NCBI GenBank assembly: GCA_045614225.1
Contig: JAZLCO010000085.1
Span: 4,164 to 68,163, forward strand
Source of the DNA: Eggerthellaceae bacterium
Lineage (GTDB): Bacteria > Actinomycetota > Coriobacteriia > Coriobacteriales > Eggerthellaceae
Reading direction: 5' to 3'
DNA: 64,000 bases
The position numbers were made by a program, and so were the translations under genes. This document shows positions 1-64,000 of the stretch, piece after piece. The notes under the pieces are model-generated. The model did no database searches, had not been told where the DNA came from, and worked only from the letters and a program-made list of their open reading frames with translations. How positions within the stretch are numbered: position 1 is the stretch's first letter; each line of letters starts with the position of its first letter.

Positions 1-1062
1 CACGCCATCGACGACGCGTATGCGGCCGGCATCCTGGGCGAGTCCATCTTGGGCACCGACCACAAGCTCGACCTTTCCATCGTCCGCGGCGGCGGCGCAT
101 TCGTCTGCGGCGAGTCGACGGCGCTCATGGCGTCGATCGAGGGCCGCGTGGGCGAGCCGCGCGCCAAGTACATCCGCAGCGTGCAACGCGGCTTGTTCGA
201 CCACCCGACGGTGCTCAACAACGTCGAGTCGCTCGCTTCGATCCCAACCATCCTGCGCGAAGGCGGCGAGGCGTACGCCCAGGTGGGCACCGAGCGCTCG
301 AAGGGCACGAAAGTGTTCGCCATGGTCGGCAAGGTCAAGCACACGGGCCTCGTCGAGGTCCCCATGGGCACGACACTGCGCACGCTCATCTACGACATCG
401 GCGGTGGCATCATCGACGACCGTCCATTCAAGGCCATTCAGACCGGCGGCCCGTCGGGCGGCTGCATCCCTGAAGAGCTGCTCGACCTTCCCGTCGACTT
501 CGACACCCTCGTCGAATACGGCGCGATGATGGGCTCGGGCGGCATGATCGTCATGGACGACCGCTCGTGCATGGTCGAGGTCGCGCGTTATTACGTCGAC
601 TTCCTGTGCGAGGAAAGTTGCGGCAAGTGCACGCCGTGTCGCGAGGGCCTGCGCCAGATGCGCGCCATCCTGACCGACATCTGCGAAGGCCGCGGCAAAC
701 CAGGCGACATCGAGCTGCTCGAGCGCATCGGGCGCACGATGCAGGACGCATCGCTTTGCGCCCTTGGTCGCACGGCACCGAATCCCGTCATGACCACCAT
801 CAAGTTCTTCCGCGACGAGTACGAAGCGCACATCGACCGCAAGGAATGCCCTGCAGGCGTCTGCGCCGAGCTGACCCAGTTCGCCATCAAGCCCGACGCT
901 TGCACGGGTTGCGGCTTGTGCTCTCGTGCATGCCCTGCCGGCGCCATTTCGGGCGACCGCAAGGAAGTGCACGTCATCGATCCGGCCAAGTGCATCGCCT
1001 GCGGCAGCTGCCGTGAGGCGTGCCGCTTCGATGCGGTGCTGACCGAAAGGAGGCCCGCATGA
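1..1062 (+). CDS. NuoF-like (51-kDa subunit family) NADH-binding Fe-S flavoprotein with C-terminal 2x[4Fe-4S] ferredoxin domain; 5-prime partial at window edge
   Basis: Frame 1 is open from base 1. It contains the motif [31 protein letters not shown] (N3 cluster) and two CxxCxxCxxxCP motifs near the C-terminus. The stop overlaps the next gene's start (ATGA). Confidence 0.85.
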
Positions 1063-1814
1063 GCGACATGATCACCGTGACCATTGATGGTATCGAATGC
1101 ACCTGTGAAAAGGGCGAATACATCTACGATGTCGCTAAACGCAATGGCATCAAGATTCCGACGCTGTGCCGCCACGACGCGTTCGAAGACCACCGCGCAT
1201 GCTGCCGCATCTGCATCGTGGAAGTCGAACAGCGCGGTCGCACCAAGGTCGTCACTTCGTGCGTCTACCCCATCGACGGCGAATGCGAGATTCGCACGAA
1301 TTCCGAGCGCATCCAGGAAGAGCGCGCAGTGCTTTACGCGCTGCTCGGCCATCGCGCTCCCGAAGCCGAGCTCATCGGCAAGATGAGCCGCCGTCTCGAT
1401 ATGAGCGGATTCGAGCGTCTGGTGTCGATTGACAACGAGAAGTGCATCCTGTGCGGACTGTGCGTACAAGCATGCAACAGTCTGGGCACGGGCGCCATCT
1501 CGACCGTGCTGCGCGGCACGGAGAAGAAGGTGGCAACGCCCTACGATGAGCCTTCGAAGTTCTGTGTCGGCTGCCTGAGCTGCGCGAACGTTTGCCCCAC
1601 TGGTGCCATCGAGTACTCGCAGACCGACACGACCCGCACAATTTGGCACCGCGATTTCGAGCTTCTGCACTGTGCGGAATGCGGTGAGGTCATGGGCACG
1701 GCCGAATCGGTGCGCCATGCAGTCGGCCCCGACGGCGAACTGCCGACCATCTGCGATGCGTGCCGCAAGAAGAAGCTCGCAAACGAGATGATGGCAACAT
1801 ATCGTTACGTGTAA
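1059..1814 (+). CDS. NuoG-N-terminal-like / HydC-like 2Fe-2S plus 4Fe-4S ferredoxin subunit
   Basis: The N-terminus [37 protein letters not shown] matches the 2Fe-2S fer2_4 type, and [11 protein letters not shown] and [12 protein letters not shown] clusters follow. An AGGAGG RBS lies upstream of the ATG at 1059, and there is ATGA coupling to the NuoF-like gene. Confidence 0.8.
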
Positions 1815-1908
1815 TCAGCAAACCTGGCTGGAAGGCCAGTCCCTTACGGCCAGGAAGCTGTTATGCGCCACCGCATAAGTCGAGTTGACCCCTCGCCGCG
1901 GCGGAAAG

Positions 1909-1953
1909 GATGAGCCGGAGCGCTTCCCAATACCCACAGCGCCCCGGCTCATC
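1909..1953 (+). terminator. GC-rich hairpin downstream of the Fe-S operon (possible terminator, weak T-tract)
   Basis: gatgagccggagcgc ... gcgccccggctcatc forms a stem of about 13 bp, followed by tatacttt. Confidence 0.35.
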
Positions 1954-2015
1954 TATACTTTAACACCATATCAAACGCTAATGAACACAGTCATCATTAG
2001 AATGAGGAACTGACT

Positions 2016-2714
2016 ATGAATTTCCCGCACCGATACGACCGCAACAAGATCGCCCTTTCCGAAGAGGAATGCGCCTCGCTTGCCGATAAGCGAATCGTTG
2101 TCGTCGGTTGCGGCGGATTGGGCGGTTCGGTCATCGAAGCACTCGCCCGCATAGGTGTCGGCCATTTGCGCGTCATCGACGGCGACGTCTTCGAAGAGAG
2201 CAACCTCAACCGACAGCTGCTCTGCACCGAGGACGTGCTTGGACGTGAGAAAGCCGTCGTGGCTGCTGAACGAATACGTGCAATCAATGGCAGCGTCGAA
2301 GTTGAACCCGTTGTTTCATATCTGGGCGAAGCGAATGCTGCTGCACTGTTCTACGGTGCCGACTGCGTTGTCGATTGCCTCGACAACCTCGAAGCGCGCT
2401 TCTGGGCAGCGCACGCCTGTCAGAACCTCGGGATTCCCATCGTGTATGGCGCCATCGCCGGCTGGTTCGGTCAGGTGTGCACAGTTTATTCGGGCGACTC
2501 CTCGTTCGCCTGCGCATATGGCGAGCCCTTCGAAAGCGGTGGCGAAAGCCAACACAAAAAGCTGGGCAACCTTCCCTACACCGCCTACGTCATCGCTGCC
2601 ATTCAAGCTGCAGAAGCAGTGAAGGTCGTCTTGGGGAAACCGGGGCAAATCCGCAACCGCCTGCTCATGGTCGACTTGCTCGACGGTTCGGTCGATGACA
2701 TGGAGCTGAGGTAA
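2016..2714 (+). CDS. ThiF/MoeB/HesA-family E1-like adenylyltransferase
   Basis: Contains the Rossmann motif VVVGCGGLGGSVIEALARIGVGHLRVIDGDVFEESNLNRQ. Confidence 0.8.
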   Translation: MNFPHRYDRNKIALSEEECASLADKRIVVVGCGGLGGSVIEALARIGVGHLRVIDGDVFEESNLNRQLLCTEDVLGREKAVVAAERIRAINGSVEVEPVVSYLGEANAAALFYGADCVVDCLDNLEARFWAAHACQNLGIPIVYGAIAGWFGQVCTVYSGDSSFACAYGEPFESGGESQHKKLGNLPYTAYVIAAIQAAEAVKVVLGKPGQIRNRLLMVDLLDGSVDDMELR

Positions 2715-2722
2715 CGCGCACC

Positions 2723-3004
2723 ATGCTGACGGCAGACGCGAATCGAATCGACCTCGATTGCGGCATTTCATATGCACGCATCGCCTCTTGGCTCGACGAT
2801 GAGCTAGGCCTTCCGCATGAGCGGGAATGCTGGGTCTATACCCTGGAAATGCAAATCTGCACCATCGCACTCGAGCCACTCGAGGACCGCCCGCTCGGAG
2901 CTGTCCGTCTCGAGCGATCTCACCTGACCGCACTCGGAGACCGCGACGCACTCGCCTCTTTCGAAAAGCTGTTCACACTGCGCTTCATCTCCGCAGGCGG
3001 GTGA
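2723..3004 (+). CDS. hypothetical protein (93 aa), likely co-transcribed with the ThiF-family gene
   Basis: The ORF starts 8 nt after the upstream stop and has GC3-rich codon usage. I recognised no motif. Confidence 0.4.
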   Translation: MLTADANRIDLDCGISYARIASWLDDELGLPHERECWVYTLEMQICTIALEPLEDRPLGAVRLERSHLTALGDRDALASFEKLFTLRFISAGG

Positions 3005-3006
3005 GC

Positions 3007-3933
3007 TCAGCTTTCCGCTGCCTCGGTTTCCGAGTCTTTAGAAGGCGGCTCGAAACTCGCCAGCACCACAGCCGCCAGAATCAGAGCAATACCTGCCAGC
3101 TTTTGAGGACCTGCGCTCTCCCCATATGCGAAGATACCCAACACGCTGCCAACGAGCGGTTCGACTGTCGCGAACACCGCTGCCATGCTGGGGTCGAGAT
3201 GCTCGAGCCCGAGCGTGTACAAGAGAAACGGCATGATGGTGCAAAGAACGCCTAGACCCACGTACCATGCGATTAGAACCGGATCGGTAGCTGCCACCGC
3301 AACGACAGCGCCCAAATCCCCAAGCGCAAGGCTTGCAGCAAAACCGAACACGAACGTGTAGAACGTGATTGTCAGAGAGCTGTAGCGATTGAGGGCAACC
3401 CTCCCGAAAATCGAATACAACCCGTAGAAAAAGCCTGACGCGATGCCAACCAGCAATACGAAGGGCGTCAGCTGAACTGCTCCTCCAAGCAAACCGGAGA
3501 CCAGAACACAGCCTAAAAACGTGCAGGCGATTGCCAGCACTTTTCGCCCAGTCACACGCTCTTTGAAGAACAACGCCGACATGAGCATGACGAAGATGGG
3601 CGACGTGTACAACAGCACAACGGCAATGGACGCCTCGCTCATGGTCATGCACATGAAATAGCATACGTTGAACATCGTGACGGAGATGACACCCGTGCCG
3701 ATGAACATCCAGATGTCTCGCAACCGAAAGCGCAGAAGATTCCGGTCAACGAAGAGAATGACGGCCAACATGCCGATGGCGCCGACCAGCATGCGCACGC
3801 ATGTGATGTCCATTGCCGACAGCCCTACGGCATCGAGCTGGCGCACGAACAGGCTGATGCAGCCCCATAGCGCACCTGCCGCCAACACGCATACTGTTGC
3901 TTTCACCCGTGACATGCCGTCATGATACCGCAT
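3007..3933 (-). CDS. EamA/DMT-superfamily transporter
   Basis: About 10 hydrophobic helices with a duplicated EamA-like organisation. The true start may be the internal MSRVKAT. Confidence 0.75.
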   Translation of the reverse strand: MRYHDGMSRVKATVCVLAAGALWGCISLFVRQLDAVGLSAMDITCVRMLVGAIGMLAVILFVDRNLLRFRLRDIWMFIGTGVISVTMFNVCYFMCMTMSEASIAVVLLYTSPIFVMLMSALFFKERVTGRKVLAIACTFLGCVLVSGLLGGAVQLTPFVLLVGIASGFFYGLYSIFGRVALNRYSSLTITFYTFVFGFAASLALGDLGAVVAVAATDPVLIAWYVGLGVLCTIMPFLLYTLGLEHLDPSMAAVFATVEPLVGSVLGIFAYGESAGPQKLAGIALILAAVVLASFEPPSKDSETEAAES

Positions 3934-4009
3934 GCATCAGGCTCTGCTGGAAGCTCCGTCGTTTACAACAAGCAACGTGGGCAGAACAGACGTCGATTCA
4001 GCGCATTTG

Positions 4010-4933
4010 TTACAAGTTGTCGCGCACCCACTGGATATTGGAGGTGACGGTGGCGATGAGTTCTTCGGTCGAATCGAACTTGATCATGGGACGCAGATAC
4101 TTGACGAACTCAATGGTGACGTCCTGGCCGACAAGGTCGCCTGAGAAGTCGAGGATGTGCACCTCGATGTTGGCTGTCGTTGCGGCTTCGAATGTGGGGG
4201 ACACACCAACCGACACCGCCGCCTTGTAGCGAACGCCCGCAACGGTCGCGTACGCCGCGTAAACACCTTCGCCGAGCACGCGGTCGTGAGGCTTCACAAG
4301 CAAGTTCGCCGTCGCGAAGCCCATGTCGGTCCCCTCGCCGCGCCCACGCTGCACCGTCTCGCGCAGCGAGTACAGATGGCCAAGCAGGCGATTGGCCTCA
4401 TCGAGCTTGCAGTCGAGCAGCAGCAAACGAATACGCGTGGCCGTAATGGGCGCCCCATCGGCGCTCACAAGCTGGTGCGGGTGAATCTCGCAACCCACAC
4501 GACTGCCCCATTCCTGCAACGTGACCACCGTGCCGGCTGCCCGCGCACCGAACCTGAAATCCTCGCCCACATGCATGTGCGCGGGAACTCCTTTGGGGAA
4601 TGCGGTCTCGAGGAACTCTTCGGGACTCTTCGTGTAGAACTGCTCGTTGAACGGGATGACAACCACGTCGTCAACGCCCGACGTCTCAAGAGCCGCCAGA
4701 CGATCGGCATTGCGCATGAGCTTCTTCAACCGGTCGGGATGGAACACTTCGTCGGGATCGATGTCGAACGTGATGGCGATAGCACGATTCCCTATCGGCC
4801 GCGTGCTCACGGCTTGGTCGATAAGATACCGATGTCCTGTGTGCAGACCGTCGAACACGCCGAACGCGCATGACGCGCCCACGAGCACTCCCCAGTCGAA
4901 TGATTCATTTGCAATGTAAAGCGCCATCCGCAA
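4010..4933 (-). CDS. ribF: bifunctional riboflavin kinase / FMN adenylyltransferase
   Basis: GVFDGLHTGHRYLI is the FAD-synthetase nucleotidyltransferase motif, and RGRGEGTDMGFATANL plus VHILDF match the riboflavin kinase domain. Confidence 0.9.
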   Translation of the reverse strand: MRMALYIANESFDWGVLVGASCAFGVFDGLHTGHRYLIDQAVSTRPIGNRAIAITFDIDPDEVFHPDRLKKLMRNADRLAALETSGVDDVVVIPFNEQFYTKSPEEFLETAFPKGVPAHMHVGEDFRFGARAAGTVVTLQEWGSRVGCEIHPHQLVSADGAPITATRIRLLLLDCKLDEANRLLGHLYSLRETVQRGRGEGTDMGFATANLLVKPHDRVLGEGVYAAYATVAGVRYKAAVSVGVSPTFEAATTANIEVHILDFSGDLVGQDVTIEFVKYLRPMIKFDSTEELIATVTSNIQWVRDNL

Positions 4934-5080
4934 TCCTGTCTAAATGAGTCACTTTGACTGACAAAGTGACTCATCCGATTATAGGCAACTTATCCATCGC
5001 GAGCAGGAACAAACGGCTTGCACTGTGACCGATTTGTCTATTGCAGGCACTAATAGCCAGCGCTACAATCCATAATTGTA

Positions 5081-5225
5081 CTGTTTCAGGGCGAGGTGAA
5101 ATTCCTCACTGGCGGTAATCGAGCGGCAATACCGTCTCGTAAGTCCGCGACCCGGGCAAGCGCATTGCCTGGCTGATCCGGTGAAAATCCGGAACCAACG
5201 GTTAAAGTCCGGATGGAAGAGACAG
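5081..5225 (+). promoter_or_regulatory. FMN riboswitch (RFN element)
   Basis: The conserved core AGGGCGAGGTGAAATTCC ... CCGGTGAAAATCCGGAACCAACGGTTAAAGTCCGGATGGAAGAG is present. The P1 stem pairs ctgtttc with gagacag. The 3-prime P1 strand abuts the GGAGG SD of ribU, which suggests translational control. Confidence 0.9.
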
Positions 5226-5235
5226 GAGGATACCT

Positions 5236-5829
5236 ATGTCTACGTATGCGCAGAATCAGAACGGCCAGATCCAGAACACGAACCGGTGGAGCACCAAGCA
5301 GTTGGTGACCATGGCGCTCATGTGTGCCATCGCCATCCTGCTGAGCTTCCTCGAGTTCCCCATCTTCCCGGCCGCATCGTTCCTCAAACTTGACATCTCC
5401 TTCGTGCCGTCAGCCGTCATGGGCTTCGCCTACGGCACCGGCCCCGGCATCCTTGTGGGCGTTGCATGCGCCGTAGTGCACGGCGCCATCACGGGCAATT
5501 GGGTGGGCTGCCTGATGAACATCATCGCCTGCTGTGCGTTCGTCATCCCTGCAGCGGCCATCTACAAGCGCAACCGCACGTTCAAGGGCGCCATGGTCGG
5601 ACTCATCATCTCGATCGTATGCTTGGTCGTAGCCGCCATCATTGCAAACCTGGTCATCGACCCCGCGTTCTACGGCATCCCGTTCGACGTGGTGAAGGGG
5701 CTGATCGTGCCAGCTATCCTGCCATTCAACATCATCAAAGGCGCGGTAATCGCCGCGTTGACAGGCATCGTCTACAAGAGCATCTCAAACCTGATCACAC
5801 CAAAAAAAGACCAGGTGAAAGGTCGCTAA
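5236..5829 (+). CDS. ribU: ECF-transporter S component, riboflavin-specific (RibU-like)
   Basis: A six-helix small membrane protein that sits directly behind the FMN riboswitch and directly upstream of the ecfA/ecfT genes. Confidence 0.8.
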   Translation: MSTYAQNQNGQIQNTNRWSTKQLVTMALMCAIAILLSFLEFPIFPAASFLKLDISFVPSAVMGFAYGTGPGILVGVACAVVHGAITGNWVGCLMNIIACCAFVIPAAAIYKRNRTFKGAMVGLIISIVCLVVAAIIANLVIDPAFYGIPFDVVKGLIVPAILPFNIIKGAVIAALTGIVYKSISNLITPKKDQVKGR

Positions 5830-5895
5830 TAGCAATTGCACCGGCTAGTTGTAAATTCAATTGGCACATAGCACTAACCCCAGACTAGACAAGGA

Positions 5896-7740
5896 ATGCA
5901 CCACTCCATGCCTATCATCGATTTCAGCAACGTACGGTTCAGCTACGACGGAAAACGCAATGCACTTGACGGCGTGACGCTCGCCATCGAGCCTGGCTCG
6001 TTCGTCTGCGTGCTCGGCGGCAACGGCAGCGGCAAGTCGACGCTCGCCAAGCATATCAACGCGTTGCTCGCACCCGATGAGGGGCACGTGCGAGTGCTTG
6101 GTCGCGACACGTCCGAACCCGAAAACGTGTTCTTCGTGCGGAGCAACGCGGGCATGGTGTTCCAAAACCCTGACGACCAAATCGTCGCAAGTGTCATTGA
6201 AAACGATGTAGCATTTGGCCCTGAAAACCTCGGCGTGCCCACCGACGAGCTACGCTCACGCGTGACGACGGCGTTGGCTCAAGTGGGCCTTCGAGGCTTC
6301 GAGAAAAAGCAAACCGAAACGCTTTCAGGCGGCCAAAAACAACGAGTCGCCGTGGCAGGCGTCCTCGCCATGGAACCGCAGATTCTCATCTTGGACGAAG
6401 CCAGCGCCATGCTCGACCCGCGCGGACGGGCTGGCCTTCTGCGCGTGTGCCGCGAGCTGAACTTCGCAGGCCTCACCATCGTGCTCATCACGCATTTCAT
6501 GGAAGAGGCGGCGCTCGCCGACCGCGTCATCGTGCTTGACGATGGCCACGTAGCGCTCGACGGTACTCCCGAAGAGGTGTTGTTGCAGGCGAACCGCTTG
6601 GTCGAACTTGCGCTCGACGTACCATTTGCAACACAACTCAGCATGAAGCTTTCTGAGCTGGGCGTACCGGTGAAGGTACGTGCAGACGAAAGCGAACTCG
6701 AATCCGAGCTCATTGAGCTGTTCGCAAAACGAGAGGGCAGTTCTCCCGCTTCCGTGGAAGCGGTTGGGGAAACATACAATGGCGGAAAGCAAGATGATCA
6801 TTCCCCCGCCCCTTCCGTCATTCGATTCGAGAACGTCTCGTTCACCTATGAGCCTATCTCGCAATCGCGCCGCAAGAAATCCTCAGTCGCACCCGAGGGC
6901 AAACAGGCTGATTGGGGGCGCTCGCCATCCGAGTATTGGGCGCTCAAGGACCTGACATTCGAAGTCCGGAAAGGCGAATTCTTCGGTATCGCCGGCCACA
7001 CAGGCAGCGGGAAAAGCACGCTCATCCAGCTGGCAAACGGACTATTGAAACCCAACGAGGGCGCTGTGCACGTCGAAGGACGGTCGCTGGCCGACAAACG
7101 CATTGCGTCTGAAGCACGCCGAGACGTCGGAGTCGTCTTCCAATATCCCGAGCATCAGCTGTTCGCCGCAACTGTTTTCGACGACGTGGCGTTCGGTCCG
7201 AAGAACTTGGGTTACTCGACTGAACAAATCGAGGAAAGCGTTCGCACAGCCATGGAAATGGTGCACCTTGACCTCGACGAGCTGCGCGATCGTAACCCAT
7301 TCGAACTATCGGGCGGACAGCAACGCCGCGTCGCATTCGCCGGCGTACTCGCCATGCAGCCGCACACGCTTGTGCTGGACGAACCCGTTGCCGGCCTTGA
7401 CCCCCGTGCCAAACGGCGGTTCCTCGATCTTTTGGTCGAACTACGCGACAAGCAGGGGCTCACCGTCGTCGTTGTGTCGCATAACATGGACGACTTGGCG
7501 GAACTGTGCGATTACGTCCTCGTGCTCAACGAAGGACGCCTGTTTGCGCTTGGCAACCCGTCGACCGTCTTTGCCGATGAGCGCAAGCTCAAGGATGTCG
7601 GGCTGGGCGTGCCGCATGCCGTACACCTGGCGAACCGCCTCAAGAATGCAGGCATCGAGCTGCCAATCAGCCCCGTTCCGAGCTTTGACGAGCTGGCGTC
7701 TGCCATCGCGTCGGATCTGGCTGTGCAGGAAGGTCGCTAA
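5896..7740 (+). CDS. ecfA: fused ECF-transporter ATPase (EcfA1-EcfA2 in one polypeptide)
   Basis: Two complete ABC domains are present: GGNGSGKST with LSGGQKQRVAVAG, and GHTGSGKST with LSGGQQRRVAFAG. The start may be the internal MPIIDF at 5908. Confidence 0.9.
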   Translation: MHHSMPIIDFSNVRFSYDGKRNALDGVTLAIEPGSFVCVLGGNGSGKSTLAKHINALLAPDEGHVRVLGRDTSEPENVFFVRSNAGMVFQNPDDQIVASVIENDVAFGPENLGVPTDELRSRVTTALAQVGLRGFEKKQTETLSGGQKQRVAVAGVLAMEPQILILDEASAMLDPRGRAGLLRVCRELNFAGLTIVLITHFMEEAALADRVIVLDDGHVALDGTPEEVLLQANRLVELALDVPFATQLSMKLSELGVPVKVRADESELESELIELFAKREGSSPASVEAVGETYNGGKQDDHSPAPSVIRFENVSFTYEPISQSRRKKSSVAPEGKQADWGRSPSEYWALKDLTFEVRKGEFFGIAGHTGSGKSTLIQLANGLLKPNEGAVHVEGRSLADKRIASEARRDVGVVFQYPEHQLFAATVFDDVAFGPKNLGYSTEQIEESVRTAMEMVHLDLDELRDRNPFELSGGQQRRVAFAGVLAMQPHTLVLDEPVAGLDPRAKRRFLDLLVELRDKQGLTVVVVSHNMDDLAELCDYVLVLNEGRLFALGNPSTVFADERKLKDVGLGVPHAVHLANRLKNAGIELPISPVPSFDELASAIASDLAVQEGR

Positions 7741-7743
7741 GCC

Positions 7744-8547
7744 ATGTCGCGAGGCGCCCTGTTCGGCCGATATTGGGAAGCAAACAGCCCCATCCACCGA
7801 CTCGATCCACGTATGAAAATCGTGGGAACGGTTCTGCTTATCGTCACAGTGTTCTGCGCAGGGAACTTTCCTGCTCTCGGGCTGGTCGCATTGTGCATGG
7901 TGAGCATGTTCCTCATCGCCCGCGTGCCTCTGCTCCAAGCGCTGCGATCGATTGCGCCGCTTTCGTTCATCATCGTTCTCACGGCACTGTTCAACCTGTT
8001 CTACATCCAGGGGGGCACTGTCTATGCTGACTGGGGCTGGCTTTCCGTCAGCGAGGAGGGCGTACGTCAAGCGGTGTTCATGGCCATCCGCCTAACCTTG
8101 ATGTTGCTCACGGGCAGCCTGCTCACGCTGACCACCACCTCGCTCGACATCACCGAGGCGCTCGAGCGTCTTCTCATGCCGCTTTCCCGCATAGGTGTTC
8201 CCGCCCATGAGTTTTCGTTGGTCATGGGAATCGCCTTGAAGTTCCTTCCCCAGTTCGCCGAAGAGTTCAGAGTCATCAGGGCGGCGCAGCTTGCGCGAGG
8301 CGCAAAGCTTGCAACAAGCCCCGTGAAAGGCGGTCTCGCAGGTTTGACGAGCCTTCTGATTCCACTGTTCACAAGTGCATTTAGACATGCTGACACACTG
8401 TCGTCGGCAATGGATGCACGTTGCTACCACGGCGCCGAAGGCCGCACGCGTTTGAATCCCCTCAGGTTCAGTCAGCGCGATGCAGCCGCCCTCGCCGCAC
8501 TTGTCTTGCTTCTCGGCTTGACGATAGCCACAAGCTTGCTGCTCTAA
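7744..8547 (+). CDS. ecfT: ECF-transporter transmembrane T component
   Basis: The gene starts 3 nt after ecfA. It is polytopic and contains a RAAQLARGA coupling-helix-like motif. Confidence 0.85.
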   Translation: MSRGALFGRYWEANSPIHRLDPRMKIVGTVLLIVTVFCAGNFPALGLVALCMVSMFLIARVPLLQALRSIAPLSFIIVLTALFNLFYIQGGTVYADWGWLSVSEEGVRQAVFMAIRLTLMLLTGSLLTLTTTSLDITEALERLLMPLSRIGVPAHEFSLVMGIALKFLPQFAEEFRVIRAAQLARGAKLATSPVKGGLAGLTSLLIPLFTSAFRHADTLSSAMDARCYHGAEGRTRLNPLRFSQRDAAALAALVLLLGLTIATSLLL

Positions 8548-8643
8548 TAACGTATAGGGCTGTCGATCTCGACGCAGATGGTCACGAAAACAGTGTTTGC
8601 GTAAAAACGCACCTCAAATGGGTGGTTCGCTCACTATTTCCGC

Positions 8644-10134
8644 TTACTTCTCGGGAAAGAACGCCTCGAGCGCATTCTTTTCTGTGGGTTTGCCCACCAG
8701 CGAGCCGATGATCATGAGCACGAGCGCCACAGTGATGCCGATCGTGATTTGGTGCAGGCCGGCAATCTTGAACCCGAGCGCCATGGCCACGCAATAGGCC
8801 AGTGTGCCGCCGCCCATCGAAAGCAGTGCGCCCGCTTTGCTCGCGCGCTTCCAGAACAAGCCACCCACGAGCACCCAGCAAAACGCCGTCTCGAGTCCGC
8901 CGAACGCGAACATGTTGATCTTCCAAATCACATCAGGCGGCACGATGGAGAGCACGAACACGACAGCGCCAATGACGAACGTGACAACCTGGCTTGCGCG
9001 TACGACCGTGTTCTCAGGAGCACGCTCACCCTTCGCCTGCACATGGTGCAGCCACAAATCCTTGATGATGGCCGACGAACTGGCGATGAGCAAACTCGAT
9101 ACCGTGGATATGGATGCCGCAATCGGGCCGATGATAGCGATGCCCGCAAGCCAAGGCGGCAGGCTTTGCACGATGGCCGTCGGGATGATGTTGTCAACGC
9201 TTCCGCCGTAGTCAGCTAGGTTGCCGGTAAGAACACCTGCTGACAAAACACCGAGCGCCGTGACGCCGATCATCATGGCGCCGCAGATGACCGTGCCCCA
9301 AATCATGGCACGATGCAGCGACTTCGTGTCCTTGTAGCTCATGGTGCGCACGACGCTCTGCGGCAGGCAGAACGTGAACACGCCGACGAGCAGCCACTGT
9401 GTGAAGTACAGGCCGATGGGCATGTTGCCACCGGAAAGGGGTTCCATCATCTCGGGATGGTTCGTGGCGATCGTGTCCATGATGTTGGCATAGCCGCCTC
9501 CGGCAGACAGGATGCCGCCCGCCAGAACGACGATGCCGACGATCATGGCGATGCCGCACAACGCGTCCGTGAATGCCACGCCGCGGAAACCGCCGATGGT
9601 CGTGAACAGAATGACCGCGATGCCAAATATCGCAAGGCCCATGACGTAACTGTAGCCAGTCACCGCCTCGAAGAGTTTGGCGCCACCCACAAACTGAGCG
9701 ATCATCGTCGTCGCAAAGAACAGGACAAGGATTGCAGCAGACAGTACAGCAAGCGCGTTGGACTGATAACGTTCGCGGATGACGTCGATGACCGTGACTG
9801 CACCGAGCTTGCGACTGACGAGCGCCATCTTCTTGCCCAGGATGCCGTAAAGCAGGAAGAGGGCGGTAACCTGGACTGTGGCCATGTAAACCCAGCCCCA
9901 GCCAATCGACCAAGCCTGGCCGGGACCACCGACGAAACTCGACACGCTGCCGTACGTTGCGATGGTCGTCATGGCCAACACGAACGGACCGAGGCTTCTG
10001 TTGCCGATGAAGTATTCGGTGACAAACCCGCCACCACCCGCCGCTGCTTGGCGACGCGCGAAGACGGCGATCACGAGAGCGATGACGAGAAAAAGCGCAA
10101 CGGGGAGCAAGCCGGCGACCGCGATGCTATTCAT
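8644..10134 (-). CDS. sodium:solute symporter family transporter (PanF-like)
   Basis: A 496-aa protein with about 13 TM helices and SSF-type architecture. It is preceded by, and overlaps, a YhdT-like small membrane gene, as in the E. coli yhdT-panF pair. Confidence 0.7.
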   Translation of the reverse strand: MNSIAVAGLLPVALFLVIALVIAVFARRQAAAGGGGFVTEYFIGNRSLGPFVLAMTTIATYGSVSSFVGGPGQAWSIGWGWVYMATVQVTALFLLYGILGKKMALVSRKLGAVTVIDVIRERYQSNALAVLSAAILVLFFATTMIAQFVGGAKLFEAVTGYSYVMGLAIFGIAVILFTTIGGFRGVAFTDALCGIAMIVGIVVLAGGILSAGGGYANIMDTIATNHPEMMEPLSGGNMPIGLYFTQWLLVGVFTFCLPQSVVRTMSYKDTKSLHRAMIWGTVICGAMMIGVTALGVLSAGVLTGNLADYGGSVDNIIPTAIVQSLPPWLAGIAIIGPIAASISTVSSLLIASSSAIIKDLWLHHVQAKGERAPENTVVRASQVVTFVIGAVVFVLSIVPPDVIWKINMFAFGGLETAFCWVLVGGLFWKRASKAGALLSMGGGTLAYCVAMALGFKIAGLHQITIGITVALVLMIIGSLVGKPTEKNALEAFFPEK

Positions 10135-10411
10135 GGCAGACCTCCCCTTCCGAATCGCTCACGCTGTTTTCGTCGTCAAGATCGAACCCGACGAACACTT
10201 TCTTAGCGAGCACAACAACCACGACAATCGAACAAATCCAGGTGCCTATCGTCCCACCGATAACCCAGAGCGGGGTGTGGAACAGCGTGATGTCGAACCC
10301 TGCGAGACCGAAGCCGCAGACAATCCAGACAACTATCGTGATAACGAGCGCAACGACCGTGGCAATTGCTTCGCGATTCGCCTGCTCGTGTTTCTGTTTG
10401 TACGAAAACAT
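10127..10411 (-). CDS. YhdT-like (DUF997) small membrane protein
   Basis: I take the internal ATG at 10411, which has a GGAAGAAAGG RBS. The product has two TM helices and overlaps the symporter start by 8 nt. Confidence 0.5.
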   Translation of the reverse strand: MFSYKQKHEQANREAIATVVALVITIVVWIVCGFGLAGFDITLFHTPLWVIGGTIGTWICSIVVVVVLAKKVFVGFDLDDENSVSDSEGEVCHE

Positions 10412-10559
10412 GCTTGAACCTTTCTTCCTACGCGCCAAAAGCGCATCCGCATTATATCGGGCAATCCTTCTCTGGTAGACTGGTATTGCATTTTTGTAGT
10501 GTGCTGTAGGGTTACTAAATGAAACCATCTTTCCAATTGCCTCGAACAAAGGACAAGCA

Positions 10560-12011
10560 ATGCATTTGAAGATCCAAAAACGCAACGGACGAGAGTATCT
10601 CTCGGTCGTACAGAGCTATCGACAGAACGGCAAGGTTAAAACGCGCACCGTTGAGACGATCGGCTATGCCGACGCCTATGCTGACCGTTTCGAGGACCCA
10701 ATAGCACATTTCCGCGAATACGTTGATCAGCTGAACAAGGGCGTCGTTGCGCAACGCCAGCCAATCGAGCTCTCGTTTGGACTCGAAGACGAAATCGATG
10801 CGGAAGCCACTCCCACCGCCCGCCTTGGTGCATCGATTGCGCTCGGATACCTCGACGCACTTGGCATCAGCGACTTCTTTCGCGCGCGTTCCGGGCGTGA
10901 AGGATTCCCGGACCACGCGGGGCGCGTTTTCGAAATGCTCGCAGTTGAGCGCATGATGCATGCCACGAGCAAACGCGAGTCATGGACCTCGCGCAAGTCC
11001 TTCCCGCGATCATGCGATTTCTCGTTCGGCGATGTATACCAAGCACTCGAGTGCTTTGCACGGGAAAGGACACGCATAGACGAATGCCTCGCCCGTCATT
11101 GGAGAAAGCTGTTCGGCTACCCCGCGCTTGATCGTCTCTTCCTCATTTGCGGTAGCTACGCCTTCCCCGTTGACGGTGGTTCCGAGCGTGCAAGCATCGC
11201 CGTTGCCATCAGCGGCGAAGGCGTGCCACTTGGCTACCACGACATGGCCGGCCGCCTCGAGCCTCAAACGTTCCGTGCAGCAACCGTTCAGTTGAAAAAC
11301 CGCCTTGGAGCTTCGCGGGCCGTCATCGTTGCAGGAGGCTTGCGCGACCTTGACCCGACCATCGCCGAAATGTCTTTGACAGGCGATGGCTTCATCTTGT
11401 ACCAGCGCGATTTCCGAAAGGTTCCCGACCTTGCCTCTTGGGCCGATGATGAAGGCGGATACACACAAATGGCTGGCGGTGTGCTCGTCAAATCGCGCAC
11501 CTCGACCCGTATCATGCCTGACGGAACGCACCTGCCCGTGAAGGAAGTCATGCTCCGCGGAGGGGGTTACGCAACGAGCCATCGACATGCCGTTCTGGTC
11601 ACAAGCGAACTGGACCTCGATTCGATGACGATAGTCCAGCTCTACCGCGAGCTCTGGCGACAAGCCGAGCCTTTCCAGCCACTTGAAGCGGATTTCTCGT
11701 CCGTGCCCTACCCCACTGCGTCGAGCAATCACATCCAAGCGCACTTCGCCATTTGCTACGCGGCGTTCTCCGCGCTCCGCCTCTTGCGAAAGAACATGAA
11801 TTGGAGGCATAACGCTGCCGACAGCGCCGACGCTCTGCTCCGCATGGAAGGCATCTATTTGCAACAGAACTATTATTTGTTCAACTACCGCAGCGCCACT
11901 ACCGACGATATCGAAGAATCAGCGGGCATTCCTCCCGCTCGACGCTTGCGCACGCGCGCCGAATTGCGCAGCGTGCCTGGCACGGTGCGCTCGTCTTTCG
12001 AGAATCGATAA
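10560..12011 (+). mobile_element. IS1634-family-like (IS4-related DDE) transposase gene; IS termini not identifiable
   Basis: The N-terminus MHLKIQKRNGREYLSVVQSYRQNGKVKTRTVETIGYADAY resembles the conserved N-terminus of IS1634-family transposases as I recall it. Only 14 nt separate its stop from the next gene's stop. Confidence 0.55.
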
Positions 12012-12025
12012 ACCGAAAGCGTGCT

Positions 12026-12487
12026 TTAGCGGTACGTTGCCTCGCCGTCATACATCGTCTTCGTGATGACCGAGAAATGGAAGATCGGTCGGTCGACGCG
12101 CAAGATGCGCATCGGGTTATGCGCAAGGCCCGCCGGCGCGAAGATGATCGACGATTTGGTAAGCAGATGCGGTTCGCCACCAATGGTGAACTCGATTTCG
12201 CCACCGAGGTCGGTTGGGTCATCAGGGTTCGAACCGATGAAACCAATAAGCTCGTCACAATCGTCGTGAACATGCTCGGTAAAGATGGGGTCACGATCGG
12301 GCACATGGTGGTACCATGCCGTGTTCATCTGGAAGGCGCCCGGCACAACCTGGCCGTCGATCCAGCAGATGCGCTGAGCGAACTTGTCATAGATCTGTTT
12401 GAACGCAGCATCCATCACTGGAGCCCCTGCCGCATCCTGCACGATGTTCGCTGCGTACGTTCCCGATTCGTTGTTCATGAAGGCCAT
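12026..12487 (-). CDS. hypothetical protein, possibly cupin-fold
   Basis: A 153-aa protein. The HVHDDCDE ... GGEIEF ... PAGLAHNP pattern looks like cupin metal-binding motifs. Confidence 0.45.
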   Translation of the reverse strand: MAFMNNESGTYAANIVQDAAGAPVMDAAFKQIYDKFAQRICWIDGQVVPGAFQMNTAWYHHVPDRDPIFTEHVHDDCDELIGFIGSNPDDPTDLGGEIEFTIGGEPHLLTKSSIIFAPAGLAHNPMRILRVDRPIFHFSVITKTMYDGEATYR

Positions 12488-12644
12488 GTTGGTGTCCCCT
12501 CCCCGTCAATTACGATGAGAATAGTTTACCTTTTCAACCAGGTTATTGGTATTACTCTAGACACCTAGTCAAATCTTGAAGAATTAGAGATGAGGTATTG
12601 CGCGGGCGGGTCATGTCAAGTAATATAACTTTCGCTGAAAACAC

Positions 12645-12731
<87 letters not shown>

Positions 12732-12733
12732 AG

Positions 12734-12762
12734 TCACCGCCCAATTTCGGGCGGTGATTTTT
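12734..12762 (+). terminator. rho-independent terminator of tRNA-Asp
   Basis: The stem tcaccgccc/gggcggtga is followed by ttttt. Confidence 0.75.
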
Positions 12763-12781
12763 CTCTCTCGGGATGACCGCT

Positions 12782-12889
12782 GACCCCGTGGGTGCCCATG
12801 GAGTGCACACCGCGCGCATCGTTATACCGTAATCCTTATGATGCGAGCAGCATTTTTACCTGCACTTTTACTTACACTGCTATACGGCG
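12782..12889 (+). repeat. about 108-bp segment homologous to the island's right-end arm (38908-39033)
   Basis: A shared 22-bp core tttacctgcacttttacttaca lies at 12855-12876 and 38999-39020. The flanks gtgcacaccgc and atacggcg are also conserved. Confidence 0.7.
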
Positions 12890-15354
12890 ACACCGCTGTC
12901 ACTCAATTTCAGGACGTCACTTTTTCGCACCCGTATGACTGGTCTAAAGCCATGTGCGTCTTCTGCAACCGAACCCCATCCCTTGCATTCATCGCCGTAA
13001 GGGTCAAAGCATTCTGGCGTGGACTTCTTGCTTGCAGGAAGTCGCATCATCCAGCAAGCTCCCTTCTTCGAAATGCGTCCGTTGTTTTTGTACGATCCAA
13101 GACGGCGTCCAACATCGTGGGATTTCGCCACAGGCGTTGGCTGTGCTTCCCCGAGAGACATCGGGTTAAAGGCCCGCTCAGCTTCCTCGCGCGAAAGGAT
13201 GTATGCATAGTCTGTGGTCTCGAAGTATTCTTTTGTCCTGCTGTGCTGTGTTCGCACTGTGTTGGACAGCAACGATGCTCTCTCCTCGTCGGAAAAGACC
13301 GTATCGAGGAAGCCAGAGTTGAGCCAAGTGCGAAGCTCGCAGTCCTCCCAGGTCGTCTTGTGGGCTTGGCTGTCTATGGGAAGACAGTCAATCACATCCT
13401 TCGTGATGAGGAGGAAGGAATCGTCGTCATCGCCGATTACCAGCCATTCAAGAGGGGCTTTTTGCCATTCGCTGTCTTTAGGGTAATGGCCGAATTCGAT
13501 ACAGGCGTACATACCAAGCGTGTTTGACGAAACTTCGAAGGGATTGGCCCCGCCCCAGCAAACGGGAATATAGCCTCTTTTCGATTGCGCGTTTCCCGAC
13601 TTGAAATCATAGGCGATGCATACGGCTTCAGGCCGCTGATCGTCGGCTTGGAAACCCGCCTCGAAAGAGAAAGACGATACTGTTTTTTCGCCAGCGCATT
13701 CCAGTGCAGTCGCAAAGCGGCAGGCCGGCAACTCGAGGACTGAGCGAGAAATGAAATCTGCGATAGCGGAAGCGCTCGCCATGCGTGTAGAATCCCATTC
13801 CTCAACGGGCAAATCGACTCCATGGAGCGTTCTCTCTCGTGCAGCTTCCGCCCATTCTTCCAACACGTTTGAATAATCGAGCTCCTCGCCGTCATCGTCG
13901 ACGACGAGCCAGTACCCGTCAGCATATGTCTCGCATCTGAAGTGGATTTTTTCACTGCTATCAAACCCGACAACAATATCAATGAACGCATCGCCGCTCC
14001 TCGTGATTAAGTCAACGCCAACCAGATGCTTCTTCGGCGTCGGTTTTTTTTCGACGACGAGCCCCGTCTTCTGCTCTTTCGGTTTGGAAACCACTTTTCC
14101 AGATGGGACGGCGATACGCTCCGCGGCTTTCGCCAGCTTCTTCTCCTCCAGCAAGTCGTGCAATGCGATCACGACGGGGTCTTCGAATGAGCCGATATTC
14201 GCAATCGCGAATTCCGCGAGGTTGTTGCCGACCTTCGCGCTAACCTTCTTCTCGTCAGCTAGTAGCTCGATTGACCTTTCGAGGACGGAACGCGATTTCT
14301 CCTTCGCTTTTTCTCCGACGGCCTTCATCCAGATTTTCCCGGGCTGGTAAGCGAGCACGGTGGCCCAAACTTCTTCGTCATCTGGAAGAAACCGAACAAA
14401 GGGGGTGTCAATTTGCGTTTTCGTTGTCATCCTCCCAGCTGAATTGACCAATTCGACTGTCGCATCCGAAACCCAGTAACCGACGTCGAGTGCGCCCTGC
14501 CCGAGTTTTTCGAGGCTCGACGGAAGTACGAACTTCTTGACTGAAGTGTTGAAGAACGCATCCTTTCCGATGCGCTTCAATCCTTCTGAGAAGGTGACTT
14601 CCTCGAGAGATTTGCAGCCGTAGAACGCTGTGTCGTCGATTTCCTCAAGGCTAGCTGGAAACGCGATGCTTCTTATCTTGCACCGACGGCCGTCGTTCTG
14701 GCCGTCAAATGCAGATACGCCGATTCGCTTGAGCGTGTTGGGTATCTCGATTTCGACTAGGTTTTTGCAATTGTAGAATGACTCGTTGCCGATAGAGAGA
14801 AGCCCTTCGGGAAGCGCCACCTTCTTTACCTGGTCCCTTCCCCAAAAACCGAAGAAAGCCTTGTCGCCAATAGCGGTAATTTCATTAGGCACTACTACGT
14901 TTTCAGCGTTTCCCGTATATCTAATGAGAGCACCATTATCGACGACGAAATCTGGAAGCTCAACGAAACCGTCTGGCCCAACGCTAACAAGCTCATCCTC
15001 GACATACAGCGCAAGGCACCATTCGCCGATGCGGCCCGGATCGTCAAGCCATTCGCCGTTGCCAATGAGCTTCTCCTCCGGAACCTCTACGACATCAAGG
15101 GTCGAAAACGCGTTGGCGAACTTCTTGGACCAGGAGCTGTACTGCAACCATTGTGGTTTTAGCTCGACCTCTTGAAATTCGTCCAAAGATACGGAAGGGA
15201 ACTCGACCGCCTCACCAGTTACGATATTCCTGAGACTGACGCTTACAGCATCGGCGTTTCTGCCAACCTGCGGAGCATCGATAACCGTATACAAATCCCC
15301 TTGATACTCAATACAGATTCCGCGTTTTGGGTCAGTATGCACTGAATGGCTCAT
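12880..15354 (-). CDS. 824-aa multidomain protein: EF-P-like N-terminus, BspA-type LRR block, helical module, C-terminal DUF6273-like domain; no signal peptide
   Basis: LRR_5-type repeats are present (AFYGCKSLEEVTFSEGLKRIGKDAFF and others). The C-terminus LEWLVIGDDDDSFLLITKDVIDCLPI...WEDCELRTWLNSGFLDTVFSDEE resembles the DUF6273 pattern. The start overlaps the MoxR stop (ATGA). Confidence 0.6.
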   Translation of the reverse strand: MSHSVHTDPKRGICIEYQGDLYTVIDAPQVGRNADAVSVSLRNIVTGEAVEFPSVSLDEFQEVELKPQWLQYSSWSKKFANAFSTLDVVEVPEEKLIGNGEWLDDPGRIGEWCLALYVEDELVSVGPDGFVELPDFVVDNGALIRYTGNAENVVVPNEITAIGDKAFFGFWGRDQVKKVALPEGLLSIGNESFYNCKNLVEIEIPNTLKRIGVSAFDGQNDGRRCKIRSIAFPASLEEIDDTAFYGCKSLEEVTFSEGLKRIGKDAFFNTSVKKFVLPSSLEKLGQGALDVGYWVSDATVELVNSAGRMTTKTQIDTPFVRFLPDDEEVWATVLAYQPGKIWMKAVGEKAKEKSRSVLERSIELLADEKKVSAKVGNNLAEFAIANIGSFEDPVVIALHDLLEEKKLAKAAERIAVPSGKVVSKPKEQKTGLVVEKKPTPKKHLVGVDLITRSGDAFIDIVVGFDSSEKIHFRCETYADGYWLVVDDDGEELDYSNVLEEWAEAARERTLHGVDLPVEEWDSTRMASASAIADFISRSVLELPACRFATALECAGEKTVSSFSFEAGFQADDQRPEAVCIAYDFKSGNAQSKRGYIPVCWGGANPFEVSSNTLGMYACIEFGHYPKDSEWQKAPLEWLVIGDDDDSFLLITKDVIDCLPIDSQAHKTTWEDCELRTWLNSGFLDTVFSDEERASLLSNTVRTQHSRTKEYFETTDYAYILSREEAERAFNPMSLGEAQPTPVAKSHDVGRRLGSYKNNGRISKKGACWMMRLPASKKSTPECFDPYGDECKGWGSVAEDAHGFRPVIRVRKSDVLKLSDSGVAV

Positions 15355-16862
15355 TCCTGCCCCAATCCCTTTATCTCCTTCAATAGCTCCAGCCCACGCT
15401 CGGTGAACAGCAAGCTCTTGTTGTGCTTCATGAACTGCTCCGAGCCGTGCTCGCTCACAAGACGTATGAGAACGGGGTCTGCCGAGAGCTTCGTGACGTA
15501 GATAAGCGACTCTTGCGAGTCCTCTCCGAAAGCACCGTCCAGAAATACGAAAGTGTTACCGAGACCGCTGGTCGCACGTTTTACGAGCTCTGCTTGCTTT
15601 TTGCATTCCCCGTTGAATGCTTCCTTTGCAGCGCCAAAACCGTCATCACCGCCTGAAGCCTTGCTGGCAACAGCCACTCGAACCGTCTCCAAGACACGCA
15701 GGCGCTCAGCTTTGATGACCGCCTTGTTACCAACTTGACCCCTAGGGCGTTTGCCGACCTCGCTCGCCGCAGCAACCGCTTCGATTTTGCTCGCCACAAC
15801 CTGCGCTGGATCGGCGTTTTTCTTGAGCCGCGATTTCATGTCAAGCAAGTCTTTCCGGGCCAGCTTGAGCGCCTCTTCAAGCTCAATAGCAACGTGCGCG
15901 CGTTCGAGCATCGCATCTAGCAACAATCCAACCAGCGCCACCCTCTCGTCGAAGGAAGCGCCTGACGCGCGTGCCTGAATCGACGGGTCTGCAGTACCGG
16001 CGATGATGCTGGCAATCTTGTAATCGTCCTCGTATTTCCGGAACAGCTCGTAGTACACGCTGAAGTCCTGCGAAACCTCGTCGTCTTGAAGGTACCTGCC
16101 CGGAAGCGATGCGGGAGCGACCATCCCCTCGGCCTCGTAAGCCTGGAGCATACGCGACAAATCCTCCCATCCACGTGATGTCACTATCTTCGATCCGCGC
16201 GCCGCCGCCCTCACCTTGTAGAAGCTGCCGGGCTTTGCGTCGAGGTAGGTCGTCACGGCCGGGTGCACACCATGCGCAGCCGCGTACTCCTGCCATACGT
16301 CGAGGTCGGGTTCCACGTCAATTCTCATCAGCCTGTCGAGCATCGCAGGATCGAACTCGCGGGCGGCTCGGTTGTACTCGGGCGGATTGCCCGCCGTTAC
16401 AATGACCCATCCCTCAGGTAGACGGTGCATTCCGAACGTCTTGTACTGCAGGAACTGCAGCATCGCCGGAGCGAGCGTCTCCGATACGCAGTTCACCTCG
16501 TCGAGGAACAGGATTCCCTCGGCGACACCGCTCTCCTCGCGCGCACGATGCACTGCGGCGATTATCTCGGACATCGTGTACTCCGACACGTTGTAAGCCC
16601 GACCGTCGAACTCCTCCTCGGATATGAAAGGCAAACCGAGCGCGCTCTGGCGAGTATGGTGCGTGATGGAGTAGCTCACGAAGTTCACGCCAATCTCGTC
16701 GGCAATCTGCTCGACCACCGCCGTCTTGCCCACGCCCGGCGGCCCGAGCATGATGATGGGCCGTTGCATGCGAAATGGTATGCGGTACAGCCCGCGCTCG
16801 TCTTTGGAGAGGTATGCACGAACGGCCCCCTTGATCTGCTCGGATGCTTCTTTGATATTCAC
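15351..16862 (-). CDS. MoxR/AAA_5-type AAA+ ATPase with about 200-aa C-terminal extension
   Basis: Contains Walker A GPPGVGKT, Walker B ILFLDEVN, and VIVTAGNPPEYNRAAREFDPAMLDRL (sensor/arginine-finger region). Confidence 0.85.
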   Translation of the reverse strand: MNIKEASEQIKGAVRAYLSKDERGLYRIPFRMQRPIIMLGPPGVGKTAVVEQIADEIGVNFVSYSITHHTRQSALGLPFISEEEFDGRAYNVSEYTMSEIIAAVHRAREESGVAEGILFLDEVNCVSETLAPAMLQFLQYKTFGMHRLPEGWVIVTAGNPPEYNRAAREFDPAMLDRLMRIDVEPDLDVWQEYAAAHGVHPAVTTYLDAKPGSFYKVRAAARGSKIVTSRGWEDLSRMLQAYEAEGMVAPASLPGRYLQDDEVSQDFSVYYELFRKYEDDYKIASIIAGTADPSIQARASGASFDERVALVGLLLDAMLERAHVAIELEEALKLARKDLLDMKSRLKKNADPAQVVASKIEAVAAASEVGKRPRGQVGNKAVIKAERLRVLETVRVAVASKASGGDDGFGAAKEAFNGECKKQAELVKRATSGLGNTFVFLDGAFGEDSQESLIYVTKLSADPVLIRLVSEHGSEQFMKHNKSLLFTERGLELLKEIKGLGQE

Positions 16863-16878
16863 TCGTTCTCCGTTCGCC

Positions 16879-18489
16879 CTAATCTAGCAACAACGATTCT
16901 ATGTTGCTGTATTCCCCGAAATGGTTATCACGGTACTCTAGCAGCGCAGCAGCCAGCTCGGTAGCGCCGTTTTCAGATGCAATATTGACGTAATCGATTA
17001 TTTGGGCCAACGTAACGCCGTCCAATTCGTCCATTACCGTCATGTCGCCCGCCATAACGCGCGGATAAAAGCACACACAATCTAGGTACACAACGATGTG
17101 GTTCAATTTCCTCATTGTGATTCTCGAAGTCGGCTTGAACTCGATGATTTCCATCCTGTTGTCCAGAGATTTCCAGTCGAAGTCATGTTGCTTTATCTCA
17201 ACATCTACGTCATCGAACCAGATAGAAATACCGTGGTCGTTGTATTCGCCCATGTCAATATGGAGCCCGTGCTTCTCACGGCCCTTGAAGCGGTATGCGG
17301 GAATTAAGAAACCCTTGTACCGATTGCGCTCAATTGACTTCTTTGTCTTGACGACCACTCGCTCCCAGATTTGCTCGAATGGTTGCTTCAGCTCGTTTTT
17401 TGCAAAATAGTTTCGCCATGCGTTTATCTCAATCGCACTCATTTCAACGGGATGGGCAACTTTTATCGGCGATTTCCCTAATTCAACCGTCTCACCTGAA
17501 TACCTTTCAGGCTTTCCGCCATGCACGGTAAACGTCTTTCCGTCCTGCATCCACACTATTGTTTCGGCAAGGGCGCGCATCACGGGATTGGTCAAATAGG
17601 AGCTTTGCCAGCCATCAGAGGCGAAACCCTTTCCAGAGAGAAAATCATCGAACAGGATTACAGACCTGGCCTTGACGAGCTTTTTCGACTCCCTCTTGAG
17701 CATGGCGAAGTCCGCCTTAGCGGACTCGTATTTCTCCAAATCGGAGCCTCTTTTCGGAATCGACTTCATCTCCTTGCCGCCAGCTTGATCTCGGAGCCGC
17801 CATGACAGATCAGGCCCGAAATATGCGATTACGGTTCGCCCGCCCAGGTCGTACGCCTTCTCCTCGTTCGCATCTAAACCGACGTCGTCCATCTGCGAGC
17901 GGAGTTTATCGGGGCTTTGCCCGTGCTTGCTTGCATAGGTATCTAGATGCTTGATGGATTCGAAATAGCGCATCGCCGTCTTAGACTCGCTGAGAATGAG
18001 GGCGCCACGTGCTATATAAGCATTTCGTTTTGACATGGGATTCTTCCATTTTTCCCAGTCCGCTATCATTGCTATGAGCTTTTCGGCATGCGCGTCGTCT
18101 GCATACCTGCCATATGCAACTACCGCATCAGTTATCGGTTTTGCACGACCAAGCAGCCTTCCGATTGCGTCGCACAAATCGGCCTGTACGAGTTCGTCAG
18201 CCACCGAATCGACTTTGGCATCAATTTTCGCGCCCGCCCAGAAATCTTGCCCGCGTCCTGTTCGAGAACTGGGGTCCTTCGCTTTCTTAATGCCCATATC
18301 GGCAGGTATTTGCCTGGCGTACTCAGTGATGATGTACACCAGAACCGAAGGATGGCAGAGAAGGCCCGATCCGGAATACCTAACGTTCGGCTTAGTTGCA
18401 TCGTTAACCTTCAGCGCAAGCTGGTCCCACTTGATACGGCCTATCGCATCGGACGCCCTTTCGCTACTGCAGAAAGCTGTTTCCGACAT
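16879..18489 (-). CDS. DUF4132-like protein (MolR/YehI-type domain)
   Basis: NPVMRALAETIVWMQDGKTF ... VAHPVEMSAIEINAWRNYFAKNELKQPFEQIWERVV matches the DUF4132 pattern as I recall it (hPl...LvW ... HP..L...W ... QPF.Q..R). Confidence 0.6.
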   Translation of the reverse strand: MSETAFCSSERASDAIGRIKWDQLALKVNDATKPNVRYSGSGLLCHPSVLVYIITEYARQIPADMGIKKAKDPSSRTGRGQDFWAGAKIDAKVDSVADELVQADLCDAIGRLLGRAKPITDAVVAYGRYADDAHAEKLIAMIADWEKWKNPMSKRNAYIARGALILSESKTAMRYFESIKHLDTYASKHGQSPDKLRSQMDDVGLDANEEKAYDLGGRTVIAYFGPDLSWRLRDQAGGKEMKSIPKRGSDLEKYESAKADFAMLKRESKKLVKARSVILFDDFLSGKGFASDGWQSSYLTNPVMRALAETIVWMQDGKTFTVHGGKPERYSGETVELGKSPIKVAHPVEMSAIEINAWRNYFAKNELKQPFEQIWERVVVKTKKSIERNRYKGFLIPAYRFKGREKHGLHIDMGEYNDHGISIWFDDVDVEIKQHDFDWKSLDNRMEIIEFKPTSRITMRKLNHIVVYLDCVCFYPRVMAGDMTVMDELDGVTLAQIIDYVNIASENGATELAAALLEYRDNHFGEYSNIESLLLD

Positions 18490-18503
18490 CGCCTTCGCTC
18501 TTC

Positions 18504-19322
18504 CTATGCGCCAGCGAGAGCGCTAGAGACGCGCGGATCGCCCTCGAACTGAATCGTTGCCTTGGAAAGCTTTTTACCGCCTTCCTTCAGCATGACCTGC
18601 AATCGCTTCATGTTCTCACCATCAATACAATCGAAATGGTTCAGAGCATAAGCAACGAGCTGAGACGCCTTCTTGGGAATTAGTTCCCCTTCTCCAGAAA
18701 TAAGCTCGATTGCTTTGCTGAATACCCGACCAGCATTGTCACTGTTGCTTTGCGCTTCTACTGCCTTGATCCAGTTGGCGTGGTTTTGGAATGCGAGCAC
18801 ATTCGCAAGTGCTTCGACGTTATCGGATAAGCATGGTATGAGAGAGACGTTTAGCTGCTCTTTCGTCGCCGTCCGCTTAGCAATTTCGGGCATTTCAACG
18901 ACATCCACGGCCTTCAACGACGGCACGTCGTCAAGAGGATCGCCCTTGAATGCGCCGGAAATCTTCTCTATGCTCGGCGGTAAAATAACCTGTTTCAAAT
19001 CAGCCACCCCTGCGAATGCGCTTTCTCCTATCTCGGTTACGCCATCAGATACGATTACTTCTTTCAGCCTATAGCAGCCATAAAATGCATATGAGCCAAT
19101 GGCTTTAACCGTCGACGGTATGGTAATCGTCTTTATACCCGCTCCTACAAATGCGCGTACACCTATTGTTTCCAGGCCCTCCGGGAGCTTAACCTCGGCC
19201 AGTTCACGTTGATTGAAGAAAGCCTCATATGCTATCTCCTTGATACCATCTGGGACCGTCACTATGTCGTCATTTCCTTCATATTTGACGAGCTTGCCTT
19301 CGTTTATCTCAAAACTTGCCAT
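18504..19322 (-). CDS. 272-aa cytoplasmic BspA-type LRR protein with C-terminal helical module
   Basis: Contains LRR_5 repeats (EAFFNQRELAEVKLPEGLETIGVRAFVGAGIKTITIPSTVKAIGSYAFYGCYRLKEV). No signal peptide is visible. Confidence 0.65.
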   Translation of the reverse strand: MASFEINEGKLVKYEGNDDIVTVPDGIKEIAYEAFFNQRELAEVKLPEGLETIGVRAFVGAGIKTITIPSTVKAIGSYAFYGCYRLKEVIVSDGVTEIGESAFAGVADLKQVILPPSIEKISGAFKGDPLDDVPSLKAVDVVEMPEIAKRTATKEQLNVSLIPCLSDNVEALANVLAFQNHANWIKAVEAQSNSDNAGRVFSKAIELISGEGELIPKKASQLVAYALNHFDCIDGENMKRLQVMLKEGGKKLSKATIQFEGDPRVSSALAGA

Positions 19323-19419
19323 ACTGCTCCTCTCATCCTTTCATGTTGCAACCGTCGCTGTTAAACGCTGAACCCACCTTGCTTTGCTATCTAAGACTTT
19401 CGCAATGCTCATCCAGCCT

Positions 19420-21396
19420 TTACAGCTCTAACGGCTTCATCTCGCGGTCGTTTCCTTCTGCCGCCTGTTTTTCCAAGATAACCGCTGTCGCCCCTGGCTT
19501 CCCAAATTCTGCAGCTGTCGCCAATGCTACCTCCAAGTCGCTTGGCGTACATTGCTCCCAATTGCAGGCGATTATCAGTTCGTCGAAGTAGCCGCTCTCT
19601 GCGAGCGCCTTCCACATTGCGTCAGTTGGCTTTACCGCATCGGCCGGAAGATGCCGTACGCAGCGTGCAAGCGCGTCATGGTTCTGCGCAGTCAGATAGC
19701 CCCTAACCGCCTTAAAACGTTCAACGAGATCGCCGGGCGCCACATTTTGGTAAACGTAGTCGGCGACATCATCGAAGCCCTTGTCAATCGTTGTGCCGAT
19801 TTTTTGCGATAGCATTTCGCTTCGCTTGGATTCCGGGGTCCCTTGCTCAAACATTTCGATTGCCAGACGGGTGTCGTCACACCCATCGAGCATTTTGAAG
19901 CCTAATGCTCCGACATCGCACTTCTTAAGCTGGCCGTTTTCGAAAAGCTTTCGCACGAGTGCAAACGCTTTGTCTTTGTGGCAATACTCGCCTGGCGATT
20001 CCGCCTTATAAGGCAGATAATCCACGTCTTCGGGATGCGCTTCGGGAGCGGCGAAGGAGAAAAACTGCCCTATTCTGTACCCAGAGAGGGCGCTAACGAC
20101 AAAGATGTCCTCTTCTAAATCGAATCCGCGCGCATACTTCCTGTCGTAACTCCACTGCCTTCCAGAGGCGATTAGCGAGGCTCCCTTTGCGCGGAGCGCG
20201 CGTGCGGTCTCCTCGTTTCCGTTCCGAATCGCAACGCATAATGCCGAAGCGAGGGATTCGGGCTTCCCGAAAAGCTTGAATACCGCACCGATCGTAGCCT
20301 TGTCTCCGTAGGCAGCAGCGCGCTCGAGCAAATCGACCACCTTATTCGGCTTCATCTTGCTCGCATAGGGCTCTAGTTCGTTCAACAGCTGAACGTTCGC
20401 GGTTTCCGCGCCTATTTGCGCGCTCTTGTAGCATTCCGTCATCGTTGGCTTCTTGGCTTTGCCTTTCGGAACCGAGTCGAAGGCAGCCAATATCGCGTGA
20501 TCCGCATCGTTCTTGTCAGATTTCTCGGATATCGTAGTTAGTATGTCTTGAATCGCCCCTTTTGAAAGCTTGAATTTCTTCAGAGACAAATCCACCAGGG
20601 CGACTTTGCCTTCTTCTGCGAAAGCAAGGATGAACGCTTTCGCCTTCGGCGATTTCACCGATCCGTCCTCGCTCGCCTCCAGAACCGCTTGGAAGATTTC
20701 AATTCGCCGCTCTTTGAAGAGGTCGTTGAGATTGAAGGCGCCTACATCAAGCTCGTCCGCAGCGTACTCCCTCACGATTTCGAACGTATGCCTGTTGCCC
20801 GTCGTGCGGATGGCACCCACCCAATCACACTTTGAGTAGTCGACATCGGAATAGCTCCAGCCCATGTGACCGAATACCAGGTCGCAGACCGGCTCCGAAC
20901 ACCAGTTGAGCACCGCCTCTTTCGGAATCCGCCAGGCCTCGGGTATTTCTTCGCCCATATCCATGAGTTTTGCGTCCTTGCCAAGCAAAATGCGGATGAT
21001 CCCAGCATCGTCGTCTCGCCAACAATTGCTAGCCCTGTCGTAGTCCGATGGTTGCTTGGCGGAATAAACGTGCGTCGCGTGCATTGGAAGCTTGACATCG
21101 CAATTGCCCAGTCTCTCGCATCGCCCAGCGACCGCTTCGAAAACCTTCAGCCAATCGCATTCCTTCGAACGGTCGAGAAAGAGATGCTCGATTCGTCTTC
21201 CTGCAATTTCAACACAAGGAAGGCCCTTACGATAGCCGTCAAACCTGAAGAAGTACCGCCTGCAAAGAGCCTGCGCGACCGGACTCCAATCAATCGAGAC
21301 GTCTTCGCTCATTAACTCGTTGCAATCGAAGTCCTTGTCAGTCAGAACCTTCAGGGTCAATTCCATAGTCGTTTCGTTGTATTGATCATCGGCCAT
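19420..21396 (-). CDS. 658-aa hypothetical protein; C-terminal about 350-aa ankyrin/helical-repeat-like module paralogous to that of the 836-aa neighbour
   Basis: ALCVAIRNGNEETARALRAKGASL is ankyrin-like. The C-terminus ends ...KPLEL, similar to the end of the 23068-25578 product. Confidence 0.55.
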   Translation of the reverse strand: MADDQYNETTMELTLKVLTDKDFDCNELMSEDVSIDWSPVAQALCRRYFFRFDGYRKGLPCVEIAGRRIEHLFLDRSKECDWLKVFEAVAGRCERLGNCDVKLPMHATHVYSAKQPSDYDRASNCWRDDDAGIIRILLGKDAKLMDMGEEIPEAWRIPKEAVLNWCSEPVCDLVFGHMGWSYSDVDYSKCDWVGAIRTTGNRHTFEIVREYAADELDVGAFNLNDLFKERRIEIFQAVLEASEDGSVKSPKAKAFILAFAEEGKVALVDLSLKKFKLSKGAIQDILTTISEKSDKNDADHAILAAFDSVPKGKAKKPTMTECYKSAQIGAETANVQLLNELEPYASKMKPNKVVDLLERAAAYGDKATIGAVFKLFGKPESLASALCVAIRNGNEETARALRAKGASLIASGRQWSYDRKYARGFDLEEDIFVVSALSGYRIGQFFSFAAPEAHPEDVDYLPYKAESPGEYCHKDKAFALVRKLFENGQLKKCDVGALGFKMLDGCDDTRLAIEMFEQGTPESKRSEMLSQKIGTTIDKGFDDVADYVYQNVAPGDLVERFKAVRGYLTAQNHDALARCVRHLPADAVKPTDAMWKALAESGYFDELIIACNWEQCTPSDLEVALATAAEFGKPGATAVILEKQAAEGNDREMKPLEL

Positions 21397-23065
21397 CCCG
21401 TCCTCCTATCTCGCTATCGCCAATGTGTTCGATTGCTTCATCGTATATCACTATCTGCGCTGCCCATGGCGGCACGCTTTCCTTCCTGTAATTATCGTCG
21501 TAAAAGACGAATGCGGCCTTGTAGTCGGGTATCCACTCGGGGTAAGCGCCAAAGCCATCTGTGAAGTACACCAAGCCGCCAAGGTTCTCGAACTCGCCAT
21601 CCTCGACGAGCTTGTCGACGTAGGCGAATGCGGGGCGGAAGTCGGTGCCGCCGCTCCCGAAAAGCCTCATCCTCCGACCCCATTCCTTCAACTCAGCCAA
21701 GTTGGTTATCGTATCGTCGGAGCGCACGGCGGCATCGCACTGGATGATCCGCACGTGCACGCGCTCGAAGAATGCCTCAGTCGATTTCAATATGTCGAAC
21801 GTCGTGTCGACGAATCGGCGCACGGTGCCGCCCCACACCGACCCACTCGTGTCGATGACGATGACGAACTCGCGAATGCGCTTCTCCTCGCGGTATTCAA
21901 GTGGCTCTATGAGCGGCAAGTTGCCGTACAGCTTCAGGCCGTAGGTGTAGAAGACGTAGTCAAATTCGTCTTCCGACACCTTGATCACCTCGCCGGGAAT
22001 CGCAAACTGCCTCAGGAAGTCTGCGTAGTCGACGCGGGTACGGGACGATTCCTCGAGCTCGTCAACGAGCCCGCTCAAGACCTTGCCCCTGCCTTTTGAA
22101 TAGGTTTGCAGGTTGATTGCCAGGCTCTTCGCCACGCGTCGCCATCCCTCCATCTCGGCGTTCCTGCTCGGACGAGCAACCTCTCTGAGAAACGCGCCCC
22201 TTCTAACGGATGCAACGCTTGCGGCATAGCTGCCAGGCAATCGACCTTGGCCTGATCTGGGAGCATCCGTGCTACCGACTGGGCCGCCGTTATCCGAGCC
22301 ATTCTCCCCCCGCGACGCCGATTGACCAGATTCGCCTACGCCACTTGCCATTCCACCAGCATCGCCGATGTCGTTTGATTCGCCGGCACCTTCACCATCG
22401 TGACGTGAGCCGCCTTCGCCGATTTCATCCAACCCTTGCAGGCCATTGACCCCTGATGTTTGCTCGCCGGTTCCGGGATGCTGTCCCTCGCCAGCCCCAG
22501 CATCACCCGCATTCCCATCGTCAGCTGAAGATAGGTACCAGGGCATATGGTCGTCGGCGGCGAACAGGAGCTCCCAGTCACCGACGTTATCGGACCACCT
22601 TCCAGCGCGTAGCTCGCGGTACACTTTCTCGGCGCTCAGACGAGGGCCCATAACTTCCTCGATTTCCCCAATCGCTGATTCGATGCACTTCGCGCGCCTC
22701 CCCCCGCGCGTACCGCACACCTCCGAAACGAGCTTCTCGACCACAATGTCGCAAGCAACGTCCCACAGTCTCCCGTCAATCATCGGCCCCACGTATGGAT
22801 GCAGGAAGACGCAGTGGAGTACAGAATGCAGGAAATCGTGCTTGGGCGGTTCCTTTGCGTTCAGGAACATGCTGCAGACCTGGGCAGAGTCTATGCCGAG
22901 CTCGAAGCCGTTTGTTGCCATGGGCATGAGGAAGCGTCCGGGCACCATCCTCAATCTGCCGACGGCGGCTGATAGGAAGTGGTTATCTGCAAGAACTAGG
23001 GCTTTCGCGAGCTCGATTACCTTAACGGCCGCGAGGTCCTGATTTGTTAAATCGCTGCTTTCCAA
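21386..23065 (-). CDS. VWA-domain protein with N-terminal putative metallopeptidase-like domain (DUF2201-type) and a Gly/Ser/Asp/Glu-rich linker
   Basis: The MIDAS motif VIVIDTSGSVWG is present, with FGSGGTDF downstream. The N-terminal half has a His-rich LHSVLHCVFLHPYV, and a low-complexity linker lies between the two halves. This is the classic genomic partner of MoxR ATPases. Confidence 0.75.
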   Translation of the reverse strand: MESSDLTNQDLAAVKVIELAKALVLADNHFLSAAVGRLRMVPGRFLMPMATNGFELGIDSAQVCSMFLNAKEPPKHDFLHSVLHCVFLHPYVGPMIDGRLWDVACDIVVEKLVSEVCGTRGGRRAKCIESAIGEIEEVMGPRLSAEKVYRELRAGRWSDNVGDWELLFAADDHMPWYLSSADDGNAGDAGAGEGQHPGTGEQTSGVNGLQGLDEIGEGGSRHDGEGAGESNDIGDAGGMASGVGESGQSASRGENGSDNGGPVGSTDAPRSGQGRLPGSYAASVASVRRGAFLREVARPSRNAEMEGWRRVAKSLAINLQTYSKGRGKVLSGLVDELEESSRTRVDYADFLRQFAIPGEVIKVSEDEFDYVFYTYGLKLYGNLPLIEPLEYREEKRIREFVIVIDTSGSVWGGTVRRFVDTTFDILKSTEAFFERVHVRIIQCDAAVRSDDTITNLAELKEWGRRMRLFGSGGTDFRPAFAYVDKLVEDGEFENLGGLVYFTDGFGAYPEWIPDYKAAFVFYDDNYRKESVPPWAAQIVIYDEAIEHIGDSEIGGRDGR

Positions 23066-23067
23066 TC

Positions 23068-25578
23068 TTAGAGCTCCAAGCTATTGGCGGAGGCGCCCTC
23101 GAACATGTTTCCTTTCAGATCCATGAGCAGAGCCGCGGTCGAAGCCTTCCCCGCTGAAGAAGCGGACTCTATCGCCTTTTGCATCATTTTTTCAGTAATT
23201 GCACCATCCCATTTGCAGACAATCTTAATCTCGGAATCGTACCCGCTTTGCGCTAGCAGGTTCAGCAACGCACCCGTATTCTTAAAGCCCTTTGGGTCTA
23301 GATGCGGTACGAGCGCTCTGACGACTTCGGGATCTTGCTTGAGGTAGCGTTGATCCCACATGCTGGAAATGCGCTCAGGCGCAATCGAACAGACGGCTTT
23401 TGCGACGACGGTCGAGCAACCGGGGTACAGTAGGTCTTCGATATCGCATATATCTGCATGATGGTTCTGAGGCCCTCGCTGAACGTGCAGGGTAACGTAT
23501 TCCTCGTTCAGGCCGCCGCACTTTGCGAGCAATCTGGCAAGCTTAGGTTTTGGTTTTCCGCACATGTATATGGAATCTGATGATTCCGCGAGGCATGCGA
23601 GCATCAAGCCTTTCAGGTCCTTTGGGCAGAGCATGCCCTCTTCCGCATATGCGGATACAAGGCCATCGCTCTTCGATGACAGGGCGCATTGGTATATATA
23701 GTCAGGATTCGGCGGCGTATCCACATGTCGCCCGACACCCATCCTCCCCGGAATGTCGAGACCGTCTTCGCAAAGGACATCGTCAATGTATCGCTTTTGC
23801 CTGTTTGCCTGTTTTGAAAACGTGTCCCCTTTGAGCAAGGCGGGGACCATCGGCATCCCGAGAGTCACACCATGCTCCATCAGAGTTCGGGCGTTGTCGT
23901 CGTTCCCGAAGGCGATTGCATAACACAGGGCAATACTCGGCATCTCGAACTTTCCGAAGATTGCATAAAGCCGCTCTACGACCTCCGCATCACCCTTAAT
24001 TGCCCCATATTTAAGCAACCTCACGGCTTCGATGGGATTGACCTTGCCTGCAACGGGATCTAAGGCGTCAAGGCCGCTCGCATCGCCCTTGCGCATCGCC
24101 TCGATTGCCGCTGCGGTTAACTGCGCCACGCTCGCCCTTTTGGGTTTCGCCGCATCCTCTTTTGCTTTTTGCGCAAGCCCAGCAGACCTATATCCCAACT
24201 CCTCTAGCAATCTGGAACAGACGACGTCGCCGTCTTCGTCGAATGCCTTCGCCGCCTTCTTCGCATTTTTCTTAATGTATGCGGCATACTCGTCTTCCAT
24301 CGCACCACCGACAGCATGTCCGCACTTGGAATCAACGAGCCTCGTGACGGCAACCCTAATCTTATCCTCGAACTTCTTGATGCTCCCGTCATGGAAGCGG
24401 GAGTCGATTGCGTCGAAAGCGATACCGCTCGACAGTTCTGCAGCAATCGCGCCAGTGAGGTTTCCCTCGGGGGGAGTGTAGCCAGCCCGTGCGCAGCCTG
24501 CACCGTCTGCGCTGGCAACTGCGACGACGGTTCCCTTTGACGCTGCTAGATGCTCTTCAAAAGCACTTGCACAAGCGCTCGGCAGAATCACTGACTTTGT
24601 CCCGTAAAACGCCCCAGGAGCGATACTCTTCACCGTTTCGGGGATGGCCAAGGAGAGCTTAGCGCATTCCTCAAAGGCTCCCTCTTCTATGGTTATCAAA
24701 CTATCGGGAAGGTTGATTTCGCTGAAATCATACCTGCAACCATAGAACATATTTTCTGCGATTGCCGTTATCCCATCACCCAATTTTGCAGATTTAAGGT
24801 GCGAGCAATCGCTAAAAGCGCCATTTCGAGTTACTACGGTGTGGCCGAAAACGTTCCTGTTTCGTGTGGTCTCATGCGAAAAAGCATTAATACCTGAAGG
24901 TATGGTTACGTTTTTGACTCCAGAATATGCGAAAGCCCTTGGGCAGACTTCTTCAATATTGGAAGTGAGCACAACCATGTTAATAGTTGTTTTCTTGAAT
25001 GCGCCGGGAGCAATCCTTTTAACAGACTCTGGAACCACAAACTTCTTGACGGGTTTCTGCGTTGGCGGGAATAGCGCTAGCGTTTCGCCGCCGTCGGTGT
25101 ACAGGACTCCGTCAACGGATACGTTAGCCATTCCATCTCCGACAACTTTAATCGGACCATCGCAGCCATATCGAGTGCTATTAATTTCCGCACCTGCGGA
25201 AATGATAACCTCGTCGAATAGCGGTTCATTTGAATAAGAAACCCCCATCATCGGAAATGCTTCGAACCGCCTGACGCGGCGCAAATCGCATACCCCTTCG
25301 ACGATTTCCATATCCCTCGGGTCATCGCTTACGGAGTAGGTGACGACGCCCTTCACGTACCGGATATCCTCTATCGCTTCAGCCGCCATCACCTCGAGCG
25401 TATCGGGCAGGAGGAGGTATTTCACCTTGGAGCCATAACGGATGCACCCCTTTCCCAAAGAGCGTACACCGTAGGGGACAATCGCTCTGCCGTCGGGCTC
25501 TATGGCGGGAATCTCTCTAAGACGCCCGCTGTCGTCCGCAAACCCTGATCGAATGGCCTCTTCAAGATTCATAATCAC
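23068..25578 (-). CDS. 836-aa cytoplasmic LRR (BspA-type) plus ankyrin/helical-repeat protein
   Basis: Contains LRR_5 repeats (NMFYGCRYDFSEINLPDSLITIEEGAFEECAKL). The segment ALCYAIAFGNDDNARTLMEHGVTL is ankyrin-like. No signal peptide is visible. Confidence 0.6.
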   Translation of the reverse strand: MIMNLEEAIRSGFADDSGRLREIPAIEPDGRAIVPYGVRSLGKGCIRYGSKVKYLLLPDTLEVMAAEAIEDIRYVKGVVTYSVSDDPRDMEIVEGVCDLRRVRRFEAFPMMGVSYSNEPLFDEVIISAGAEINSTRYGCDGPIKVVGDGMANVSVDGVLYTDGGETLALFPPTQKPVKKFVVPESVKRIAPGAFKKTTINMVVLTSNIEEVCPRAFAYSGVKNVTIPSGINAFSHETTRNRNVFGHTVVTRNGAFSDCSHLKSAKLGDGITAIAENMFYGCRYDFSEINLPDSLITIEEGAFEECAKLSLAIPETVKSIAPGAFYGTKSVILPSACASAFEEHLAASKGTVVAVASADGAGCARAGYTPPEGNLTGAIAAELSSGIAFDAIDSRFHDGSIKKFEDKIRVAVTRLVDSKCGHAVGGAMEDEYAAYIKKNAKKAAKAFDEDGDVVCSRLLEELGYRSAGLAQKAKEDAAKPKRASVAQLTAAAIEAMRKGDASGLDALDPVAGKVNPIEAVRLLKYGAIKGDAEVVERLYAIFGKFEMPSIALCYAIAFGNDDNARTLMEHGVTLGMPMVPALLKGDTFSKQANRQKRYIDDVLCEDGLDIPGRMGVGRHVDTPPNPDYIYQCALSSKSDGLVSAYAEEGMLCPKDLKGLMLACLAESSDSIYMCGKPKPKLARLLAKCGGLNEEYVTLHVQRGPQNHHADICDIEDLLYPGCSTVVAKAVCSIAPERISSMWDQRYLKQDPEVVRALVPHLDPKGFKNTGALLNLLAQSGYDSEIKIVCKWDGAITEKMMQKAIESASSAGKASTAALLMDLKGNMFEGASANSLEL

Positions 25579-25580
25579 TC

Positions 25581-25781
25581 CTATCCATCAGTGGAGAATC
25601 TGCGCAAATCAACACCTATTCGTTCAGCCATCTCACAAAGCTCCTCGCCGCTCGCTCTTTCAACGTCAACAACGTCGAGCACAGCAGCTGAAAACCCCGA
25701 CATCATCGCCGAGCCGCAGTAGTCAAGCATGTAGTTGTGAAGTTTGTCTACGTCGATAGTTGCCAACTTTCTCCCTTGCAT
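25581..25781 (-). CDS. 66-aa hypothetical protein, first gene of the eight-gene operon
   Basis: The ORF ends 2 nt before the next start. A degraded paralogue lies just upstream (25975-26163). Confidence 0.5.
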   Translation of the reverse strand: MQGRKLATIDVDKLHNYMLDYCGSAMMSGFSAAVLDVVDVERASGEELCEMAERIGVDLRRFSTDG

Positions 25782-25974
25782 TCAATTGTAGACATCTTTT
25801 GCTTGCTTGCCTTGTCTGCAAAAATGGTAATCGCGCTCTTATTTGCGTTGAATGCGACCCTGCCTCGTGAAGCCAATGCCGTCAATCATAGATGCTTGAA
25901 TACTCAAAGTGCCATTTGCAATGCTTTCTAGCAGCCGCGTTTCCTTCCATGCCGCGTCACCATTAGATACATCA

Positions 25975-26163
25975 TTCCCTCAGCACAATGAACTGATAAA
26001 AATCGATTCCTGCATGTTCGGCCATGAGGCCAAGCTCTTGAGCGGCCGCTCGTGCTACATCGACAATGTCGAAAGAAGCTGCAGGAGAAGATCACGATAT
26101 CACGGTAGAGCTACGGAGGTTCATCATGCGGTCGCGCGAGCTATCGATGTCAACCGTTGTCAT
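25975..26163 (-). pseudogene. paralogue of the 66-aa leader gene interrupted by one in-frame TGA
   Basis: My own translation is MTTVDIDSSRDRMMNLRSSTVIS*SSPAASFDIVDVARAAAQELGLMAEHAGIDFYQFIVLRE. It aligns with ATIDVD...SAAVLDVVDVERASGEELCEMAERIGVDLRRF of the 25581-25781 product. The internal TGA is at 26092-26094. Confidence 0.6.
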
Positions 26164-26251
26164 ATTTCCTCATCGCACAAGCGCTGATATTTCTGTGTTG
26201 TCGCCTCGTCTGCCAAATGCCATTAATGCTCGTGATTGTTCAAAGCAAAAC

Positions 26252-27121
26252 TCATCTCGATAAGCCAATACCCTCAATTACGCATGCTCGAATGTTTGTA
26301 ATAGCGTTATCCGATGAAGCGAACTCCAAAATGGCCATGTTATTAATGTCGGCCACGGTGTTTTTCCATGTCCCCTTTTCGCAGTCGGCGTTTTCGAAGC
26401 AGAGCAAGACTCGAGCGCCTAGCCGGTCGAGATTCTCTGCGTCGCAATCGAACCCCTTGAGGATCAATTCGAAAGCCTCCCCCGAGAGCTCATGACCATC
26501 GAATTCGTATACAGCCAAAACGGCCTCGTCGTCGGCGTAGTTTCCGTCTGGCATATAGGGCTCCATGTCGAAGAATTGGAACTCTATCTCGTCGGATTTC
26601 TCTTCAATACCCTCAAAAAAGTGGGGTATAACCTTTTCGCGTAAAAGGTCGATTCCTGCAGTCTCGATCATCTCCAGTAACGTTCCCTCGTCGCTTCCGA
26701 GAACGCTTCGCCATTCCGCCGCCGACATGGAAACGTTTATCTTTAACGTGTCCTCGAAGCACCATTCGAATCCGCGCGTATGGGAGAGGTCGACAACCTT
26801 GGCCTCTGCGGCCCCGTAGAGTTCATATCCATCGACGCCAAAATCGCTCTCGTAGATTATCGCGCCACCCGATCGTCCTTCTAATGCCCCGATTGCATTC
26901 ATAGCTGTTCCGATATCCGAACCCGGGGCGCCGTGCGATTCTCCATGGGCCTTAATCGAGATGTCAACGTATCCGCCGCCTTGCTCGAAGCTCTTCTCTC
27001 TGATTTCCCAGTGATCCGGCAGTTGATTGACGGCTTTACGAATCTCGCCAACGGCAGCATCAGCGCCATTGTCGTCCAAAAAAACTCGGGAACGTGCTGT
27101 TACGAATTGATACCAGGACAT
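26252..27121 (-). CDS. 289-aa acidic hypothetical protein
   Basis: A long ORF with a GAAAGGTGA RBS-like sequence upstream. I recognised no motif. Confidence 0.5.
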   Translation of the reverse strand: MSWYQFVTARSRVFLDDNGADAAVGEIRKAVNQLPDHWEIREKSFEQGGGYVDISIKAHGESHGAPGSDIGTAMNAIGALEGRSGGAIIYESDFGVDGYELYGAAEAKVVDLSHTRGFEWCFEDTLKINVSMSAAEWRSVLGSDEGTLLEMIETAGIDLLREKVIPHFFEGIEEKSDEIEFQFFDMEPYMPDGNYADDEAVLAVYEFDGHELSGEAFELILKGFDCDAENLDRLGARVLLCFENADCEKGTWKNTVADINNMAILEFASSDNAITNIRACVIEGIGLSR

Positions 27122-27248
27122 CGCATCACCTTTCTATGAAAAACGCTTCATTCCGTACGTTCGTCTCTTCGTTCGCTGCAAATCTGAAGGGCCAAATTGA
27201 AATTGAATTCTCAGCAATCACTCGCATTGGCACAACCCACCTCAATAG

Positions 27249-27710
27249 TCATTCACGGTTCTTGCGCCCATCTACCGCGCGGTTGAAGCTTCCGACTCTG
27301 CTTTTCAGTGTTTTGGCAAGTTGCTCGCCTTCCAATGCAAACTCTTCGAGTCCATCCGTCGAAAGCTTTCGGTTCAAAAGGTCATGGATGAGCGGATTGC
27401 GGCGCTCCTTCCAGGACCGCAGAGAGGCTATCAACTCTGGCGAAAAGTATCTGCAAGCCAGCTCGGACCGCTCCTCGCAAAGCTTCTCCAACTTGTTGAG
27501 CTTGGCGGTTATTGTCTTCTGCCTATTGGGATTGAAGGCGCTCGCGTGCCTCAACACCGATTCCAGCCGATCTTCGATAATCGCATACTCGATGAAGACA
27601 GCCTCCAGATAGAAATTGTTGCGCAGTGCCCTGGAAAGCCGCCGCATCTGCTCGGCATAGTTATCGCGCTTCTGCAGGTTGTCAGTCTCGTCCGTCATTA
27701 TCGTCCTCAT
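27249..27710 (-). CDS. 153-aa all-helical protein with candidate HEPN R-x4-H motif
   Basis: The ERRNPLIHD motif (RNPLIH fits R-x4-H) sits in the C-terminal half of a predicted helical protein. Confidence 0.35.
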   Translation of the reverse strand: MRTIMTDETDNLQKRDNYAEQMRRLSRALRNNFYLEAVFIEYAIIEDRLESVLRHASAFNPNRQKTITAKLNKLEKLCEERSELACRYFSPELIASLRSWKERRNPLIHDLLNRKLSTDGLEEFALEGEQLAKTLKSRVGSFNRAVDGRKNRE

Positions 27711-27833
27711 TTCAGGTCATATGCGTATTTTCGCATGGTTGGTTGATAATGTTGCCGCAATATCGGAAAGCCTTTGCTGCTCGTATCAAATACATGCCTC
27801 GCTGTACATGATTGCGTACAGGCAAGGTGTTTT

Positions 27834-29321
27834 TTAGACGGCAGCTTCGACCAGCTTCTGCCAAATCTTCACCATGGCGAGGGTATCAAGCTCGCAGTAC
27901 CGCAACAGCTGCTCGCGGGTGCGGGCTACCTCATCGGGCTCCATCTCAGCCATCCTCGCAAAGGCATCCATCGCCTCGCCGCCGTTGTGAACGCCTTCGA
28001 GCGCACGGTAGTCGAGCTCGTGGTCGTTCGGGAACAATGCCGGCAACACGGCCTTTATCGAGTTGCTACCACCCATCGCGCGCACGTAATAGTCTCCGTT
28101 GCGGAACGGCACGATGAGGTCATGCATTCCCTCGTTGATGGCGAGCAGGTGTTCGGCCAAATCTGGAAAAGCATCGGCCAGCTCGCGTATACGCCCCTTC
28201 TCAAAGCCCATGTTATAGGCGAGCGTGCAGGCATCAGCGGGCACATCGGCCACGAGGTGCTCGGCGACGGCACGGCGAGGGTCCGTCCCTGCTTCGGCGA
28301 GGAACTCGCGATGCTCGAGTTCTCCTTTCGGCCCCCTCAGGATGTGAAGCGAGTACTGCGTCGGAATCTGCTGGTACGGCTTCGTTCCGTCGAACAGCGG
28401 AATCGCCGGCTGGAACGTCTCGAAATCCAAGAAATACAACGGAAAGCTGAGGTCATCCAGAAAGCGACGAACAGCCGCCTTGTCCACAAATTCGTCTCTG
28501 TCCCATGCTTCGGCTTTGACTTGCACTCGCTGTCTGCTATTCAGGGGGATATCTCGTTGAAAAGCGTCCGCAAGCGTGATTACTCCATCATCGCGGTAAG
28601 CAAGGGCCTTCTTCATGGTCATGTGGTTGAGGTCGAACACGCTCGGCCTCGGTACGTATCGCCAACACCATCCGCGATAGCCGCACTCGTAGGGCTTCTT
28701 GCACTGTACGCCGATCTCGTAATCAGGTTCTGATTTCAGTTCGGCGAATGCCTTCAGGTCATCAACGGTCGCCGCTACGTTCCCCGCCATGAACGAGACC
28801 TCGTCGGTGCAGTCCTCGATTGCAAACAGCTGTCGCAGGTCGAGCTCGCCCTCGCGCATATATTCGTTATTCAAGTGCATGAGGGAGACCGACTTCACGT
28901 TCAAACCGCACATGGAGAGCACCCATGCCTGGTAGGCCATGTCGTAGTAGTAGATGTCGTTCATATGGGTCGATGATTTCACCTCAACGATTCTCACGCC
29001 ATCTTCCTCCACGTAAAGTATGTCAACCATGCAAAGGTTGCCATCGTAGGAGAAGGTCGCCTCGCAAATGATGGGCGTGTTTGCCTCGAATAGCTCCTGC
29101 GTGCGCGAGATCATGCCTTCGTAGTCGTCCCGATTGAACGGGACTTCGACGAAGTCGCCGAAGTAGCCCATAGCAATGTCGCCTACCATGCTGCCAGCGT
29201 CAAGCAGGGACTGATTCATGACCGAGTCGTCGAACTTCTCACGCATGTGGATATCCATCCAAAGCATCTTCGGGCATTGGATTCCTTTTGTGAAGCGGGA
29301 TTTCGAAAGGTTCACCCTCAA
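27834..29321 (-). CDS. DUF2779-family protein with N-terminal PD-(D/E)xK (Cas4/RecB-like) nuclease domain
   Basis: The N-terminus LSKSRFTKGIQCPKMLW is typical of DUF2779. MVDILYV...IVEVKSS gives the D...ExK triad. A Cys cluster CKKPYECGYRGWC is present, and LDFETFQPAIPLFDGTKPYQQIPTQYSLH is the DUF2779 hallmark. Confidence 0.7.
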   Translation of the reverse strand: MRVNLSKSRFTKGIQCPKMLWMDIHMREKFDDSVMNQSLLDAGSMVGDIAMGYFGDFVEVPFNRDDYEGMISRTQELFEANTPIICEATFSYDGNLCMVDILYVEEDGVRIVEVKSSTHMNDIYYYDMAYQAWVLSMCGLNVKSVSLMHLNNEYMREGELDLRQLFAIEDCTDEVSFMAGNVAATVDDLKAFAELKSEPDYEIGVQCKKPYECGYRGWCWRYVPRPSVFDLNHMTMKKALAYRDDGVITLADAFQRDIPLNSRQRVQVKAEAWDRDEFVDKAAVRRFLDDLSFPLYFLDFETFQPAIPLFDGTKPYQQIPTQYSLHILRGPKGELEHREFLAEAGTDPRRAVAEHLVADVPADACTLAYNMGFEKGRIRELADAFPDLAEHLLAINEGMHDLIVPFRNGDYYVRAMGGSNSIKAVLPALFPNDHELDYRALEGVHNGGEAMDAFARMAEMEPDEVARTREQLLRYCELDTLAMVKIWQKLVEAAV

Positions 29322-31195
29322 TCGAACAACCCCTCGAATATCGCCTCCAAATCCTCTTCGGTGCTCGGAAGCGTCTCTAGCTCTTGGTCCGCGATAGCCC
29401 GCAGCATCGTCTCCTCCTTCTCGAGGAGCCGATTGTAGATGTTCGCGTCAAGGGAATAGGCGTCGTTGAAGTTGTCGTATACATCTTGGAGGAAGTAATA
29501 CTGGGTGTATTGCCCATCTGGAAGCCCCAACCGGTGAATCCTGTCCTTTGATTGCAGCAAATGCACAAGATTGAAACTATATTCGTAATAAATGGCATCA
29601 TGGCAAACGGAATGCAAGGACACGGATTCCGCAAGCGTGTGCGGGTTGGTTATCAACACGGGAAAGCCACCTGCCCGGAACGCATCCAGTATTAGCTCCC
29701 TGTCTTCTTGCGATGTCTCCCCGTGTACGACGGCGCATTGTAATCCGGCGGCGTTCAACCGTTGCCGAAGCATCAGCATCGACCTTATGAAGATGCACCA
29801 TACGATTACAGGCTTTCCTTCATTGGCCAATTGGGTAACCAGTGACACGCACTCTTCAACCTTGATTGACGGAGGGCATCTTCTAATCATGCCTTCAATT
29901 TCATCGCTGTAATCGACGTAATCTACTTCACCTGTCTCCTCATCTTCGTCGAGCAGCCATGCGAATTCGGAAGTGTCCAGCGTGTTGAGCAGCTGTTTGG
30001 GGTCGGTTTCCAGTTGAAGCACCCGCAACATGAGCGTGAGCGCATTCTTTCGATAACGCATCTTCAGAACGTCTAGCACGCGCTCCGTTTCATCGTCAAC
30101 GAAAAGCTCCCTGATACAGTTGGGTTGTGCCGGGGGCACGCCCAGGTCGTCTTTGGTTGTCCTGCAGAAGAACGGCTGTAGCTTCGAGTTGATGTGGGCT
30201 ATCTCGTACTCCGAAGGATCGCGTAGCATCGCTGGGCTGAAATTGAAGAACTCCTTGTACTCCAATGGGAAAAGAATGTTCAAGAAGTTGTAAATATCGA
30301 GGTACGTGTTGGGAATCGGTGTGCCCGTCAGCGCTATTGTCCGCTCGCTTGCGGAGGCGATTTCCAAAGCAGCGCTTGCCCATCTTCCGTTTATTCTCTT
30401 CACCCTATGCACTTCGTCGAATACCAGGAGCGCAGATTCGGAGACTATAGCCCTGAGCTCTTCGACATACGCAATTGAGGCCTCGTAGTTCACGAGGATA
30501 AGATTGCATCCTCCAGACTCGGCGCGCAGCCTCCGCTTCCGCTCCGCCCTTGGCAGGGAGGTAAAGAAGCTGTTCTGGACATTGAATTCACGCAGCTGCA
30601 TCTTGCCGCCGAAGCAGGCAAGAAACTCATTGCGCCAGGACTCGAAGGCGTTTTTCGGACATACCACCACAACGCGGCTAGCCAGTTCACGCTTTGTGAG
30701 ATACGCAAACACGCCTAGAACCGATGCCGTCTTGCCCGAGCCGGGCACCGAGAAATTGCCGGCCTTGGCCATTGCGCACATGAAGAAGGAGTCCCACATC
30801 TGACGTTCGCGTAAAGGCCTTTGCATGGCCTCATCTACGACATCAGCGTATTCGGTAAACTGGCTTATGAACTTCTCGTCGCGATTCTTTATCTCGATAC
30901 CGACCCTTGCCCTCTCCTCGGCGTATTCGCGCTTCGTCTCGATTGCGTCAAACACTTCCTGTGCGATATCGAGTTGGACGTCGAGCCTTTCTGCGACGGA
31001 AGCCAAGCGCCGTATCATCATCCTCGAATCTTCGGCGGTTTCCTGGCTTTTCAGCAGCAAACGGCCGTCGGGCAGCTCCTCCTCGACGTAACGCCTTACC
31101 TGGATGCGAAATGCTGGCTTTCTCTTGAAAACGGCGCATGGGAACGGCTCGGGGTCCAGTAACAGCAATCCGTCGGCCCCGTATTCCAGCTTCAT
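29318..31195 (-). CDS. SNF2-family helicase/ATPase
   Basis: Contains motif I VPGSGKT, motif II DEVH, motif III LTGTPIPN and motif VI QSKDRIHRLG. ATGA overlaps couple it to both neighbours. Confidence 0.85.
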   Translation of the reverse strand: MKLEYGADGLLLLDPEPFPCAVFKRKPAFRIQVRRYVEEELPDGRLLLKSQETAEDSRMMIRRLASVAERLDVQLDIAQEVFDAIETKREYAEERARVGIEIKNRDEKFISQFTEYADVVDEAMQRPLRERQMWDSFFMCAMAKAGNFSVPGSGKTASVLGVFAYLTKRELASRVVVVCPKNAFESWRNEFLACFGGKMQLREFNVQNSFFTSLPRAERKRRLRAESGGCNLILVNYEASIAYVEELRAIVSESALLVFDEVHRVKRINGRWASAALEIASASERTIALTGTPIPNTYLDIYNFLNILFPLEYKEFFNFSPAMLRDPSEYEIAHINSKLQPFFCRTTKDDLGVPPAQPNCIRELFVDDETERVLDVLKMRYRKNALTLMLRVLQLETDPKQLLNTLDTSEFAWLLDEDEETGEVDYVDYSDEIEGMIRRCPPSIKVEECVSLVTQLANEGKPVIVWCIFIRSMLMLRQRLNAAGLQCAVVHGETSQEDRELILDAFRAGGFPVLITNPHTLAESVSLHSVCHDAIYYEYSFNLVHLLQSKDRIHRLGLPDGQYTQYYFLQDVYDNFNDAYSLDANIYNRLLEKEETMLRAIADQELETLPSTEEDLEAIFEGLFD

Positions 31196-32427
31196 TCGCG
31201 GCCCTTTTGCTCAGCAGCTACGGCTTCGGACAAATCGTCGGCAAGGTTTATTATTCTTCCCAAGTCATTGGACATTTTCGAGAGGCTGCTGTTCGAAAGC
31301 TTGGAAATCAGCTCGAACTCGATTCGCTCGAGCTCAATCAGCGCTTTTGCGATGCTTTTCACCTGCGCTTCTTTGACGTTCTCGTTGTTCATCAATCGCC
31401 GGTGGCGTTCGACCGAAGCCCCCTGTTTGCCAACCAGATTTCGGTCAGCTCGAATCTTGTCCCTCACGAAATCAACGCTTACAGTCTCGCCTGTAGACAG
31501 GCCGTCGAACTTTTCAAGGACGTCTTGCGCGATTTCCAGCTGCTCTTCCAGGAAATCGTCTCCCTCTGTTGATAGGGCGATCTTTCCCATTTCCCTGACG
31601 CGGCGAGCCGAGTCGCCGTCGCCAATCAGAAAGTACGAGAACGCGGCCATCTTTATATCTTCCGCTTTCTCGTCATCGTGGCATTTCTTCAGCGTAGCAT
31701 GCAGTTCCTGCAACTGCCCTTGAAGCTTTAGGTCCTGAACGATGTGGAACTGCTCGTCGGCGTTTATGAATTCGAGGAACTGGCACATGAGGTCGACTTG
31801 AGCAAGATAGTCCTCCATCTCCTTGGGTTTCATCCCGCATCGCTTGCGGTATGTTTCCGAGTCGTAGTCACCCGCAACACACCATGTGTATATGTCGACC
31901 AGACGCGACACCGGGTCGTAAGAGACCTTTTCATCCTGGCCAAACTGAAGCTCGAGCTCTAACCCCTTAAGACTGTAGCTGTCCAGTGCGGAATCCAGAA
32001 CGAAGCATCTGAGGTACCTGGGCTGTCCGCCCTCCTCTTCCTGCAGCTTGCGAAGGCAGGTGAAGCGGCGGTTTCCATCGATAACCGTTCCATCGGAGAG
32101 AACGACGGCCGGCCTCTGCTGGCCCTTTTCGCGAATGTCCAGCTTTGTTTTGTTTAAAGCCTTTGGGTTGTCGTCCTCGATGAATTTGGCAATCAAGCTA
32201 TTGAACTCTTCTGACCCTTCATCTGGAAAGTCATCGTGGTCTTGCTTGTACCTGCTGATGTAAGTTGCAATTCTACCGTTTCTGACGTTGTACTTCAGCT
32301 TGTCGAGGCGTATTTCGTATACGCGGTAATCGTCGCGATGGCCTTCGATAACCAGCGTTTCCATTCCCGCTGTTTCATGGATGTATCCTTCGGATATGCC
32401 TTTTTCGATGAAGCTTTGAGCATCCAT
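31192..32427 (-). CDS. ParB/Srx N-terminal-domain protein with long helical C-terminal region
   Basis: YEIRLDKLKYNVRNGR ... VIDGNRRFTCL matches the ParB-type GxxR/arginine patch. A TAATG overlap couples it to the upstream gene. Confidence 0.6.
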   Translation of the reverse strand: MDAQSFIEKGISEGYIHETAGMETLVIEGHRDDYRVYEIRLDKLKYNVRNGRIATYISRYKQDHDDFPDEGSEEFNSLIAKFIEDDNPKALNKTKLDIREKGQQRPAVVLSDGTVIDGNRRFTCLRKLQEEEGGQPRYLRCFVLDSALDSYSLKGLELELQFGQDEKVSYDPVSRLVDIYTWCVAGDYDSETYRKRCGMKPKEMEDYLAQVDLMCQFLEFINADEQFHIVQDLKLQGQLQELHATLKKCHDDEKAEDIKMAAFSYFLIGDGDSARRVREMGKIALSTEGDDFLEEQLEIAQDVLEKFDGLSTGETVSVDFVRDKIRADRNLVGKQGASVERHRRLMNNENVKEAQVKSIAKALIELERIEFELISKLSNSSLSKMSNDLGRIINLADDLSEAVAAEQKGRE

Positions 32428-35400
32428 TAGTCAATCCTTTCTATGAAGACCGATCTCGTCTTGTAGATTTCGTCGGTGATGGGGCTGTAGTACAGGTCGG
32501 TTCTATTCGGAGCGCTCATAATCTTACTGCGTTTTAAGGTAATTCCGTAATCGACGGCTATGCAATCGATGAGCTCGTCAATTTGCATTGCCTCCTCGTC
32601 CCCGAGCTGGCTGTCTACGAACGACGCCGTGTTGCATGGCGCACCATCAAGGCACGCAATCTTGCCCCTCGCAGCCTCACCGCAATTTAGACCTGCAAAT
32701 CTCGTGCCTTCAGTGCAGAGTATTGCATCATAAAAAACATGGCCCATCTCGTACTCGAGCAAGGGATGGCTAAACCCCGCGCGCTCGAGGCGCCTCGTAT
32801 TGCAATATTCCAGATTCTTTGCATCACAAAACTCAGCTGCGGCAGATGCGAAATCCATCATGTCGGCTTCGCTTATCCCCATCTCATTCAATGCCGCTTC
32901 TGTAATGTAGGAGTCGACTCCTTCTGGAAGAAGCCTTCTGCTGCGTATGAGAGAATCTCGATATATCACATATGCATGCGACTCAATAACGCTACTTGGT
33001 AAATCTCTTGAACTGAAAAACGAAGAGCGAAAAATAACCGAGTCAAAATACTCATTCAACGAAGCCCATCTATCTCGAATCACCAATTCCGAGTAGACGC
33101 GAAATCCCAATCCGATGATTGCGCGCGCATTCACATTCTCCCTCTTGCCCGCTGGGCAAAGTTCAAGATAAATCCTCTCGATTTCGTCAACGGTATAGCA
33201 ATCATCAATCAGGCTTCTTGAAAGGACACTCGCCTCGTCGCGCGTAAAATCCGCGTAATCGGTTTCGATATAGCTGCCGACAATGTATTGCTTGATGCTC
33301 GATAGATAATTGGCCTTGAACGTCTGCGGCTCGACCCCGTATTCCTCCTCATACGCATCGGCAAAATCGTCCACGGAAATCGGGGCGAGCCTTCTCGCGA
33401 GCTCCTTAACTTGTCCTTCCCGATTCGCGGTTCTGCCGACTACCAATATCGGCATTCGCCTTGAAGGTTTGTAGGGTATATCCTTTCTCCCCCTGTTTTC
33501 TTCGTAGTAGATTCTGAGCAGGCTGTGCAGCTCGTATGCGTCATCAATGTCGTATTCGGACAAGAGCTCCTCGTTGTTCAGGAAAAAGACCCGCGTCGAA
33601 ATCTCTTTATTATGATAGCGCCTTAAATTGAGACCGTTTAATAAAGCATCGATGTCGTACTCACGATAATCGTAATAACGCATTCGTTTTCTGTATCCGC
33701 TTAAAACGCAGGGCTGGTGCCGCAAGGTCGCCGTGTACCTTTCAGCGAGCCTTAGCTTCTCGTCTTCCTCGAGTCCACTCACTTTAAGAAGCTCGTTGTA
33801 CCGACTGATAAACTCGTCATCGGTTATCGATTTTTTCGAGGCGTATGTTTTCAGTACATACAGTGATAGAGGCAGCTTCTTTGCCATCACATACTCGCCG
33901 TCAAGTTTGACATAGCCATCGTGAATCGCCTTGTCAAGCTGAAGCTTTACCCGATGCGGCAACGAGGAATCACCCAACAGGTCCGATGCCGGCCTCCTGA
34001 TTTCGCCTGCCCCCTCGTCAATCGATTCGTATACGAAAGAGACGACCTCCCATTCCTGAGACGACGCTCCAAGCCCGTCGCAGAGTTCTTTCCGTGATAA
34101 GTCGTACTCCCTGAGAAGATCGAGGTAGTGATTCGCTCTTGTCCCTTGCAGAGAGACTTTTTTTGCAGTAGCCGCTAAAATCTGCCTGACTCTTTCTCTG
34201 GTCAGTCCGCATTTAGAGCCGATTCCCTCGAGCGTCTCCCCTTTGAGGCGCCTTTTAAGGATTTCTTTCTGCCTATCATCAGCAACTGCATCATCAAGCA
34301 CCATATCTAGCGGATACTCTACTGCGAAATAAAGACCCCCCGTTTCCGTAATCTGTTTTTCGGTCGTTGCAAAATCAATTCCCCGCCTCACATACGAGTC
34401 CGATGCGTTGTCAAGCGCTAGATTGAAAGCATTCGCTAATTCGTCTGTCGACAAGCCCCACGGATTCCGAGCGATAAGATTCCTTGTTGCGTATCCAGCA
34501 AGCAAATTGAGAATGCGCTCCTCATCGATGTCTTGGAGTTCGTTGACAAGACCGAGAATGAACATTGGCGAAAGAACGACGTGCTCAGCTAGGTCTACCA
34601 ACAGACTTCTCACTGTTAGTCGAACATTATCATCCTCATCCTGTTGCTTCAGACCCTCTTGGCACTCATCCAACAGGGAGGCTTCGCTTCTTGCTTCGAC
34701 CTCGCTTTCCTCGGTTGATAGGATGGCCTCTTGATGAGCACCAGCAAAAGCCCTTAGCTGACAGTTTGCCCTATCTAGGATTTCGTCTATTGATTTTTTG
34801 CCAGCGTTTTTGAGGCCATGTAAACCGCTCTCTCCAAGCGAAAGAACCGCGCCAAGCGATTCCACCCCAGCAATACGCAAAACATTCCGCGCCCGCGTCG
34901 AAAGTCCACCAACATCAAAAGCAATTCCGTATAACTCCTCTGGAACCGCGTTTCCCTCCGAAGGGCTTATCGCCCCTGCCGATGAACTAAACTGTTCAGC
35001 TTGTGCAATGCGTTGTTTCGCATAATCGCTGATGGGGCTACCGTTGTTTTCGAATTCATCAACAAGCGACGGATTCAGCTTTCGTAAGGCATCTGCAATC
35101 TCGTTCACTGTTTTTACACCAGAGTTTCGCATTTCGGCAATGCGCGTAGTTCCGAACGAGCAAAGATCCGCCACCGTTTTGATTTTCGCACGTACGAGAA
35201 TGTTCGACGCCCTAGTGCTAAGACCCAAAGAATCAACCGAAGTAGAATACAATGACCCCAGCACACCGCCCTGCTCAACCATTTCGTCAAAGGCACGCAT
35301 CGAAGAGATTGCAATTTCATTTCTGACTTCGGGTGAAGATACGTATATCGCAATATCGGCGTTTTCTATCAACAGCAGCGATTCAGCAATGAGGTCGGCT

Positions 35401-35984
35401 TTTTCTCTTGCTGCATCTTCAAAACCTTCGCCTTCGCGAAGGAGTATCCCTTTTCCCCTCATATAATCGGCGAGCGATAGATGGCTTATGCGCTTAATCC
35501 GAGACTCTAGGATGTCGTCGTTTGATCGCGCATCTTCGTTTTCTCTGGTAATCGACGATGCTCCTTCCATGGTTGAGGATTGCTCCGACTCCTTTATCAT
35601 TTCGTTTGAGCAACGTGCAATGGCTGAGGCGATTTCGTCGCGCAACTCCAAGGGGATGTCTGTTTCAACATCTTTCATTTCGAGCTGAGAGAGAGCTTCG
35701 CGATTTCGAATTCCTCTGGCCATCAGGAATCGCCTGGCTTTCTTTGACAAGCGCAATGCTAAAATAGAATTTGCCTTGCCAGGCGCCGAAACAACCGCGC
35801 TTTGGGCATCTTCTAGTGACTCGCCTTCGGTACCTTCCGCGCAATTCGCTTCATCCCGGCGGACATATTCGACGCTGTCACCTAGCAGGCTAGCCAATAT
35901 TTCATCTCGGCTCATATTGATGACTTCAGTGGGATTGTTTGAGCCAATTAAATCATCGTCGTACATGCTGTAATCACCATCCAT
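32427..35984 (-). CDS. 1185-aa protein with RpoA-alphaCTD-like helix-hairpin-helix repeats, a sigma-70 region-4-like HTH and a C-terminal region of about 570 aa without recognised motifs
   Basis: LGLSTRASNILVRAKIKTVADLCSFGTTRIAEMRNSGVKTVNEIADAL and GGLSTRARNVLRIAGVESLGAVLSLGESGLHGLKNAGKKSIDEILD resemble the alphaCTD. ILKRRLKGETLEGIGSKCGLTRERVRQIL resembles sigma region 4. Confidence 0.6.
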   Translation of the reverse strand: MDGDYSMYDDDLIGSNNPTEVINMSRDEILASLLGDSVEYVRRDEANCAEGTEGESLEDAQSAVVSAPGKANSILALRLSKKARRFLMARGIRNREALSQLEMKDVETDIPLELRDEIASAIARCSNEMIKESEQSSTMEGASSITRENEDARSNDDILESRIKRISHLSLADYMRGKGILLREGEGFEDAAREKADLIAESLLLIENADIAIYVSSPEVRNEIAISSMRAFDEMVEQGGVLGSLYSTSVDSLGLSTRASNILVRAKIKTVADLCSFGTTRIAEMRNSGVKTVNEIADALRKLNPSLVDEFENNGSPISDYAKQRIAQAEQFSSSAGAISPSEGNAVPEELYGIAFDVGGLSTRARNVLRIAGVESLGAVLSLGESGLHGLKNAGKKSIDEILDRANCQLRAFAGAHQEAILSTEESEVEARSEASLLDECQEGLKQQDEDDNVRLTVRSLLVDLAEHVVLSPMFILGLVNELQDIDEERILNLLAGYATRNLIARNPWGLSTDELANAFNLALDNASDSYVRRGIDFATTEKQITETGGLYFAVEYPLDMVLDDAVADDRQKEILKRRLKGETLEGIGSKCGLTRERVRQILAATAKKVSLQGTRANHYLDLLREYDLSRKELCDGLGASSQEWEVVSFVYESIDEGAGEIRRPASDLLGDSSLPHRVKLQLDKAIHDGYVKLDGEYVMAKKLPLSLYVLKTYASKKSITDDEFISRYNELLKVSGLEEDEKLRLAERYTATLRHQPCVLSGYRKRMRYYDYREYDIDALLNGLNLRRYHNKEISTRVFFLNNEELLSEYDIDDAYELHSLLRIYYEENRGRKDIPYKPSRRMPILVVGRTANREGQVKELARRLAPISVDDFADAYEEEYGVEPQTFKANYLSSIKQYIVGSYIETDYADFTRDEASVLSRSLIDDCYTVDEIERIYLELCPAGKRENVNARAIIGLGFRVYSELVIRDRWASLNEYFDSVIFRSSFFSSRDLPSSVIESHAYVIYRDSLIRSRRLLPEGVDSYITEAALNEMGISEADMMDFASAAAEFCDAKNLEYCNTRRLERAGFSHPLLEYEMGHVFYDAILCTEGTRFAGLNCGEAARGKIACLDGAPCNTASFVDSQLGDEEAMQIDELIDCIAVDYGITLKRSKIMSAPNRTDLYYSPITDEIYKTRSVFIERID

Positions 35985-36008
35985 CAGCCGACAATCGCGA
36001 ATTTCGCA

Positions 36009-37292
36009 TCAATCATAATCAAATCTCCGGGTTATCTCTATGCCAATAGCATGAGGAAGGCCGACCACCAGAGCATTTCCCATGCAAAACGCGCGATGGC
36101 TGTCGGTCATACCAGTGTCCGTCCAGCCTTTCGGGAAACCCTGGAGCTGGTCGAGCTCGTCGGGGACGAGGCGGCGGTAGCGGCCGTCGATCTCCACAAT
36201 GTGCTTGAAGCGGGATGCGCCCGCTCCGCCCTCGCCGGTGAGGATGGTGCGTGACGGGTTTGTGAGCAAATCGGGGAAGGCCATCGACCCCTCCGAGTAG
36301 TGGTACGTGAACTCGGTCCCGTCGGCGCCCCGCTTGGTGCGCTCCTCGCTCTTGGAGCCCTTGAGGTAGCGCCACTTCTCGAGCTTGTCCTCGGGGACGT
36401 AGAACGCCTCGGGGACCTCTTCCGGCGGGACTATCACGTCGCCGAGCACCTTGCGCTCGCCGTGGTAGTCCTCGACGGCGTCGCACGTGACGGCTCGGAG
36501 GTCGCTCATCGCGCCTGCCGTCCCGAAGGGCGACTTGCCCTTGCCGCCGACGTTGAATTCCTGAGTCACGACGTAGGGGTCTTCGGGAATAATAACCTCG
36601 GAGAACGATTCGGGCTGCATTATGGGCAGTGCTGACGACAGCACGCCGGATGACACGCGCCCCTCGAGGTCCCAGTTCTCGGATGTCAGCTCGGCGTAGA
36701 TGTAGACGCGCTTCCTGCGCTGCGGGAACCCGTACTCGGCGCTGTTCACGACGCGCCACTCGACCGAGTAGCCGAGGTCGGCCAGGCACGAGAGGATGAT
36801 CGCGAAGTCGCGGCCGCGCTGCGTAGCGGGGCTCTTGAGGAGCCGGTCGACGTTCTCGAGCAGCACGTACCTCGGCTCCTTGAGGTGCAGGAAGCGGTAG
36901 ATGTCCCACCACAGCACGCCCTTCTTGCCCTCGATGCCGCCGGCTTGGGACAGGGGCCTGGCCACGCTGTAGTCCTGGCAGGGGAAGCCCCCGACCACCA
37001 TGTCTATCTCTTCCGGGATGCCGTGGTCGTCGGCGCCGAACTCGTAGTCGTCGAGCACCTTGTCGATGTCCTCGTTGACGCAGCTGCCCTCGCCGAAGCG
37101 GGCCTCGTAGCAACGCCATGCGAACTGCTTGGTCTCGTTTCCGGGGGGTTCCCACTGGTTGGCCCAGACCGTCTCGAACGGCCCTGCGGCTGGCATGTCG
37201 AATTCGGGATGTGCGGGGTCGTGGTACCCGTCGAGTCCCAGGCGAAAGCCCCCGACGCCGGCGAAGAGCTCGGCGACTCTGATGGTCTTCAT
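36009..37292 (-). CDS. DNA (cytosine-5) methyltransferase, M.Sau3AI-like
   Basis: The m5C motifs are present: I ELFAGVGGFRLG, IV GGFPCQDYS, VI LLENVDRL, VIII FPQRRKRVY and X MGNALVV. The ANQWEP and ATQRGRDFAIILS stretches resemble M.Sau3AI from memory. Confidence 0.85.
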   Translation of the reverse strand: MKTIRVAELFAGVGGFRLGLDGYHDPAHPEFDMPAAGPFETVWANQWEPPGNETKQFAWRCYEARFGEGSCVNEDIDKVLDDYEFGADDHGIPEEIDMVVGGFPCQDYSVARPLSQAGGIEGKKGVLWWDIYRFLHLKEPRYVLLENVDRLLKSPATQRGRDFAIILSCLADLGYSVEWRVVNSAEYGFPQRRKRVYIYAELTSENWDLEGRVSSGVLSSALPIMQPESFSEVIIPEDPYVVTQEFNVGGKGKSPFGTAGAMSDLRAVTCDAVEDYHGERKVLGDVIVPPEEVPEAFYVPEDKLEKWRYLKGSKSEERTKRGADGTEFTYHYSEGSMAFPDLLTNPSRTILTGEGGAGASRFKHIVEIDGRYRRLVPDELDQLQGFPKGWTDTGMTDSHRAFCMGNALVVGLPHAIGIEITRRFDYD

Positions 37293-37405
37293 GGCACGTT
37301 TCTCCTTTGCTGCTGTGCCCGTAACCTTAGCTTGTCCATTTTAACCGATCACGCTGGTTCGATCAACGCTTGGAATGGGACAGCTAGGCGGTTTTTTGAG
37401 GGAGT

Positions 37406-38800
37406 CTATTCCGCTATCCGTTTGATTTCGCCCTTGAGGTACTGCGCGTTTAGCCAGAAGCACTTCTTCACGACCATGTCGCCCTGAGGGGTTGGCAGAA
37501 CGTCGGTGTTGTCTCGGCCGTGTGGGCGCACGTGGCAGCAGCGGTTCTCCGACGACTTAACGGAATCCTGGGCGCGTCCAGCAATCACGCGGGAGCGCAT
37601 CTCCTCGTAGCAGCGCTTGGCTTCCTCCAGGTCGTCTTCGGGCATCTGCCAGAACGCAACGTCGGCCAATCGGTAGACGCCACGCTCGTTCTCGTCTTCC
37701 CGATAGATGACGAAAAGGTACTTCTGGTCGAGGTAGCTTGCGAAGTCGCTCTCCTCGAAGGGAGTTGCTGCCAGCTCGAAGTAGTCGAAGCGCGGGAACG
37801 ACACCGACTCCTTCGGTGTGCCGTTCCACTTCATGCGCATGGTCTTAGGTTTGATGCCCGCCTTCTCGAACTCCTCGATTTTGGCGTCGTCTGAAACTCC
37901 GAGAATGCGCCGCGTGATGAGGGCGCAAAGGTTTTTCGGCTTGCGCTTGCCCGGTTTGATGTATTCGAACTGTTCGCCTAGCTCTTGCTCGGTGAGTCCG
38001 AAGAAAGGTTCGAAGCGGGCGCGAACGAGGTCGATAAGCGTCATGCTCTTCTCGTTCTCTGCGCGTTCGATTGACTGCATGCCCTCGATAATCCGGTTCG
38101 ACATCGCCGTCATGAACGATGATTTAAGAGCCCAGGCACGCGGTTTAGCTGGAATGTCGGAATAGGGTTGTTTGCGGCGGACCTTCGACGTCGACGATTT
38201 AGTGCAAGCTTCGAGATAGAGGGTGTCCGACCCGGACAGCTCGTGAGCTCTGCCGTCGCGCACCTTGTTGACAACGGTTTCCCAGTCGGCTTTGATTTGC
38301 GCAATATCGCCCTCAGGCAACCCATGAAGGCTGACCATTTCCACGAGCTCGATGCGGTAGTCAAGTGGGTCCGTATCTGGTTCCCACAAGTACGATATCA
38401 GCAAGATATCCTCGGCCTTTTCCATGAGATGGCTCGTTTCGAAGGTCTCATTAACGACCTGCATGTAGTCAATCATGCCGAGCACGAGCCGCTCCTTGGC
38501 TGAGAGGGCTCCGTCCCTGTTACGTTTGAGGGGAGTGGTCTTCAACTCCAGACCAGCCTCGGCGAAATCAGCCTCGGACTTGCTGTTGAGGTCGAGCATG
38601 AAGTAGCAGGTTTCCACCGCGTTTCCAAACGACCCCTTGTTCCTGCTGATGTCCGCAAGCTTGTCTGCATCTGTCTTTTCGCGCAGGGTTGAACCACGCA
38701 GGTCGACAGCATAGTGGTAAACGGATTGCCTGTCGTTCTTATCGTATGGAAACTTGCCATCCAATGTAGCTACGTTCTCCTCTGCATTCGTCGATTGCAC
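37406..38800 (-). CDS. MutH/Sau3AI-family type II restriction endonuclease (GATC-type predicted)
   Basis: AGLELKTTPLKR...SAKERLVLGMIDY, DGRAHELSGSDTLYLEACTK, RRKQPYSDIPAKPRAWALKSSFMT and CCHVRPHG match my recollection of Sau3AI blocks. The length (464 aa) is appropriate. Confidence 0.8.
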   Translation of the reverse strand: MQSTNAEENVATLDGKFPYDKNDRQSVYHYAVDLRGSTLREKTDADKLADISRNKGSFGNAVETCYFMLDLNSKSEADFAEAGLELKTTPLKRNRDGALSAKERLVLGMIDYMQVVNETFETSHLMEKAEDILLISYLWEPDTDPLDYRIELVEMVSLHGLPEGDIAQIKADWETVVNKVRDGRAHELSGSDTLYLEACTKSSTSKVRRKQPYSDIPAKPRAWALKSSFMTAMSNRIIEGMQSIERAENEKSMTLIDLVRARFEPFFGLTEQELGEQFEYIKPGKRKPKNLCALITRRILGVSDDAKIEEFEKAGIKPKTMRMKWNGTPKESVSFPRFDYFELAATPFEESDFASYLDQKYLFVIYREDENERGVYRLADVAFWQMPEDDLEEAKRCYEEMRSRVIAGRAQDSVKSSENRCCHVRPHGRDNTDVLPTPQGDMVVKKCFWLNAQYLKGEIKRIAE

Positions 38801-38907
38801 GCTAACCGATTATGAGCCGTGATAACGGGATTATAAAGCGGCTCCTTTAATAACATGCCGCCGTAAACGCATCTCAAATGAAAGGACGTCGACTGCGGTG
38901 AGCGATA

Positions 38908-39033
38908 GACCAGCGGGTACACACGGGGTGCACACCGCCACCGAAACCTGCATGAAAGCGGCTGAATCTACGCGACTGGCTCAGCGCTGATTATCCTATT
39001 TACCTGCACTTTTACTTACATCGCCATACGGCG
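38908..39033 (+). repeat. right-end arm of the island (homologous to 12782-12889)
   Basis: See the partner segment at 12782-12889. This segment ends exactly at the displaced tRNA 3-prime fragment. Confidence 0.7.
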
Positions 39034-39093
39034 CCGGCCTGTCACGTCGGAGGTCGCGAGTTCAAGTCTCGTACATCCCGCCACGAAACTACT
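39031..39093 (+). repeat. direct repeat copy 2: displaced 3-prime half of tRNA-Asp (att-like), followed by its own diverged terminator hairpin (39094-39123)
   Basis: This 63-bp stretch is identical to 12669-12731 and lacks the tRNA 5-prime half. A hairpin ggtcagtcc/gggctggcc (two G-U pairs) plus ttttt follows. Confidence 0.9.
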
Positions 39094-39232
39094 GGTCAGT
39101 CCACTAAACGGGCTGGCCTTTTTGTATCTATGGGATTCCGAAACAGCTGGTGATGAACGACCTGCTTGGCAGCCGATTGCGATGGCTGCAGACCAGGACG
39201 CCCTGCGTGACCTCAACGCTTTCCCGACGATG

Positions 39233-39427
39233 CTACTTCTGTCTGGGCTTCCACATGAACGTGGTTAACACGCCCAAGGCAATCGGAAACACGATGTTCT
39301 TCATGGGTTCGAAGACGAACGGCATACCTGCAGCCGAAGCCTTAATAAACCCGGCCGCCAGCACAACTATGAAGAGCGTGCCGACGCAGAAGAGCAGGCG
39401 CAACACGAAATTCTCGATATAAAACAT
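39233..39427 (-). CDS. 64-aa small membrane protein
   Basis: It has two hydrophobic helices and lies downstream of the ABC genes on the same strand. Confidence 0.4.
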   Translation of the reverse strand: MFYIENFVLRLLFCVGTLFIVVLAAGFIKASAAGMPFVFEPMKNIVFPIALGVLTTFMWKPRQK

Positions 39428-39458
39428 GATTCGTCCCTTCCTAGATCCATTAAGCCAT

Positions 39459-41111
39459 TTATTCGAATACTTCCACGTTTCGCGCAGCTGCCTTCAGAAG
39501 CACATGCCCCAGCGCTGCGGAAACGGCAATGCCAACGGCGGCAAGCACGGGCATGAAAACGCGCGGCTCGAGCCCCACCAACGGCGACACGAGCAGCGGA
39601 AGCGCAGCATAGACGAGCCCCACGAGCAGAGCCCTGAGCAGGCCTCCCCCGCGCTTCAGGACCTTCGCGCTCACATCGCCGTCGTTTCCCCAGTCGACGT
39701 TAGGGTTGCGGGTGTCGCTCCATGCGCATACGCACGTCATGAGCCAGGAGGCGCCCAGCAGCAGGATGCCCCCGAAAACGACCACCACTACGTCAACGCC
39801 CATCCTGGCAACAAGGTAATAGCCACCCACCGCCATGAACACTACCGCGATAACCACGTTGACGGCGAATCCAGGGAGCACCTTGGCGCGGATCTGCGTG
39901 AACATGGGCACGGGGATGAACTTCATATACGTCCAGTTAGAACCCTCGCGCGATATGCACGTGCCCGCTATCTTGTTGCAGAGCATGCTGACGACAGCGA
40001 GGAACATGAACAGGGTCAGGCCGATTCCCGCGGCCGCAGAGGTGGCATCGCCCAGGTTGGAGACGAGGCCCCCAAAATCCGCCATCGAATCCGACGAGAA
40101 GATGACGCCGAACGTGAACGGCGTTATGAGCAGCGGGTAGGCCACGTAGTTCAGGGCCACTGACGAGTTGCGCGCTATCTTGCGCACCTCGGAGCGCACC
40201 ATGGCCTTGAGAGCGGAGGTCTGCGTCTGGGCTCCTGCGCCCGAATACGCATCAGATTTGCCCGCGCCCGACGATAGAGCGGTGACGATGCGCAGGTACA
40301 GTACGCGCACCACGATCACGAACACGGCGAAGGAAGCGAGCGAAACCAGCGCGAACAACGCACAGCTGAGCACATCGGAATGCACGAGCGCGTACACGGC
40401 GAAACCGTAAGCCGGAAAGGCCATGACCACGCCTCCCATCGCCTCGGAGATGCTCCCGAGGGCGGCTGCCGCGTTTCCTCCCAGGTCCAGATTGCGGGAA
40501 ACGAAGAACGTTGCAACCGAAATGCCAAGCGTGAGCACTGTAGCTATGGTGGTGATGGCGTCTTTGGTGCGCACGCGCTTGAACAACGCGGCAATGATGA
40601 TGGAGATGGCGCCAGCGTAGGCGACGGGCATCATAGGGGCAAGCAGGACCGCAAGCGCGTACGCGAGCCAGTAACCGGCTCCTGCGCCAACAGCAACGCC
40701 CCAGCCCGCCAGCGGCGCGGCGATGATGAGGAACGTGTAGAGGTACGAGGTTGCCAGCGCACTTAGCGCTTTCGAGAACGCGATGGCGAAGGGCGAGACG
40801 GGTAGCGGAAGCAGGTCGTTGATGTCGGATGCTCCGAAGAACGTGCTCAGGATCGCCGGTAGCGAGAGGACGAACGTGAGCACGCCGCAGGCCAAGAACA
40901 GCATGTCGAAGACGACCTTGTCGAGGCCCATCGCGCCCACAGCGCCGTAAGCCGAGTAGCCCAGCCATGCGACACCAACGAAAAGGGCGATGCCGATAAG
41001 TGCCGTACCCGCCATTGCCCCGTTCGCTCCGGCCCTCTTTTCGATGGCAGAGCGCACTCCGCCGAGCGTCTGCATGAGTTGCAGCTTCGTGAGGAGCACA
41101 ACGCTATTCAT
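39459..41111 (-). CDS. multi-pass ABC-exporter permease-like membrane protein
   Basis: A 550-aa protein with about 12 or more TM segments. It overlaps the upstream ABC ATPase gene by 8 nt. Confidence 0.6.
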   Translation of the reverse strand: MNSVVLLTKLQLMQTLGGVRSAIEKRAGANGAMAGTALIGIALFVGVAWLGYSAYGAVGAMGLDKVVFDMLFLACGVLTFVLSLPAILSTFFGASDINDLLPLPVSPFAIAFSKALSALATSYLYTFLIIAAPLAGWGVAVGAGAGYWLAYALAVLLAPMMPVAYAGAISIIIAALFKRVRTKDAITTIATVLTLGISVATFFVSRNLDLGGNAAAALGSISEAMGGVVMAFPAYGFAVYALVHSDVLSCALFALVSLASFAVFVIVVRVLYLRIVTALSSGAGKSDAYSGAGAQTQTSALKAMVRSEVRKIARNSSVALNYVAYPLLITPFTFGVIFSSDSMADFGGLVSNLGDATSAAAGIGLTLFMFLAVVSMLCNKIAGTCISREGSNWTYMKFIPVPMFTQIRAKVLPGFAVNVVIAVVFMAVGGYYLVARMGVDVVVVVFGGILLLGASWLMTCVCAWSDTRNPNVDWGNDGDVSAKVLKRGGGLLRALLVGLVYAALPLLVSPLVGLEPRVFMPVLAAVGIAVSAALGHVLLKAAARNVEVFE

Positions 41112-41829
41112 GCGCCGTCATCTCCAGGAACACCTGCTCGAGCGTCTTGCCGGGATTGGCTTGCCTCAGCTCTTCGAGCGTGCCGTCGAAAAGCTTGCGC
41201 CCGTGCGCGATTATGCACACGTCGTCGCAGAGGGCGTCGGCGGTCTCCAGCACGTGCGTGGAGAACAGCACCGAGTTACCCCGTGCGGCGTGCTCGCGCA
41301 TCATCTCCTTCAACTCGTAGGCACCCTTCGGGTCGAGGCCCGTCATGGGCTCGTCGAGGATCCAGACGCTCGGCTCGTGGATGAGCGCTGCCATGACGTG
41401 CACCTTCTGGCGCATACCATGCGAGTAGTCCGAGATGCGCGAGCCAAGCGCATCGTATATCTCGAAGCGGCGGCCGCATTCCTCGATGAAGGGCTCGCGC
41501 TTCTCGACTGGCGTGCCGTACACGTCAGCCATGAAGTTCAGATACTCGATGCCCGTCAGGCGCAAAAACCGGTCGGGATCGTCGGGCACATAGCCGAACT
41601 GGCGCTTCGCCTCCACAGCGTCGGTTGCGATGTCATGCCCATTGATTCTGATGGAGCCCTCGTCAATGGAATGCACCCCGCAGATCATCTTCAGCGTGGT
41701 CGACTTGCCCGCGCCGTTCGGGCCAAAGAAACCGGTTATCCTGCCGTCTACAACCGTCCAAGTCAGGTCATCGACGGCTTTTCTGTCCTTGCCCGGATAG
41801 GACTTGGAAACGTTGCGTAGTTCTATCAT
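41104..41829 (-). CDS. ABC transporter ATP-binding protein (ABC-2/drug-exporter type)
   Basis: Contains Walker A GPNGAGKST, signature YSHGMRQKV, Walker B VWILDEP and an H-loop STHVLE. Confidence 0.9.
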   Translation of the reverse strand: MIELRNVSKSYPGKDRKAVDDLTWTVVDGRITGFFGPNGAGKSTTLKMICGVHSIDEGSIRINGHDIATDAVEAKRQFGYVPDDPDRFLRLTGIEYLNFMADVYGTPVEKREPFIEECGRRFEIYDALGSRISDYSHGMRQKVHVMAALIHEPSVWILDEPMTGLDPKGAYELKEMMREHAARGNSVLFSTHVLETADALCDDVCIIAHGRKLFDGTLEELRQANPGKTLEQVFLEMTAHE

Positions 41830-41942
41830 CAGAACTCCTTAGCAGCCTCCAGCATACTACCCTCTCAGCAAACATGGCCCCAAGTATACCGCAGGGCTTA
41901 CGGGTTACGTCTACAAATGAGCGCGCCCGCTGCGGAAGCGAT

Positions 41943-41984
41943 GTCGGAGGACGCGAGTATAAGTCTCGTACATCCCACCACGAA
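41943..41984 (+). repeat. degenerate third copy of the tRNA-Asp 3-prime end, with fossil terminator at 41990-42021
   Basis: gtcggaggAcgcgagtATaagtctcgtacatcccAccacgaa differs from the tRNA copy at 4 of 42 positions. It is followed by agctcagccc/gggctgagct plus ttttt, with no plus-strand gene upstream to terminate. Confidence 0.75.
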
Positions 41985-42072
41985 GCACCAGCTCAGCCCA
42001 CGTAACGGGCTGAGCTTTTTTCATTCCATACGATTTTTCAGAGTAATAGGCCTTTCGGCAACGCGGAAATAC

Positions 42073-44019
42073 CTATATATCAAGCGCTGCGTGGTAAGCC
42101 TGGTACACGGCAGCAGTGATGGTGCCAGGGCGCACGGCATCGCCGACAATGCGCACGAACGGCGCAGCATCGCGCAATTCGTCAACCGCTTCGATGCGCG
42201 AACGCTGGCCGATGGCGCTGACCACCGTGTCAGCCGGCACCACGATCTCCCCTTCGGACGTAGTGCACACGACTTGGCCCTTCTCGACACGCGCCACGCG
42301 AGCGCCCGTGCGGACGTCGATGCCGGCCGCCTCTATCTCGGCGAGCAAGATGGGACGGTTGCGAATGTTGCAGTCGATGGCGAGTTCGGAGCGACTGGCG
42401 ATGAGGTGCACGGATTTGCCCTCGTGCGCCAGGTGAAGAGCGCATTCGCACCCGGTCAGTCCTGCACCCGCGACGACCACTTCTCCTTCCGCCTCCTTCC
42501 CGCCGATGTGCAGGTCCTCGATCGAGAGCACACGTGCGCCATCGGCAATGGGGAAAGGCGGTTTCTTGGCCTCGGACCCCACTGCCACGATGGCAGCGTC
42601 GGCGGCAAACTCCTCGGCAAACGCCGCGTCGACGGGTGTGTTCAGACGAATGTCCACGCCTGCGCGCCTGCATAGCAGCTCGTAGGTGCGTCCCAGCTCG
42701 TGCATCTCACGCTTGAAGGGAAGCGCTTGCTCCAAGCGCAGGATGCCGCCAAGCTCGTCACTCGCCTCGCACATCGTCACCTCGTGACCGCGCTTGGTTG
42801 CGGTGTAGGCAGCCACCATGCCGGCGATGCCGCCGCCGATCACGAGCACGCGCTTGCGCTCGAGGGCAGGCGTTATACGCATGCCTTCGATTTCACGTCC
42901 GATGAGCGGGTTCACAGCGCAGCGGCGCGTCTGGGTCACGGGTCGCTCGGCCATGCACACGAAGCAACGCAGGCACTTCACCACCTCGTCGCCGCGATTG
43001 GACATCACCTTGTTGGGCAGCTCCGGATCGGCCAAAAGCCCTCGGCCCATAACCACAATATCCGCTTTACCGGATGCGATGATCTCTTCCATCTGCGCGG
43101 GGTCGGACAATCCCCCGATGGTGGCGACTGGCTTACTGACATGCTTCTTTATCTCAGCTGCCAAGTACACGTTGCAGCCGTGATCGCGGAACATCGAGGG
43201 ATGCGTGATCGAGAACCCGAACTGGTAAGAGCCAGCCGACACGTGGATTATGTCCACCAAGTCTTCGAGCGCCTCGGCAATGCGGCAGCCTTCCTCCAAA
43301 TCGTAACCACCCTCGAAGAGCTCCGAACCGCTCATGCGCATCTCTATGGGGAATCCCACCCCAACCGCCTCGCGAATGGCGCCGAGTACCTCGCGCACGA
43401 TGCGCACGCGGTTCTCAAGCACTCCACCGTACTCGTCGTCGCGCTTGTTGAAGTGCGGAGAGAGGAACTGGTTCAGAAGCCAGCCATGCCCCACATGCAG
43501 CATGACCATCTCGAAACCTGCGCGTTTCGCAAGCTCAGCCGCAGTCCCGTATGCAGTGACAATGCTGGCAATCTGCTCGCGCGTGAGCGCTTTCACGGGC
43601 ATGCCGTCGGGGCGCACGCCATCGGAGGGGCCGTACTGGCAAAGGGACCCCTTTTTCTTCTTGTCCACCATATAGGTGCCCGCATACTGACCCGAATGCG
43701 AAAGCTCGATGCTCGGAATGGATCCGTGGCGCTTAATAGCATCCGCCACGAACGTGAAGGCGCCAAGTTGACCGGGTGTGGAAAGCGAGAGATGCAACAT
43801 CTGAGAGCCATCGGTTTCCGGATGAACAACCAGCTCGCTCACCGTCACAACTGCCGCGCCCCCCTTGGCACGCAATTCGTAGAAACCCTGCGTGCGCGGT
43901 CCGGGCGTACCGTTCGCATCGATGTCGGTCGCGCCCATTGGAGCCGAGCACATCCTATTGCGCAAAGTCACGTTCCCCACGTTCAGAGGCTTGCACAGAT
44001 TCGGGTAATCTCGCTTCAT
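42073..44019 (-). CDS. OYE-family FMN oxidoreductase fused to FAD/NAD(P)-binding domain (2,4-dienoyl-CoA reductase / enoate reductase-like)
   Basis: An N-terminal TIM-barrel OYE pattern (NRMCSAPMG, HSGQYAG, HVGHGWLLNQFLSP) is followed by a CLRCFVC cluster and VLVIGGGIAGMVAAY plus VVVAGAGLTGCE Rossmann motifs. Confidence 0.85.
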   Translation of the reverse strand: MKRDYPNLCKPLNVGNVTLRNRMCSAPMGATDIDANGTPGPRTQGFYELRAKGGAAVVTVSELVVHPETDGSQMLHLSLSTPGQLGAFTFVADAIKRHGSIPSIELSHSGQYAGTYMVDKKKKGSLCQYGPSDGVRPDGMPVKALTREQIASIVTAYGTAAELAKRAGFEMVMLHVGHGWLLNQFLSPHFNKRDDEYGGVLENRVRIVREVLGAIREAVGVGFPIEMRMSGSELFEGGYDLEEGCRIAEALEDLVDIIHVSAGSYQFGFSITHPSMFRDHGCNVYLAAEIKKHVSKPVATIGGLSDPAQMEEIIASGKADIVVMGRGLLADPELPNKVMSNRGDEVVKCLRCFVCMAERPVTQTRRCAVNPLIGREIEGMRITPALERKRVLVIGGGIAGMVAAYTATKRGHEVTMCEASDELGGILRLEQALPFKREMHELGRTYELLCRRAGVDIRLNTPVDAAFAEEFAADAAIVAVGSEAKKPPFPIADGARVLSIEDLHIGGKEAEGEVVVAGAGLTGCECALHLAHEGKSVHLIASRSELAIDCNIRNRPILLAEIEAAGIDVRTGARVARVEKGQVVCTTSEGEIVVPADTVVSAIGQRSRIEAVDELRDAAPFVRIVGDAVRPGTITAAVYQAYHAALDI

Positions 44020-44202
44020 GACTGTCCTTTCGGTTTTCGACGTGGTAGTCGATAATTCACTACATCCAAATCATATTGCACCAGCAACTGAGCTCGCAAC
44101 TGCATTAGCTATCGCCCTCGTCTCATGAAAGATTCAGATTTAGAAGAAGCGCATTCACCGCATGCTATACTCCATCACGTCAATTTGTTGGGGGGTTAGG
44201 TA

Positions 44203-44739
44203 ATGGATACGAAAGCAGTAATAGAACAGCTTGTTGAACAAGTCGGTTTCGATTTCGTTGGCGAATGCACAACCGAAGGGTTCCGCACGCAACCGGAAGT
44301 GCGCAACATGTGCGCCGCAAACCTCTGCCAGCACTACGATAAATCGTGGTCATGCCCACCGGCCTGCGGTGATATCGAAGAATACGAGCAGCGCATGCGT
44401 GCATTCGACCAGTGCGTTGTCGTTCAATCTGTGGGGCAGATGGAAGATCCCTACGATTTCGAAACCGTTATGGAAACTGCCGCCACACAAGACGATCGAT
44501 TCCGCGAACTGGTTAAACAATTACAGGAGCAGGATTTCGCGTTCATGCCCCTCGGCGCCGGCGCATGCATGCTCTGCAAAGAGTGCAGCTACCCGGATGC
44601 TCCGTGCCGCTTCCCCGACAAAATGGTTGTGTCCATGGAAGCTTCGGGCTTGGTGGTCAACGAGATATGCACGAAAGCGGGCATCGCATACAACCACGGT
44701 GAAAACACCATCAGTTTCACCGGCTGCATCTTGTTCTAA
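44203..44739 (+). CDS. DUF2284-type predicted metal-binding protein
   Basis: Contains the pattern CAANLCQHYDKSWSCPPACG and a later CMLCKECSYPDAPC. Confidence 0.6.
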   Translation: MDTKAVIEQLVEQVGFDFVGECTTEGFRTQPEVRNMCAANLCQHYDKSWSCPPACGDIEEYEQRMRAFDQCVVVQSVGQMEDPYDFETVMETAATQDDRFRELVKQLQEQDFAFMPLGAGACMLCKECSYPDAPCRFPDKMVVSMEASGLVVNEICTKAGIAYNHGENTISFTGCILF

Positions 44740-44755
44740 GACGACCGAGAAGCAG

Positions 44756-45124
44756 TTACAGCTCGATACGGCCGAACTTGCCTAGAAGCTCTGCTGCGGC
44801 CACGTGAGCCTCGCAAATGCAATACTTCCAACCTTCGGCCTTGCGCGCCTTCGCACCTGCGAGCATACCGGCTGCGACCTCTGCACCCATGATGTCGACT
44901 GCCGGACCTTCAGCAAACGCGATGAGGGCATCGATGCCAAGCATGCGATCCTCAAGGAAATCGAGCAGGGCGTTGGTGGCAGCTTCAACTGAAGCATCGC
45001 TATCGTCTGCAGCGACGGCATCCTTCCAAGCCTGTGCCGCTTCCTTGGTATCCTGCTTGCTCGTATCTGCCGCTGCAAGAATGTTGGCGCGCTCTGCCAC
45101 GAAATCAAACAGCTCTTTCTCCAT
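44756..45124 (-). CDS. hypothetical protein (122 aa)
   Basis: I chose the start at 45124 because of the GAAGGAGG RBS. I recognised no motif. Confidence 0.45.
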   Translation of the reverse strand: MEKELFDFVAERANILAAADTSKQDTKEAAQAWKDAVAADDSDASVEAATNALLDFLEDRMLGIDALIAFAEGPAVDIMGAEVAAGMLAGAKARKAEGWKYCICEAHVAAAELLGKFGRIEL

Positions 45125-45224
45125 GATGTGCCTCCTTCGGCTCAAACGCTTATGCGGCAATCGACCACCGCAATCTTATAACGCCATTATAAAGTGGAAC
45201 GGATTGACGCCGGACGGCACATCG

Positions 45225-45569
45225 TCAGCAGCCTTCGATCGAGTCGATCTCGAGCTCGGTGCCGTATAGAAGCTCAGTTTTAGAGCTGCCGCAATGGGGG
45301 CAAATTCTGCCCTGAGGAACAGCCTTGTACGTCTTTCCACAATCGTTGCAGACGTTCACCGCTTCAATCTGATAAATCTCAAGCTCTGCATCTTTGAGCA
45401 CGTCGCTGCGCTCAGAAGCCCAAAGCCAAGCGTCTTCGAAGAAATCGGTCACGACACCCGAAACCTCGCCCAAGCTGACCGTCACCTTGTCAATGCGAGA
45501 CAAACCGTGCTCCCGCGCGGCATCCTCGAGAAGATCGACCATATGAAAAACGACGCCCAGTTCGTGCAT
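45225..45569 (-). CDS. hypA: hydrogenase nickel-insertion protein HypA
   Basis: It has the MHELGV N-terminus and the CNDCG...CPHCGS zinc site, and is 114 aa long. I chose the start at 45569. Confidence 0.75.
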   Translation of the reverse strand: MHELGVVFHMVDLLEDAAREHGLSRIDKVTVSLGEVSGVVTDFFEDAWLWASERSDVLKDAELEIYQIEAVNVCNDCGKTYKAVPQGRICPHCGSSKTELLYGTELEIDSIEGC

Positions 45570-45808
45570 GATTCCCTTTCCGCTTTCATGCGCGCACGAG
45601 ATATGGAACAAGCTGTTCTTTCGCCCGCAGGCGCCTCGAGCTAGCGTACTGCCCAATCTTACTAGAAAGCAGACAAATCTGCGGTCAACCCATCACGAGA
45701 TTCAGCATTGAAACGCTCGGCAGTTGTATGATGTTGAACACAGAATAAACGGGGTTATTACTGCAATTTAACCGCCTCCGGAACTCAAAAAGAAGAGAGG
45801 GCGTACGC

Positions 45809-48775
45809 ATGACAGACCAGCATTGGGCAACACCCGAAACCGAACATGGCGAGGGCCATCGCGATCCCAAGCGCAATCAGGGAAACGTCATCGTGAAGGT
45901 TTTCGACCAACCTGAACGCGCGAAGTCGAAAGAAGAAAGCGAGCATCCTGAACTTTGGGAGCCCAACTACGTATGGCGTCCTTCCAAGGCGTATCGTCCC
46001 AACGAACCCATGGATCCATACGTTCCAGCTCAAATCGATCCCGCCACGCGTCCCGAGACGATGAAGCTGGCGAAGATGATGATCGACCGCATCCCGAAGA
46101 AGCTCGGTATCCAGAAGGTCACGCCTGCCGATCCCGAATGCTGGGGCTTGCTTTCAGTCTTCACCGAGGAAACTGCCTACATCGCCAACCACATGGGCAT
46201 TCGGCATCCCATGACCATGAAGCAAATTGCCGAGGCTTGTGAGTGGCCGCTCGAGAAGGTCGAGCCGCTCGTGAACCTCATGGCCCAGAAAGGCAACCTC
46301 GAGTACAACTGGGAGAACCTCGACGGCACGAACCCGAACCACGAAAAGCGCTTCTCGCTGCCCGTGCAACTGCCCGGCATGGGCGAGTTCTACGCCATGA
46401 ACGAGGCGGCCCTCGAAGAGCATCCCGAGATGAGCACCTACTTCGAGCGCATCGCATATTTGGGACCCTCGATGATCGCCGACATCGTCCCTCCAGGTGG
46501 CGGCGGCGTCGGCATGCACGTCGTACCCGTCGAGAAAGCTATCGAGCAAATCGAGTCATCCGTCGACGTCGAGCACATTTCGCATTGGCTCAAGAAGTAC
46601 GATCGCTTCTCGTCGGCCGTATGCTCGTGCCGCATGTCCGAGACCGTGCGCGGCGTGAACACGGGCGACGACCCCGAGGGTTGGTGCATCGGTGTGGGCG
46701 ACATGGCCGACTACGAGGTGCAAACCGGCAAAGGCCGTTATGTCACCTACGAGGAAGCGCTTGAAATCATCCAGAAGGCCGAGGACCTCGGCTTCGTGCA
46801 CCAGATTACCAACATCGACGGCTCCGAGAAGATCTTCGCCGTGTGCAACTGCCAGAAATCGGTTTGCTACGGCCTGCGCACGAGCCAGCTGTTCAACACT
46901 CCGAACTTCAGCCGCTCGGCCTACGTGGCGCACGTAGACCCTGATGCATGCGTTGCCTGCGGACAATGCGTAGAGAACTGCCCCGCCGGCGCCGTGAAAC
47001 TCGGACAGAGGCTGTGCACGCTGAACGGGCCGATCGAGTATCCAAAGCACGAGCTGCCCGACGACACACCGTGGGGCCCCGACAAATGGGATCCCGACTA
47101 CCGCGACAACAATCGTATCGAGACGTACGACACGGGCACCGCTCCCTGCAAGGTTGCCTGCCCTGCGCATATTGGCGTCGAGGGTTATCTGCGCTTGGCC
47201 GCACAAGGCCGCTATACCGAGGCACTCGCCCTCATCAAGAAGGAGAACCCCTTCCCCGCCGTCTGTGGTCGCGTGTGCAACCACCGCTGCGAAGACGCCT
47301 GCACGCGTGCAACGATCGACGATGCAGTGGCCATCGAAGCCGTGAAGAAGTTCATTGCCGAGCGCGACCTGAGCGCCGAGACGCGTTTCATCCCGCCCGT
47401 GTTGCAGCCTTCGCTGCGCGGCCCCTACCAGGAGAAGGTCGCCATCATCGGCGGCGGACCCGCAGGCCTCACATGCGCATACTACCTTGCCACCTTGGGA
47501 TACTCTCCCACAGTGTTCGAGAAGAACGAGCTGCCGGGCGGCATGATGACCTATGGTATCCCCTCGTACAAGCTGGAGAAAGACGTCGTGGCTGCCGAGA
47601 TCGACGTGCTGCGCGAACTGGGCGTCGACATTCGCTGCGGCATCGAGGTGGGCGCTGATGTGACGCTCGACGAGCTGCGCGAGCAGGGTTACAAAGCGTT
47701 CTATCTGGCCATCGGAGCACAAGGCGGGCGCCTTGCCGGAGTGCCCGGCGAGGATGCCGAAGGCGTCACCACAGCTGTTGAGCTGTTGCGCACCGTGCTG
47801 GCCGACGAGGGCCATGAGCTGCCAGGACGCACGGTTGTCGTCGGTGGCGGTAACGTGGCCGTCGACGCAGCACGCGCTGCAGTCCGTGCAGGCTCGACCA
47901 ACGTGACGATGCTCTGCCTGGAGCAGCGCGACGAGATGCCTGCGACACCCGAAGAGCGTCTCGAGGCGGAAGACGACGGCATCGTCATCGAATGCGGATG
48001 GGGGCCTGCTGAAGTTCTCACCGAAAACGGCCGCATATCGGGCGTCACATTCAAGCGCTGCACGCACGTGTTCGATGAGGACGGCCGCTTCTCCCCCACT
48101 TACGACGAGACGGACGTCAAAACCATCGCTTGCGACAACGTGGTGATGGCAATCGGCCAATCCATTGAATGGGGCAACCTGCTTGAGGGCTCCGCTGTGG
48201 AGCTTGGCCCAGGCAGACGCGCGCTCGCAGATGCGCAAACCTACCAAACGGCGCAGCCCGACATCTTCGTGGGCGGCGACGTCTACACGGGCCCGAAGTT
48301 CGTGATCGACGCCATCGCGGCCGGACACGAAGCCGCCATTTCCATCCATCGCTTCGTGCAGCCGGGCAACTCGCTGACCCTGGGACGCAACCAACGCCGC
48401 TACATCGAACTGAACAAGGAAGACGTGGCAATCAACCCCTTGAGCTACGACCATGGCCCCCGCCAGCACGAAGGCGTGAACGAAGAGATCGACCAGCGAC
48501 GCTCGTACCGCGACTGGCATATGACCCTCACCGAAGAACAGGTCCGCGCCGAAACCGCCCGCTGCTTGAAGTGCGGCGCGAGCGTCGTCGACCCGAACAA
48601 ATGCATCGGTTGCGGCGTATGCACGACCAAATGCGATTTCGATGCCATACATCTGAGCCGCGAGCATCCCGAATGCTCGACCATGTACAAGAACGAGGAC
48701 AAGCTCAAGGCAATCATCCCCTACGCCGCCAAGCGCAGGGTGAAGATCTTGAAGAAGAAGCTGAAGAAGCGCTAA
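45809..48775 (+). CDS. 988-aa Fe-S flavoprotein: N-terminal domain of unknown function, 4Fe-4S ferredoxin domains and GltD-like (glutamate synthase small-chain-like) NAD(P)H oxidoreductase
   Basis: Contains CVACGQCVENCPAG, CKVACPAHIGVEGYLRL...PFPAVCGRVCNHRCEDACTR (GltD-type clusters), VAIIGGGPAGLTCAYYLA and a C-terminal CIGCGVCTTKCDFDAI. Confidence 0.8.
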   Translation: MTDQHWATPETEHGEGHRDPKRNQGNVIVKVFDQPERAKSKEESEHPELWEPNYVWRPSKAYRPNEPMDPYVPAQIDPATRPETMKLAKMMIDRIPKKLGIQKVTPADPECWGLLSVFTEETAYIANHMGIRHPMTMKQIAEACEWPLEKVEPLVNLMAQKGNLEYNWENLDGTNPNHEKRFSLPVQLPGMGEFYAMNEAALEEHPEMSTYFERIAYLGPSMIADIVPPGGGGVGMHVVPVEKAIEQIESSVDVEHISHWLKKYDRFSSAVCSCRMSETVRGVNTGDDPEGWCIGVGDMADYEVQTGKGRYVTYEEALEIIQKAEDLGFVHQITNIDGSEKIFAVCNCQKSVCYGLRTSQLFNTPNFSRSAYVAHVDPDACVACGQCVENCPAGAVKLGQRLCTLNGPIEYPKHELPDDTPWGPDKWDPDYRDNNRIETYDTGTAPCKVACPAHIGVEGYLRLAAQGRYTEALALIKKENPFPAVCGRVCNHRCEDACTRATIDDAVAIEAVKKFIAERDLSAETRFIPPVLQPSLRGPYQEKVAIIGGGPAGLTCAYYLATLGYSPTVFEKNELPGGMMTYGIPSYKLEKDVVAAEIDVLRELGVDIRCGIEVGADVTLDELREQGYKAFYLAIGAQGGRLAGVPGEDAEGVTTAVELLRTVLADEGHELPGRTVVVGGGNVAVDAARAAVRAGSTNVTMLCLEQRDEMPATPEERLEAEDDGIVIECGWGPAEVLTENGRISGVTFKRCTHVFDEDGRFSPTYDETDVKTIACDNVVMAIGQSIEWGNLLEGSAVELGPGRRALADAQTYQTAQPDIFVGGDVYTGPKFVIDAIAAGHEAAISIHRFVQPGNSLTLGRNQRRYIELNKEDVAINPLSYDHGPRQHEGVNEEIDQRRSYRDWHMTLTEEQVRAETARCLKCGASVVDPNKCIGCGVCTTKCDFDAIHLSREHPECSTMYKNEDKLKAIIPYAAKRRVKILKKKLKKR

Positions 48776-48857
48776 TGATGTTGAACAAGGCATCGGACGA
48801 TCCACTCGATGCCATTCAAAAAGGATCGCACAGGACTACAAGAAGAAAGGATGTGCT

Positions 48858-49913
48858 ATGTCAAAGAAGTCGGGCAAGAAGGGAGCTTTGGCGGTTGCCA
48901 AGGCCGTGGTTCCGGTAGTTGGCGTTGCCGGCGCCGCCGTCGGCGCCGTGGTTGGCGGCTGCCAGGCCGTGTACGAATGGGGCAAGGAATGCTATGCCAC
49001 TCCTGCCGAGCAAGCGCTCACGTACCCGGGCGACGAGCTCATGGAGCGCTTCGACCCCGCCCTCGTCGAGACGGTGACGTCAGCCATCACCATCAACGCG
49101 CCGGTCGAGGAAGTGTATCCCTGGATCTACCAGTGGGGCGGCACGAAATCCGGTTCGCTCAGCTCCGAGGTGCTCGAGCGCGTGTTCGGCCGCATGTCCA
49201 TTTTCAACCGCTACGAGATCTGCGAAGAGTGGCAGATGCCCGATGCATTCATGCCTGGTGACTTCATGGAGTGGGACCGCAGCGGTATGGGTTGCGAGGC
49301 TGCCGACGTCGTAGCTGACAAGTACATCCTGAGCTTCTCCGACATCAAGCACCCGCCACGGGCGCGTGGCGCATACGCCATCGCCGGCGGCACAGTCGAC
49401 GACATGAACTTCATCTGGGGTTGGTACTTCGTGCCGCTGCGCGGCAACCGCACGCGCTTCATCTGCCATTGGAAGTACTATGGCACGACCAACGCCCCCA
49501 CCCGCTTCGCTCTGAAGCGCGCCATCCTCCAATGCGGCACAGCCATGCAGCGTTGGCAGATGGAATACACGAAGAAATGCGCTGAGGGCACAATGCCCGT
49601 CCACAGGCACGTGAAGCTGTATCGCAAGATCTTCGGACCGTACCACCATGTGCCCGACGAGATCCAGGACAAGACGGATTGCACGCATGTCCGCGACGGC
49701 CGTGAGGCACCTGCGATCGAAGAAGTGCGTCCCGCCAAGATGGCCGATCCGGCTTGGCCGCCCGTCGACGGTCCGTGGGATGTCGATTTCGACTATTACA
49801 AGGAGCGCATTCCGCGCGCCATCGAGGAGATCAAGCAGATGGCTGCCAAGCAGCAAGCGGCCGCCGATGCCAAGATCGCCGCGCTCGAGGAAGAACTCGC
49901 AGCGCTTCAGTAA
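48858..49913 (+). CDS. hypothetical protein (351 aa) with N-terminal hydrophobic segment and C-terminal coiled-coil
   Basis: The codon usage matches the host, and the gene sits between two oxidoreductase genes. I cannot assign a domain confidently. Confidence 0.45.
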   Translation: MSKKSGKKGALAVAKAVVPVVGVAGAAVGAVVGGCQAVYEWGKECYATPAEQALTYPGDELMERFDPALVETVTSAITINAPVEEVYPWIYQWGGTKSGSLSSEVLERVFGRMSIFNRYEICEEWQMPDAFMPGDFMEWDRSGMGCEAADVVADKYILSFSDIKHPPRARGAYAIAGGTVDDMNFIWGWYFVPLRGNRTRFICHWKYYGTTNAPTRFALKRAILQCGTAMQRWQMEYTKKCAEGTMPVHRHVKLYRKIFGPYHHVPDEIQDKTDCTHVRDGREAPAIEEVRPAKMADPAWPPVDGPWDVDFDYYKERIPRAIEEIKQMAAKQQAAADAKIAALEEELAALQ

Positions 49914-49975
49914 CACGTGATTAAGTGGCACACCGTTCCCAGGGAGCTGTGTGCCACCAACAGAAAGGAACACTA

Positions 49976-51337
49976 ATGGATAAGAACGTACGCATCGCAA
50001 TCATCGGCGGTGGCCCGGCCGGCCTTTCCGCAGGCATGTACCTGGAGCAAGCAGGTTACGAGAACTACACCATCTTCGAGCGCAACGGCTGGGTCGGTGG
50101 CAAGTGCCATTCGCCCGAATACAAAGGCCGCCGTTACGAGCTCGGCGCCATCATGGGCGTTCCCTCATACTACGCCATCAAGGACGTCGAGGACTTCTGC
50201 GGCATCACGCATGACGGCCCGCGCCTGAACCGCAACTACAAGGACCTCAAGGGCAATGTCGTCGACCCGTTCGACCCGAAGAAGCACCCGCTGTCCGCAC
50301 CGCGCCTGCTCAGGATGAAGAGCCAGATCAAGAAATTCGGCGAGCTGCTGCAGACGAAGTACAAGGGCTATGACGTAAACGGCCACCGCGGCGTTGCACA
50401 GGGTCGTTACGACGGCTACGCTGTCACACCCGGCCGCGAGTACATCTCGGGCGAAAACGAGAACCTGAAGGACCTGGCGCTTCCGTTCAAGGAGTTCTGC
50501 GAGCTGAACGGCGTCGAGCTCGTGCAAGACGTTTGGATTGGCCCGTTCACCTCATTCGGCTATGGCTACTTCGATGAGATCCCGGCCGCCTATGTGCTCA
50601 AGTACCTCGACTTCCAGACCACGATGAACTTCGTCAAGGTGAACCTGTGGACGTGGAAAGACGGCACGCAGTCAATCTGGGAGCACCTCAACGACAAGAT
50701 CAAGCATCCGGCGCTCCTGAACTCCGACATCACCAAGATCGAGCGCAAGGACGGCAAGGTGTTCATCACCGTCAACGGCGCAGTCGAGGAATTCGACAAG
50801 CTGGTCGTCACCGCTCCGCTGCAGTACTTCGGCGACTACGCCGACATCCGCGAGGACGAGCAGAAGTACTTCAGCAAGATCGACTACGAGCGCTATGACG
50901 TCCAGGGCTTCCTCACCGAGCCTGATAAGGCGCCCGACATCTCCTACTACATCATGGAGAACATGGTGCCCGAGCGCCTCGGCCACCTGATGGTTTACTA
51001 TCACCGCTGGCCGATCGACGACCCGGATCAGATGTATGTCACATACGCGCTGCGCAAGCATCGTGACCTGAAGGAAGTCGACTACGAGGAATGCAAGAAG
51101 ACCGTTCTCGCCGACCTCGAGACCATGGGCAACCCTGCCAAGGAAGTCATCGAGGAGCGTTCGTGGTACTACTTCCCGCACGTCTTCACCGAGGATTACG
51201 CCGCAGGTTGGTACGACGACGTCGAGGCGATGCAGGGCAAGTACGACACGTACTACGCGGGCGAGATCATGAGCTTCGGCGACATGGACGAAACCGTCGA
51301 GTACAGCCGCGAGCTCGTGCTGCGCTTCTTCCAGTAA
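49976..51337 (+). CDS. FAD-dependent oxidoreductase (amine-oxidase/PPO-like fold)
   Basis: The dinucleotide motif VRIAIIGGGPAGLSAGMYLEQAGY lies at the N-terminus. I take the ATG at 49976, which has a GAAAGGAA RBS. Confidence 0.75.
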   Translation: MDKNVRIAIIGGGPAGLSAGMYLEQAGYENYTIFERNGWVGGKCHSPEYKGRRYELGAIMGVPSYYAIKDVEDFCGITHDGPRLNRNYKDLKGNVVDPFDPKKHPLSAPRLLRMKSQIKKFGELLQTKYKGYDVNGHRGVAQGRYDGYAVTPGREYISGENENLKDLALPFKEFCELNGVELVQDVWIGPFTSFGYGYFDEIPAAYVLKYLDFQTTMNFVKVNLWTWKDGTQSIWEHLNDKIKHPALLNSDITKIERKDGKVFITVNGAVEEFDKLVVTAPLQYFGDYADIREDEQKYFSKIDYERYDVQGFLTEPDKAPDISYYIMENMVPERLGHLMVYYHRWPIDDPDQMYVTYALRKHRDLKEVDYEECKKTVLADLETMGNPAKEVIEERSWYYFPHVFTEDYAAGWYDDVEAMQGKYDTYYAGEIMSFGDMDETVEYSRELVLRFFQ

Positions 51338-51512
51338 GCGACAATTTTGAATTACCCGGCACCCAGCCTTCGCGCGTTTTTTTCAGGACGGGGGCTGGGT
51401 GCCCGCCTACGGCAACTCGGCTAACCTAAGTGCTTCTAATACAGTGCCTCGCAAGCGGCGGGCACCCCGCCTCCCGGCCTGAAAAAAGCTACCTGGCTTG
51501 AATTGGTGACAC

Positions 51513-52892
51513 ATGATTCGATACAAGGACTTCGAAGACCTCATCAATCGCATGACTGCCTCTGCACCTGACAAGGCGGCGTTGCTGTACTCTCCTAAAG
51601 GCGAGGAAGTGCAGGCTGTGACGTGGGCTGAGCTGGCGGAGCGTGTGCATGTGCGGGCCGATGAGCTTGCTCATCGCAACCGGGCATGCGAGGCGATTCT
51701 GGCTGATGGGTCATGCGGATGCGTTGTCGAAGTGTTCGCAGCCGTGCAAGCCGGCCTCCAGGTTGCCCTCGTCGATCCGCTCATGCCGAACGGGGTCATG
51801 GAGCCATTGCTACGCTCGGTCGACGCCGATTGCGCATGGTCATCCAATCCTGCCCGCCAAGAGGAAATCGAGAAGACACTCGCACCCAAATCAAAACCTG
51901 CTTACGGCGCGCATGGCGTGCTGTTCTTCACGAGCGGCACAACGTCGTTTTCGAAGGCAGTCGTGCTCACCGACGAGAGCTTGATGTCGAGCGCATACAA
52001 CGGCTCATCGTTGCTTCCACTCTCACCAGGCGACACGCTGCTGTGCCTTCTACCACTCTCGCACGTGTTCGGGTTCGTGTGCGGACTGCTCTGGGGGCTC
52101 TCCTGCGGCGCTACGGTCGCGCTTGGACGAGGACCACGCTACTACGCATCCGATTTCGCCACGTTCAAACCGACGACAGTCTCGACTGTGCCGAAACTGC
52201 TCGAGTTCTTGGTGGCACGTGGCGCGCTCAACGACGAGCTTTCGCTCGTGCTCGTGGGAGCAGCCGACTGCGCTGATAGCTTACTCGATGCGGTTCGCAG
52301 CCGTGGCATCCGCGTCAGCTTGGGCTACGGCCTCACCGAAACGAGCTCAGGCGTTGCGTTGAGCATCGGCGACGATTTCCACGCGATGACCGTCTGCCCC
52401 GAAGTCAAGGTGGCGATTGCGGATGATGGCGAGATCCTCGTGAACGCACCGACCTGCATCATGCAGGGCTATTATCGCGACGAGGAGAAGACGGCCGAGG
52501 CGATACGCGAGGGCATCCTTCACACGGGAGATTTGGGATTCTTCGACGAAAACGGCTTGCTGCACGTGAAGGGACGCAAGAAAGACGTGCTCATGCTCCC
52601 AAACGGAACGAAAGTGTTCTTGCCGGAATACGAAGCTGCCGTAATCGACGCGCTGAAAGAGCACGATGTTGCCGTGATGCTGCGCGGAAGCACTCTGACG
52701 CTTGTATGCGGCAAACTGGCCTCAAAGCAGGCCGGTGAGATAATGAAAGCAATCGAACCCGCCATGGCAACCTATCCGCCAGGGTCGCGTATCGGCCACA
52801 TCGTCCACATCGGACATGCGCTGCCGCGCACGGCTGCCGGCGATATCGAACGATGGAAACTACAGAAGGAACTTGACGATGGCAACTGCTGA
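51513..52892 (+). CDS. AMP-dependent synthetase/ligase (adenylate-forming enzyme)
   Basis: Contains the AMP-binding motif FFTSGTTSFSKAV, then GYGLTETS, TGDLGFFDENGLLHVKGRKKD and a C-terminal PRTAAGDIERWKL. Confidence 0.85.
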   Translation: MIRYKDFEDLINRMTASAPDKAALLYSPKGEEVQAVTWAELAERVHVRADELAHRNRACEAILADGSCGCVVEVFAAVQAGLQVALVDPLMPNGVMEPLLRSVDADCAWSSNPARQEEIEKTLAPKSKPAYGAHGVLFFTSGTTSFSKAVVLTDESLMSSAYNGSSLLPLSPGDTLLCLLPLSHVFGFVCGLLWGLSCGATVALGRGPRYYASDFATFKPTTVSTVPKLLEFLVARGALNDELSLVLVGAADCADSLLDAVRSRGIRVSLGYGLTETSSGVALSIGDDFHAMTVCPEVKVAIADDGEILVNAPTCIMQGYYRDEEKTAEAIREGILHTGDLGFFDENGLLHVKGRKKDVLMLPNGTKVFLPEYEAAVIDALKEHDVAVMLRGSTLTLVCGKLASKQAGEIMKAIEPAMATYPPGSRIGHIVHIGHALPRTAAGDIERWKLQKELDDGNC

Positions 52893-53130
52893 AGAAATCA
52901 AAACGCGTGCGCGCGAGATCATAGCACAGGACCTCCCCGAAGACTACAATCCGGACATCAAAGACGACGAACTGCTCATCGCCGAAGGAGGAGTCGACTC
53001 GCTCGGCTTCGTCCATGTGCTCACCAAGCTCGAAGGTGAATTCGGCGCCCACGTCCCCGACGAGGAATGGTGGGATGCCAAGTCGCTCGATGCCCTCGCT
53101 GAGGTCATCTTGCGCAACATTCAGGAGTAA
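52879..53130 (+). CDS. acyl/peptidyl carrier protein
   Basis: An 83-aa acidic protein with a GGVDSLGFV phosphopantetheine-attachment-like motif. It overlaps the ligase gene's end. Confidence 0.65.
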   Translation: MATAEEIKTRAREIIAQDLPEDYNPDIKDDELLIAEGGVDSLGFVHVLTKLEGEFGAHVPDEEWWDAKSLDALAEVILRNIQE

Positions 53131-53145
53131 AGCGGGAAACACGCA

Positions 53146-53259
53146 ATGAAGCGCCGTGCTTTTTTGCCCGCAATGGGCGTATCGAACATTGAGCTGTTCT
53201 ACGACCTCATCTTCGTGTACTGCATCAGCGTGCTCACGTCCACGATGCACCATATGTGA
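53146..53259 (+). pseudogene. 37-codon fragment resembling the N-terminus of an LtrA-family membrane protein
   Basis: My translation is MKRRAFLPAMGVSNIELFYDLIFVYCISVLTSTMHHM*. ELFYDLIFVY matches the conserved LtrA N-terminal motif, and the ORF then stops. Confidence 0.4.
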
Positions 53260-53261
53260 TG

Positions 53262-53413
53262 CCCACCATGATCTCGGGCGTGATGCCGTCGTCGTAGTCA
53301 TACTTGCGGATGATGTCGATGATTTCCTTGAGACGACCGCTCGTGTCCGGACCAGCCTTCTTCGCATCCCTGCGTTGCTTGATCAAGGCACCGATGAAAC
53401 CCGAGATGTGAAT
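53262..53413 (-). pseudogene. fragment resembling the N-terminus of a UbiB/ABC1-family kinase
   Basis: My translation is IHISGFIGALIKQRRDAKKAGPDTSGRLKEIIDIIRKYDYDDGITPEIMVGIT. It has no ATG/GTG/TTG start and no kinase body, and it abuts the LtrA-like fragment. Confidence 0.3.
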
Positions 53414-53465
53414 TGACCTCCGATGTTAAAGCTGACGAATACGTATTGTTTGGCGTCAGCGGCCT

Positions 53466-53948
53466 TTACTTCATCGCGGCCTCGTATTCCGCATCGTCGA
53501 TATCCTCGAGCGCTTCCGGACGAACGACCAACACGTCACAATTCATGTTTCGAATCAGGAACGTTGAGGTGCTACCGACAAATGCGTACTTGATGTTCGA
53601 CAGACCGCGAACGCCGCAGATGACAAGATCGGGATCGAATTCCGCAGCCAAATCCCCAAGGGCTTCCTCGATGCGCCCAGCAGCAACTTTCACCTCGACT
53701 GAAGAGATGCACTCGTCATGCATCGCGCGCGTGAGCTGGCGCTCGAGCGCCGACTCGATGGACTCTTTGCTCTTGGCAACGATCTCAGGAATGTCGACGC
53801 GGGCCATTTCCAAATCCGCTGATTCGATTGCATGGGCGAAGAGCACCCCGGCGCGGTTGTCGTGTGCAATTGAAAGGGCACGGCGGGCAACGGCTAGCTG
53901 GGTATCGCTTCCGTCGAGCGCTGCGAAGATTCTGTTGTATCGTGCCAT
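53466..53948 (-). CDS. universal stress protein (UspA family)
   Basis: A 160-aa protein with LVICGVRGLSNIKYAFVGSTSTFLIRNMNCDVLVV, a typical Usp C-terminal ATP-binding motif. Confidence 0.85.
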   Translation of the reverse strand: MARYNRIFAALDGSDTQLAVARRALSIAHDNRAGVLFAHAIESADLEMARVDIPEIVAKSKESIESALERQLTRAMHDECISSVEVKVAAGRIEEALGDLAAEFDPDLVICGVRGLSNIKYAFVGSTSTFLIRNMNCDVLVVRPEALEDIDDAEYEAAMK

Positions 53949-54102
53949 ATCGCGATTCCTCTCTTGTCGGATTTGCGTCCATGAGCATTTTAACCGTATT
54001 CATTGATGAAACAGCGAGATGAATCGATGCAACGCTTTGCATGCTGCACCGTATAATTAAATAGCGAGTAAAAAATCGGAAAACGCGGGGAGAGGAGAGA
54101 TC

Positions 54103-55578
54103 ATGTTGAGGTTCATATCAGCAAAGAACGTGTTCGTGGCCGCATTGATGACAGCGCTTATCGCTGGCGTCTTTGCACTTTCAGGATGCGCATGTTCGAG
54201 CAATCAACCGCAATCGTCCACGAGCACTTCCAGCGGAGATGTCATGTACACGGTGCCTAACGTCGTGTCATTGACACAAGCGGATGCACGGAAGGCGATT
54301 CTTGCATCTGGCTTGCAAGTCGGCACGGTCACGAACGAGCCATCCGACACGGTGCCGCTCGGTAGCGTCATCTCCCAAGATCCGGCAGCTCTTACGAGTG
54401 CGAAAGCCAATTCCAAGGTGAACCTCGTCATCTCCTCGGGAAAGAAAGAGGCTCAAGATGTCAAGGTGCCCGACCTCAAGGGCATGTGGCAGGAAGATGC
54501 CAGGAAGGCGCTTTCCGATGCAGGGCTTGTCGGCATTGCGGCAACCCCTGAAGAAACCGCAGAGGTGCAACCCGGGCAAGTATTCAAGCAATCCATCAGT
54601 GCTGGCACCACGGTGAAAGAAGGCACGAAGGTTGCGTACACGGTTGCATTGTCGCCCACTGAGACAACAGTTCCCGGCGTTATCGGAATGACACGTGATG
54701 ACGCGAAAGCCGCCATCACCAATGCGAAGCTCAGCTTTGACAGCACCACCGCCTACAGCGACAGCGTCGAAGAAGGCAAGGTAATGGGGCAATCAATTGC
54801 GGCTAACACGCAGGTGAAACAGGGCACGGAGGTCAGCGTGACCGTATCGCTCGGCCCGAAACCCACCCAAGACGTGACAGTTCCCGATGTCACGTCGTAT
54901 TCGTGGAGTGACGCCCAAGCAACTCTGCAATCTGCCGGACTTGCTGCACGCTACACGGGCGATCCCGCCGGCGTCGTCGTCTCGCAAGACGTCGCTGCGG
55001 GCACTAAGGTCGCCCCGAACACGTTGGTGACCGTCACGCTCTCATCTCCCTCGCAGATGGTAGAGGTTCCCAATCTTGTCGGCATGAGCGTCTCTGCCGC
55101 CGAAGCAGCAACTGACGCCGTCGGCCTTGGGCTCGACGCTTCAGCATCGAGCGGCACTGTCATCGATCAGTCACCAGCTGCTGGACAGCTTGTTGAAACG
55201 CGCACCGTCGTCTCGGTCACGGTTCAGACCGACGACGATAAAACCGCCAAAGCATTCATGGGCAAGTGGCAATCCGACCGCGCAAACATCGAGATCAACA
55301 ACATCGGCAGCGGCTTCACCGTGACCGTCTCGTGGGCTTCCGACTCGGAGCAGACCACCACGTGGGAATACAACTGCGAAATCAAGGATGGCAAGCTGGT
55401 CTCTGACAAGAAGGGGCGCAAATCCGAAGTTATTACCGACAGCAAAGGCCAGAGCACGAACGTGCTTTACGAAGACGGCAGCGCAACGTTCTCGATTGAC
55501 AACCAAGGAAAACTGACTTGGAAGGATGACAAGGAAGACGCCGGCAAGAACATGAAGTTCGACAAGCTTCCTTCGTAA
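54103..55578 (+). CDS. lipoprotein with five tandem PASTA domains and a distinct C-terminal domain
   Basis: A lipobox LSGCA is present. Five repeats of the pattern V.VP...G....DA...L...GL follow. There is no kinase or transpeptidase domain. Confidence 0.75.
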   Translation: MLRFISAKNVFVAALMTALIAGVFALSGCACSSNQPQSSTSTSSGDVMYTVPNVVSLTQADARKAILASGLQVGTVTNEPSDTVPLGSVISQDPAALTSAKANSKVNLVISSGKKEAQDVKVPDLKGMWQEDARKALSDAGLVGIAATPEETAEVQPGQVFKQSISAGTTVKEGTKVAYTVALSPTETTVPGVIGMTRDDAKAAITNAKLSFDSTTAYSDSVEEGKVMGQSIAANTQVKQGTEVSVTVSLGPKPTQDVTVPDVTSYSWSDAQATLQSAGLAARYTGDPAGVVVSQDVAAGTKVAPNTLVTVTLSSPSQMVEVPNLVGMSVSAAEAATDAVGLGLDASASSGTVIDQSPAAGQLVETRTVVSVTVQTDDDKTAKAFMGKWQSDRANIEINNIGSGFTVTVSWASDSEQTTTWEYNCEIKDGKLVSDKKGRKSEVITDSKGQSTNVLYEDGSATFSIDNQGKLTWKDDKEDAGKNMKFDKLPS

Positions 55579-55641
55579 GCGTCTAAACCATCACGCTCGC
55601 GATCATTTGGCTACCTGGGGCCTTGCCCTAGGTAGCCAATC

Positions 55642-56457
55642 TTACGCATAAGCGCGGACAACGGCCATGGTCTCGGAAGCGTAACCGCGCCCGAACAGCG
55701 CGCAATGATGGAGCAGTGGAGCCAGCTGGTGCAGCTTCACACGTTCACGCCAACCATCGGCGAGCGGTGATGCCTCGTTGTAGGCTGAGATGATGCGGTC
55801 GAGGAACGGGCAACCGAACAATGCAAGCATCGCCAAATCGGTTTCGGCGTGTCCTCCATGGGCCATCGGGTCTATGAGCATTGCACCCACATCGTTGCCA
55901 GGGTCGGTGGTCCAGAGCAGATTGCCCGACCATAAATCGCCATGTATGCGAGCAACCTGATTGCCCGACGATACAACGAGCCCAGGTTGCGAGACATCGT
56001 ACTCGCCGTTTTCCAAACGTATGGCAAGACGTTCGACGAGCGAAGCCTCCTCCCGCGTTATCGCGCGAGCGTCACGTGCTTGGCGTGCATAGGACATGAC
56101 CCGCCACTTTGCGAAGAAGGCGCCCCAGGAATGTGGTGCATCGCATTCGGAAACAGTGGGCGTGAGAGACCGCCTGATTCGGTATGCACCCTCCCACCCT
56201 GTGGGCGGCGCACCCCACCATGGAGCTCCCGCTGCGTGGGTGATGGCGAGTGCGACGCCAACGCGCTCCGCAGAGGCAGCACTCGGCGCCCCAACCGGTA
56301 CGCGCTTTTCCACCAGCTCGACGGAACTGGCCGACAGCACTTCAACGGTCGGCATGCCGCCTACAGGTTCAGCTTCGGATAACCAGCGCAGGGCAGCTGC
56401 CTCCCCCTCGAGAGACGACGTTTCCGGCGTACCGTGTTTCACGAACAATTCGTCCAA
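55642..56457 (-). CDS. fructosamine/ketosamine kinase-family protein
   Basis: Contains IHGDLWSGNLLW and the catalytic-loop region IDPMAHGGHAETDLAML. Confidence 0.8.
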   Translation of the reverse strand: MDELFVKHGTPETSSLEGEAAALRWLSEAEPVGGMPTVEVLSASSVELVEKRVPVGAPSAASAERVGVALAITHAAGAPWWGAPPTGWEGAYRIRRSLTPTVSECDAPHSWGAFFAKWRVMSYARQARDARAITREEASLVERLAIRLENGEYDVSQPGLVVSSGNQVARIHGDLWSGNLLWTTDPGNDVGAMLIDPMAHGGHAETDLAMLALFGCPFLDRIISAYNEASPLADGWRERVKLHQLAPLLHHCALFGRGYASETMAVVRAYA

Positions 56458-56552
56458 TGTAATCCTCCTGACCGCTACTGGAGGTATACCATAAACTGCA
56501 AGGTTCCAAAACGTGCTCGAATCGCTTCTCAGGCAGCTGAAAGGAGAGCGTA

Positions 56553-57578
56553 GTGAACACCGTCACACTCGGGTCTACTGGCATAACCACCGTCCAGAAC
56601 GCATTCGGCGCATTGCCTATACAACGCGTCACGGAACAAGAAGCCGTGCACTTACTGCACAAAGCCTATGATGGCGGCATGCGCTATTTCGACACCGCCC
56701 GCGCCTACAGCGACAGCGAATCGAAATTGGGCGTTGCATTCGGCGGTATGCGCGACAAGGTGTTCATCGCGACTAAGACCATGGCCACAACGCCGGAAGC
56801 GTTTTGGGAGCAGCTTGAGACCTCGCTTGCGAACCTGCGCACCGACTACATCGACGTCTACCAGCTACACAACATACAGCAATGCTATCGCCCGGGCGAC
56901 GGCACTGGTTTGTACGAGTGCATGCTCGAAGCGAAAGCGCAGGGCAAGATTCTCCACATCGGCGCAACGGCCCACAAGATCCACGTCGCCGAAGAGGCAG
57001 TCGAATCCGGCCTTTACGAGACGATGCAGTTCCCATTCAGCTACCTCTCGTCGCAGCGCGAATTCGACCTCGTAGAGCTGTGTGCACAACGAAACGTCGG
57101 GTTCGTCGTCATGAAAGGCCTTGCCGGCGGTCTCATCTCGAACAGCCGAGCCTGCATGGCTTTCATGAACGAGCATCCGACGGTGCTGCCCATCTGGGGC
57201 GTGCAACGCGAGCACGAGCTCGACGAATGGCTTTCGTACATGGACGACACGCCCACCATGGACGCTGAGCTGCGGGCGTTCATCGAGCAGGAACGCGCCG
57301 AACTCAAAGGTGGGTTCTGTCGCAACTGCGGGTATTGCATGCCCTGCCCCGTCGACATATCCATCAAAGATTGCGCGCGCATGTCGCTCATGTTGCGCCG
57401 TGCTCCGAGCGCCAATTGGCTCACCGAGTATTGGCAAGCAGAGATGCGCAAAATCGAAGACTGCATCAACTGCAGGCAATGCGCCAATCGATGCCCGTAT
57501 GAACTGCCAACTCCAGAGCTGTTGCGGGAGAACTGGGAAGACTACCAGAACGTGCTCGCTGGCAAAGTGCAGGTGTAA
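56553..57578 (+). CDS. aldo/keto reductase with C-terminal 4Fe-4S-binding extension
   Basis: AKR motifs are present (FDTARAYSDSE, IDVYQLHN). The C-terminus carries CRNCGYCMPCP and CINCRQCANRCP. Confidence 0.8.
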   Translation: MNTVTLGSTGITTVQNAFGALPIQRVTEQEAVHLLHKAYDGGMRYFDTARAYSDSESKLGVAFGGMRDKVFIATKTMATTPEAFWEQLETSLANLRTDYIDVYQLHNIQQCYRPGDGTGLYECMLEAKAQGKILHIGATAHKIHVAEEAVESGLYETMQFPFSYLSSQREFDLVELCAQRNVGFVVMKGLAGGLISNSRACMAFMNEHPTVLPIWGVQREHELDEWLSYMDDTPTMDAELRAFIEQERAELKGGFCRNCGYCMPCPVDISIKDCARMSLMLRRAPSANWLTEYWQAEMRKIEDCINCRQCANRCPYELPTPELLRENWEDYQNVLAGKVQV

Positions 57579-57606
57579 TTCGAAGCCCAAACCAAAGGGG
57601 GGAACA

Positions 57607-58191
57607 ATGAACGTTACGGCAATTCTCTTCGACGGATTCGAAACGCTCGACATGTTCGGACCTGTTGAAATGCTCGGTGCTTCAGGTGAGTTCGAAACGA
57701 AGTTCTATTCCCTCGACGGCGGCATAGTGAAAAGCTACCAAGGCGTGCCGGTCGAAACGAACAAGCTCGACATGATCGATGCGCCCGAGGTTTTGCTGTT
57801 GCCGGGCGGCATGGGCGTGTACGACCAACTCGAAAACGAGGCGTTCATCTCCAAACTCGCCGAACTTGCCAGCAAAGCAAAATACGTCCTGTCAGTCTGC
57901 AACGGCGCGTTCCTCTATGCGAAGGCCGGCGTGCTTGACGGACGAAGCGCGACGACGTTCAAGGCACGCATCGACCGAGCCGAGGAGCTGTTCCCCGAAG
58001 TGTGTTGGGAGCGCAACGCTCGCTGGACCGTCGATGGCAATCTGTACGTCTCGTCAGGTGTTTCAGCTGGCACCGACATGGCGCTCGGTTTCATAGCCGA
58101 TGTGTGTGGACGCGATTGCGCCGAAAAGACAGCCAACTACGCCGAGTACACCTGGAACTCGAATCCCGCCAACGACCCGTTTGCCCGCTAG
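57607..58191 (+). CDS. DJ-1/PfpI-family protein
   Basis: Contains AILFDGFETLDMFGPVEML and the nucleophile-elbow-like SVCNGAFLYAKAG. I take the ATG at 57607, which has an AAGGGGGG RBS. Confidence 0.8.
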   Translation: MNVTAILFDGFETLDMFGPVEMLGASGEFETKFYSLDGGIVKSYQGVPVETNKLDMIDAPEVLLLPGGMGVYDQLENEAFISKLAELASKAKYVLSVCNGAFLYAKAGVLDGRSATTFKARIDRAEELFPEVCWERNARWTVDGNLYVSSGVSAGTDMALGFIADVCGRDCAEKTANYAEYTWNSNPANDPFAR

Positions 58192-58233
58192 CACGCACAG
58201 CGCATCGAGCATCATTGCAACCGGGAGAACGCT

Positions 58234-60270
58234 ATCAAACGCTCAGTCATCGGCATACTCGCCCACGTTGACGCTGGGAAGACAACGCTCATCGAGTCGT
58301 TGCTGTTTCGCACGGGCACGGTGCGTAAGCTCGGCAGCGTCGACAACGGCAGCTCGCATCTCGACTTCCATGCACTCGAACAGCAGCGCGGCATCACAAT
58401 CTACTCGAAGCAAGCCGCCATCGAATGCAATGATGCCGAACTGACGCTGCTCGACACGCCGGGCCACGTTGATTTCTCGGCAGAAGCCGAACGCACGTTG
58501 CAAGTGCTCGACTATGCCGTGCTCGTCATCGACGCAGGCGATGGCGTGCGCGGCCATACCGAAACGCTTTGGCGTCTGCTCGAACGACACGGTGTGCCCA
58601 CGTTCATCTTCGCGAACAAGATGGACCTCTGCGAACGCTCCCGCGAGCAGGTGATGGAAGAGCTGTCCACGCGCCTCTCAACCATGTGCGTGGACTTCTC
58701 GGGCTTCCCCCATGGAACAGCGGAAACGAGCCTTCCCCCTGAATTGGCGGAAGCATGCGCTGCAGCGGACGAGGAAGCAATCGAGGAGTTCTTGGAGCAC
58801 GGCGCAATTTCCATGCAAACCATGCAACACCTTGTAGCCGAACGATCCGTCTTCCCCGTGTTCTTTGGGTCGGCCCTGAAGCAGGAGGGCGTCGACGAGC
58901 TTCACGATGCCATTTCCCGCCTCGTCGAAGAGAATGCCTTCCCCTCTGAATTCGGAGCACGCGTGTTCAAAGTCTCACACGATCCTTCAGGCACCCGACT
59001 CACGTGGATGAAGGTGACGGGTGGCGCGCTCGAGGTCAAGCAAATCATCGCCGAGACGACCGATACAGGAATCGAGGCCGAAAAGGTTGACCAGATCAGG
59101 CGCTATGCGGGCGAGAAATATGAAGTGGTGCCCACTTGCCATGCAGGCCAGATTTGCGCGGTCACGGGACTTTCGCACACCCAAGCAGGCATGGCGCTCG
59201 GAAACGCTGCAAGCACCACCTCGAACGACACCGACGCTTATTCCATCAAGCCCGTCCTTGTGCCAACGTTCGCCTGCGGCGTTCTCCTCAACGGACACGA
59301 TGTTCAAGCTGTTCATGCCGCATTGAGACAGTTGACCGACGAGGACCCCTTGCTCAACGTTCGGTGGAATGAACGACTGCAAGAACTGCAAGTGCAGATC
59401 ATGGGCACAATTCAACTTGAGGTGCTCCAAGCAACCTTGCACGAGCGCTTCGGACTCGATGTCGATTTCGGGCAAGGAGGAGTGCTCTACCGCGAGACGA
59501 TCGAGGAACCTGTTTTGGGCATCGGGCACTTCGAACCACTTCGCCACTATGCAGAAGTGCACCTTCTCATCGAACCGTTGCCCTCAGGATCGGGCGTGCA
59601 GTTCGGCACCCGCTGCCATGTAGACGAGCTCGATTTGAATTGGCAGCGTCTCATCCTGACCAACGCAATGGAGCGCGAGCATCTGGGCGTTCTGACAGGC
59701 TCGCCCATCACCGATGTGCGCATCACGCTCATCGGCGGCCGCGCACACAACAAGCACACCGAAGGCGGCGACTTCCGGCAGGCAACCTATCGGGCTATAC
59801 GCCAAGGCCTCATGCAGGCCAAAAGCGTATTGCTCGAGCCATGGGAAACCTTCGCGCTGCGCGTTCCCGCCGAGCAGGTAGGCCGGGCGTTTTCGGACCT
59901 CCAACGCATGGGTGCCCGATACGATGCGCCGCAAACCGAAAACGATTTCGCATCGATAGAGGGCGTCGTCCCCGCAAAGGAAATCGACGATTACACCCTG
60001 CAACTCAACTCGTATACGCATGGCATGGGCTCGCTCACGTTGGAGTTCCACGGTTACGAGCGTTGCCATGACGAGCAAGCTATCATCGAGCAAGCTGCTT
60101 ACGACCCCGAGTCGGATGTGCCCAACACGCCCGATTCGGTGTTCTGCTCACATGGCGCAGGACACACCGTCAAATGGAATGAGGTTGCCTCGATGGCACA
60201 TGTGAAGCCAGATCCCGCCACGTTTACTGCATGGCGCGAGGCAACACCTGAGTTTTTCGGAAAGCGCTGA
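58234..60270 (+). CDS. translational GTPase of the EF-G / Tet(M)-like ribosomal-protection family; proposed non-canonical ATC start
   Basis: Contains G1 AHVDAGKTT, G3 DTPGHVDF and G4 NKMD, followed by EF-G domain II-V-like sequence. The first canonical in-frame start (TTG 58300) lies after G1. ATC 58234 is preceded by GGGAG at a spacing of 6 nt. Confidence 0.7.
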   Translation: MKRSVIGILAHVDAGKTTLIESLLFRTGTVRKLGSVDNGSSHLDFHALEQQRGITIYSKQAAIECNDAELTLLDTPGHVDFSAEAERTLQVLDYAVLVIDAGDGVRGHTETLWRLLERHGVPTFIFANKMDLCERSREQVMEELSTRLSTMCVDFSGFPHGTAETSLPPELAEACAAADEEAIEEFLEHGAISMQTMQHLVAERSVFPVFFGSALKQEGVDELHDAISRLVEENAFPSEFGARVFKVSHDPSGTRLTWMKVTGGALEVKQIIAETTDTGIEAEKVDQIRRYAGEKYEVVPTCHAGQICAVTGLSHTQAGMALGNAASTTSNDTDAYSIKPVLVPTFACGVLLNGHDVQAVHAALRQLTDEDPLLNVRWNERLQELQVQIMGTIQLEVLQATLHERFGLDVDFGQGGVLYRETIEEPVLGIGHFEPLRHYAEVHLLIEPLPSGSGVQFGTRCHVDELDLNWQRLILTNAMEREHLGVLTGSPITDVRITLIGGRAHNKHTEGGDFRQATYRAIRQGLMQAKSVLLEPWETFALRVPAEQVGRAFSDLQRMGARYDAPQTENDFASIEGVVPAKEIDDYTLQLNSYTHGMGSLTLEFHGYERCHDEQAIIEQAAYDPESDVPNTPDSVFCSHGAGHTVKWNEVASMAHVKPDPATFTAWREATPEFFGKR

Positions 60271-60621
60271 TTACAGCGGCCTGGTCGTTGGCGCTTTGCC
60301 GCCATTCAAAACGAAATCGATGCGCTCCTTCAAGCGTTCAGCTGTCACCAACTCGTCGAACAACGGCGTCTTCATGCCATCCGCCACCAGCACGATATAG
60401 GGATAAGCAGCCACGGCAAACTTGATGCGCAGCTTCTTCTGTTCGTCGGTGTTGACGATGCAGAATTTGACCTCATCGCCATACTGTTCAGCAAGCTCCT
60501 CGAACGTGGGAATCATCTCGTCGCACATCGTGCACCAGCCAGCCGTGAACTCGATGACGCACGGCTTGTCGCAATTCGCTACTTCTGCCTCGAAGCTCTC
60601 ATCGGTTATCTCGTAAACCAC
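60271..60621 (-). CDS. thioredoxin-family protein
   Basis: A 116-aa protein with a WCTMC (CxxC) active-site motif in a thioredoxin-like context. Confidence 0.8.
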   Translation of the reverse strand: MVYEITDESFEAEVANCDKPCVIEFTAGWCTMCDEMIPTFEELAEQYGDEVKFCIVNTDEQKKLRIKFAVAAYPYIVLVADGMKTPLFDELVTAERLKERIDFVLNGGKAPTTRPL

Positions 60622-60633
60622 GTGCGTCTCCTC

Positions 60634-61167
60634 TCATATACGGCATACAGCATCTTCGGCGCAAAACGCGCAGAAATGATAAGTGCTCATCTCAACGAAC
60701 GAATCGAAAAGCTGGGGTGCACCCAAAGAGCCGCCGCACCCGCATTGCGGTAACGTGCGCAAAATGGCATTGGACCGACCCAAGGTGCCTTGTTTGATGC
60801 GATCCCAACGACATGCGCGCAGGTAGTTTCCTGCAGGTTGGTGCACCGTCAGCTGCCCGGTAGCGTCTGCGATCGAACCCAGGATATGCACGGCAGGATC
60901 CTTTTCCCGAATCTTGCCGTACGAGGCGGCCAGCATCAACGCGTCGTCATCGAGCAACACCAGCTCGTCGTTTTCGCAATCGAACACATCACCTGTGGCA
61001 GCGTGGTACAAACCCTTCACCTGAACATCTTGCGGGTCGGAAATGTTGGCGATGAGGCAGTCTCCGCCTTCCATTTGACCAAGCCCCACCAACACCCAAG
61101 CACGCGAACTCACGCGCTCAACGCATTCGAGTGCAACACCAACCGAAAGGCCCCTCCACTCGTCCAT
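60634..61167 (-). CDS. hypothetical protein with C-terminal Cys-rich motif
   Basis: The ORF starts 12 nt upstream of the thioredoxin gene. Its C-terminus has CGCGG...CAFCAEDAVC. Confidence 0.4.
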   Translation of the reverse strand: MDEWRGLSVGVALECVERVSSRAWVLVGLGQMEGGDCLIANISDPQDVQVKGLYHAATGDVFDCENDELVLLDDDALMLAASYGKIREKDPAVHILGSIADATGQLTVHQPAGNYLRACRWDRIKQGTLGRSNAILRTLPQCGCGGSLGAPQLFDSFVEMSTYHFCAFCAEDAVCRI

Positions 61168-61174
61168 GGCTCAC

Positions 61175-61924
61175 TCACAAATCCTGACGAGCTGGGCGAA
61201 GGCCCAGTCGCACTCTGACGTCTTCGGCAGATGCCTTTTTGCCTTCGCCTTCGAGCGCTTGCCACGCTTCGAGCCATTGCGCAAGACGCTCGTTGCACGC
61301 TTCGAACACTTCGGTCAACCACTCGGCACTTAGCAGCCGATACTCTTGATTTGCCGGAACCATTGCGGATGCACGCACGATACTTGCTGCAACTTCAACG
61401 GATTTCTCGACATCCTGAGGCAAGATGCTGTACCCGCGGAACTTCTTTGCAGCTTCGAGCAACTCGGAATTGACCTGTACACAACTTGAAATCCCCAGCG
61501 TATGCCCGAACACATCGAAATCGCCTTGCTTTCGTATGCGCAACTCCTCGCCCATCGGCGCATCATGCGTTTCCAAAAACGTGAGGAACGTTCCGTTGTA
61601 GAACCGATCGGCCACAAGGTGTGCCCATGCGCCCAACGCGAGCGAAACCCCGGATGGCGTTTTCGACCTGCGCTTGTAGATATACATATCCCAGAACTTG
61701 TCGGCGTCTGGTATGGGTATCAAGCCGACGTTCGCCCAGTGCGTCATGCAGTAATCGATATGCATCGAAGCATCGGGCACCATGAACCCGACGTAGATGT
61801 CGGGAACGTAATTGCCGAACAAAAATGCATTGACGTCCTCGATGCCCAAGTCATGGGCAGGGCAATCAGACACAAGGCGTTCGACATGGGCGGTATGAAT
61901 GTTCCAGCTAGGCATACAAGCCAT
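61175..61924 (-). CDS. hypothetical His-rich protein (possibly Zn-dependent phospholipase C-like fold)
   Basis: The N-terminus MPSWNIHTAH and the spaced His/Asp residues only hint at this fold. Confidence 0.35.
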   Translation of the reverse strand: MACMPSWNIHTAHVERLVSDCPAHDLGIEDVNAFLFGNYVPDIYVGFMVPDASMHIDYCMTHWANVGLIPIPDADKFWDMYIYKRRSKTPSGVSLALGAWAHLVADRFYNGTFLTFLETHDAPMGEELRIRKQGDFDVFGHTLGISSCVQVNSELLEAAKKFRGYSILPQDVEKSVEVAASIVRASAMVPANQEYRLLSAEWLTEVFEACNERLAQWLEAWQALEGEGKKASAEDVRVRLGLRPARQDL

Positions 61925-62006
61925 GATACCGCACGAATGCGATAGTCCTCGCCTTCAGGTGCATCCGACGAATCTTTCCATGGGCTATTTGGCATACAAT
62001 TGGCGC

Positions 62007-62804
62007 ATGAAGGAGATTCTCGATAACGGACACGCTAGGGCAATCGCTGTACTGGTTGCATTGATTACTGGAGCGCTGATCATGATGATGAATCTTAGTG
62101 CATGTGGGCAACAGCCGAACAGCAAAACATCTGACGATGCCCGAGCGGCATCAGCTTCCTCACCCGACAACGCTTTCTCGCATGTGTCAGACCCAGCATC
62201 CGGCACCGATTCTGCGAAAACGATCGCGTGCATCGGCGACAGCATCACGTATGGATACGGGGTCGACAACCCTGCGAAAGAAGCATGGCCGGCATTGCTT
62301 GACAACAAGCTCGGCGACGGCTGGACGGTCGTCAACCTCGGTGTCTCAGGCACAACCCTGCTTGACGAAGGGGAATTCCCCTACCGTTCAACAGGCAACG
62401 TCGAGCGGGCAAAGGAGCTCGACCCGTCAATCGCATTCATCATGCTGGGGTCAAACGACTCCGTCGACCCGCGATGGAACACTGAGTCGTATCGAGCCCA
62501 GCTCAGCGCCCTCGTCGACGAAATCAAGAGCGCTTCGTCGAACAATGTGCAGATCGTACTGATGGCGCCTCCTTGCACGTTCTACCACCTCAACAATGCT
62601 GCCCGTGACGAATCTATCAACCAGGTGCTCGGTGAGGACATCCGACTCGCCGTGATAGACGTCGCTGAGGAAAAGAGAGCCCTCTATATAGATCTTTACG
62701 AGTTCACGGAAGACCATCCCGAATGGTTTCCCGACAAGCTGCATCCGAACGAAGAGGGCAACGCAGCCATCGCCGATTACCTGTACGACCAAGTTTTCCG
62801 ATGA
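62007..62804 (+). CDS. SGNH/GDSL-family hydrolase lipoprotein
   Basis: A signal/lipobox LSACG is present. Block I is IACIGDSITYGYG, a GxND-like GSNDS follows, and DKLHPNEEG at the C-terminus gives the DxxH block. Confidence 0.8.
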   Translation: MKEILDNGHARAIAVLVALITGALIMMMNLSACGQQPNSKTSDDARAASASSPDNAFSHVSDPASGTDSAKTIACIGDSITYGYGVDNPAKEAWPALLDNKLGDGWTVVNLGVSGTTLLDEGEFPYRSTGNVERAKELDPSIAFIMLGSNDSVDPRWNTESYRAQLSALVDEIKSASSNNVQIVLMAPPCTFYHLNNAARDESINQVLGEDIRLAVIDVAEEKRALYIDLYEFTEDHPEWFPDKLHPNEEGNAAIADYLYDQVFR

Positions 62805-63106
62805 GTCTGATAGTGCGAATACCCATAAGGCAAGTAAAAGAACAAAATGCATCCAATGAAGGGGCGTTGATGCAGGCCAACACCCTTTTCCATGTTCAAT
62901 AATCGATTCTTCTGGCTTTTCGCTCGGGCAGGAGACGTGTCTTTTCGCGAGCACTTCCACAGGCGGTGCCAAGTGAAATTGATGAAAAATCGTCTGATTC
63001 GCTGGAACGGGTATGAGTAACTCGACCCGTTCCTCGCACAGAAGCGAGATGAGAAAATCGAGTTCATTGCGACGACAAAACGAGGAGCAATGGCCAAGCT
63101 CAAGCC

Positions 63107-63390
63107 GAATTCGTCCATGGACCCGATATCTGCACGAATCCTTGGTCGCTTTGCACCAATACGGGGTTCCTGGACGATTGCATGCATCAATATTGGGTCC
63201 ATGGACGGAATTTGGGGCAAATGAGCTGGAAAAATCGTCCATGGACTCGATATCTGCACACAAGGCTATCATTTCTGCATCAATACCAAGTCCATGGACG
63301 ATTCGGGTAAATGGACGAACACCAAAACCGCGTCCATGGACGATTCGGACACAGAGGGTCACATCAATGCCGAATTCGTGGACCACGGAG
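63107..63390. repeat. array of five perfect copies of the 10-bp palindrome GTCCATGGAC plus about three half-sites, embedded in two interleaved longer repeat units
   Basis: Perfect copies lie at 63113, 63197, 63237, 63290 and 63332. Half-sites TGGACGA/GTGGAC lie at about 63171, 63313 and 63378. Confidence 0.85.
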
Positions 63391-63565
63391 CGGGCGAATC
63401 TGCATGAAGGACAAGAGCGAGATGCACTGTAACACCCTACGTCCCCATTCCATCGACTACCTCGAAGGCGCACAAACAGTCGCCGATGCGTTTGCCAAAA
63501 ATACAGTGAGCAAAATCAAAAAAGCGAGGAGGTTGAAAGACGCTCTATTGTTTCCATGTAACCCT

Positions 63566-63594
63566 AAAGACCGGCTTGAGAAAGCCGGTCTTTT
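63566..63594. terminator. hairpin downstream of the SufB/D-like gene (bidirectional-terminator-like)
   Basis: The stem aaagaccggctt/aagccggtcttt has a T-tract on the plus side. Confidence 0.5.
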
Positions 63595-63637
63595 CATCCT
63601 GAAATGCACATTTGGAACACTGTACTCTTGGCCCCGA

Positions 63638-64000
63638 TTAGCTCAAGAAGTCGTCGAGGATCTCCTGTTCGGCTTCCTCTTCAGACAAGCCGAGGGTCAT
63701 CAGCTTCGTAATCTGCTCGCCAGCAATCTTGCCGATAGCCGCCTCGTGCATGAGGATGGCGTCGGGGCTATCCGCCTCGATACCCGGAATCGACTTGACC
63801 TTCGCATCGCCCATGATGATGGCGTCGCACTGCACGTGCCCACGGCAGGCGGCCTTGCCCACGACGAGCGGGTTGAAGATCTGCACGCTGCGGTCCTGGG
63901 CAACCGAGCGCGAGATGATCTGCACGCTCGAGTCTTCGCCCTCGAGCTCGATGAGCACATTGGACGTGGCGGTCTGGTCGTCATGGGTGAGCAGGCGCTC
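63638..64000 (-). CDS. SufB/SufD-family Fe-S cluster assembly protein, C-terminal part (5-prime end beyond window)
   Basis: HVQCDAIIMGDAKVKSIPGIEADSPDAILMHEAAIGKIAGEQITKLMTLGLSEEEAEQEILDDF matches the SufB/D C-terminal pattern. The frame stays open to base 64000. Confidence 0.75.
   Translation of the reverse strand, partial: ERLLTHDDQTATSNVLIELEGEDSSVQIISRSVAQDRSVQIFNPLVVGKAACRGHVQCDAIIMGDAKVKSIPGIEADSPDAILMHEAAIGKIAGEQITKLMTLGLSEEEAEQEILDDFLS

What the first reader, a model, noticed from the sequence alone, without database searches (positions are those of the whole stretch)
12880..25781. Eight-gene MoxR / VWA / DUF4132 / cytoplasmic-LRR / ankyrin-like operon: candidate undescribed NTPase-driven system
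Eight co-directional genes are separated by -11 to +97 nt, and several stop/start codons overlap. In transcription order they encode the following products.
- a 66-aa protein
- an 836-aa LRR plus ankyrin-like protein
- a VWA protein with a metallopeptidase-like N-domain and a MIDAS motif
- a 658-aa repeat protein
- a 272-aa LRR protein
- a DUF4132-like protein
- a MoxR AAA+ ATPase
- an 824-aa EF-P-like/LRR/DUF6273-like protein
MoxR-VWA pairs are known chaperone-like remodelling modules and have been proposed on comparative-genomic grounds to power conflict systems. The combination of MoxR, VWA and DUF4132 recalls the uncharacterised E. coli yehI-yehQ locus. None of the three LRR proteins has a signal peptide, which argues against the usual BspA-like surface-protein role. 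It favours intracellular ligand or target recognition, that is, sensor arms. The location inside a tRNA-borne island next to an R-M system fits a phage or MGE-defence role, or another conflict role. I know of no named system with this composition.
Basis: partly seen in the sequence, partly recalled or inferred. Interest (0 to 1): 0.85.

Follow-up and report, generated by a model that had tools for sequence, protein, structure and literature searches.

The report
MoxR-like ATPase/VWA operon with LRR-ankyrin adaptors
This eight-gene operon is real and is an elaborate member of a large, unstudied family of gut-bacterial ATPase-plus-VWA "motor" pairs that come with swappable cytoplasmic leucine-rich-repeat/ankyrin proteins sharing one docking tail; it sits in a mobile island next to restriction genes, but what it acts on is still unknown.

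Summary
Eight co-directional minus-strand genes lie at 12880-25781, with gaps of -11 to +97 nt, and the domain calls are essentially right.

The eight-gene set is not the conserved unit. The conserved core is a dyad: a DUF2201_N+VWA protein (g3) plus a divergent MoxR-like AAA+ (g7). Full-length relatives occur in at least 584 species-representative genomes of gut Clostridia and Coriobacteriia. VWA was next to the AAA gene in 81 of 85 loci.

Around the dyad sit 0-9 variable cytoplasmic accessory proteins. They combine BspA-type LRR_5 with a ~330-aa ankyrin-like module. That module usually ends in acidic residues plus hydrophobic-x-Leu-COOH (40/53 versus 77/1195 background ORFs). g2, g4 and g6 all carry this tail. 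DUF4132, DUF6273, BRCT and EF-P-like heads are occasional.

Two database proteins fuse the ankyrin module to the VWA protein. The g3 family keeps three invariant His but has lost the HExxH glutamate, which phage homologues retain.

The operon lies in a 26.4-kb tRNA-Asp island bounded by 68-nt direct repeats and shared with an R-M system. There is no PADLOC match, no effector domain, and no clear defence enrichment at other loci.

Best reading: an ATP-driven remodelling machine with exchangeable adaptors, possibly conflict-related.

The parts
25581..25781 (-). g1, small ORF of 66 aa (60 aa if it starts at the TTG at 25766, which follows a GGGAG). First gene of the operon; function unknown.
   Evidence: ORF list and sequence. 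No Pfam, NCBIfam or PADLOC hit. Relatives were found only in L001 (Olsenella intestinalis). One intact copy lies directly upstream of its VWA gene, at 46% identity. One disrupted copy lies upstream of its first LRR gene.
25990..26163 (-). Degenerate g1-like copy with an in-frame stop, in the 470-nt gap upstream of g1.
   Evidence: tblastn of g1 against the window: 38% identity over 58 aa, E 7e-8, with an internal stop. Also seen by eye.
23068..25578 (-). g2, 836 aa. Layout: N-terminal region of unknown type, then LRR_5 (~160-345), a middle region, then an ankyrin-like tail module (~507-836) ending ...ANSLEL-COOH.
   Evidence: Pfam LRR_5, 84 bits. PDB sequence hits are only to BspA-type LRR proteins. 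The C-terminal 340 aa are paralogous to g4 313-642 (E 2e-15). The module recurs in 62 ORFs of 42 loci. Ank_2 hits are.
21386..23065 (-). g3, 559 aa, core component. Layout: zincin-like N-domain (1-180; H80-x3-H84-x4-H89, no catalytic Glu), disordered Gly/Ser/Asp-rich linker (180-297), helical segment (301-380), VWA domain (399-540) with an intact MIDAS (D405-T-S407-G-S409, T474, D503).
   Evidence: - Pfam DUF2201 and DUF2201_N.
- AF2 model m449d2b1a1ef2: N-domain pLDDT ~90, linker below 50.
- Foldseek PDB: VWA domains, TM-score (target-normalised) 0.6-0.68.
- Foldseek BFVD: both domains match phage 'metallopeptidase/VWA-like' proteins, E 1e-13.
- Invariant residues in 48 homologues.
- Position 81 is never Glu in 75 sequences.
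- NCBI's gene call is 520 aa, but homologues align with 97-98% of the 559-aa form.
19420..21396 (-). g4, 658 aa. N-terminal ~310 aa of unknown type, then an ankyrin-like tail module (~342-658) ending ...MKPLEL-COOH.
   Evidence: No Pfam hit and no PDB sequence hit. Paralogous to the g2 C-terminus. Iterated HMM hits are, and the alignment is A4. The N-domain was found in no other locus.
18504..19322 (-). g5, 272 aa: LRR_5 plus a helical module paralogous to g8 162-410. It has no L-x-L tail.
   Evidence: Pfam LRR_5, 89 bits. g5 6-255 versus g8 162-410: 32% identity, E 6e-34. The helical module was found in only 3 loci.
16879..18489 (-). g6, 536 aa: helical N-region, DUF4132 (238-396), then the last unit of the ankyrin-like tail module (~475-536) ending ...IESLLLD-COOH.
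   Evidence: - Pfam DUF4132, 84.6 bits.
- Similar to the E. coli YehI C-terminal part: E 3e-11, 22% identity over 335 aa.
- YehI itself lacks the tail.
- Only 9 word-index homologues were found, and most are LRR_5::DUF4132 fusions.
- The tail was recognised by the HMMs.
15351..16862 (-). g7, 503 aa, core component: a divergent MoxR-like AAA+ ATPase. Motifs: Walker A GPPGVGKT (40-47), Walker B LFLDE (118-122), sensor-1 N159, D176-R177. It has an H2-insert hairpin (80-93), a PS1 hairpin (~142-147), a lid, and a long helical C-terminal domain (261-502).
   Evidence: - Pfam AAA and AAA_5 above their cut-offs; AAA_3 and bpMoxR below.
- Invariant residues in 48 homologues.
- AF2 model m99eccf6c4c96, mean pLDDT 85, with secondary structure.
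- Best Foldseek PDB hits are NorQ and NorQD (E 3e-5), closely followed by FtsH and Cdc48.
- PDB sequence and profile searches match only the Walker A region.
12880..15354 (-). g8, 824 aa: EF-P domain I/II-like N-terminus (8-133), LRR_5 (~140-300), helical module, unknown middle region, then DUF6273 (645-809).
   Evidence: Pfam LRR_5 136 bits, DUF6273 45 bits, EFP_N 23.9 bits. NCBIfam efp, E 6e-6, over residues 8-133. PDB hits are only to LRR proteins.
12645..12721 (+). tRNA-Asp (GTC), convergent with g8. It is the integration site of the island.
   Evidence: ARAGORN. Rfam tRNA, 67.5 bits.
12669..12736 (+). Left copy of the 68-nt direct repeat: the 3' two-thirds of tRNA-Asp plus 15 nt.
   Evidence: the repeat finder family D1: 99% identical copy 26,362 nt away. 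An exact 26-mer match was found against 0 expected by chance.
39031..39098 (+). Right copy of the 68-nt direct repeat, a partial tRNA-Asp that marks the right end of the 26.4-kb island. A third, degenerate copy lies at 41955-41980.
   Evidence: GC is 0.49-0.565 inside the island and 0.57-0.625 outside.

Best explanation
The operon is an expanded member of a widespread, undescribed family of two-gene motors found in gut Clostridia and Coriobacteriia.

Components
- Motor: a MoxR-like AAA+ ATPase (g7). By analogy with other MoxR proteins it is inferred to form a hexamer.
- Partner: g3, which combines a zincin-like but Glu-less metal-site domain, a long disordered linker, and a MIDAS-bearing VWA domain.

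Proposed mechanism, by analogy with solved MoxR/VWA pairs (NorQ/NorD; from my own knowledge also CbbQ/CbbO, RavA/ViaA and Rea1 with its MIDAS domain)
1. The VWA domain docks on the ATPase ring.
2. ATP hydrolysis pulls or twists the partner's linker.
3. This remodels whatever the partner holds.

Accessory proteins
- What the partner holds is supplied by a variable set of cytoplasmic accessory proteins, here g2, g4 and g6, and probably g5 and g8.
- Each is built from protein-binding heads: BspA-type LRR_5, DUF4132, lectin-like DUF6273, or an EF-P-like fold.
- The heads are joined to a common ankyrin-like module. Its acidic, hydrophobic-x-Leu C-terminal tail is proposed to be the docking signal for g3.
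- The accessory proteins would therefore act as exchangeable adaptors, or as clients.

Role
- No catalytic effector is encoded, so the output is mechanical remodelling rather than cleavage or NAD/nucleotide chemistry.
- In this genome the operon is cargo of a tRNA-Asp island that otherwise carries restriction-type genes. A role in conflict with phages or mobile elements is therefore the most likely biological setting, but it is not shown.

Shown versus inferred
- Shown: the gene set, the folds, motif conservation, dyad linkage, the shared tail, the fusions, and the island borders.
- Inferred: hexamer formation, docking of the tail on g3, the adaptor role, and any defence function.
For: Dyad linkage
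- The VWA gene lies on the same strand as the AAA gene in 81 of 85 loci. It is upstream of the AAA gene in all loci except L053.
- Full-length AAA relatives occur in at least 584 species-representative genomes.

Catalytic competence
- Walker A/B, sensor 1 and D176-R177 are invariant in 48 AAA homologues.
- The MIDAS residues D405, S407, S409, T474 and D503 are invariant in 48 VWA homologues.

Fold
- The AAA model shows H2-insert and PS1 hairpins, and its best PDB match is NorQ/NorQD.
- The VWA fold is confirmed.
- g3 has the same N-domain, linker and VWA order that is functionally important in NorD (paper PMC13036017).

Shared tail
- The ankyrin-like module recurs in 55 of 88 loci.
- 40 of 53 proteins that carry the module at their C-terminus end in hydrophobic-x-L, against 77 of 1195 background ORFs.
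- 53 of 94 hits from a global search also end this way.

Physical link
- P0288 and P0317 fuse the ankyrin module, without its L-x-L tail, directly in front of DUF2201_N+VWA. In L095 the fusion gene is followed by the AAA gene.
- g6 is a DUF4132 protein that has acquired the tail, which E. coli YehI lacks.

Cytoplasmic location
- Only 3 of 114 accessory ORFs have signal-peptide-like N-termini.

Accessory turnover
- Between the window and its closest sequenced relative, the AAA is 80% and the VWA 63% identical. The accessory proteins share only repeat-level similarity.

Island context
- 68-nt direct repeats, lower GC, and a type II R-M system plus an SNF2/Cas4-like cluster as co-cargo.
Against: - No experiment and no complex prediction supports docking of the tail on g3. 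The tail could instead bind the AAA C-terminal domain or an unlinked partner.
- In some proteins the L-x-L motif is followed by further domains (BRCT, DUF6273). A free carboxylate is therefore not always required.
- g5 and g8 lack the tail.
- 19 of 79 loci with the core show no accessory ORF, although some of these contigs are truncated.
- Tandem accessory paralogues do not show a constant docking part and a hypervariable sensing part.
- The MoxR assignment is fold-level only. FtsH and Cdc48 score almost as well as NorQ, and overall TM-scores are low because of the long helical tail.
- Against a defence setting specifically:
  - There is no PADLOC hit.
  - There is no effector domain.
  - Only about 10 of 91 flanking ORFs at 18 other loci match any PADLOC model, none of them R-M or CRISPR, and there was no control set.
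  - Some loci sit between ordinary metabolic genes.
Confidence: 0.55

Rival explanations
1. A bona fide anti-phage or anti-MGE defence system. The cytoplasmic LRR, ankyrin and DUF4132 proteins would be sensors that recognise invader proteins. The MoxR-VWA pair would transduce this into an abortive or neutralising response.
For: - In the window the operon is cargo of a 26.4-kb tRNA-Asp island. The rest of that island is a type II R-M system and an SNF2/Cas4-like/RNAP-alpha-CTD cluster.
- The chromosomal position is not conserved between relatives.
- Accessory genes turn over much faster than the core.
- Two systems occur in one MAG: L007 and L020 are both from assembly SFII01.
- L086 has SbcCD, an ATPase_2/DUF234 protein, and SLFN-type and Cas3-like helicases as neighbours. 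L004 has ParE and a PDC-S27 hit as neighbours.
- MoxR-vWA modules have been proposed, and recently shown, to serve threat sensing (PMC7159879; PMC13622651).
Against: - No protein of the operon matches PADLOC-DB beyond the P-loop.
- No nuclease, protease, TIR, pore-forming or other effector domain is present, and the only peptidase-like motif has lost its catalytic Glu throughout the family.
- Flanks of 18 other loci carry few defence hits.
- Loci L002 and L003 lie among asparaginase, arginine deiminase and murB genes.
- Only 2 of 2.9 million IMG/VR contigs carry a close relative, and no plasmid does. The system is therefore not typically carried by mobile elements.
Confidence: 0.3
2. A housekeeping chaperone or assembly system. 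The LRR/ankyrin proteins would be clients rather than adaptors. The AAA-VWA pair would fold, assemble, load with metal or recycle these large repeat proteins, or a complex built from them. The island location in this genome would be incidental.
For: - All characterised MoxR/VWA pairs are maturation or remodelling chaperones for specific client complexes (NorQD papers PMC9976466 and PMC13036017).
- g3 keeps three invariant His residues, a possible metal site.
- The family is very common in one habitat and in two phyla.
- Some loci are embedded among metabolic genes.
- No effector is encoded.
Against: - Accessory content ranges from 0 to 9 genes per locus, and the accessory genes are not orthologous even between close relatives. 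This is unusual for a dedicated chaperone-client pair.
- The locus position is variable, and in the window it is on an island.
- Heads as different as DUF4132, BRCT, DUF6273 and an EF-P-like fold share the same tail. That fits adaptors better than a single client class.
Confidence: 0.2
3. A domesticated phage module acting on DNA replication or repair, or on translation complexes. The dyad would derive from the AAA+DUF2201 pair of N4-like and other phages. It would remodel nucleoprotein complexes, with the accessory heads giving target choice.
For: - The AAA has remote relatives (~22% identity) in 616 phage records.
- In Vibrio phage SBP1 the MoxR-like ATPase and a DUF2201_N+DUF2201 'metallopeptidase' lie next to the helicase and DNA polymerase genes.
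- The g3 model matches phage proteins over both domains, E 1e-13.
- BRCT heads occur on the ankyrin module.
- From my own knowledge, DUF4132 is joined to the nucleic-acid-binding WGR domain in YehI/MolR-type proteins. One search shows a WGR+LRR+DUF4132 protein in Leptospira.
- g8 has an EF-P-like N-terminus.
Against: - The phage proteins keep a true HExxH motif and have no LRR or ankyrin partners, so their mode of action may differ.
- No DNA-binding or nuclease domain is present in the operon.
- The function of the phage dyad is itself unknown; no literature was found.
- BRCT, DUF4132 and EF-P-like heads are rare within the family.
Confidence: 0.1
4. Not one system. The eight genes would be a chance juxtaposition of a VWA-AAA pair with unrelated BspA-like genes, which are abundant in these genomes.
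For: - LRR_5 genes are very common in gut Firmicutes (my own knowledge).
- Operon status was not shown by promoter or terminator evidence.
- Three signal-peptide-bearing LRR neighbours (L025, L034) look like ordinary surface proteins.
Against: - LRR/ankyrin genes are inserted between the VWA and AAA genes in many loci from different families, on the same strand and tightly spaced.
- The shared tail is enriched more than tenfold over background.
- The ankyrin module is fused to the VWA protein in P0288 and P0317.
- In the window, stop and start codons overlap or lie 2-16 nt apart.
Confidence: 0.05

Closest known systems
NorQ/NorD, with the related CbbQ/CbbO, RavA/ViaA and CoxD/CoxE pairs: MoxR-class AAA+ ATPases and their VWA partner proteins
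   Same: - An AAA+ with H2-insert and PS1 hairpins, paired with a partner that carries a C-terminal MIDAS-type VWA domain behind an N-domain and a flexible linker.
- NorQ and NorQD are the best structural matches of the g7 model.
- The published mechanism is that a VWA finger enters the ring pore and the linker is twisted and stretched (PMC13036017). This gives the working model used here.
   Different: - g7 is not a member of any named MoxR subfamily by sequence. AAA_3 and bpMoxR score below cut-off, and PDB sequence and profile searches match only the Walker A region.
- g7 has an extra ~240-aa helical C-terminal domain.
- The g3 VWA belongs to DUF2201, and its N-domain is a Glu-less zincin-like domain.
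- No metalloenzyme client is encoded nearby. Instead there is a variable set of LRR/ankyrin proteins.
AAA + DUF2201_N/DUF2201 ('MoxR-like ATPase' + 'metallopeptidase/VWA-like protein') gene pair of N4-like (Schitoviridae) and other phages
   Same: - The same two Pfam families are found in one protein (DUF2201_N + DUF2201), next to a related ATPase.
- The g3 model aligns over both domains with phage proteins, E 1e-13.
- tblastn of g7 finds 616 phage records.
   Different: - Identity is only ~22-24%.
- The phage proteins keep the canonical HExxH motif (HETWH...H), whereas the window family has H-[VITMS]-x-x-H.
- The phage proteins are shorter, with no long disordered linker and no helical C-terminal domain on the ATPase.
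- Gene order is ATPase first.
- No LRR or ankyrin accessory genes are present.
- The function of the phage pair is also unknown.
E. coli yehI-yehK-yehL-yehM-yehP-yehQ locus
   Same: It combines a DUF4132 protein with a MoxR-class AAA+ and a VWA protein, and it is uncharacterised. g6 is a genuine relative of the YehI C-terminal part (E 3e-11).
   Different: - YehL is a strong AAA_5 member (116 bits) and YehP is a VWA_CoxE protein. Neither is significantly similar to g7 or g3.
- There are no DUF5682 (YehM) or SWIM (YehQ) equivalents in the window.
- YehI lacks the ankyrin-like tail.
- DUF4132 is present in only ~10% of loci of the window's family.
MoxR-vWA 'ternary' conflict systems (Kaur, Burroughs, Iyer and Aravind 2020, PMC7159879) and the Esr threat-sensing pathway of Actinomycetales (PMC13622651)
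   Same: A MoxR+vWA pair is coupled to variable repeat-containing proteins that are proposed to be sensors. Both are predicted or shown to act in biological conflict.
   Different: - Those systems have VMAP or beta-propeller third components, effector-associated domains, peptidase, TIR or kinase/FHA outputs. They are tied to multicellular or filamentous prokaryotes.
- Here the third component is an LRR_5/ankyrin protein with an L-x-L tail, and there is no effector or signalling domain.
- The hosts are unicellular gut anaerobes.
- The 2020 paper does not mention DUF4132 or SWIM and mentions LRR once.
Rea1/Midasin with its MIDAS domain and the adaptors Ytm1 and Rsa4 (a working analogue only; from my own knowledge)
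   Same: An AAA_5-class motor uses a MIDAS/VWA domain to grasp a conserved acidic element of interchangeable adaptor proteins and pull them off a large complex. Midasin is among the best PDB sequence hits of g7, though over the Walker A region only.
   Different: It is a eukaryotic single-chain giant with six AAA modules, and its adaptors use UBL domains. No homology is claimed beyond AAA+ and VWA.

Membership tests
MoxR-class AAA+ ATPase | AAA+ core with Walker A, Walker B, sensor 1 and an arginine in the 'LDR' motif | tested here: met
   GPPGVGKT, LFLDE, N159 and D176-R177 are present and invariant in 48 homologues.
MoxR-class AAA+ ATPase | Helix-2 insert beta-hairpin and pre-sensor-1 beta-hairpin (my own knowledge of AAA+ classification) | tested here: met
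   The AF2 model (pLDDT 85) has strands 80-85/88-93 between beta2 and alpha2. It also has a short hairpin at ~142-147 before beta4. This rests on a model only; no solved structure exists.
MoxR-class AAA+ ATPase | Scores above cut-off with MoxR-specific profiles (Pfam AAA_3, bpMoxR) | tested here: not met
   AAA_3 scores 19.4 bits against a cut-off of 27, and bpMoxR 22 bits against 27. Only the generic AAA (42 bits) and AAA_5 (37 bits) pass.
MoxR-class AAA+ ATPase | Closest solved structures are MoxR proteins | tested here: inconclusive
   NorQ and NorQD rank first (E 3e-5 to 2e-4), but FtsH and Cdc48 follow at 1e-4 to 4e-4, and global TM-scores are low.
MoxR-class AAA+ ATPase | Encoded with a MIDAS-bearing VWA partner | tested here: met
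   VWA is in the same operon here. It is on the same strand next to the AAA gene in 81/85 related loci. The MIDAS residues are invariant.
DUF2201_N 'putative metallopeptidase' (zincin) | HExxH catalytic motif | tested here: not met
   The motif is H80-S-V-L-H84...H89. Position 81 is V, I, T, M or S and never E in 75 family members. The phage homologue has HETWH. Three His residues and D106/E110 are invariant, so metal binding remains possible.
VWA / MIDAS domain (DUF2201) | VWA fold with DxSxS...T...D | tested here: met
   Pfam DUF2201, 39.9 bits against a cut-off of 26.4. Foldseek TM-score 0.6-0.68 to CLCA1 and VWF A2 domains. D405, S407, S409, T474 and D503 are invariant.
E. coli yehI-yehQ type locus | DUF4132 protein | tested here: met
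   g6 scores 84.6 bits with DUF4132 and E 3e-11 against YehI.
E. coli yehI-yehQ type locus | YehL-type AAA_5, YehP-type VWA_CoxE, DUF5682 (YehM) and SWIM (YehQ) proteins | tested here: not met
   g7 versus YehL gives E 1.7 and g3 versus YehP gives E 0.5. The Pfam families differ. No DUF5682 or SWIM hit occurs in the operon.
MoxR-vWA ternary conflict systems (Kaur et al. 2020) | Third component of VMAP, beta-propeller or FtsH type, plus effector or effector-associated domains | tested here: not met
   No such Pfam families occur in any of the eight products. bpMoxR scores below cut-off.
Known or candidate anti-phage systems in PADLOC-DB v2.0.0 | Match of system proteins to a PADLOC model | tested here: not met
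   Only weak P-loop matches of g7 to IetA, mad8 and RtcR (E >= 1e-4). There is nothing for the other seven products. DefenseFinder was not available.
BspA-like surface LRR proteins | LRR_5 repeats | tested here: met
   g2 84 bits, g5 89 bits, g8 136 bits. PDB relatives are BspA-type LRR proteins.
BspA-like surface LRR proteins | Signal peptide or cell-surface anchoring | tested here: not met
   A hydropathy heuristic finds no signal-peptide or transmembrane-like segment in g2, g5 or g8, and only 3 of 114 related accessory ORFs have one. This is a heuristic; SignalP was not run.
tRNA-integrated genomic island | Direct repeats formed by the tRNA 3' part at both ends, with deviating composition | tested here: met
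   A 68-nt repeat at 12669-12736 and 39031-39098, 99% identical. GC is 0.49-0.565 inside and 0.57-0.625 outside.
tRNA-integrated genomic island | Integrase gene | tested here: not met
   No recombinase family appears among the island ORFs scanned with Pfam. ORFs shorter than 150 aa were not scanned. The island may be degenerate.

The most novel reading that the evidence does not exclude
This would be a new class of effector-less immune machine in gut bacteria. A panel of interchangeable cytoplasmic LRR, ankyrin, lectin-like and DUF4132 receptors would each be tagged with an acidic L-x-L tail. The tail would dock them on a pseudo-zincin/VWA adaptor. They would hand bound invader proteins or assemblies (for example phage structural or replication complexes) to a MoxR-like AAA+ ring, which would disassemble them mechanically. 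The dyad would have been captured from phages, whose versions still have an active HExxH motif.
Probability: 0.2. Interest if true: 0.85.

Novelty: new variant of a known kind. Interest (0 to 1): 0.65.

Why it matters
- MoxR/VWA pairs are among the most common uncharacterised ATPase modules in prokaryotes. Only a few, all metalloenzyme chaperones, are understood.
- This family is abundant in human and animal gut Clostridia and Coriobacteriia, with relatives in at least 584 species representatives. To my knowledge, and within the literature I could search, it is undescribed.
- The family gives a concrete, testable architecture: a motor, a VWA adaptor, and exchangeable LRR/ankyrin proteins marked by a short C-terminal tail.
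- That architecture offers an entry point to three open questions:
  - what cytoplasmic BspA-type LRR proteins do;
  - what DUF4132 and DUF2201 do;
  - whether MoxR-VWA modules can serve as receptor-coupled remodelling or immune devices in ordinary unicellular bacteria.
- If the function turns out to be defence, it would be unusual in having no enzymatic effector.

Tried and rejected
- PADLOC on the eight products: only P-loop noise.
- NCBIfam: no family-level names.
- PDB sequence searches: g3, g4 and g6 gave no hits. g7, alone and as a profile, matched only the Walker A region.
- Full-text literature searches found nothing describing this gene set. Terms searched: DUF4132; DUF2201; PF09967, PF13203 and COG3864; yehL/yehP; MoxR with LRR and anti-phage; Schitoviridae with MoxR.
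- Exact-sequence contig look-up of the window's own AAA protein: not on record.
- Promoter and terminator consensus scan: fewer hits than in shuffles, so uninformative for operon borders.
- Rfam on the island: only the tRNA.
- Test for a constant docking part and a hypervariable LRR part in tandem paralogues (L035, L040). Rejected, because both parts diverge about equally: 32-63% versus 41-57% identity.
- Phage carriage. Only 2 close hits in IMG/VR and none covering at least 80% in plasmids. Seven unverified faecal virome scaffolds carry the AAA gene, but I could not check them for phage genes.
- PADLOC scan of 91 ORFs flanking 18 low-GC loci. About 10 hit something, mostly PDC candidate families, with no R-M or CRISPR. 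There was no control set, so the result is inconclusive.
- Idea that the tail is part of DUF4132 itself. Rejected, because E. coli YehI lacks it.
- Idea that g3 is an inverted zincin (HxxEH). Rejected, because position 83 is L, M, A or F.
- The N-domain of g3 found no match in the PDB fold search, because VWA hits dominate the list.

Full report
**1. Observation**

| gene | coordinates | length |
|---|---|---|
| g1 | 25581-25781 | 66 aa |
| g2 | 23068-25578 | 836 aa |
| g3 | 21386-23065 | 559 aa |
| g4 | 19420-21396 | 658 aa |
| g5 | 18504-19322 | 272 aa |
| g6 | 16879-18489 | 536 aa |
| g7 | 15351-16862 | 503 aa |
| g8 | 12880-15354 | 824 aa |

- The gaps are 2, 2, -11, 97, 14, 16 and -4 nt.
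- Pfam confirms LRR_5 in g2, g5 and g8, DUF2201 (VWA) with a sub-threshold DUF2201_N in g3, and DUF4132 in g6.
- It also confirms AAA and AAA_5 in g7, and EFP_N plus DUF6273 in g8. g1 and g4 have no hit.
- NCBIfam adds only an EF-P-like stretch, g8 residues 8-133.
- None of the products has a signal-peptide or membrane-like segment by a hydropathy heuristic.
- Operon status rests on strand and spacing. The consensus promoter/terminator scan was uninformative.

**2. Internal paralogy**

- An all-against-all BLASTP shows that the C-terminal ~340 aa of g2 and of g4 are paralogous (E 2e-15).
- It also shows that g5 (6-255) matches g8 (162-410), covering the LRR and a following helical module (E 6e-34).
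- The g2/g4 module is ankyrin-like. 15 of 21 copies from various loci hit Pfam Ank_2, best E 2.8e-6.

**3. The two core proteins**

*g7*
- It has intact Walker A/B, sensor 1 and the 'LDR' arginine, all invariant in 48 homologues.
- By sequence it is far from anything solved. Only the Walker A region matches VCP or midasin, even with a profile.
- An AlphaFold2 model (pLDDT 85) shows an AAA+ core with a helix-2 insert hairpin (80-93) and a pre-sensor-1 hairpin.
- The model continues with a lid and a ~240-aa helical C-terminal domain.
- Its best PDB matches are NorQ and the NorQ-NorD complexes, narrowly ahead of FtsH and Cdc48.
- I therefore call it MoxR-like at fold level, and not a member of a named MoxR subfamily. 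AAA_3 and bpMoxR score below cut-off.

*g3*
- The model has a well-predicted N-domain (1-180), a disordered Gly/Ser/Asp-rich linker (180-297), a helical segment and a VWA domain.
- The VWA fold matches solved VWA domains. The MIDAS residues D405, S407, S409, T474 and D503 are invariant.
- The N-domain belongs to DUF2201_N, the 'putative metallopeptidase' family. In 75 family members the motif is H-[VITMS]-x-x-H-C-x-x-x-H.
- All three His residues are invariant, and the catalytic Glu is never present.
- Phage relatives match the g3 model over both domains (E 1e-13). The one I examined keeps a true HExxH, HETWHVVFQH.

**4. What is conserved elsewhere**

- The AAA protein has more than 8000 word-index hits, the best from Olsenella, Eggerthellaceae and Adlercreutzia.
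- A scan of one genome per species found at least 584 genomes encoding a full-length relative at 45-63% identity.
- Those genomes are Coriobacteriia and Clostridia (Oscillospiraceae, Lachnospiraceae, Acutalibacteraceae, Ruminococcus), mostly gut or rumen MAGs.

In 85 fetched loci:

| module | loci |
|---|---|
| VWA | 81 |
| LRR_5 | 51 |
| DUF4132 | 7 |
| DUF6273 | 2 |

- The VWA gene is on the same strand and upstream of the AAA gene, with one exception.
- The LRR_5 count is by single-sequence tblastn.
- I then did my own ORF calling and iterated HMM searches on 88 loci. These showed that the ankyrin-like module of g2 and g4, and its last ~135 aa in g6, occurs in 57-76 ORFs. It is usually fused to LRR_5 and can be either N- or C-terminal.
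- Counting the module anywhere in a protein, it is present in 55 of the 88 loci.
- The locus architectures range from 'VWA | AAA' through 'VWA | AAA | LRR+ANK' to arrays with four to nine accessory genes. Accessory genes often sit between the VWA and AAA genes.
- 60 of 79 loci with the core have at least one accessory ORF.
- The window's eight-gene arrangement is therefore one elaborate variant, and DUF4132 is an occasional component.
- The homologues of g6 found in the big protein database are few (9) and are mostly LRR_5::DUF4132 fusions.
- One of them lies in a locus with the order VWA, LRR_5, AAA, a 744-aa protein, DUF4132, LRR_5::DUF4132.

**5. A shared C-terminal tail**

- When the ankyrin-like module is C-terminal, the protein typically ends with '...A-x-LL-[ED]-Y-[KR]-N'. 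This is followed by 10-20 acidic or variable residues and then hydrophobic-x-Leu at the very end. Examples are EFTLE, DIWEL, DEYEL, NSLEL (g2), KPLEL (g4) and SLLLD (g6).
- 40 of 53 such proteins fit this ending, against 77 of 1195 other ORFs in the same loci. 34 of the 53 end in Leu.
- I also searched 1.84 billion representative proteins with a profile of the three window copies. It found 95 hits, and 53 of the 94 I examined end the same way, mostly LEL, LLL, LTL or LAL.
- E. coli YehI, the DUF4132 prototype, lacks this tail. g6 is therefore a DUF4132 protein that has acquired the family's tail.
- In a few proteins the motif is internal and is followed by BRCT or DUF6273.

**6. Fusion evidence**

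- Two representatives, P0288 (950 aa) and P0317 (1014 aa), consist of the ankyrin-like module, without the L-x-L tail, followed by DUF2201_N and the DUF2201 VWA domain.
- In the contig carrying P0288, the next gene is the AAA, frameshifted in that assembly.
- This is classic fusion-type evidence that the ankyrin module works together with the VWA protein. It also suggests, though it does not prove, that the tail docks on or near the g3 N-domain.

**7. Genomic setting in the window**

- A 68-nt direct repeat made of the 3' two-thirds of tRNA-Asp plus 15 nt lies at 12669-12736 and again at 39031-39098, at 99% identity. A third, degenerate copy is at 41955-41980.
- The enclosed 26.4 kb has lower GC, 0.49-0.565 against 0.57-0.625 outside.
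- The island contains the operon, a degenerate g1 copy, two small unknown ORFs, a four-gene cluster and a type II R-M pair.
  - The four-gene cluster is a DUF2779/Cas4-like nuclease, an SNF2 helicase, a 411-aa protein and a 1185-aa protein. The 1185-aa protein has two RNAP alpha-CTD-like domains and a sigma-70 region 4.
  - The R-M pair is a C5 methyltransferase and a Sau3AI/MutH-like endonuclease.
- No integrase was found.
- The left flank (ThiF, EamA, RibF, ECF transporter, SSF) and the right flank (oxidoreductases, AMP-binding enzyme) are ordinary.
- The 'tRNA-borne island next to R-M' statement is therefore correct and now has borders.

**8. Is it a defence system?**

*For*
- The island context described above.
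- Non-conserved chromosomal positions in relatives.
- Very fast turnover of the accessory genes. Against the closest sequenced relative the AAA is 80% and the VWA 63% identical, but the accessory proteins share only repeat-level similarity.
- Two systems in one MAG.
- Defence-like neighbours at some loci.

*Against*
- No PADLOC match.
- No effector domain of any kind, and a peptidase motif that is dead by the usual criterion.
- Some loci lie among metabolic genes.
- Only about 10 of 91 immediately flanking ORFs at 18 loci hit any PADLOC model. These were mostly single-gene candidate families, with no R-M or CRISPR, and there was no control set.
- The system is essentially chromosomal: 2 close hits in IMG/VR and none in plasmids.

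I rate a defence or conflict role as plausible but unproven, at about 0.3-0.35.

**9. Mechanism I consider most likely (inference)**

- g7 forms a ring.
- The g3 VWA domain binds the ring, as in NorQ/NorD. There, a VWA finger enters the pore and the ATPase twists and stretches the partner's linker (PMC13036017).
- The long disordered linker of g3 would transmit force to its N-domain.
- The accessory proteins dock through the ankyrin module and L-x-L tail, and they bring targets bound by their LRR_5, DUF4132, DUF6273 or EF-P-like heads.
- The output is mechanical remodelling.

Rival readings, each scored in the report sections:
- the accessory proteins are clients of a housekeeping chaperone;
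- the dyad is a domesticated phage module acting on nucleoprotein complexes, given that the phage homologues sit next to helicase and polymerase genes, and given the BRCT, DUF4132/WGR and EF-P-like heads;
- the genes are merely juxtaposed.

**10. Comparison with known systems**

- The closest characterised relatives in how it would work are the MoxR/VWA chaperones.
- The closest relatives in sequence and fold are the uncharacterised AAA+DUF2201 pairs of N4-like and other phages.
- The E. coli yeh locus shares only DUF4132 and the domain classes.
- The Aravind-type MoxR-vWA ternary systems, and the recently described Esr pathway, share the logic of motor plus vWA plus variable repeat protein. 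They do not share the components, and they have explicit effectors or signalling outputs.
- I found no description of this family in the searchable literature.

**11. Verdict**

- The finding is a new variant of the MoxR/VWA theme rather than a categorically new kind of system.
- It is widespread in gut bacteria and unstudied. It now has a specific, testable architecture: the dyad, exchangeable LRR/ankyrin proteins and a shared L-x-L tail.
- Interest 0.65.

Noticed in passing
window 27834-35984 (minus strand): A tightly packed four-gene cluster lies in the same island:
- a DUF2779/Cas4-like nuclease, 495 aa;
- an SNF2-family helicase, 625 aa, whose best PADLOC hits are ZorD, DpdE and DrmD-type helicases;
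- a 411-aa protein with no hit;
- a 1185-aa protein with two RNA polymerase alpha-CTD-like domains and a sigma-70 region 4, with a weak PglW-like hit.
It matches no complete PADLOC system, so it is a candidate uncharacterised defence-type system.
   Followed up: partly
window 36009-38800 (minus strand): A type II restriction-modification pair: a C5 cytosine methyltransferase (427 aa; PADLOC MTase_II, E 2e-150) and an endonuclease with two MutH/Sau3AI-like domains (464 aa; REase_II, E 4e-82). It sits at the right end of the island.
   Followed up: yes
window 12669-12736, 39031-39098, 41955-41980; also 12855-12889 and 38999-39033: - The island is bounded by 68-nt direct repeats of the tRNA-Asp 3' part.
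- A third, degenerate copy lies 2.9 kb further right. This suggests a second small islet (39.1-42.0 kb) holding a 550-aa ABC_tran_2-like ORF at 39459-41111.
- A separate 35-nt repeat lies 119 nt inside the left end and directly abuts the right repeat, which hints at a more complex or tandem integration history.
- No integrase was found.
   Followed up: partly
window 25990-26163 (minus strand); L001 3252-3410 and 8167-8334: g1-like small ORFs occur as an intact copy plus a degenerate copy both in the window and in Olsenella intestinalis. Each copy sits just upstream of an LRR or VWA gene. Function is unknown, and they were found only in the closest relatives.
   Followed up: partly
window 26252-27121 and 27249-27710 (minus strand): Two ORFs lie between the operon and the SNF2 cluster. 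One is 289 aa with no family hit. The other is 153 aa with a sub-threshold Cthe_2314-like HEPN match (E 6e-4, 20 bits against a cut-off of 27).
   Followed up: no
L089 (Vibrio phage vB_VspP_SBP1) 5995-8737: This N4-like phage carries a 'MoxR-like ATPase', an HNH endonuclease and a DUF2201_N+DUF2201 protein with an intact HExxH, immediately upstream of its helicase and DNA polymerase genes. tblastn finds such ATPases in 616 phage records. The function of this phage pair appears to be unknown.
   Followed up: partly
phage-collection hits H1-H7 (MT835935.1 and six other 'Bacteriophage sp.' faecal scaffolds; L090): Seven unverified, unannotated human faecal virome scaffolds of 4-15 kb encode close relatives of the AAA protein, at 41-53% identity. 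I could not check whether they are true phage genomes or bacterial DNA in virome preparations.
   Followed up: no
window 12880-15354, g8 residues 8-133: The N-terminus of g8 resembles EF-P domains I and II (KOW-like plus OB). The loop that carries the modified lysine in EF-P reads VGRNADAV instead of the PGKG-type sequence (read by eye against my memory of E. coli EF-P). This head was found in no other locus.
   Followed up: partly
L007 and L020 (both from assembly SFII01, Coriobacteriaceae MAG W1P20.047): One genome carries two divergent copies of the dyad, with AAA proteins 63% and 48% identical to g7.
   Followed up: no
P0290, P0263, P0323; L062 7182-9320: Some ankyrin-tail proteins carry a C-terminal BRCT domain after the L-x-L motif. 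Pfam BRCT gives E 2e-7 for P0290; the others were judged by eye.
   Followed up: partly

Follow-up and report, generated by a model that had tools for sequence, protein, structure and literature searches.

Do four adjoining genes of an Eggerthellaceae bacterium, carried on the 64,000-nucleotide stretch of DNA that was analysed here (the window), belong to an anti-phage system that has not been described before, as an earlier note made from the sequence had proposed? The genes lie co-directionally on the minus strand at positions 27834-35984, each overlapping or abutting the next, and encode in turn an adaptor 'giant' of 1185 aa (32427-35984), a ParB/Noc-like protein of 411 aa (31192-32427), a SNF2-family ATPase of 625 aa in a short form without nuclease domain (29318-31195) and a DUF2779 protein of 495 aa (27834-29321).

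A four-gene cluster in a tRNA-borne island

The earlier note had described overlapping stop and start codons at all three gene junctions. By reading the sequence we recovered two of them, TAATG between the giant and the ParB-like gene (overlap of 1 nt) and ATGA between the ParB-like and SNF2 genes (overlap of 4 nt), but the SNF2-DUF2779 junction, given as a second ATGA, reads ...GATTGAGGGTG, so that the DUF2779 gene starts either with TTG, in a 4-nt overlap with the TGA stop, or with GTG, 2 nt past the stop. The deposited annotation begins this gene at M19 (477 aa) and therefore loses the invariant N-terminal Cys16; the full N-terminus of the 495-aa form is covered by homologues.

The cluster resides, as had been noticed, in a tRNA-borne island, which measures 26 kb between two tRNA-Asp repeats. 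Its left boundary is the 3' part of tRNA-Asp (12669..12736, plus strand) and its right boundary a 68-nt direct repeat of that 3' end, 99% identical (39031..39098, plus strand); GC content is 0.49-0.55 inside the island versus 0.57-0.62 outside. On the same strand as the cluster, and separated from the adaptor gene by a gap of 24 nt that we read in the sequence, ends the gene of a C5 cytosine DNA methyltransferase of 427 aa (36009..37292, minus strand; Pfam DNA_methylase, E-value 8.8e-56; PADLOC MTase_II, E-value 2e-150). It accompanies a Sau3AI/MutH-type type II restriction endonuclease of 464 aa (37406..38800, minus strand; Pfam MutH, E-value 9.2e-35; PADLOC REase_II PDLC03553, E-value 4.3e-82). 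A MutH-fold endonuclease paired with a C5 methyltransferase is what characterises a Sau3AI-type type II restriction-modification (R-M) system, the assignment made before from the letters, and its GATC specificity is putative.

Domain architecture of the encoded proteins

The HhH repeats and HTH attributed to the adaptor correspond to two copies of the C-terminal domain of the RNA polymerase alpha subunit (αCTD) and a σ70 region 4 (σ4). By their scores the αCTD copies resemble genuine RpoA CTDs (Pfam RNA_pol_A_CTD, E-value 1.3e-23; NCBIfam rpoA models, E-value 5.7e-21). Domain 1 (residues 246-301; 35082..35249, minus strand) carries the motif LSTRASN, and domain 2 (about residues 360-420; 34725..34907, minus strand), which is the second Pfam stretch, the motif LSTRARN; the αCTD copies retain the counterparts of R265, N268, G296 and K298. 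Possibly there is a third, degenerate copy at residues ~77-106 (about 35667-35756), where NCBIfam PRK07758 matches weakly. The σ4 HTH follows at residues 569-609 (34158..34280, minus strand; Pfam Sigma70_r4, E-value 8.1e-7) and is, by Foldseek, 39% identical to domain 4 of S. aureus σA with an rmsd of 1.5 Å, in a structure solved together with ORF67 of phage G1. A tandem winged-helix (WH) array (residues ~610-1185; 32430..34157, minus strand; AF2 model, pLDDT 85.6) takes up more than half of the protein, and its best Foldseek matches are tandem-WH proteins (UFL1/DDRGK1, Dcc1, SelB WH2-4, ESCRT-II). The adaptor thus consists of DNA-binding modules only, and no enzymatic domain was found in it. 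The last ~250 residues (32430-33179, minus strand) form a family-specific C-terminal module, which may serve for docking; an HMM of this module matches all adaptors as well as MutH-fusion proteins. PGAP labels the adaptor as a 'sigma factor-like HTH DNA-binding protein'.

That the second protein has a ParB/Srx domain holds by fold and not by sequence: neither Pfam, NCBIfam and PADLOC (E-value ≤ 0.01, the DpdB model included) nor the PDB returned a sequence match for the 411 residues, whereas the top 25 Foldseek PDB matches of its AF2 model (pLDDT 87.5) are all ParB, Noc, Spo0J or pNOB8 ParB, with probabilities of 0.98-1.0. The arginine-rich nucleotide-binding box of ParB/Srx proteins (GxxRxxA-type) is present together with its flanking boxes: box I (YNxxNGRI, 32269-32292), box II (DGNRR, 32065-32079) and box III (LELELQ, 31945-31962), all on the minus strand. 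Residues N47, N50, R52, D117-R121 (D-G-N-R-R), K154, E157 and Q161 are invariant among 36 diverse members with 24-57% identity, drawn from a family of 1570 clusters at 50% identity. All three boxes being kept, NTP binding is a putative property of this protein, judged from its residues. The best structural matches are the chromosomal ParB/Noc CTPase clamps: their alignment with the N-domain spans 250-300 columns, and the residues of boxes I, II and III are conserved. The protein differs from them in having neither ParA nor a partition context, in its length of ~410 aa and long C-terminus of helices, and in a sequence similarity that Pfam and PDB profiles do not detect.

The third protein is a SNF2 translocase whose helicase motifs are intact, as claimed (Pfam SNF2-rel_dom, E-value 7.4e-18; Helicase_C, E-value 1.1e-11), with GSGKT at 30728-30742, DEVH at 30407-30418 and QSKDRIHRLG at 29525-29554 (minus strand); residues 151-560 match Chd1 and ISWI in the PDB by sequence. 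In the alignment with the PLD-SNF2 long form found in relatives, its residue 29 stands opposite residue 264, and the PLD domain is lacking.

The fourth protein matches Pfam DUF2779 with an E-value of 1.3e-44 and Cas_Cas4 with an E-value of 2.5e-5 (24.8 bits, cut-off 22.7). The PD-(D/E)xK triad and Cys cluster previously ascribed to it are borne out by residues that are invariant in 12 sequences of 54-75% identity (D100, E113 and K115; Cas4/AddB-type Cys16/207/213/219), and they mark an N-terminal Cas4-like domain (28647-29321, minus strand). This is not the sole nuclease of the polypeptide: a DEDDy 3'-5' exonuclease occupies its C-terminus (27876-28436, minus strand), with D299, E301, N370..F373-E374 and Y475..D479 invariant. 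The protein is therefore a predicted dual nuclease; nuclease predictions for DUF2779 have been published (PMC3985635, PMC13621843), and the family has been placed in a 3'-5' exonuclease clade (PMC3985635).

A conserved three-gene cassette

The four genes had been presented as one unit. When related loci were compared, the adaptor, ParB-like and SNF2 genes proved to be conserved together, but the DUF2779 gene adjoins them in the window only and in none of ~130 related loci. In 65 of 66 genome loci and 26 of 27 IMG/VR loci the ParB-like gene is directly followed by SNF2, and in 60 of the 66 genome loci it is directly preceded by an adaptor with the C-terminal module. The genome loci are the 80 closest to the query, a sample rich in Collinsella, in 10-11 of which the ORF caller lost the ParB-like gene. 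The conserved unit is thus a three-gene cassette and DUF2779 a locus-specific add-on, whose nearest homologues (73-76% identity) occur in other contexts and whose role here, since it is not conserved with the cassette, could be incidental.

The family is carried by at least 546 GTDB species genomes, among them Coriobacteriia, Clostridia, Bacilli, Leptotrichia, Alistipes, Spirochaetia and one Methanomethylophilaceae archaeon. Its mobile settings include the tRNA island of the window, the edge of a Streptococcus prophage and 67 plasmid records, 52 of them from Enterococcus and 61 typed as conjugative or mobilizable. Of the three cassette proteins the adaptor evolves fastest (22-43% identity versus 34-65% for the ParB-like protein and 40-69% for SNF2). 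Its N-terminus consists of αCTD/σ4, an OmpR-type wHTH or a MutH nuclease depending on the relative, while the C-terminal module remains constant, a polymorphism that is typical of sensors.

Defence contexts and exchangeable nucleases

In several lineages the cassette (related loci bear L numbers below) is embedded in BREX operons, in the interval between PglX and PglZ, at loci mostly without BrxL. In L097-L101 it directly follows type III Mod/Res genes with a gap of 2 nt; in other relatives it adjoins McrBC or GmrSD, and in L094 SNF2 itself is replaced by McrBC. Genes for a Sau3AI-like nuclease and a C5 methyltransferase stand beside the cassette in the window, L066, L085, L091, L092, L126 and L127, and the order C5 methyltransferase, DpnII-like nuclease, ParB-like protein, SNF2 and NOV_C nuclease is found in ~20 IMG/VR loci and in the Streptococcus prophage Javan191. 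Because Sau3AI/MutH-type nucleases and C5 methyltransferases recur beside distant relatives, and many relatives lie inside BREX operons, the R-M pair of the window is probably not a bystander. PLDc_2 is fused to SNF2 in eight loci, the long-form L066 and L091 among them, and the other nucleases that accompany relatives are UvrD-PDDEXK_1, an RNase_T exonuclease with UvrD, NOV_C and McrBC. Many cassettes with short SNF2 stand alone, with no nuclease or methyltransferase nearby (for example L034-L038 and E. faecalis pQZ076-2), and a Pfam survey of 102 neighbouring proteins returned a mixture of housekeeping, mobile and defence functions, not a uniform defence island. By its recurrence next to or inside R-M and BREX loci, the cassette qualifies as a strong candidate for an anti-phage module not yet described.

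Comparison with named systems

The designation as a candidate new defence system stands, since relatives of the cassette sit in defence contexts and PADLOC-DB v2, NCBIfam r20 and Pfam yielded no named match; our search of the literature found no description either. DISARM, BREX, Dpd and Dnd had been excluded for the window, and this exclusion was upheld by Pfam, PADLOC and NCBIfam scans, with tblastn in addition for BREX.

DISARM resembles the cassette loci in uniting a DNA methyltransferase with a SNF2 ATPase and a nuclease of the PLD type (in the long-form relatives a fusion with SNF2), and in PADLOC the C5 methyltransferase of the window matches DrmMII models and the SNF2 protein, weakly, DrmD models. 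However, Pfam found no DUF1998 of DrmB in the eight products scanned and, for DrmC, no PLD gene in the operon, and the SNF2 protein lacks the PLD domain by alignment with the long form. The sole PADLOC match to DrmA is weak (E-value 2.8e-7) and falls on the Helicase_C part of SNF2, and the latter reaches 46.6 bits where the NCBIfam equivalog DISARM_DrmD requires 610. DISARM itself includes neither a ParB-like protein nor an αCTD/σ4/WH adaptor.

In BREX types 3 and 5 the SNF2 helicase gene brxHII lies between the methyltransferase and PglZ genes, the interval in which many cassette relatives are found. Nevertheless, BrxHII has a TUDOR-SNF2-iREase architecture (PMC12839542) and is matched solely by the Helicase_C part of the window SNF2 (E-value 7.9e-6); it has no ParB-like or adaptor partner, and BrxB, BrxC, PglX, PglZ and BrxL queries from L008/L009 gave no tblastn match in the whole window. 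Dpd combines, in a modification-linked locus, the ParB-superfamily protein DpdB with the SNF2-like helicase DpdE, which the window SNF2 matches weakly, but the modification enzyme of the window is a C5 methyltransferase and no TGT domain of DpdA was found by Pfam in 16 island and flanking products.

Menshen comprises NsnA (a ParB-DUF262 sensor), the ATPase NsnB and the polymorphic nuclease NsnC (PMC12065111). Its logic has the same three parts, one of them of the ParB superfamily; its N-terminal DNA-binding sensors are polymorphic, too, and its nuclease effectors are shuffled. Yet the ParB-like protein described here is closer to canonical ParB/Noc than to DUF262, the motor is SNF2 and not NsnB, and none of the four products matched the PADLOC Nsn models or Pfam GmrSD_N/DUF262. 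The type IV enzymes of the SauUSI type are PLD-helicases, like the long-form relatives with their fusions of PLD nuclease to SF2/SNF2 helicase, and the PADLOC model PLD_Helicase weakly matches one IMG/VR SNF2. SauUSI, by contrast, is one polypeptide that includes a target-recognition domain of its own, whereas the window SNF2 is without PLD and its partners differ.

Proposed mechanism and alternative explanations

From the gene order, folds, motifs, co-occurrence and contexts observed we infer a defence phenotype, the biochemical steps and their order. The reading that we favour, with moderate confidence, is that the cassette would act as a nucleotide-gated, translocase-driven, restriction-type module against invaders, with a swappable nuclease, working together with methylation-based immunity. 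The adaptor would select the DNA, the ParB-like protein would license the complex as an NTP switch or clamp (probably of CTP), SNF2 would translocate along the DNA and the nuclease would degrade it. In the window this last part would fall to the Cas4-like/DEDDy protein, which is coupled translationally to the cassette and could resect in both strand polarities, and the Sau3AI-type endonuclease and C5 methyltransferase would probably provide self-marking, a first cut or both. For the standalone minimal cassette such a scheme leaves both the effector and self/non-self discrimination unexplained.

Should the cassette be a defence module, it would be one without a name and of wide distribution, present in at least 546 species-level genomes, on Enterococcus plasmids mostly typed as conjugative or mobilizable and at streptococcal prophage edges, and a nucleotide switch of the canonical ParB type would enter immunity coupled to a SNF2 motor. 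The repeated insertion between PglX and PglZ without BrxL bears on how BREX stops phage and on which motors and effectors it can use, and the coupling to Sau3AI/DpnII-type nucleases and C5 methyltransferases suggests how simple type II R-M may have led towards restriction by ATP-dependent, multi-subunit machinery. For experiments, the plasmid copy of E. faecalis is a tractable system.

The best-surviving alternative, which we nonetheless consider unlikely, is that the cassette is not itself a restriction system but an obligate accessory of methylation-based ones, lending BREX or R-M a SNF2 motor and a switch for DNA loading, as BrxHII does in BREX types 3 and 5 and DrmD in DISARM; in the window it would serve the Sau3AI/C5-methyltransferase pair, with DUF2779 an unrelated neighbour. 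Consistent with this, the Collinsella cassette fills the place that BrxHII holds in type 3 BREX with BrxL absent, the gap behind type III Res in L097-L101 is 2 nt, a C5 methyltransferase is present in 20 of 28 IMG/VR loci, and many cassettes lack their own nuclease. Moreover, the methyltransferase beside L092, the closest related cassette, is 64% identical to that of the window, tracking the cassette identities of 64-69%, but the restriction endonuclease only 33%. Against it, a methyltransferase, BREX or R-M gene was detected within ~10 kb in 27 of 70 genome loci, most of those outside Collinsella being without one (by a reference BLAST of low sensitivity), the Enterococcus plasmid copies stand alone, and the PLD-SNF2 fusions and tightly coupled nucleases suggest that the cassette has its own effector.

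The αCTD and σ4 modules raise another option. T4 Alt and ModA ADP-ribosylate R265 of the αCTD, and σ4 is bound by AsiA and gp67. We regard it as quite improbable that the adaptor mimics the two modules of RNA polymerase which phages hijack most often, as a bait or as a reader of UP-element/-35 promoters on incoming DNA, and that binding or ADP-ribosylation by a phage takeover factor would switch on the ParB-like CTP clamp and so load SNF2 and the nuclease; were it true, the adaptor would constitute a guard-type immune sensor built of RNA polymerase parts and would connect the takeover of transcription with restriction, BREX and R-M back-up. Very doubtful, too, is the broader proposal that the adaptor mimics RNA polymerase as a decoy for phage takeover factors that bind or ADP-ribosylate αCTD/σ4, or alternatively reads UP-element and -35 sequences on invading DNA, and thereby triggers the ParB-like protein and SNF2. 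The RpoA-like scores of the αCTD copies, with their counterparts of R265, N268, G296 and K298, and the likeness of σ4 to the σA domain solved with ORF67 agree with it, as does L005, where a PARG/ADP-ribosylglycohydrolase/Macro protein comes after a second adaptor with αCTD; near L063, too, there is a homologue of PARG. However, αCTD and σ4 are ordinary DNA-binding folds as well, an αCTD-like region likewise occurs in PglW of BREX type 2, the BREX-embedded adaptors carry an OmpR-type wHTH or no recognisable N-terminal domain, and a distant IMG/VR clade is without such an adaptor.

We give least credence to the cassette serving the mobile element itself, as a partition or regulatory module (ParB with HTH) or as a module for anti-restriction or establishment, in the manner of the 'polyvalent proteins' that phages and conjugative elements carry, in which ParB, SNF2 and methyltransferase domains reportedly co-occur: this co-occurrence, the tRNA island, plasmid and prophage-edge settings and the PGAP label of the adaptor fit it, but the ParA partner is absent, the genes are separate and not fused into one polyvalent protein, and the cassette lies inside chromosomal BREX operons and is joined, by fusion or coupling, to nucleases (PLD, NOV_C, McrC, UvrD-PDDEXK) and to proteins of restriction endonuclease fold.

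Gene layout and genomic island

The four open reading frames lie in the same orientation on the minus strand and encode the adaptor (1185 aa, 32427-35984), the ParB-like protein (411 aa, 31192-32427), the SNF2 protein (625 aa, 29318-31195) and the DUF2779 protein (495 aa, 27834-29321). The earlier note had described three overlapping stop and start codons, TAATG, ATGA and ATGA, and the first two were found as described, with a 1-nt overlap at the adaptor/ParB-like junction (TAATG) and a 4-nt overlap at the ParB-like/SNF2 junction (ATGA). The SNF2/DUF2779 junction differs from ATGA and reads GATTGAGGGTG, so that two start codons are possible for the DUF2779 gene, a TTG that overlaps the stop codon or a GTG located 2 nt past it. 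The deposited DUF2779 protein (P0300) comprises only 477 aa and was apparently started at the internal methionine M19. Since it thereby loses the invariant N-terminal Cys16 motif, the gene start is probably mis-annotated in the deposited record, and the coupled start is to be preferred because homologues cover the entire N-terminus. Promoters and terminators sought by consensus turned up no more often than expected by chance and give no information on operon structure.

The adaptor gene is preceded by a MutH/Sau3AI-type endonuclease gene and then a C5 methyltransferase gene, the end of the latter being separated from the adaptor start by the 24 nt previously reported. The cluster is located inside a 26.3-kb island whose G+C content is below that of its flanks. 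The two island ends are marked by copies of the tRNA-Asp 3' end that form a 68-nt direct repeat (12669-12736 and 39031-39098, 99% identical), in agreement with the tRNA-borne island proposed earlier. A second repeat of 35 nt (12855-12889 and 38999-39033, 91% identical) is found just within each island end. No integrase gene was recognised within the island. An IS-type transposase-like ORF without Pfam match (10560-12011) lies just upstream of the tRNA.

Three of the four genes are conserved together

To follow the cluster in related loci, we kept a genome sample of 80 loci, using our own ORF calling with BLAST and HMM labels. The greedy ORF caller missed the ParB-like gene in 10-11 of these 80 loci, in GC-rich DNA, and the 70 recovered genes are the basis of the genome counts. 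An SNF2 gene was located directly 3' of the ParB-like gene in 65 of 66 genome loci and 26 of 27 IMG/VR loci, and a protein carrying the ~250-residue C-terminal module of the adaptor was encoded directly 5' in 60 of 66 genome loci and in none of 22 IMG/VR loci. Compared with the window proteins, homologues in other loci showed identities of 40 to 69% for SNF2, 34 to 65% for the ParB-like protein and 22 to 43% for the adaptor.

We could not find a DUF2779 homologue adjoining the cassette in any related locus, including the closest ones, L092 and L093 (61-65% ParB-like identity), and the DUF2779, SNF2 and ParB-like trio whose co-occurrence the earlier note had put forward for analysis does not recur among them. 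The triad being kept together and DUF2779 not adjoining it elsewhere, the evolutionary unit consists of three genes: the proposed four-gene unit stands for the adaptor, ParB-like and SNF2 genes and fails for the fourth. A role of DUF2779 as a fixed fourth subunit was accordingly rejected, and this protein is either an effector particular to this locus or a bystander, a local addition that is yet translationally coupled. Its nearest homologues (73-76% identity) adjoin a DEAD helicase or a HipA toxin module. In L133-L135 (3517-8494), the DUF2779 homologue comes after genes for a DEAD/ResIII helicase of 696 aa, which also carries a phosphoribosyltransferase domain, and for an uncharacterised protein of 425 aa; these genes may form another helicase-nuclease trio.

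Domain composition of the proteins

The ParB-like protein had no match in Pfam, NCBIfam r20 or PADLOC v2 and gave only noise against PDB sequences, both by phmmer and with an 18-sequence profile. Because all sequence searches failed, its identity, previously given as a ParB/Srx-domain protein, is established by fold search only: all of the 25 best Foldseek matches of its model (pLDDT 87.5) were ParB, Noc or Spo0J. The residues invariant among 36 members sharing 24-57% identity (N47, N50 and R52; D117-G-N-R-R121; E157 and Q161) belong to the three nucleotide boxes of ParB. The family is large, with 816 close homologues, 1570 clusters at 50% identity detected by the profile (248 at E ≤ 1e-30) and at least 546 loci confirmed by pattern scanning, in which each GTDB species was represented by one genome; members come, among others, from Coriobacteriia, Clostridia, Bacilli, Leptotrichia, Alistipes, Spirochaetia and one Methanomethylophilaceae archaeon. 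For exact matches to the window protein (P0001) no contig was on record, and the cluster look-up returned no names.

The adaptor, formerly read as a protein with HhH repeats and an HTH, indeed carries two clear RNA polymerase αCTD domains (Pfam, E 1.3e-23) and one σ70 region 4 (Pfam, E 8e-7), the latter sharing 39% identity with domain 4 of S. aureus σA. The αCTD-like region is also present in PglW of type 2 BREX. We could not detect any enzymatic domain, and a profile of the C-terminal half matched only αCTD and σ4 in the PDB. In an AlphaFold2 model built with 17 homologues (pLDDT 85.6), the C-terminal 570 residues additionally form a chain of winged-helix domains, whose best PDB matches are the tandem winged-helix proteins UFL1/DDRGK1, Dcc1, SelB WH2-4 and ESCRT-II. 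The N-terminus is exchanged among loci: the αCTD/σ4 arrangement is the common form of ~900 aa, and the BREX-embedded form starts with two OmpR-type wHTH domains. One adaptor homologue (P0275) displays a weak DUF2201_N match at its N-terminus. In L066 (6008-7561) and L085 (5982-7538), an extra gene immediately upstream of the adaptor encodes a MutH nuclease domain fused to the adaptor C-terminal module (517-518 aa), which suggests that both nucleases and DNA binders are attached to the ParB-like/SNF2 core through this module. A reading of the adaptor C-terminus as a degenerate MutH/Sau3AI domain was rejected, as the fusion proteins share the C-terminal module and not the nuclease domain, and is also contradicted by the modelled winged helices.

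The 625-aa protein is a standard SNF2 ATPase in which motifs I, II and VI are present, as expected of the translocase announced earlier. In the DUF2779 protein the predicted PD-(D/E)xK triad (D100, E113, K115) and the four cysteines of a Cas4-like domain are all invariant, as are the motifs of an additional DEDDy 3'-5' exonuclease. The literature on DUF2779, which holds domain predictions only, agrees with this assignment (PMC3985635, PMC13621843).

Genomic contexts of the cassette

The cassette recurs together with immunity that uses modification or depends on it. Type 1-like BREX operons of several Collinsella/Coriobacteriaceae lineages contain it in the PglX-PglZ interval, BrxL being usually absent; in other BREX loci it is found directly upstream of brxB and brxC. 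A Sau3AI/MutH-like nuclease and a C5 methyltransferase flank it in the window, in L092, in Planomicrobium, Bacillus and Paraclostridium loci (L066, L085, L091) and in the IMG/VR loci L126 and L127. Between L092 and the window the methyltransferase is 64% identical, a level like that of the cassette proteins, whereas the endonuclease reaches 33% only. A distant clade, made up of some 20 IMG/VR contigs together with the left end of Streptococcus prophage Javan191, displays the order C5 methyltransferase, DpnII/BanI-like protein (309 aa), ParB-like, SNF2 and NOV_C nuclease, and in L097-L101 type III Mod and Res genes are followed after a 2-nt gap by the ParB-like/SNF2 pair.

Two loci carry a second αCTD adaptor with a full cassette directly downstream. 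This adaptor is followed in L005 (1-5725) by a PARG/ADP-ribosylglycohydrolase/Macro protein, McrB and McrC, placing an ADP-ribose-erasing enzyme beside an αCTD protein, and in L094 (1-5909) by a second ParB-like protein and by McrB and McrC in the place of SNF2, for which McrBC seems able to stand in. GmrSD follows the cassette in L073 and L076. A PLDc_2 domain, lacking in the window protein, is fused to the SNF2 N-terminus in eight loci; other nucleases supplied are UvrD-PDDEXK_1, RNase_T with UvrD, and NOV_C, and some cassettes have none. A Pfam survey of 102 neighbouring proteins returned domains too mixed to quantify defence enrichment.

In Collinsella loci L012, L039, L040, L050 and L053-L088 a conserved fourth gene begins 1-4 nt after SNF2, encoding a 300-364-aa protein without Pfam match. 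An acidic low-complexity linker connects its N-terminal globular domain to a C-terminal coiled coil. In some of these loci a second adaptor, of 1074 aa, is encoded past this gene.

Comparison with named systems and proposed mechanism

The defining parts of DISARM, BREX and Dpd, excluded earlier, and those of Menshen were all searched for in the window and none was found. The cassette shares with these systems a general logic, in which either modification is linked to a helicase and a nuclease or a ParB-superfamily sensor is combined with shuffled effectors, and differs from them in composition. Neither the ParB-like protein nor the adaptor C-terminal module has a model in the three profile collections. 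Full-text search found no description of the cassette: it is unmentioned in a study of BREX diversity and its supplements (PMC12839542), ARMADA II is an unrelated DUF1998 system, HEPN and Dnd papers treat ParB and SNF2 in other contexts only, and the RefSeq accessions of the E. faecalis triad (WP_002362439, WP_002403427, WP_002362442) occur in no paper found. We rate the cassette as kin of helicase/nuclease modules linked to DNA modification.

In its anatomy the cassette agrees with a restriction-type machine that is NTP-dependent and has several subunits. In the scheme that we infer at every step, the polymorphic adaptor would select DNA, the ParB-type protein would act as a nucleotide switch or clamp, SNF2 would translocate and the nuclease would be an exchangeable component. 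In the window, the adjacent Sau3AI-type enzyme could make the initial break, the Cas4-like/DEDDy protein could then resect DNA in both polarities, and the C5 methyltransferase could mark self DNA; the R-M neighbour is probably a partner. The candidate new defence system of the earlier note is partly supported, with three genes instead of four. The main gap is the minimal form of the cassette, which has no nuclease or methyltransferase nearby and leaves the effector and the self/non-self discrimination unexplained by this model.

The chief rival to the restriction-type machine is that the cassette might be an obligate accessory motor of BREX or R-M, like BrxHII or DrmD. On pQZ076-2 the cassette stands alone, beside IS debris. 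A module for mobile-element maintenance or anti-restriction is less likely; the cassette is present on 67 plasmid records, 52 of them from Enterococcus and 61 typed conjugative or mobilizable, where PGAP names the triad 'sigma factor-like HTH DNA-binding protein', 'hypothetical protein' and 'DEAD/DEAH box helicase'. Also less likely is an αCTD/σ4 adaptor serving as a decoy or promoter reader, to which the PARG/Macro protein of L005 gives some interest. The cassette is widespread, apparently unnamed and BREX-embedded, and is experimentally tractable on the Enterococcus plasmids.

Other genes of the island

The remainder of the island is a seven-gene block on the minus strand (12880-25578), encoding three BspA-type LRR_5 proteins, one of them also with DUF6273, a MoxR-like AAA ATPase, a DUF4132 protein, a DUF2201 VWA/metallopeptidase protein and a 658-aa protein without match. 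The block resembles a MoxR-VWA conflict-type system. LRR_5 and DUF2201_N each occurred twice among the 102 neighbours of related cassettes. Downstream of the four-gene operon, two minus-strand genes encode a 289-aa protein without match in Pfam, PADLOC or NCBIfam (26252-27121) and a 153-aa protein (27249-27710) with a sub-threshold HEPN_Cthe2314 match (E 5.9e-4, 20.3 bits for a cut-off of 27.1). In L092, a HepT/MNT pair is located downstream of the cassette.
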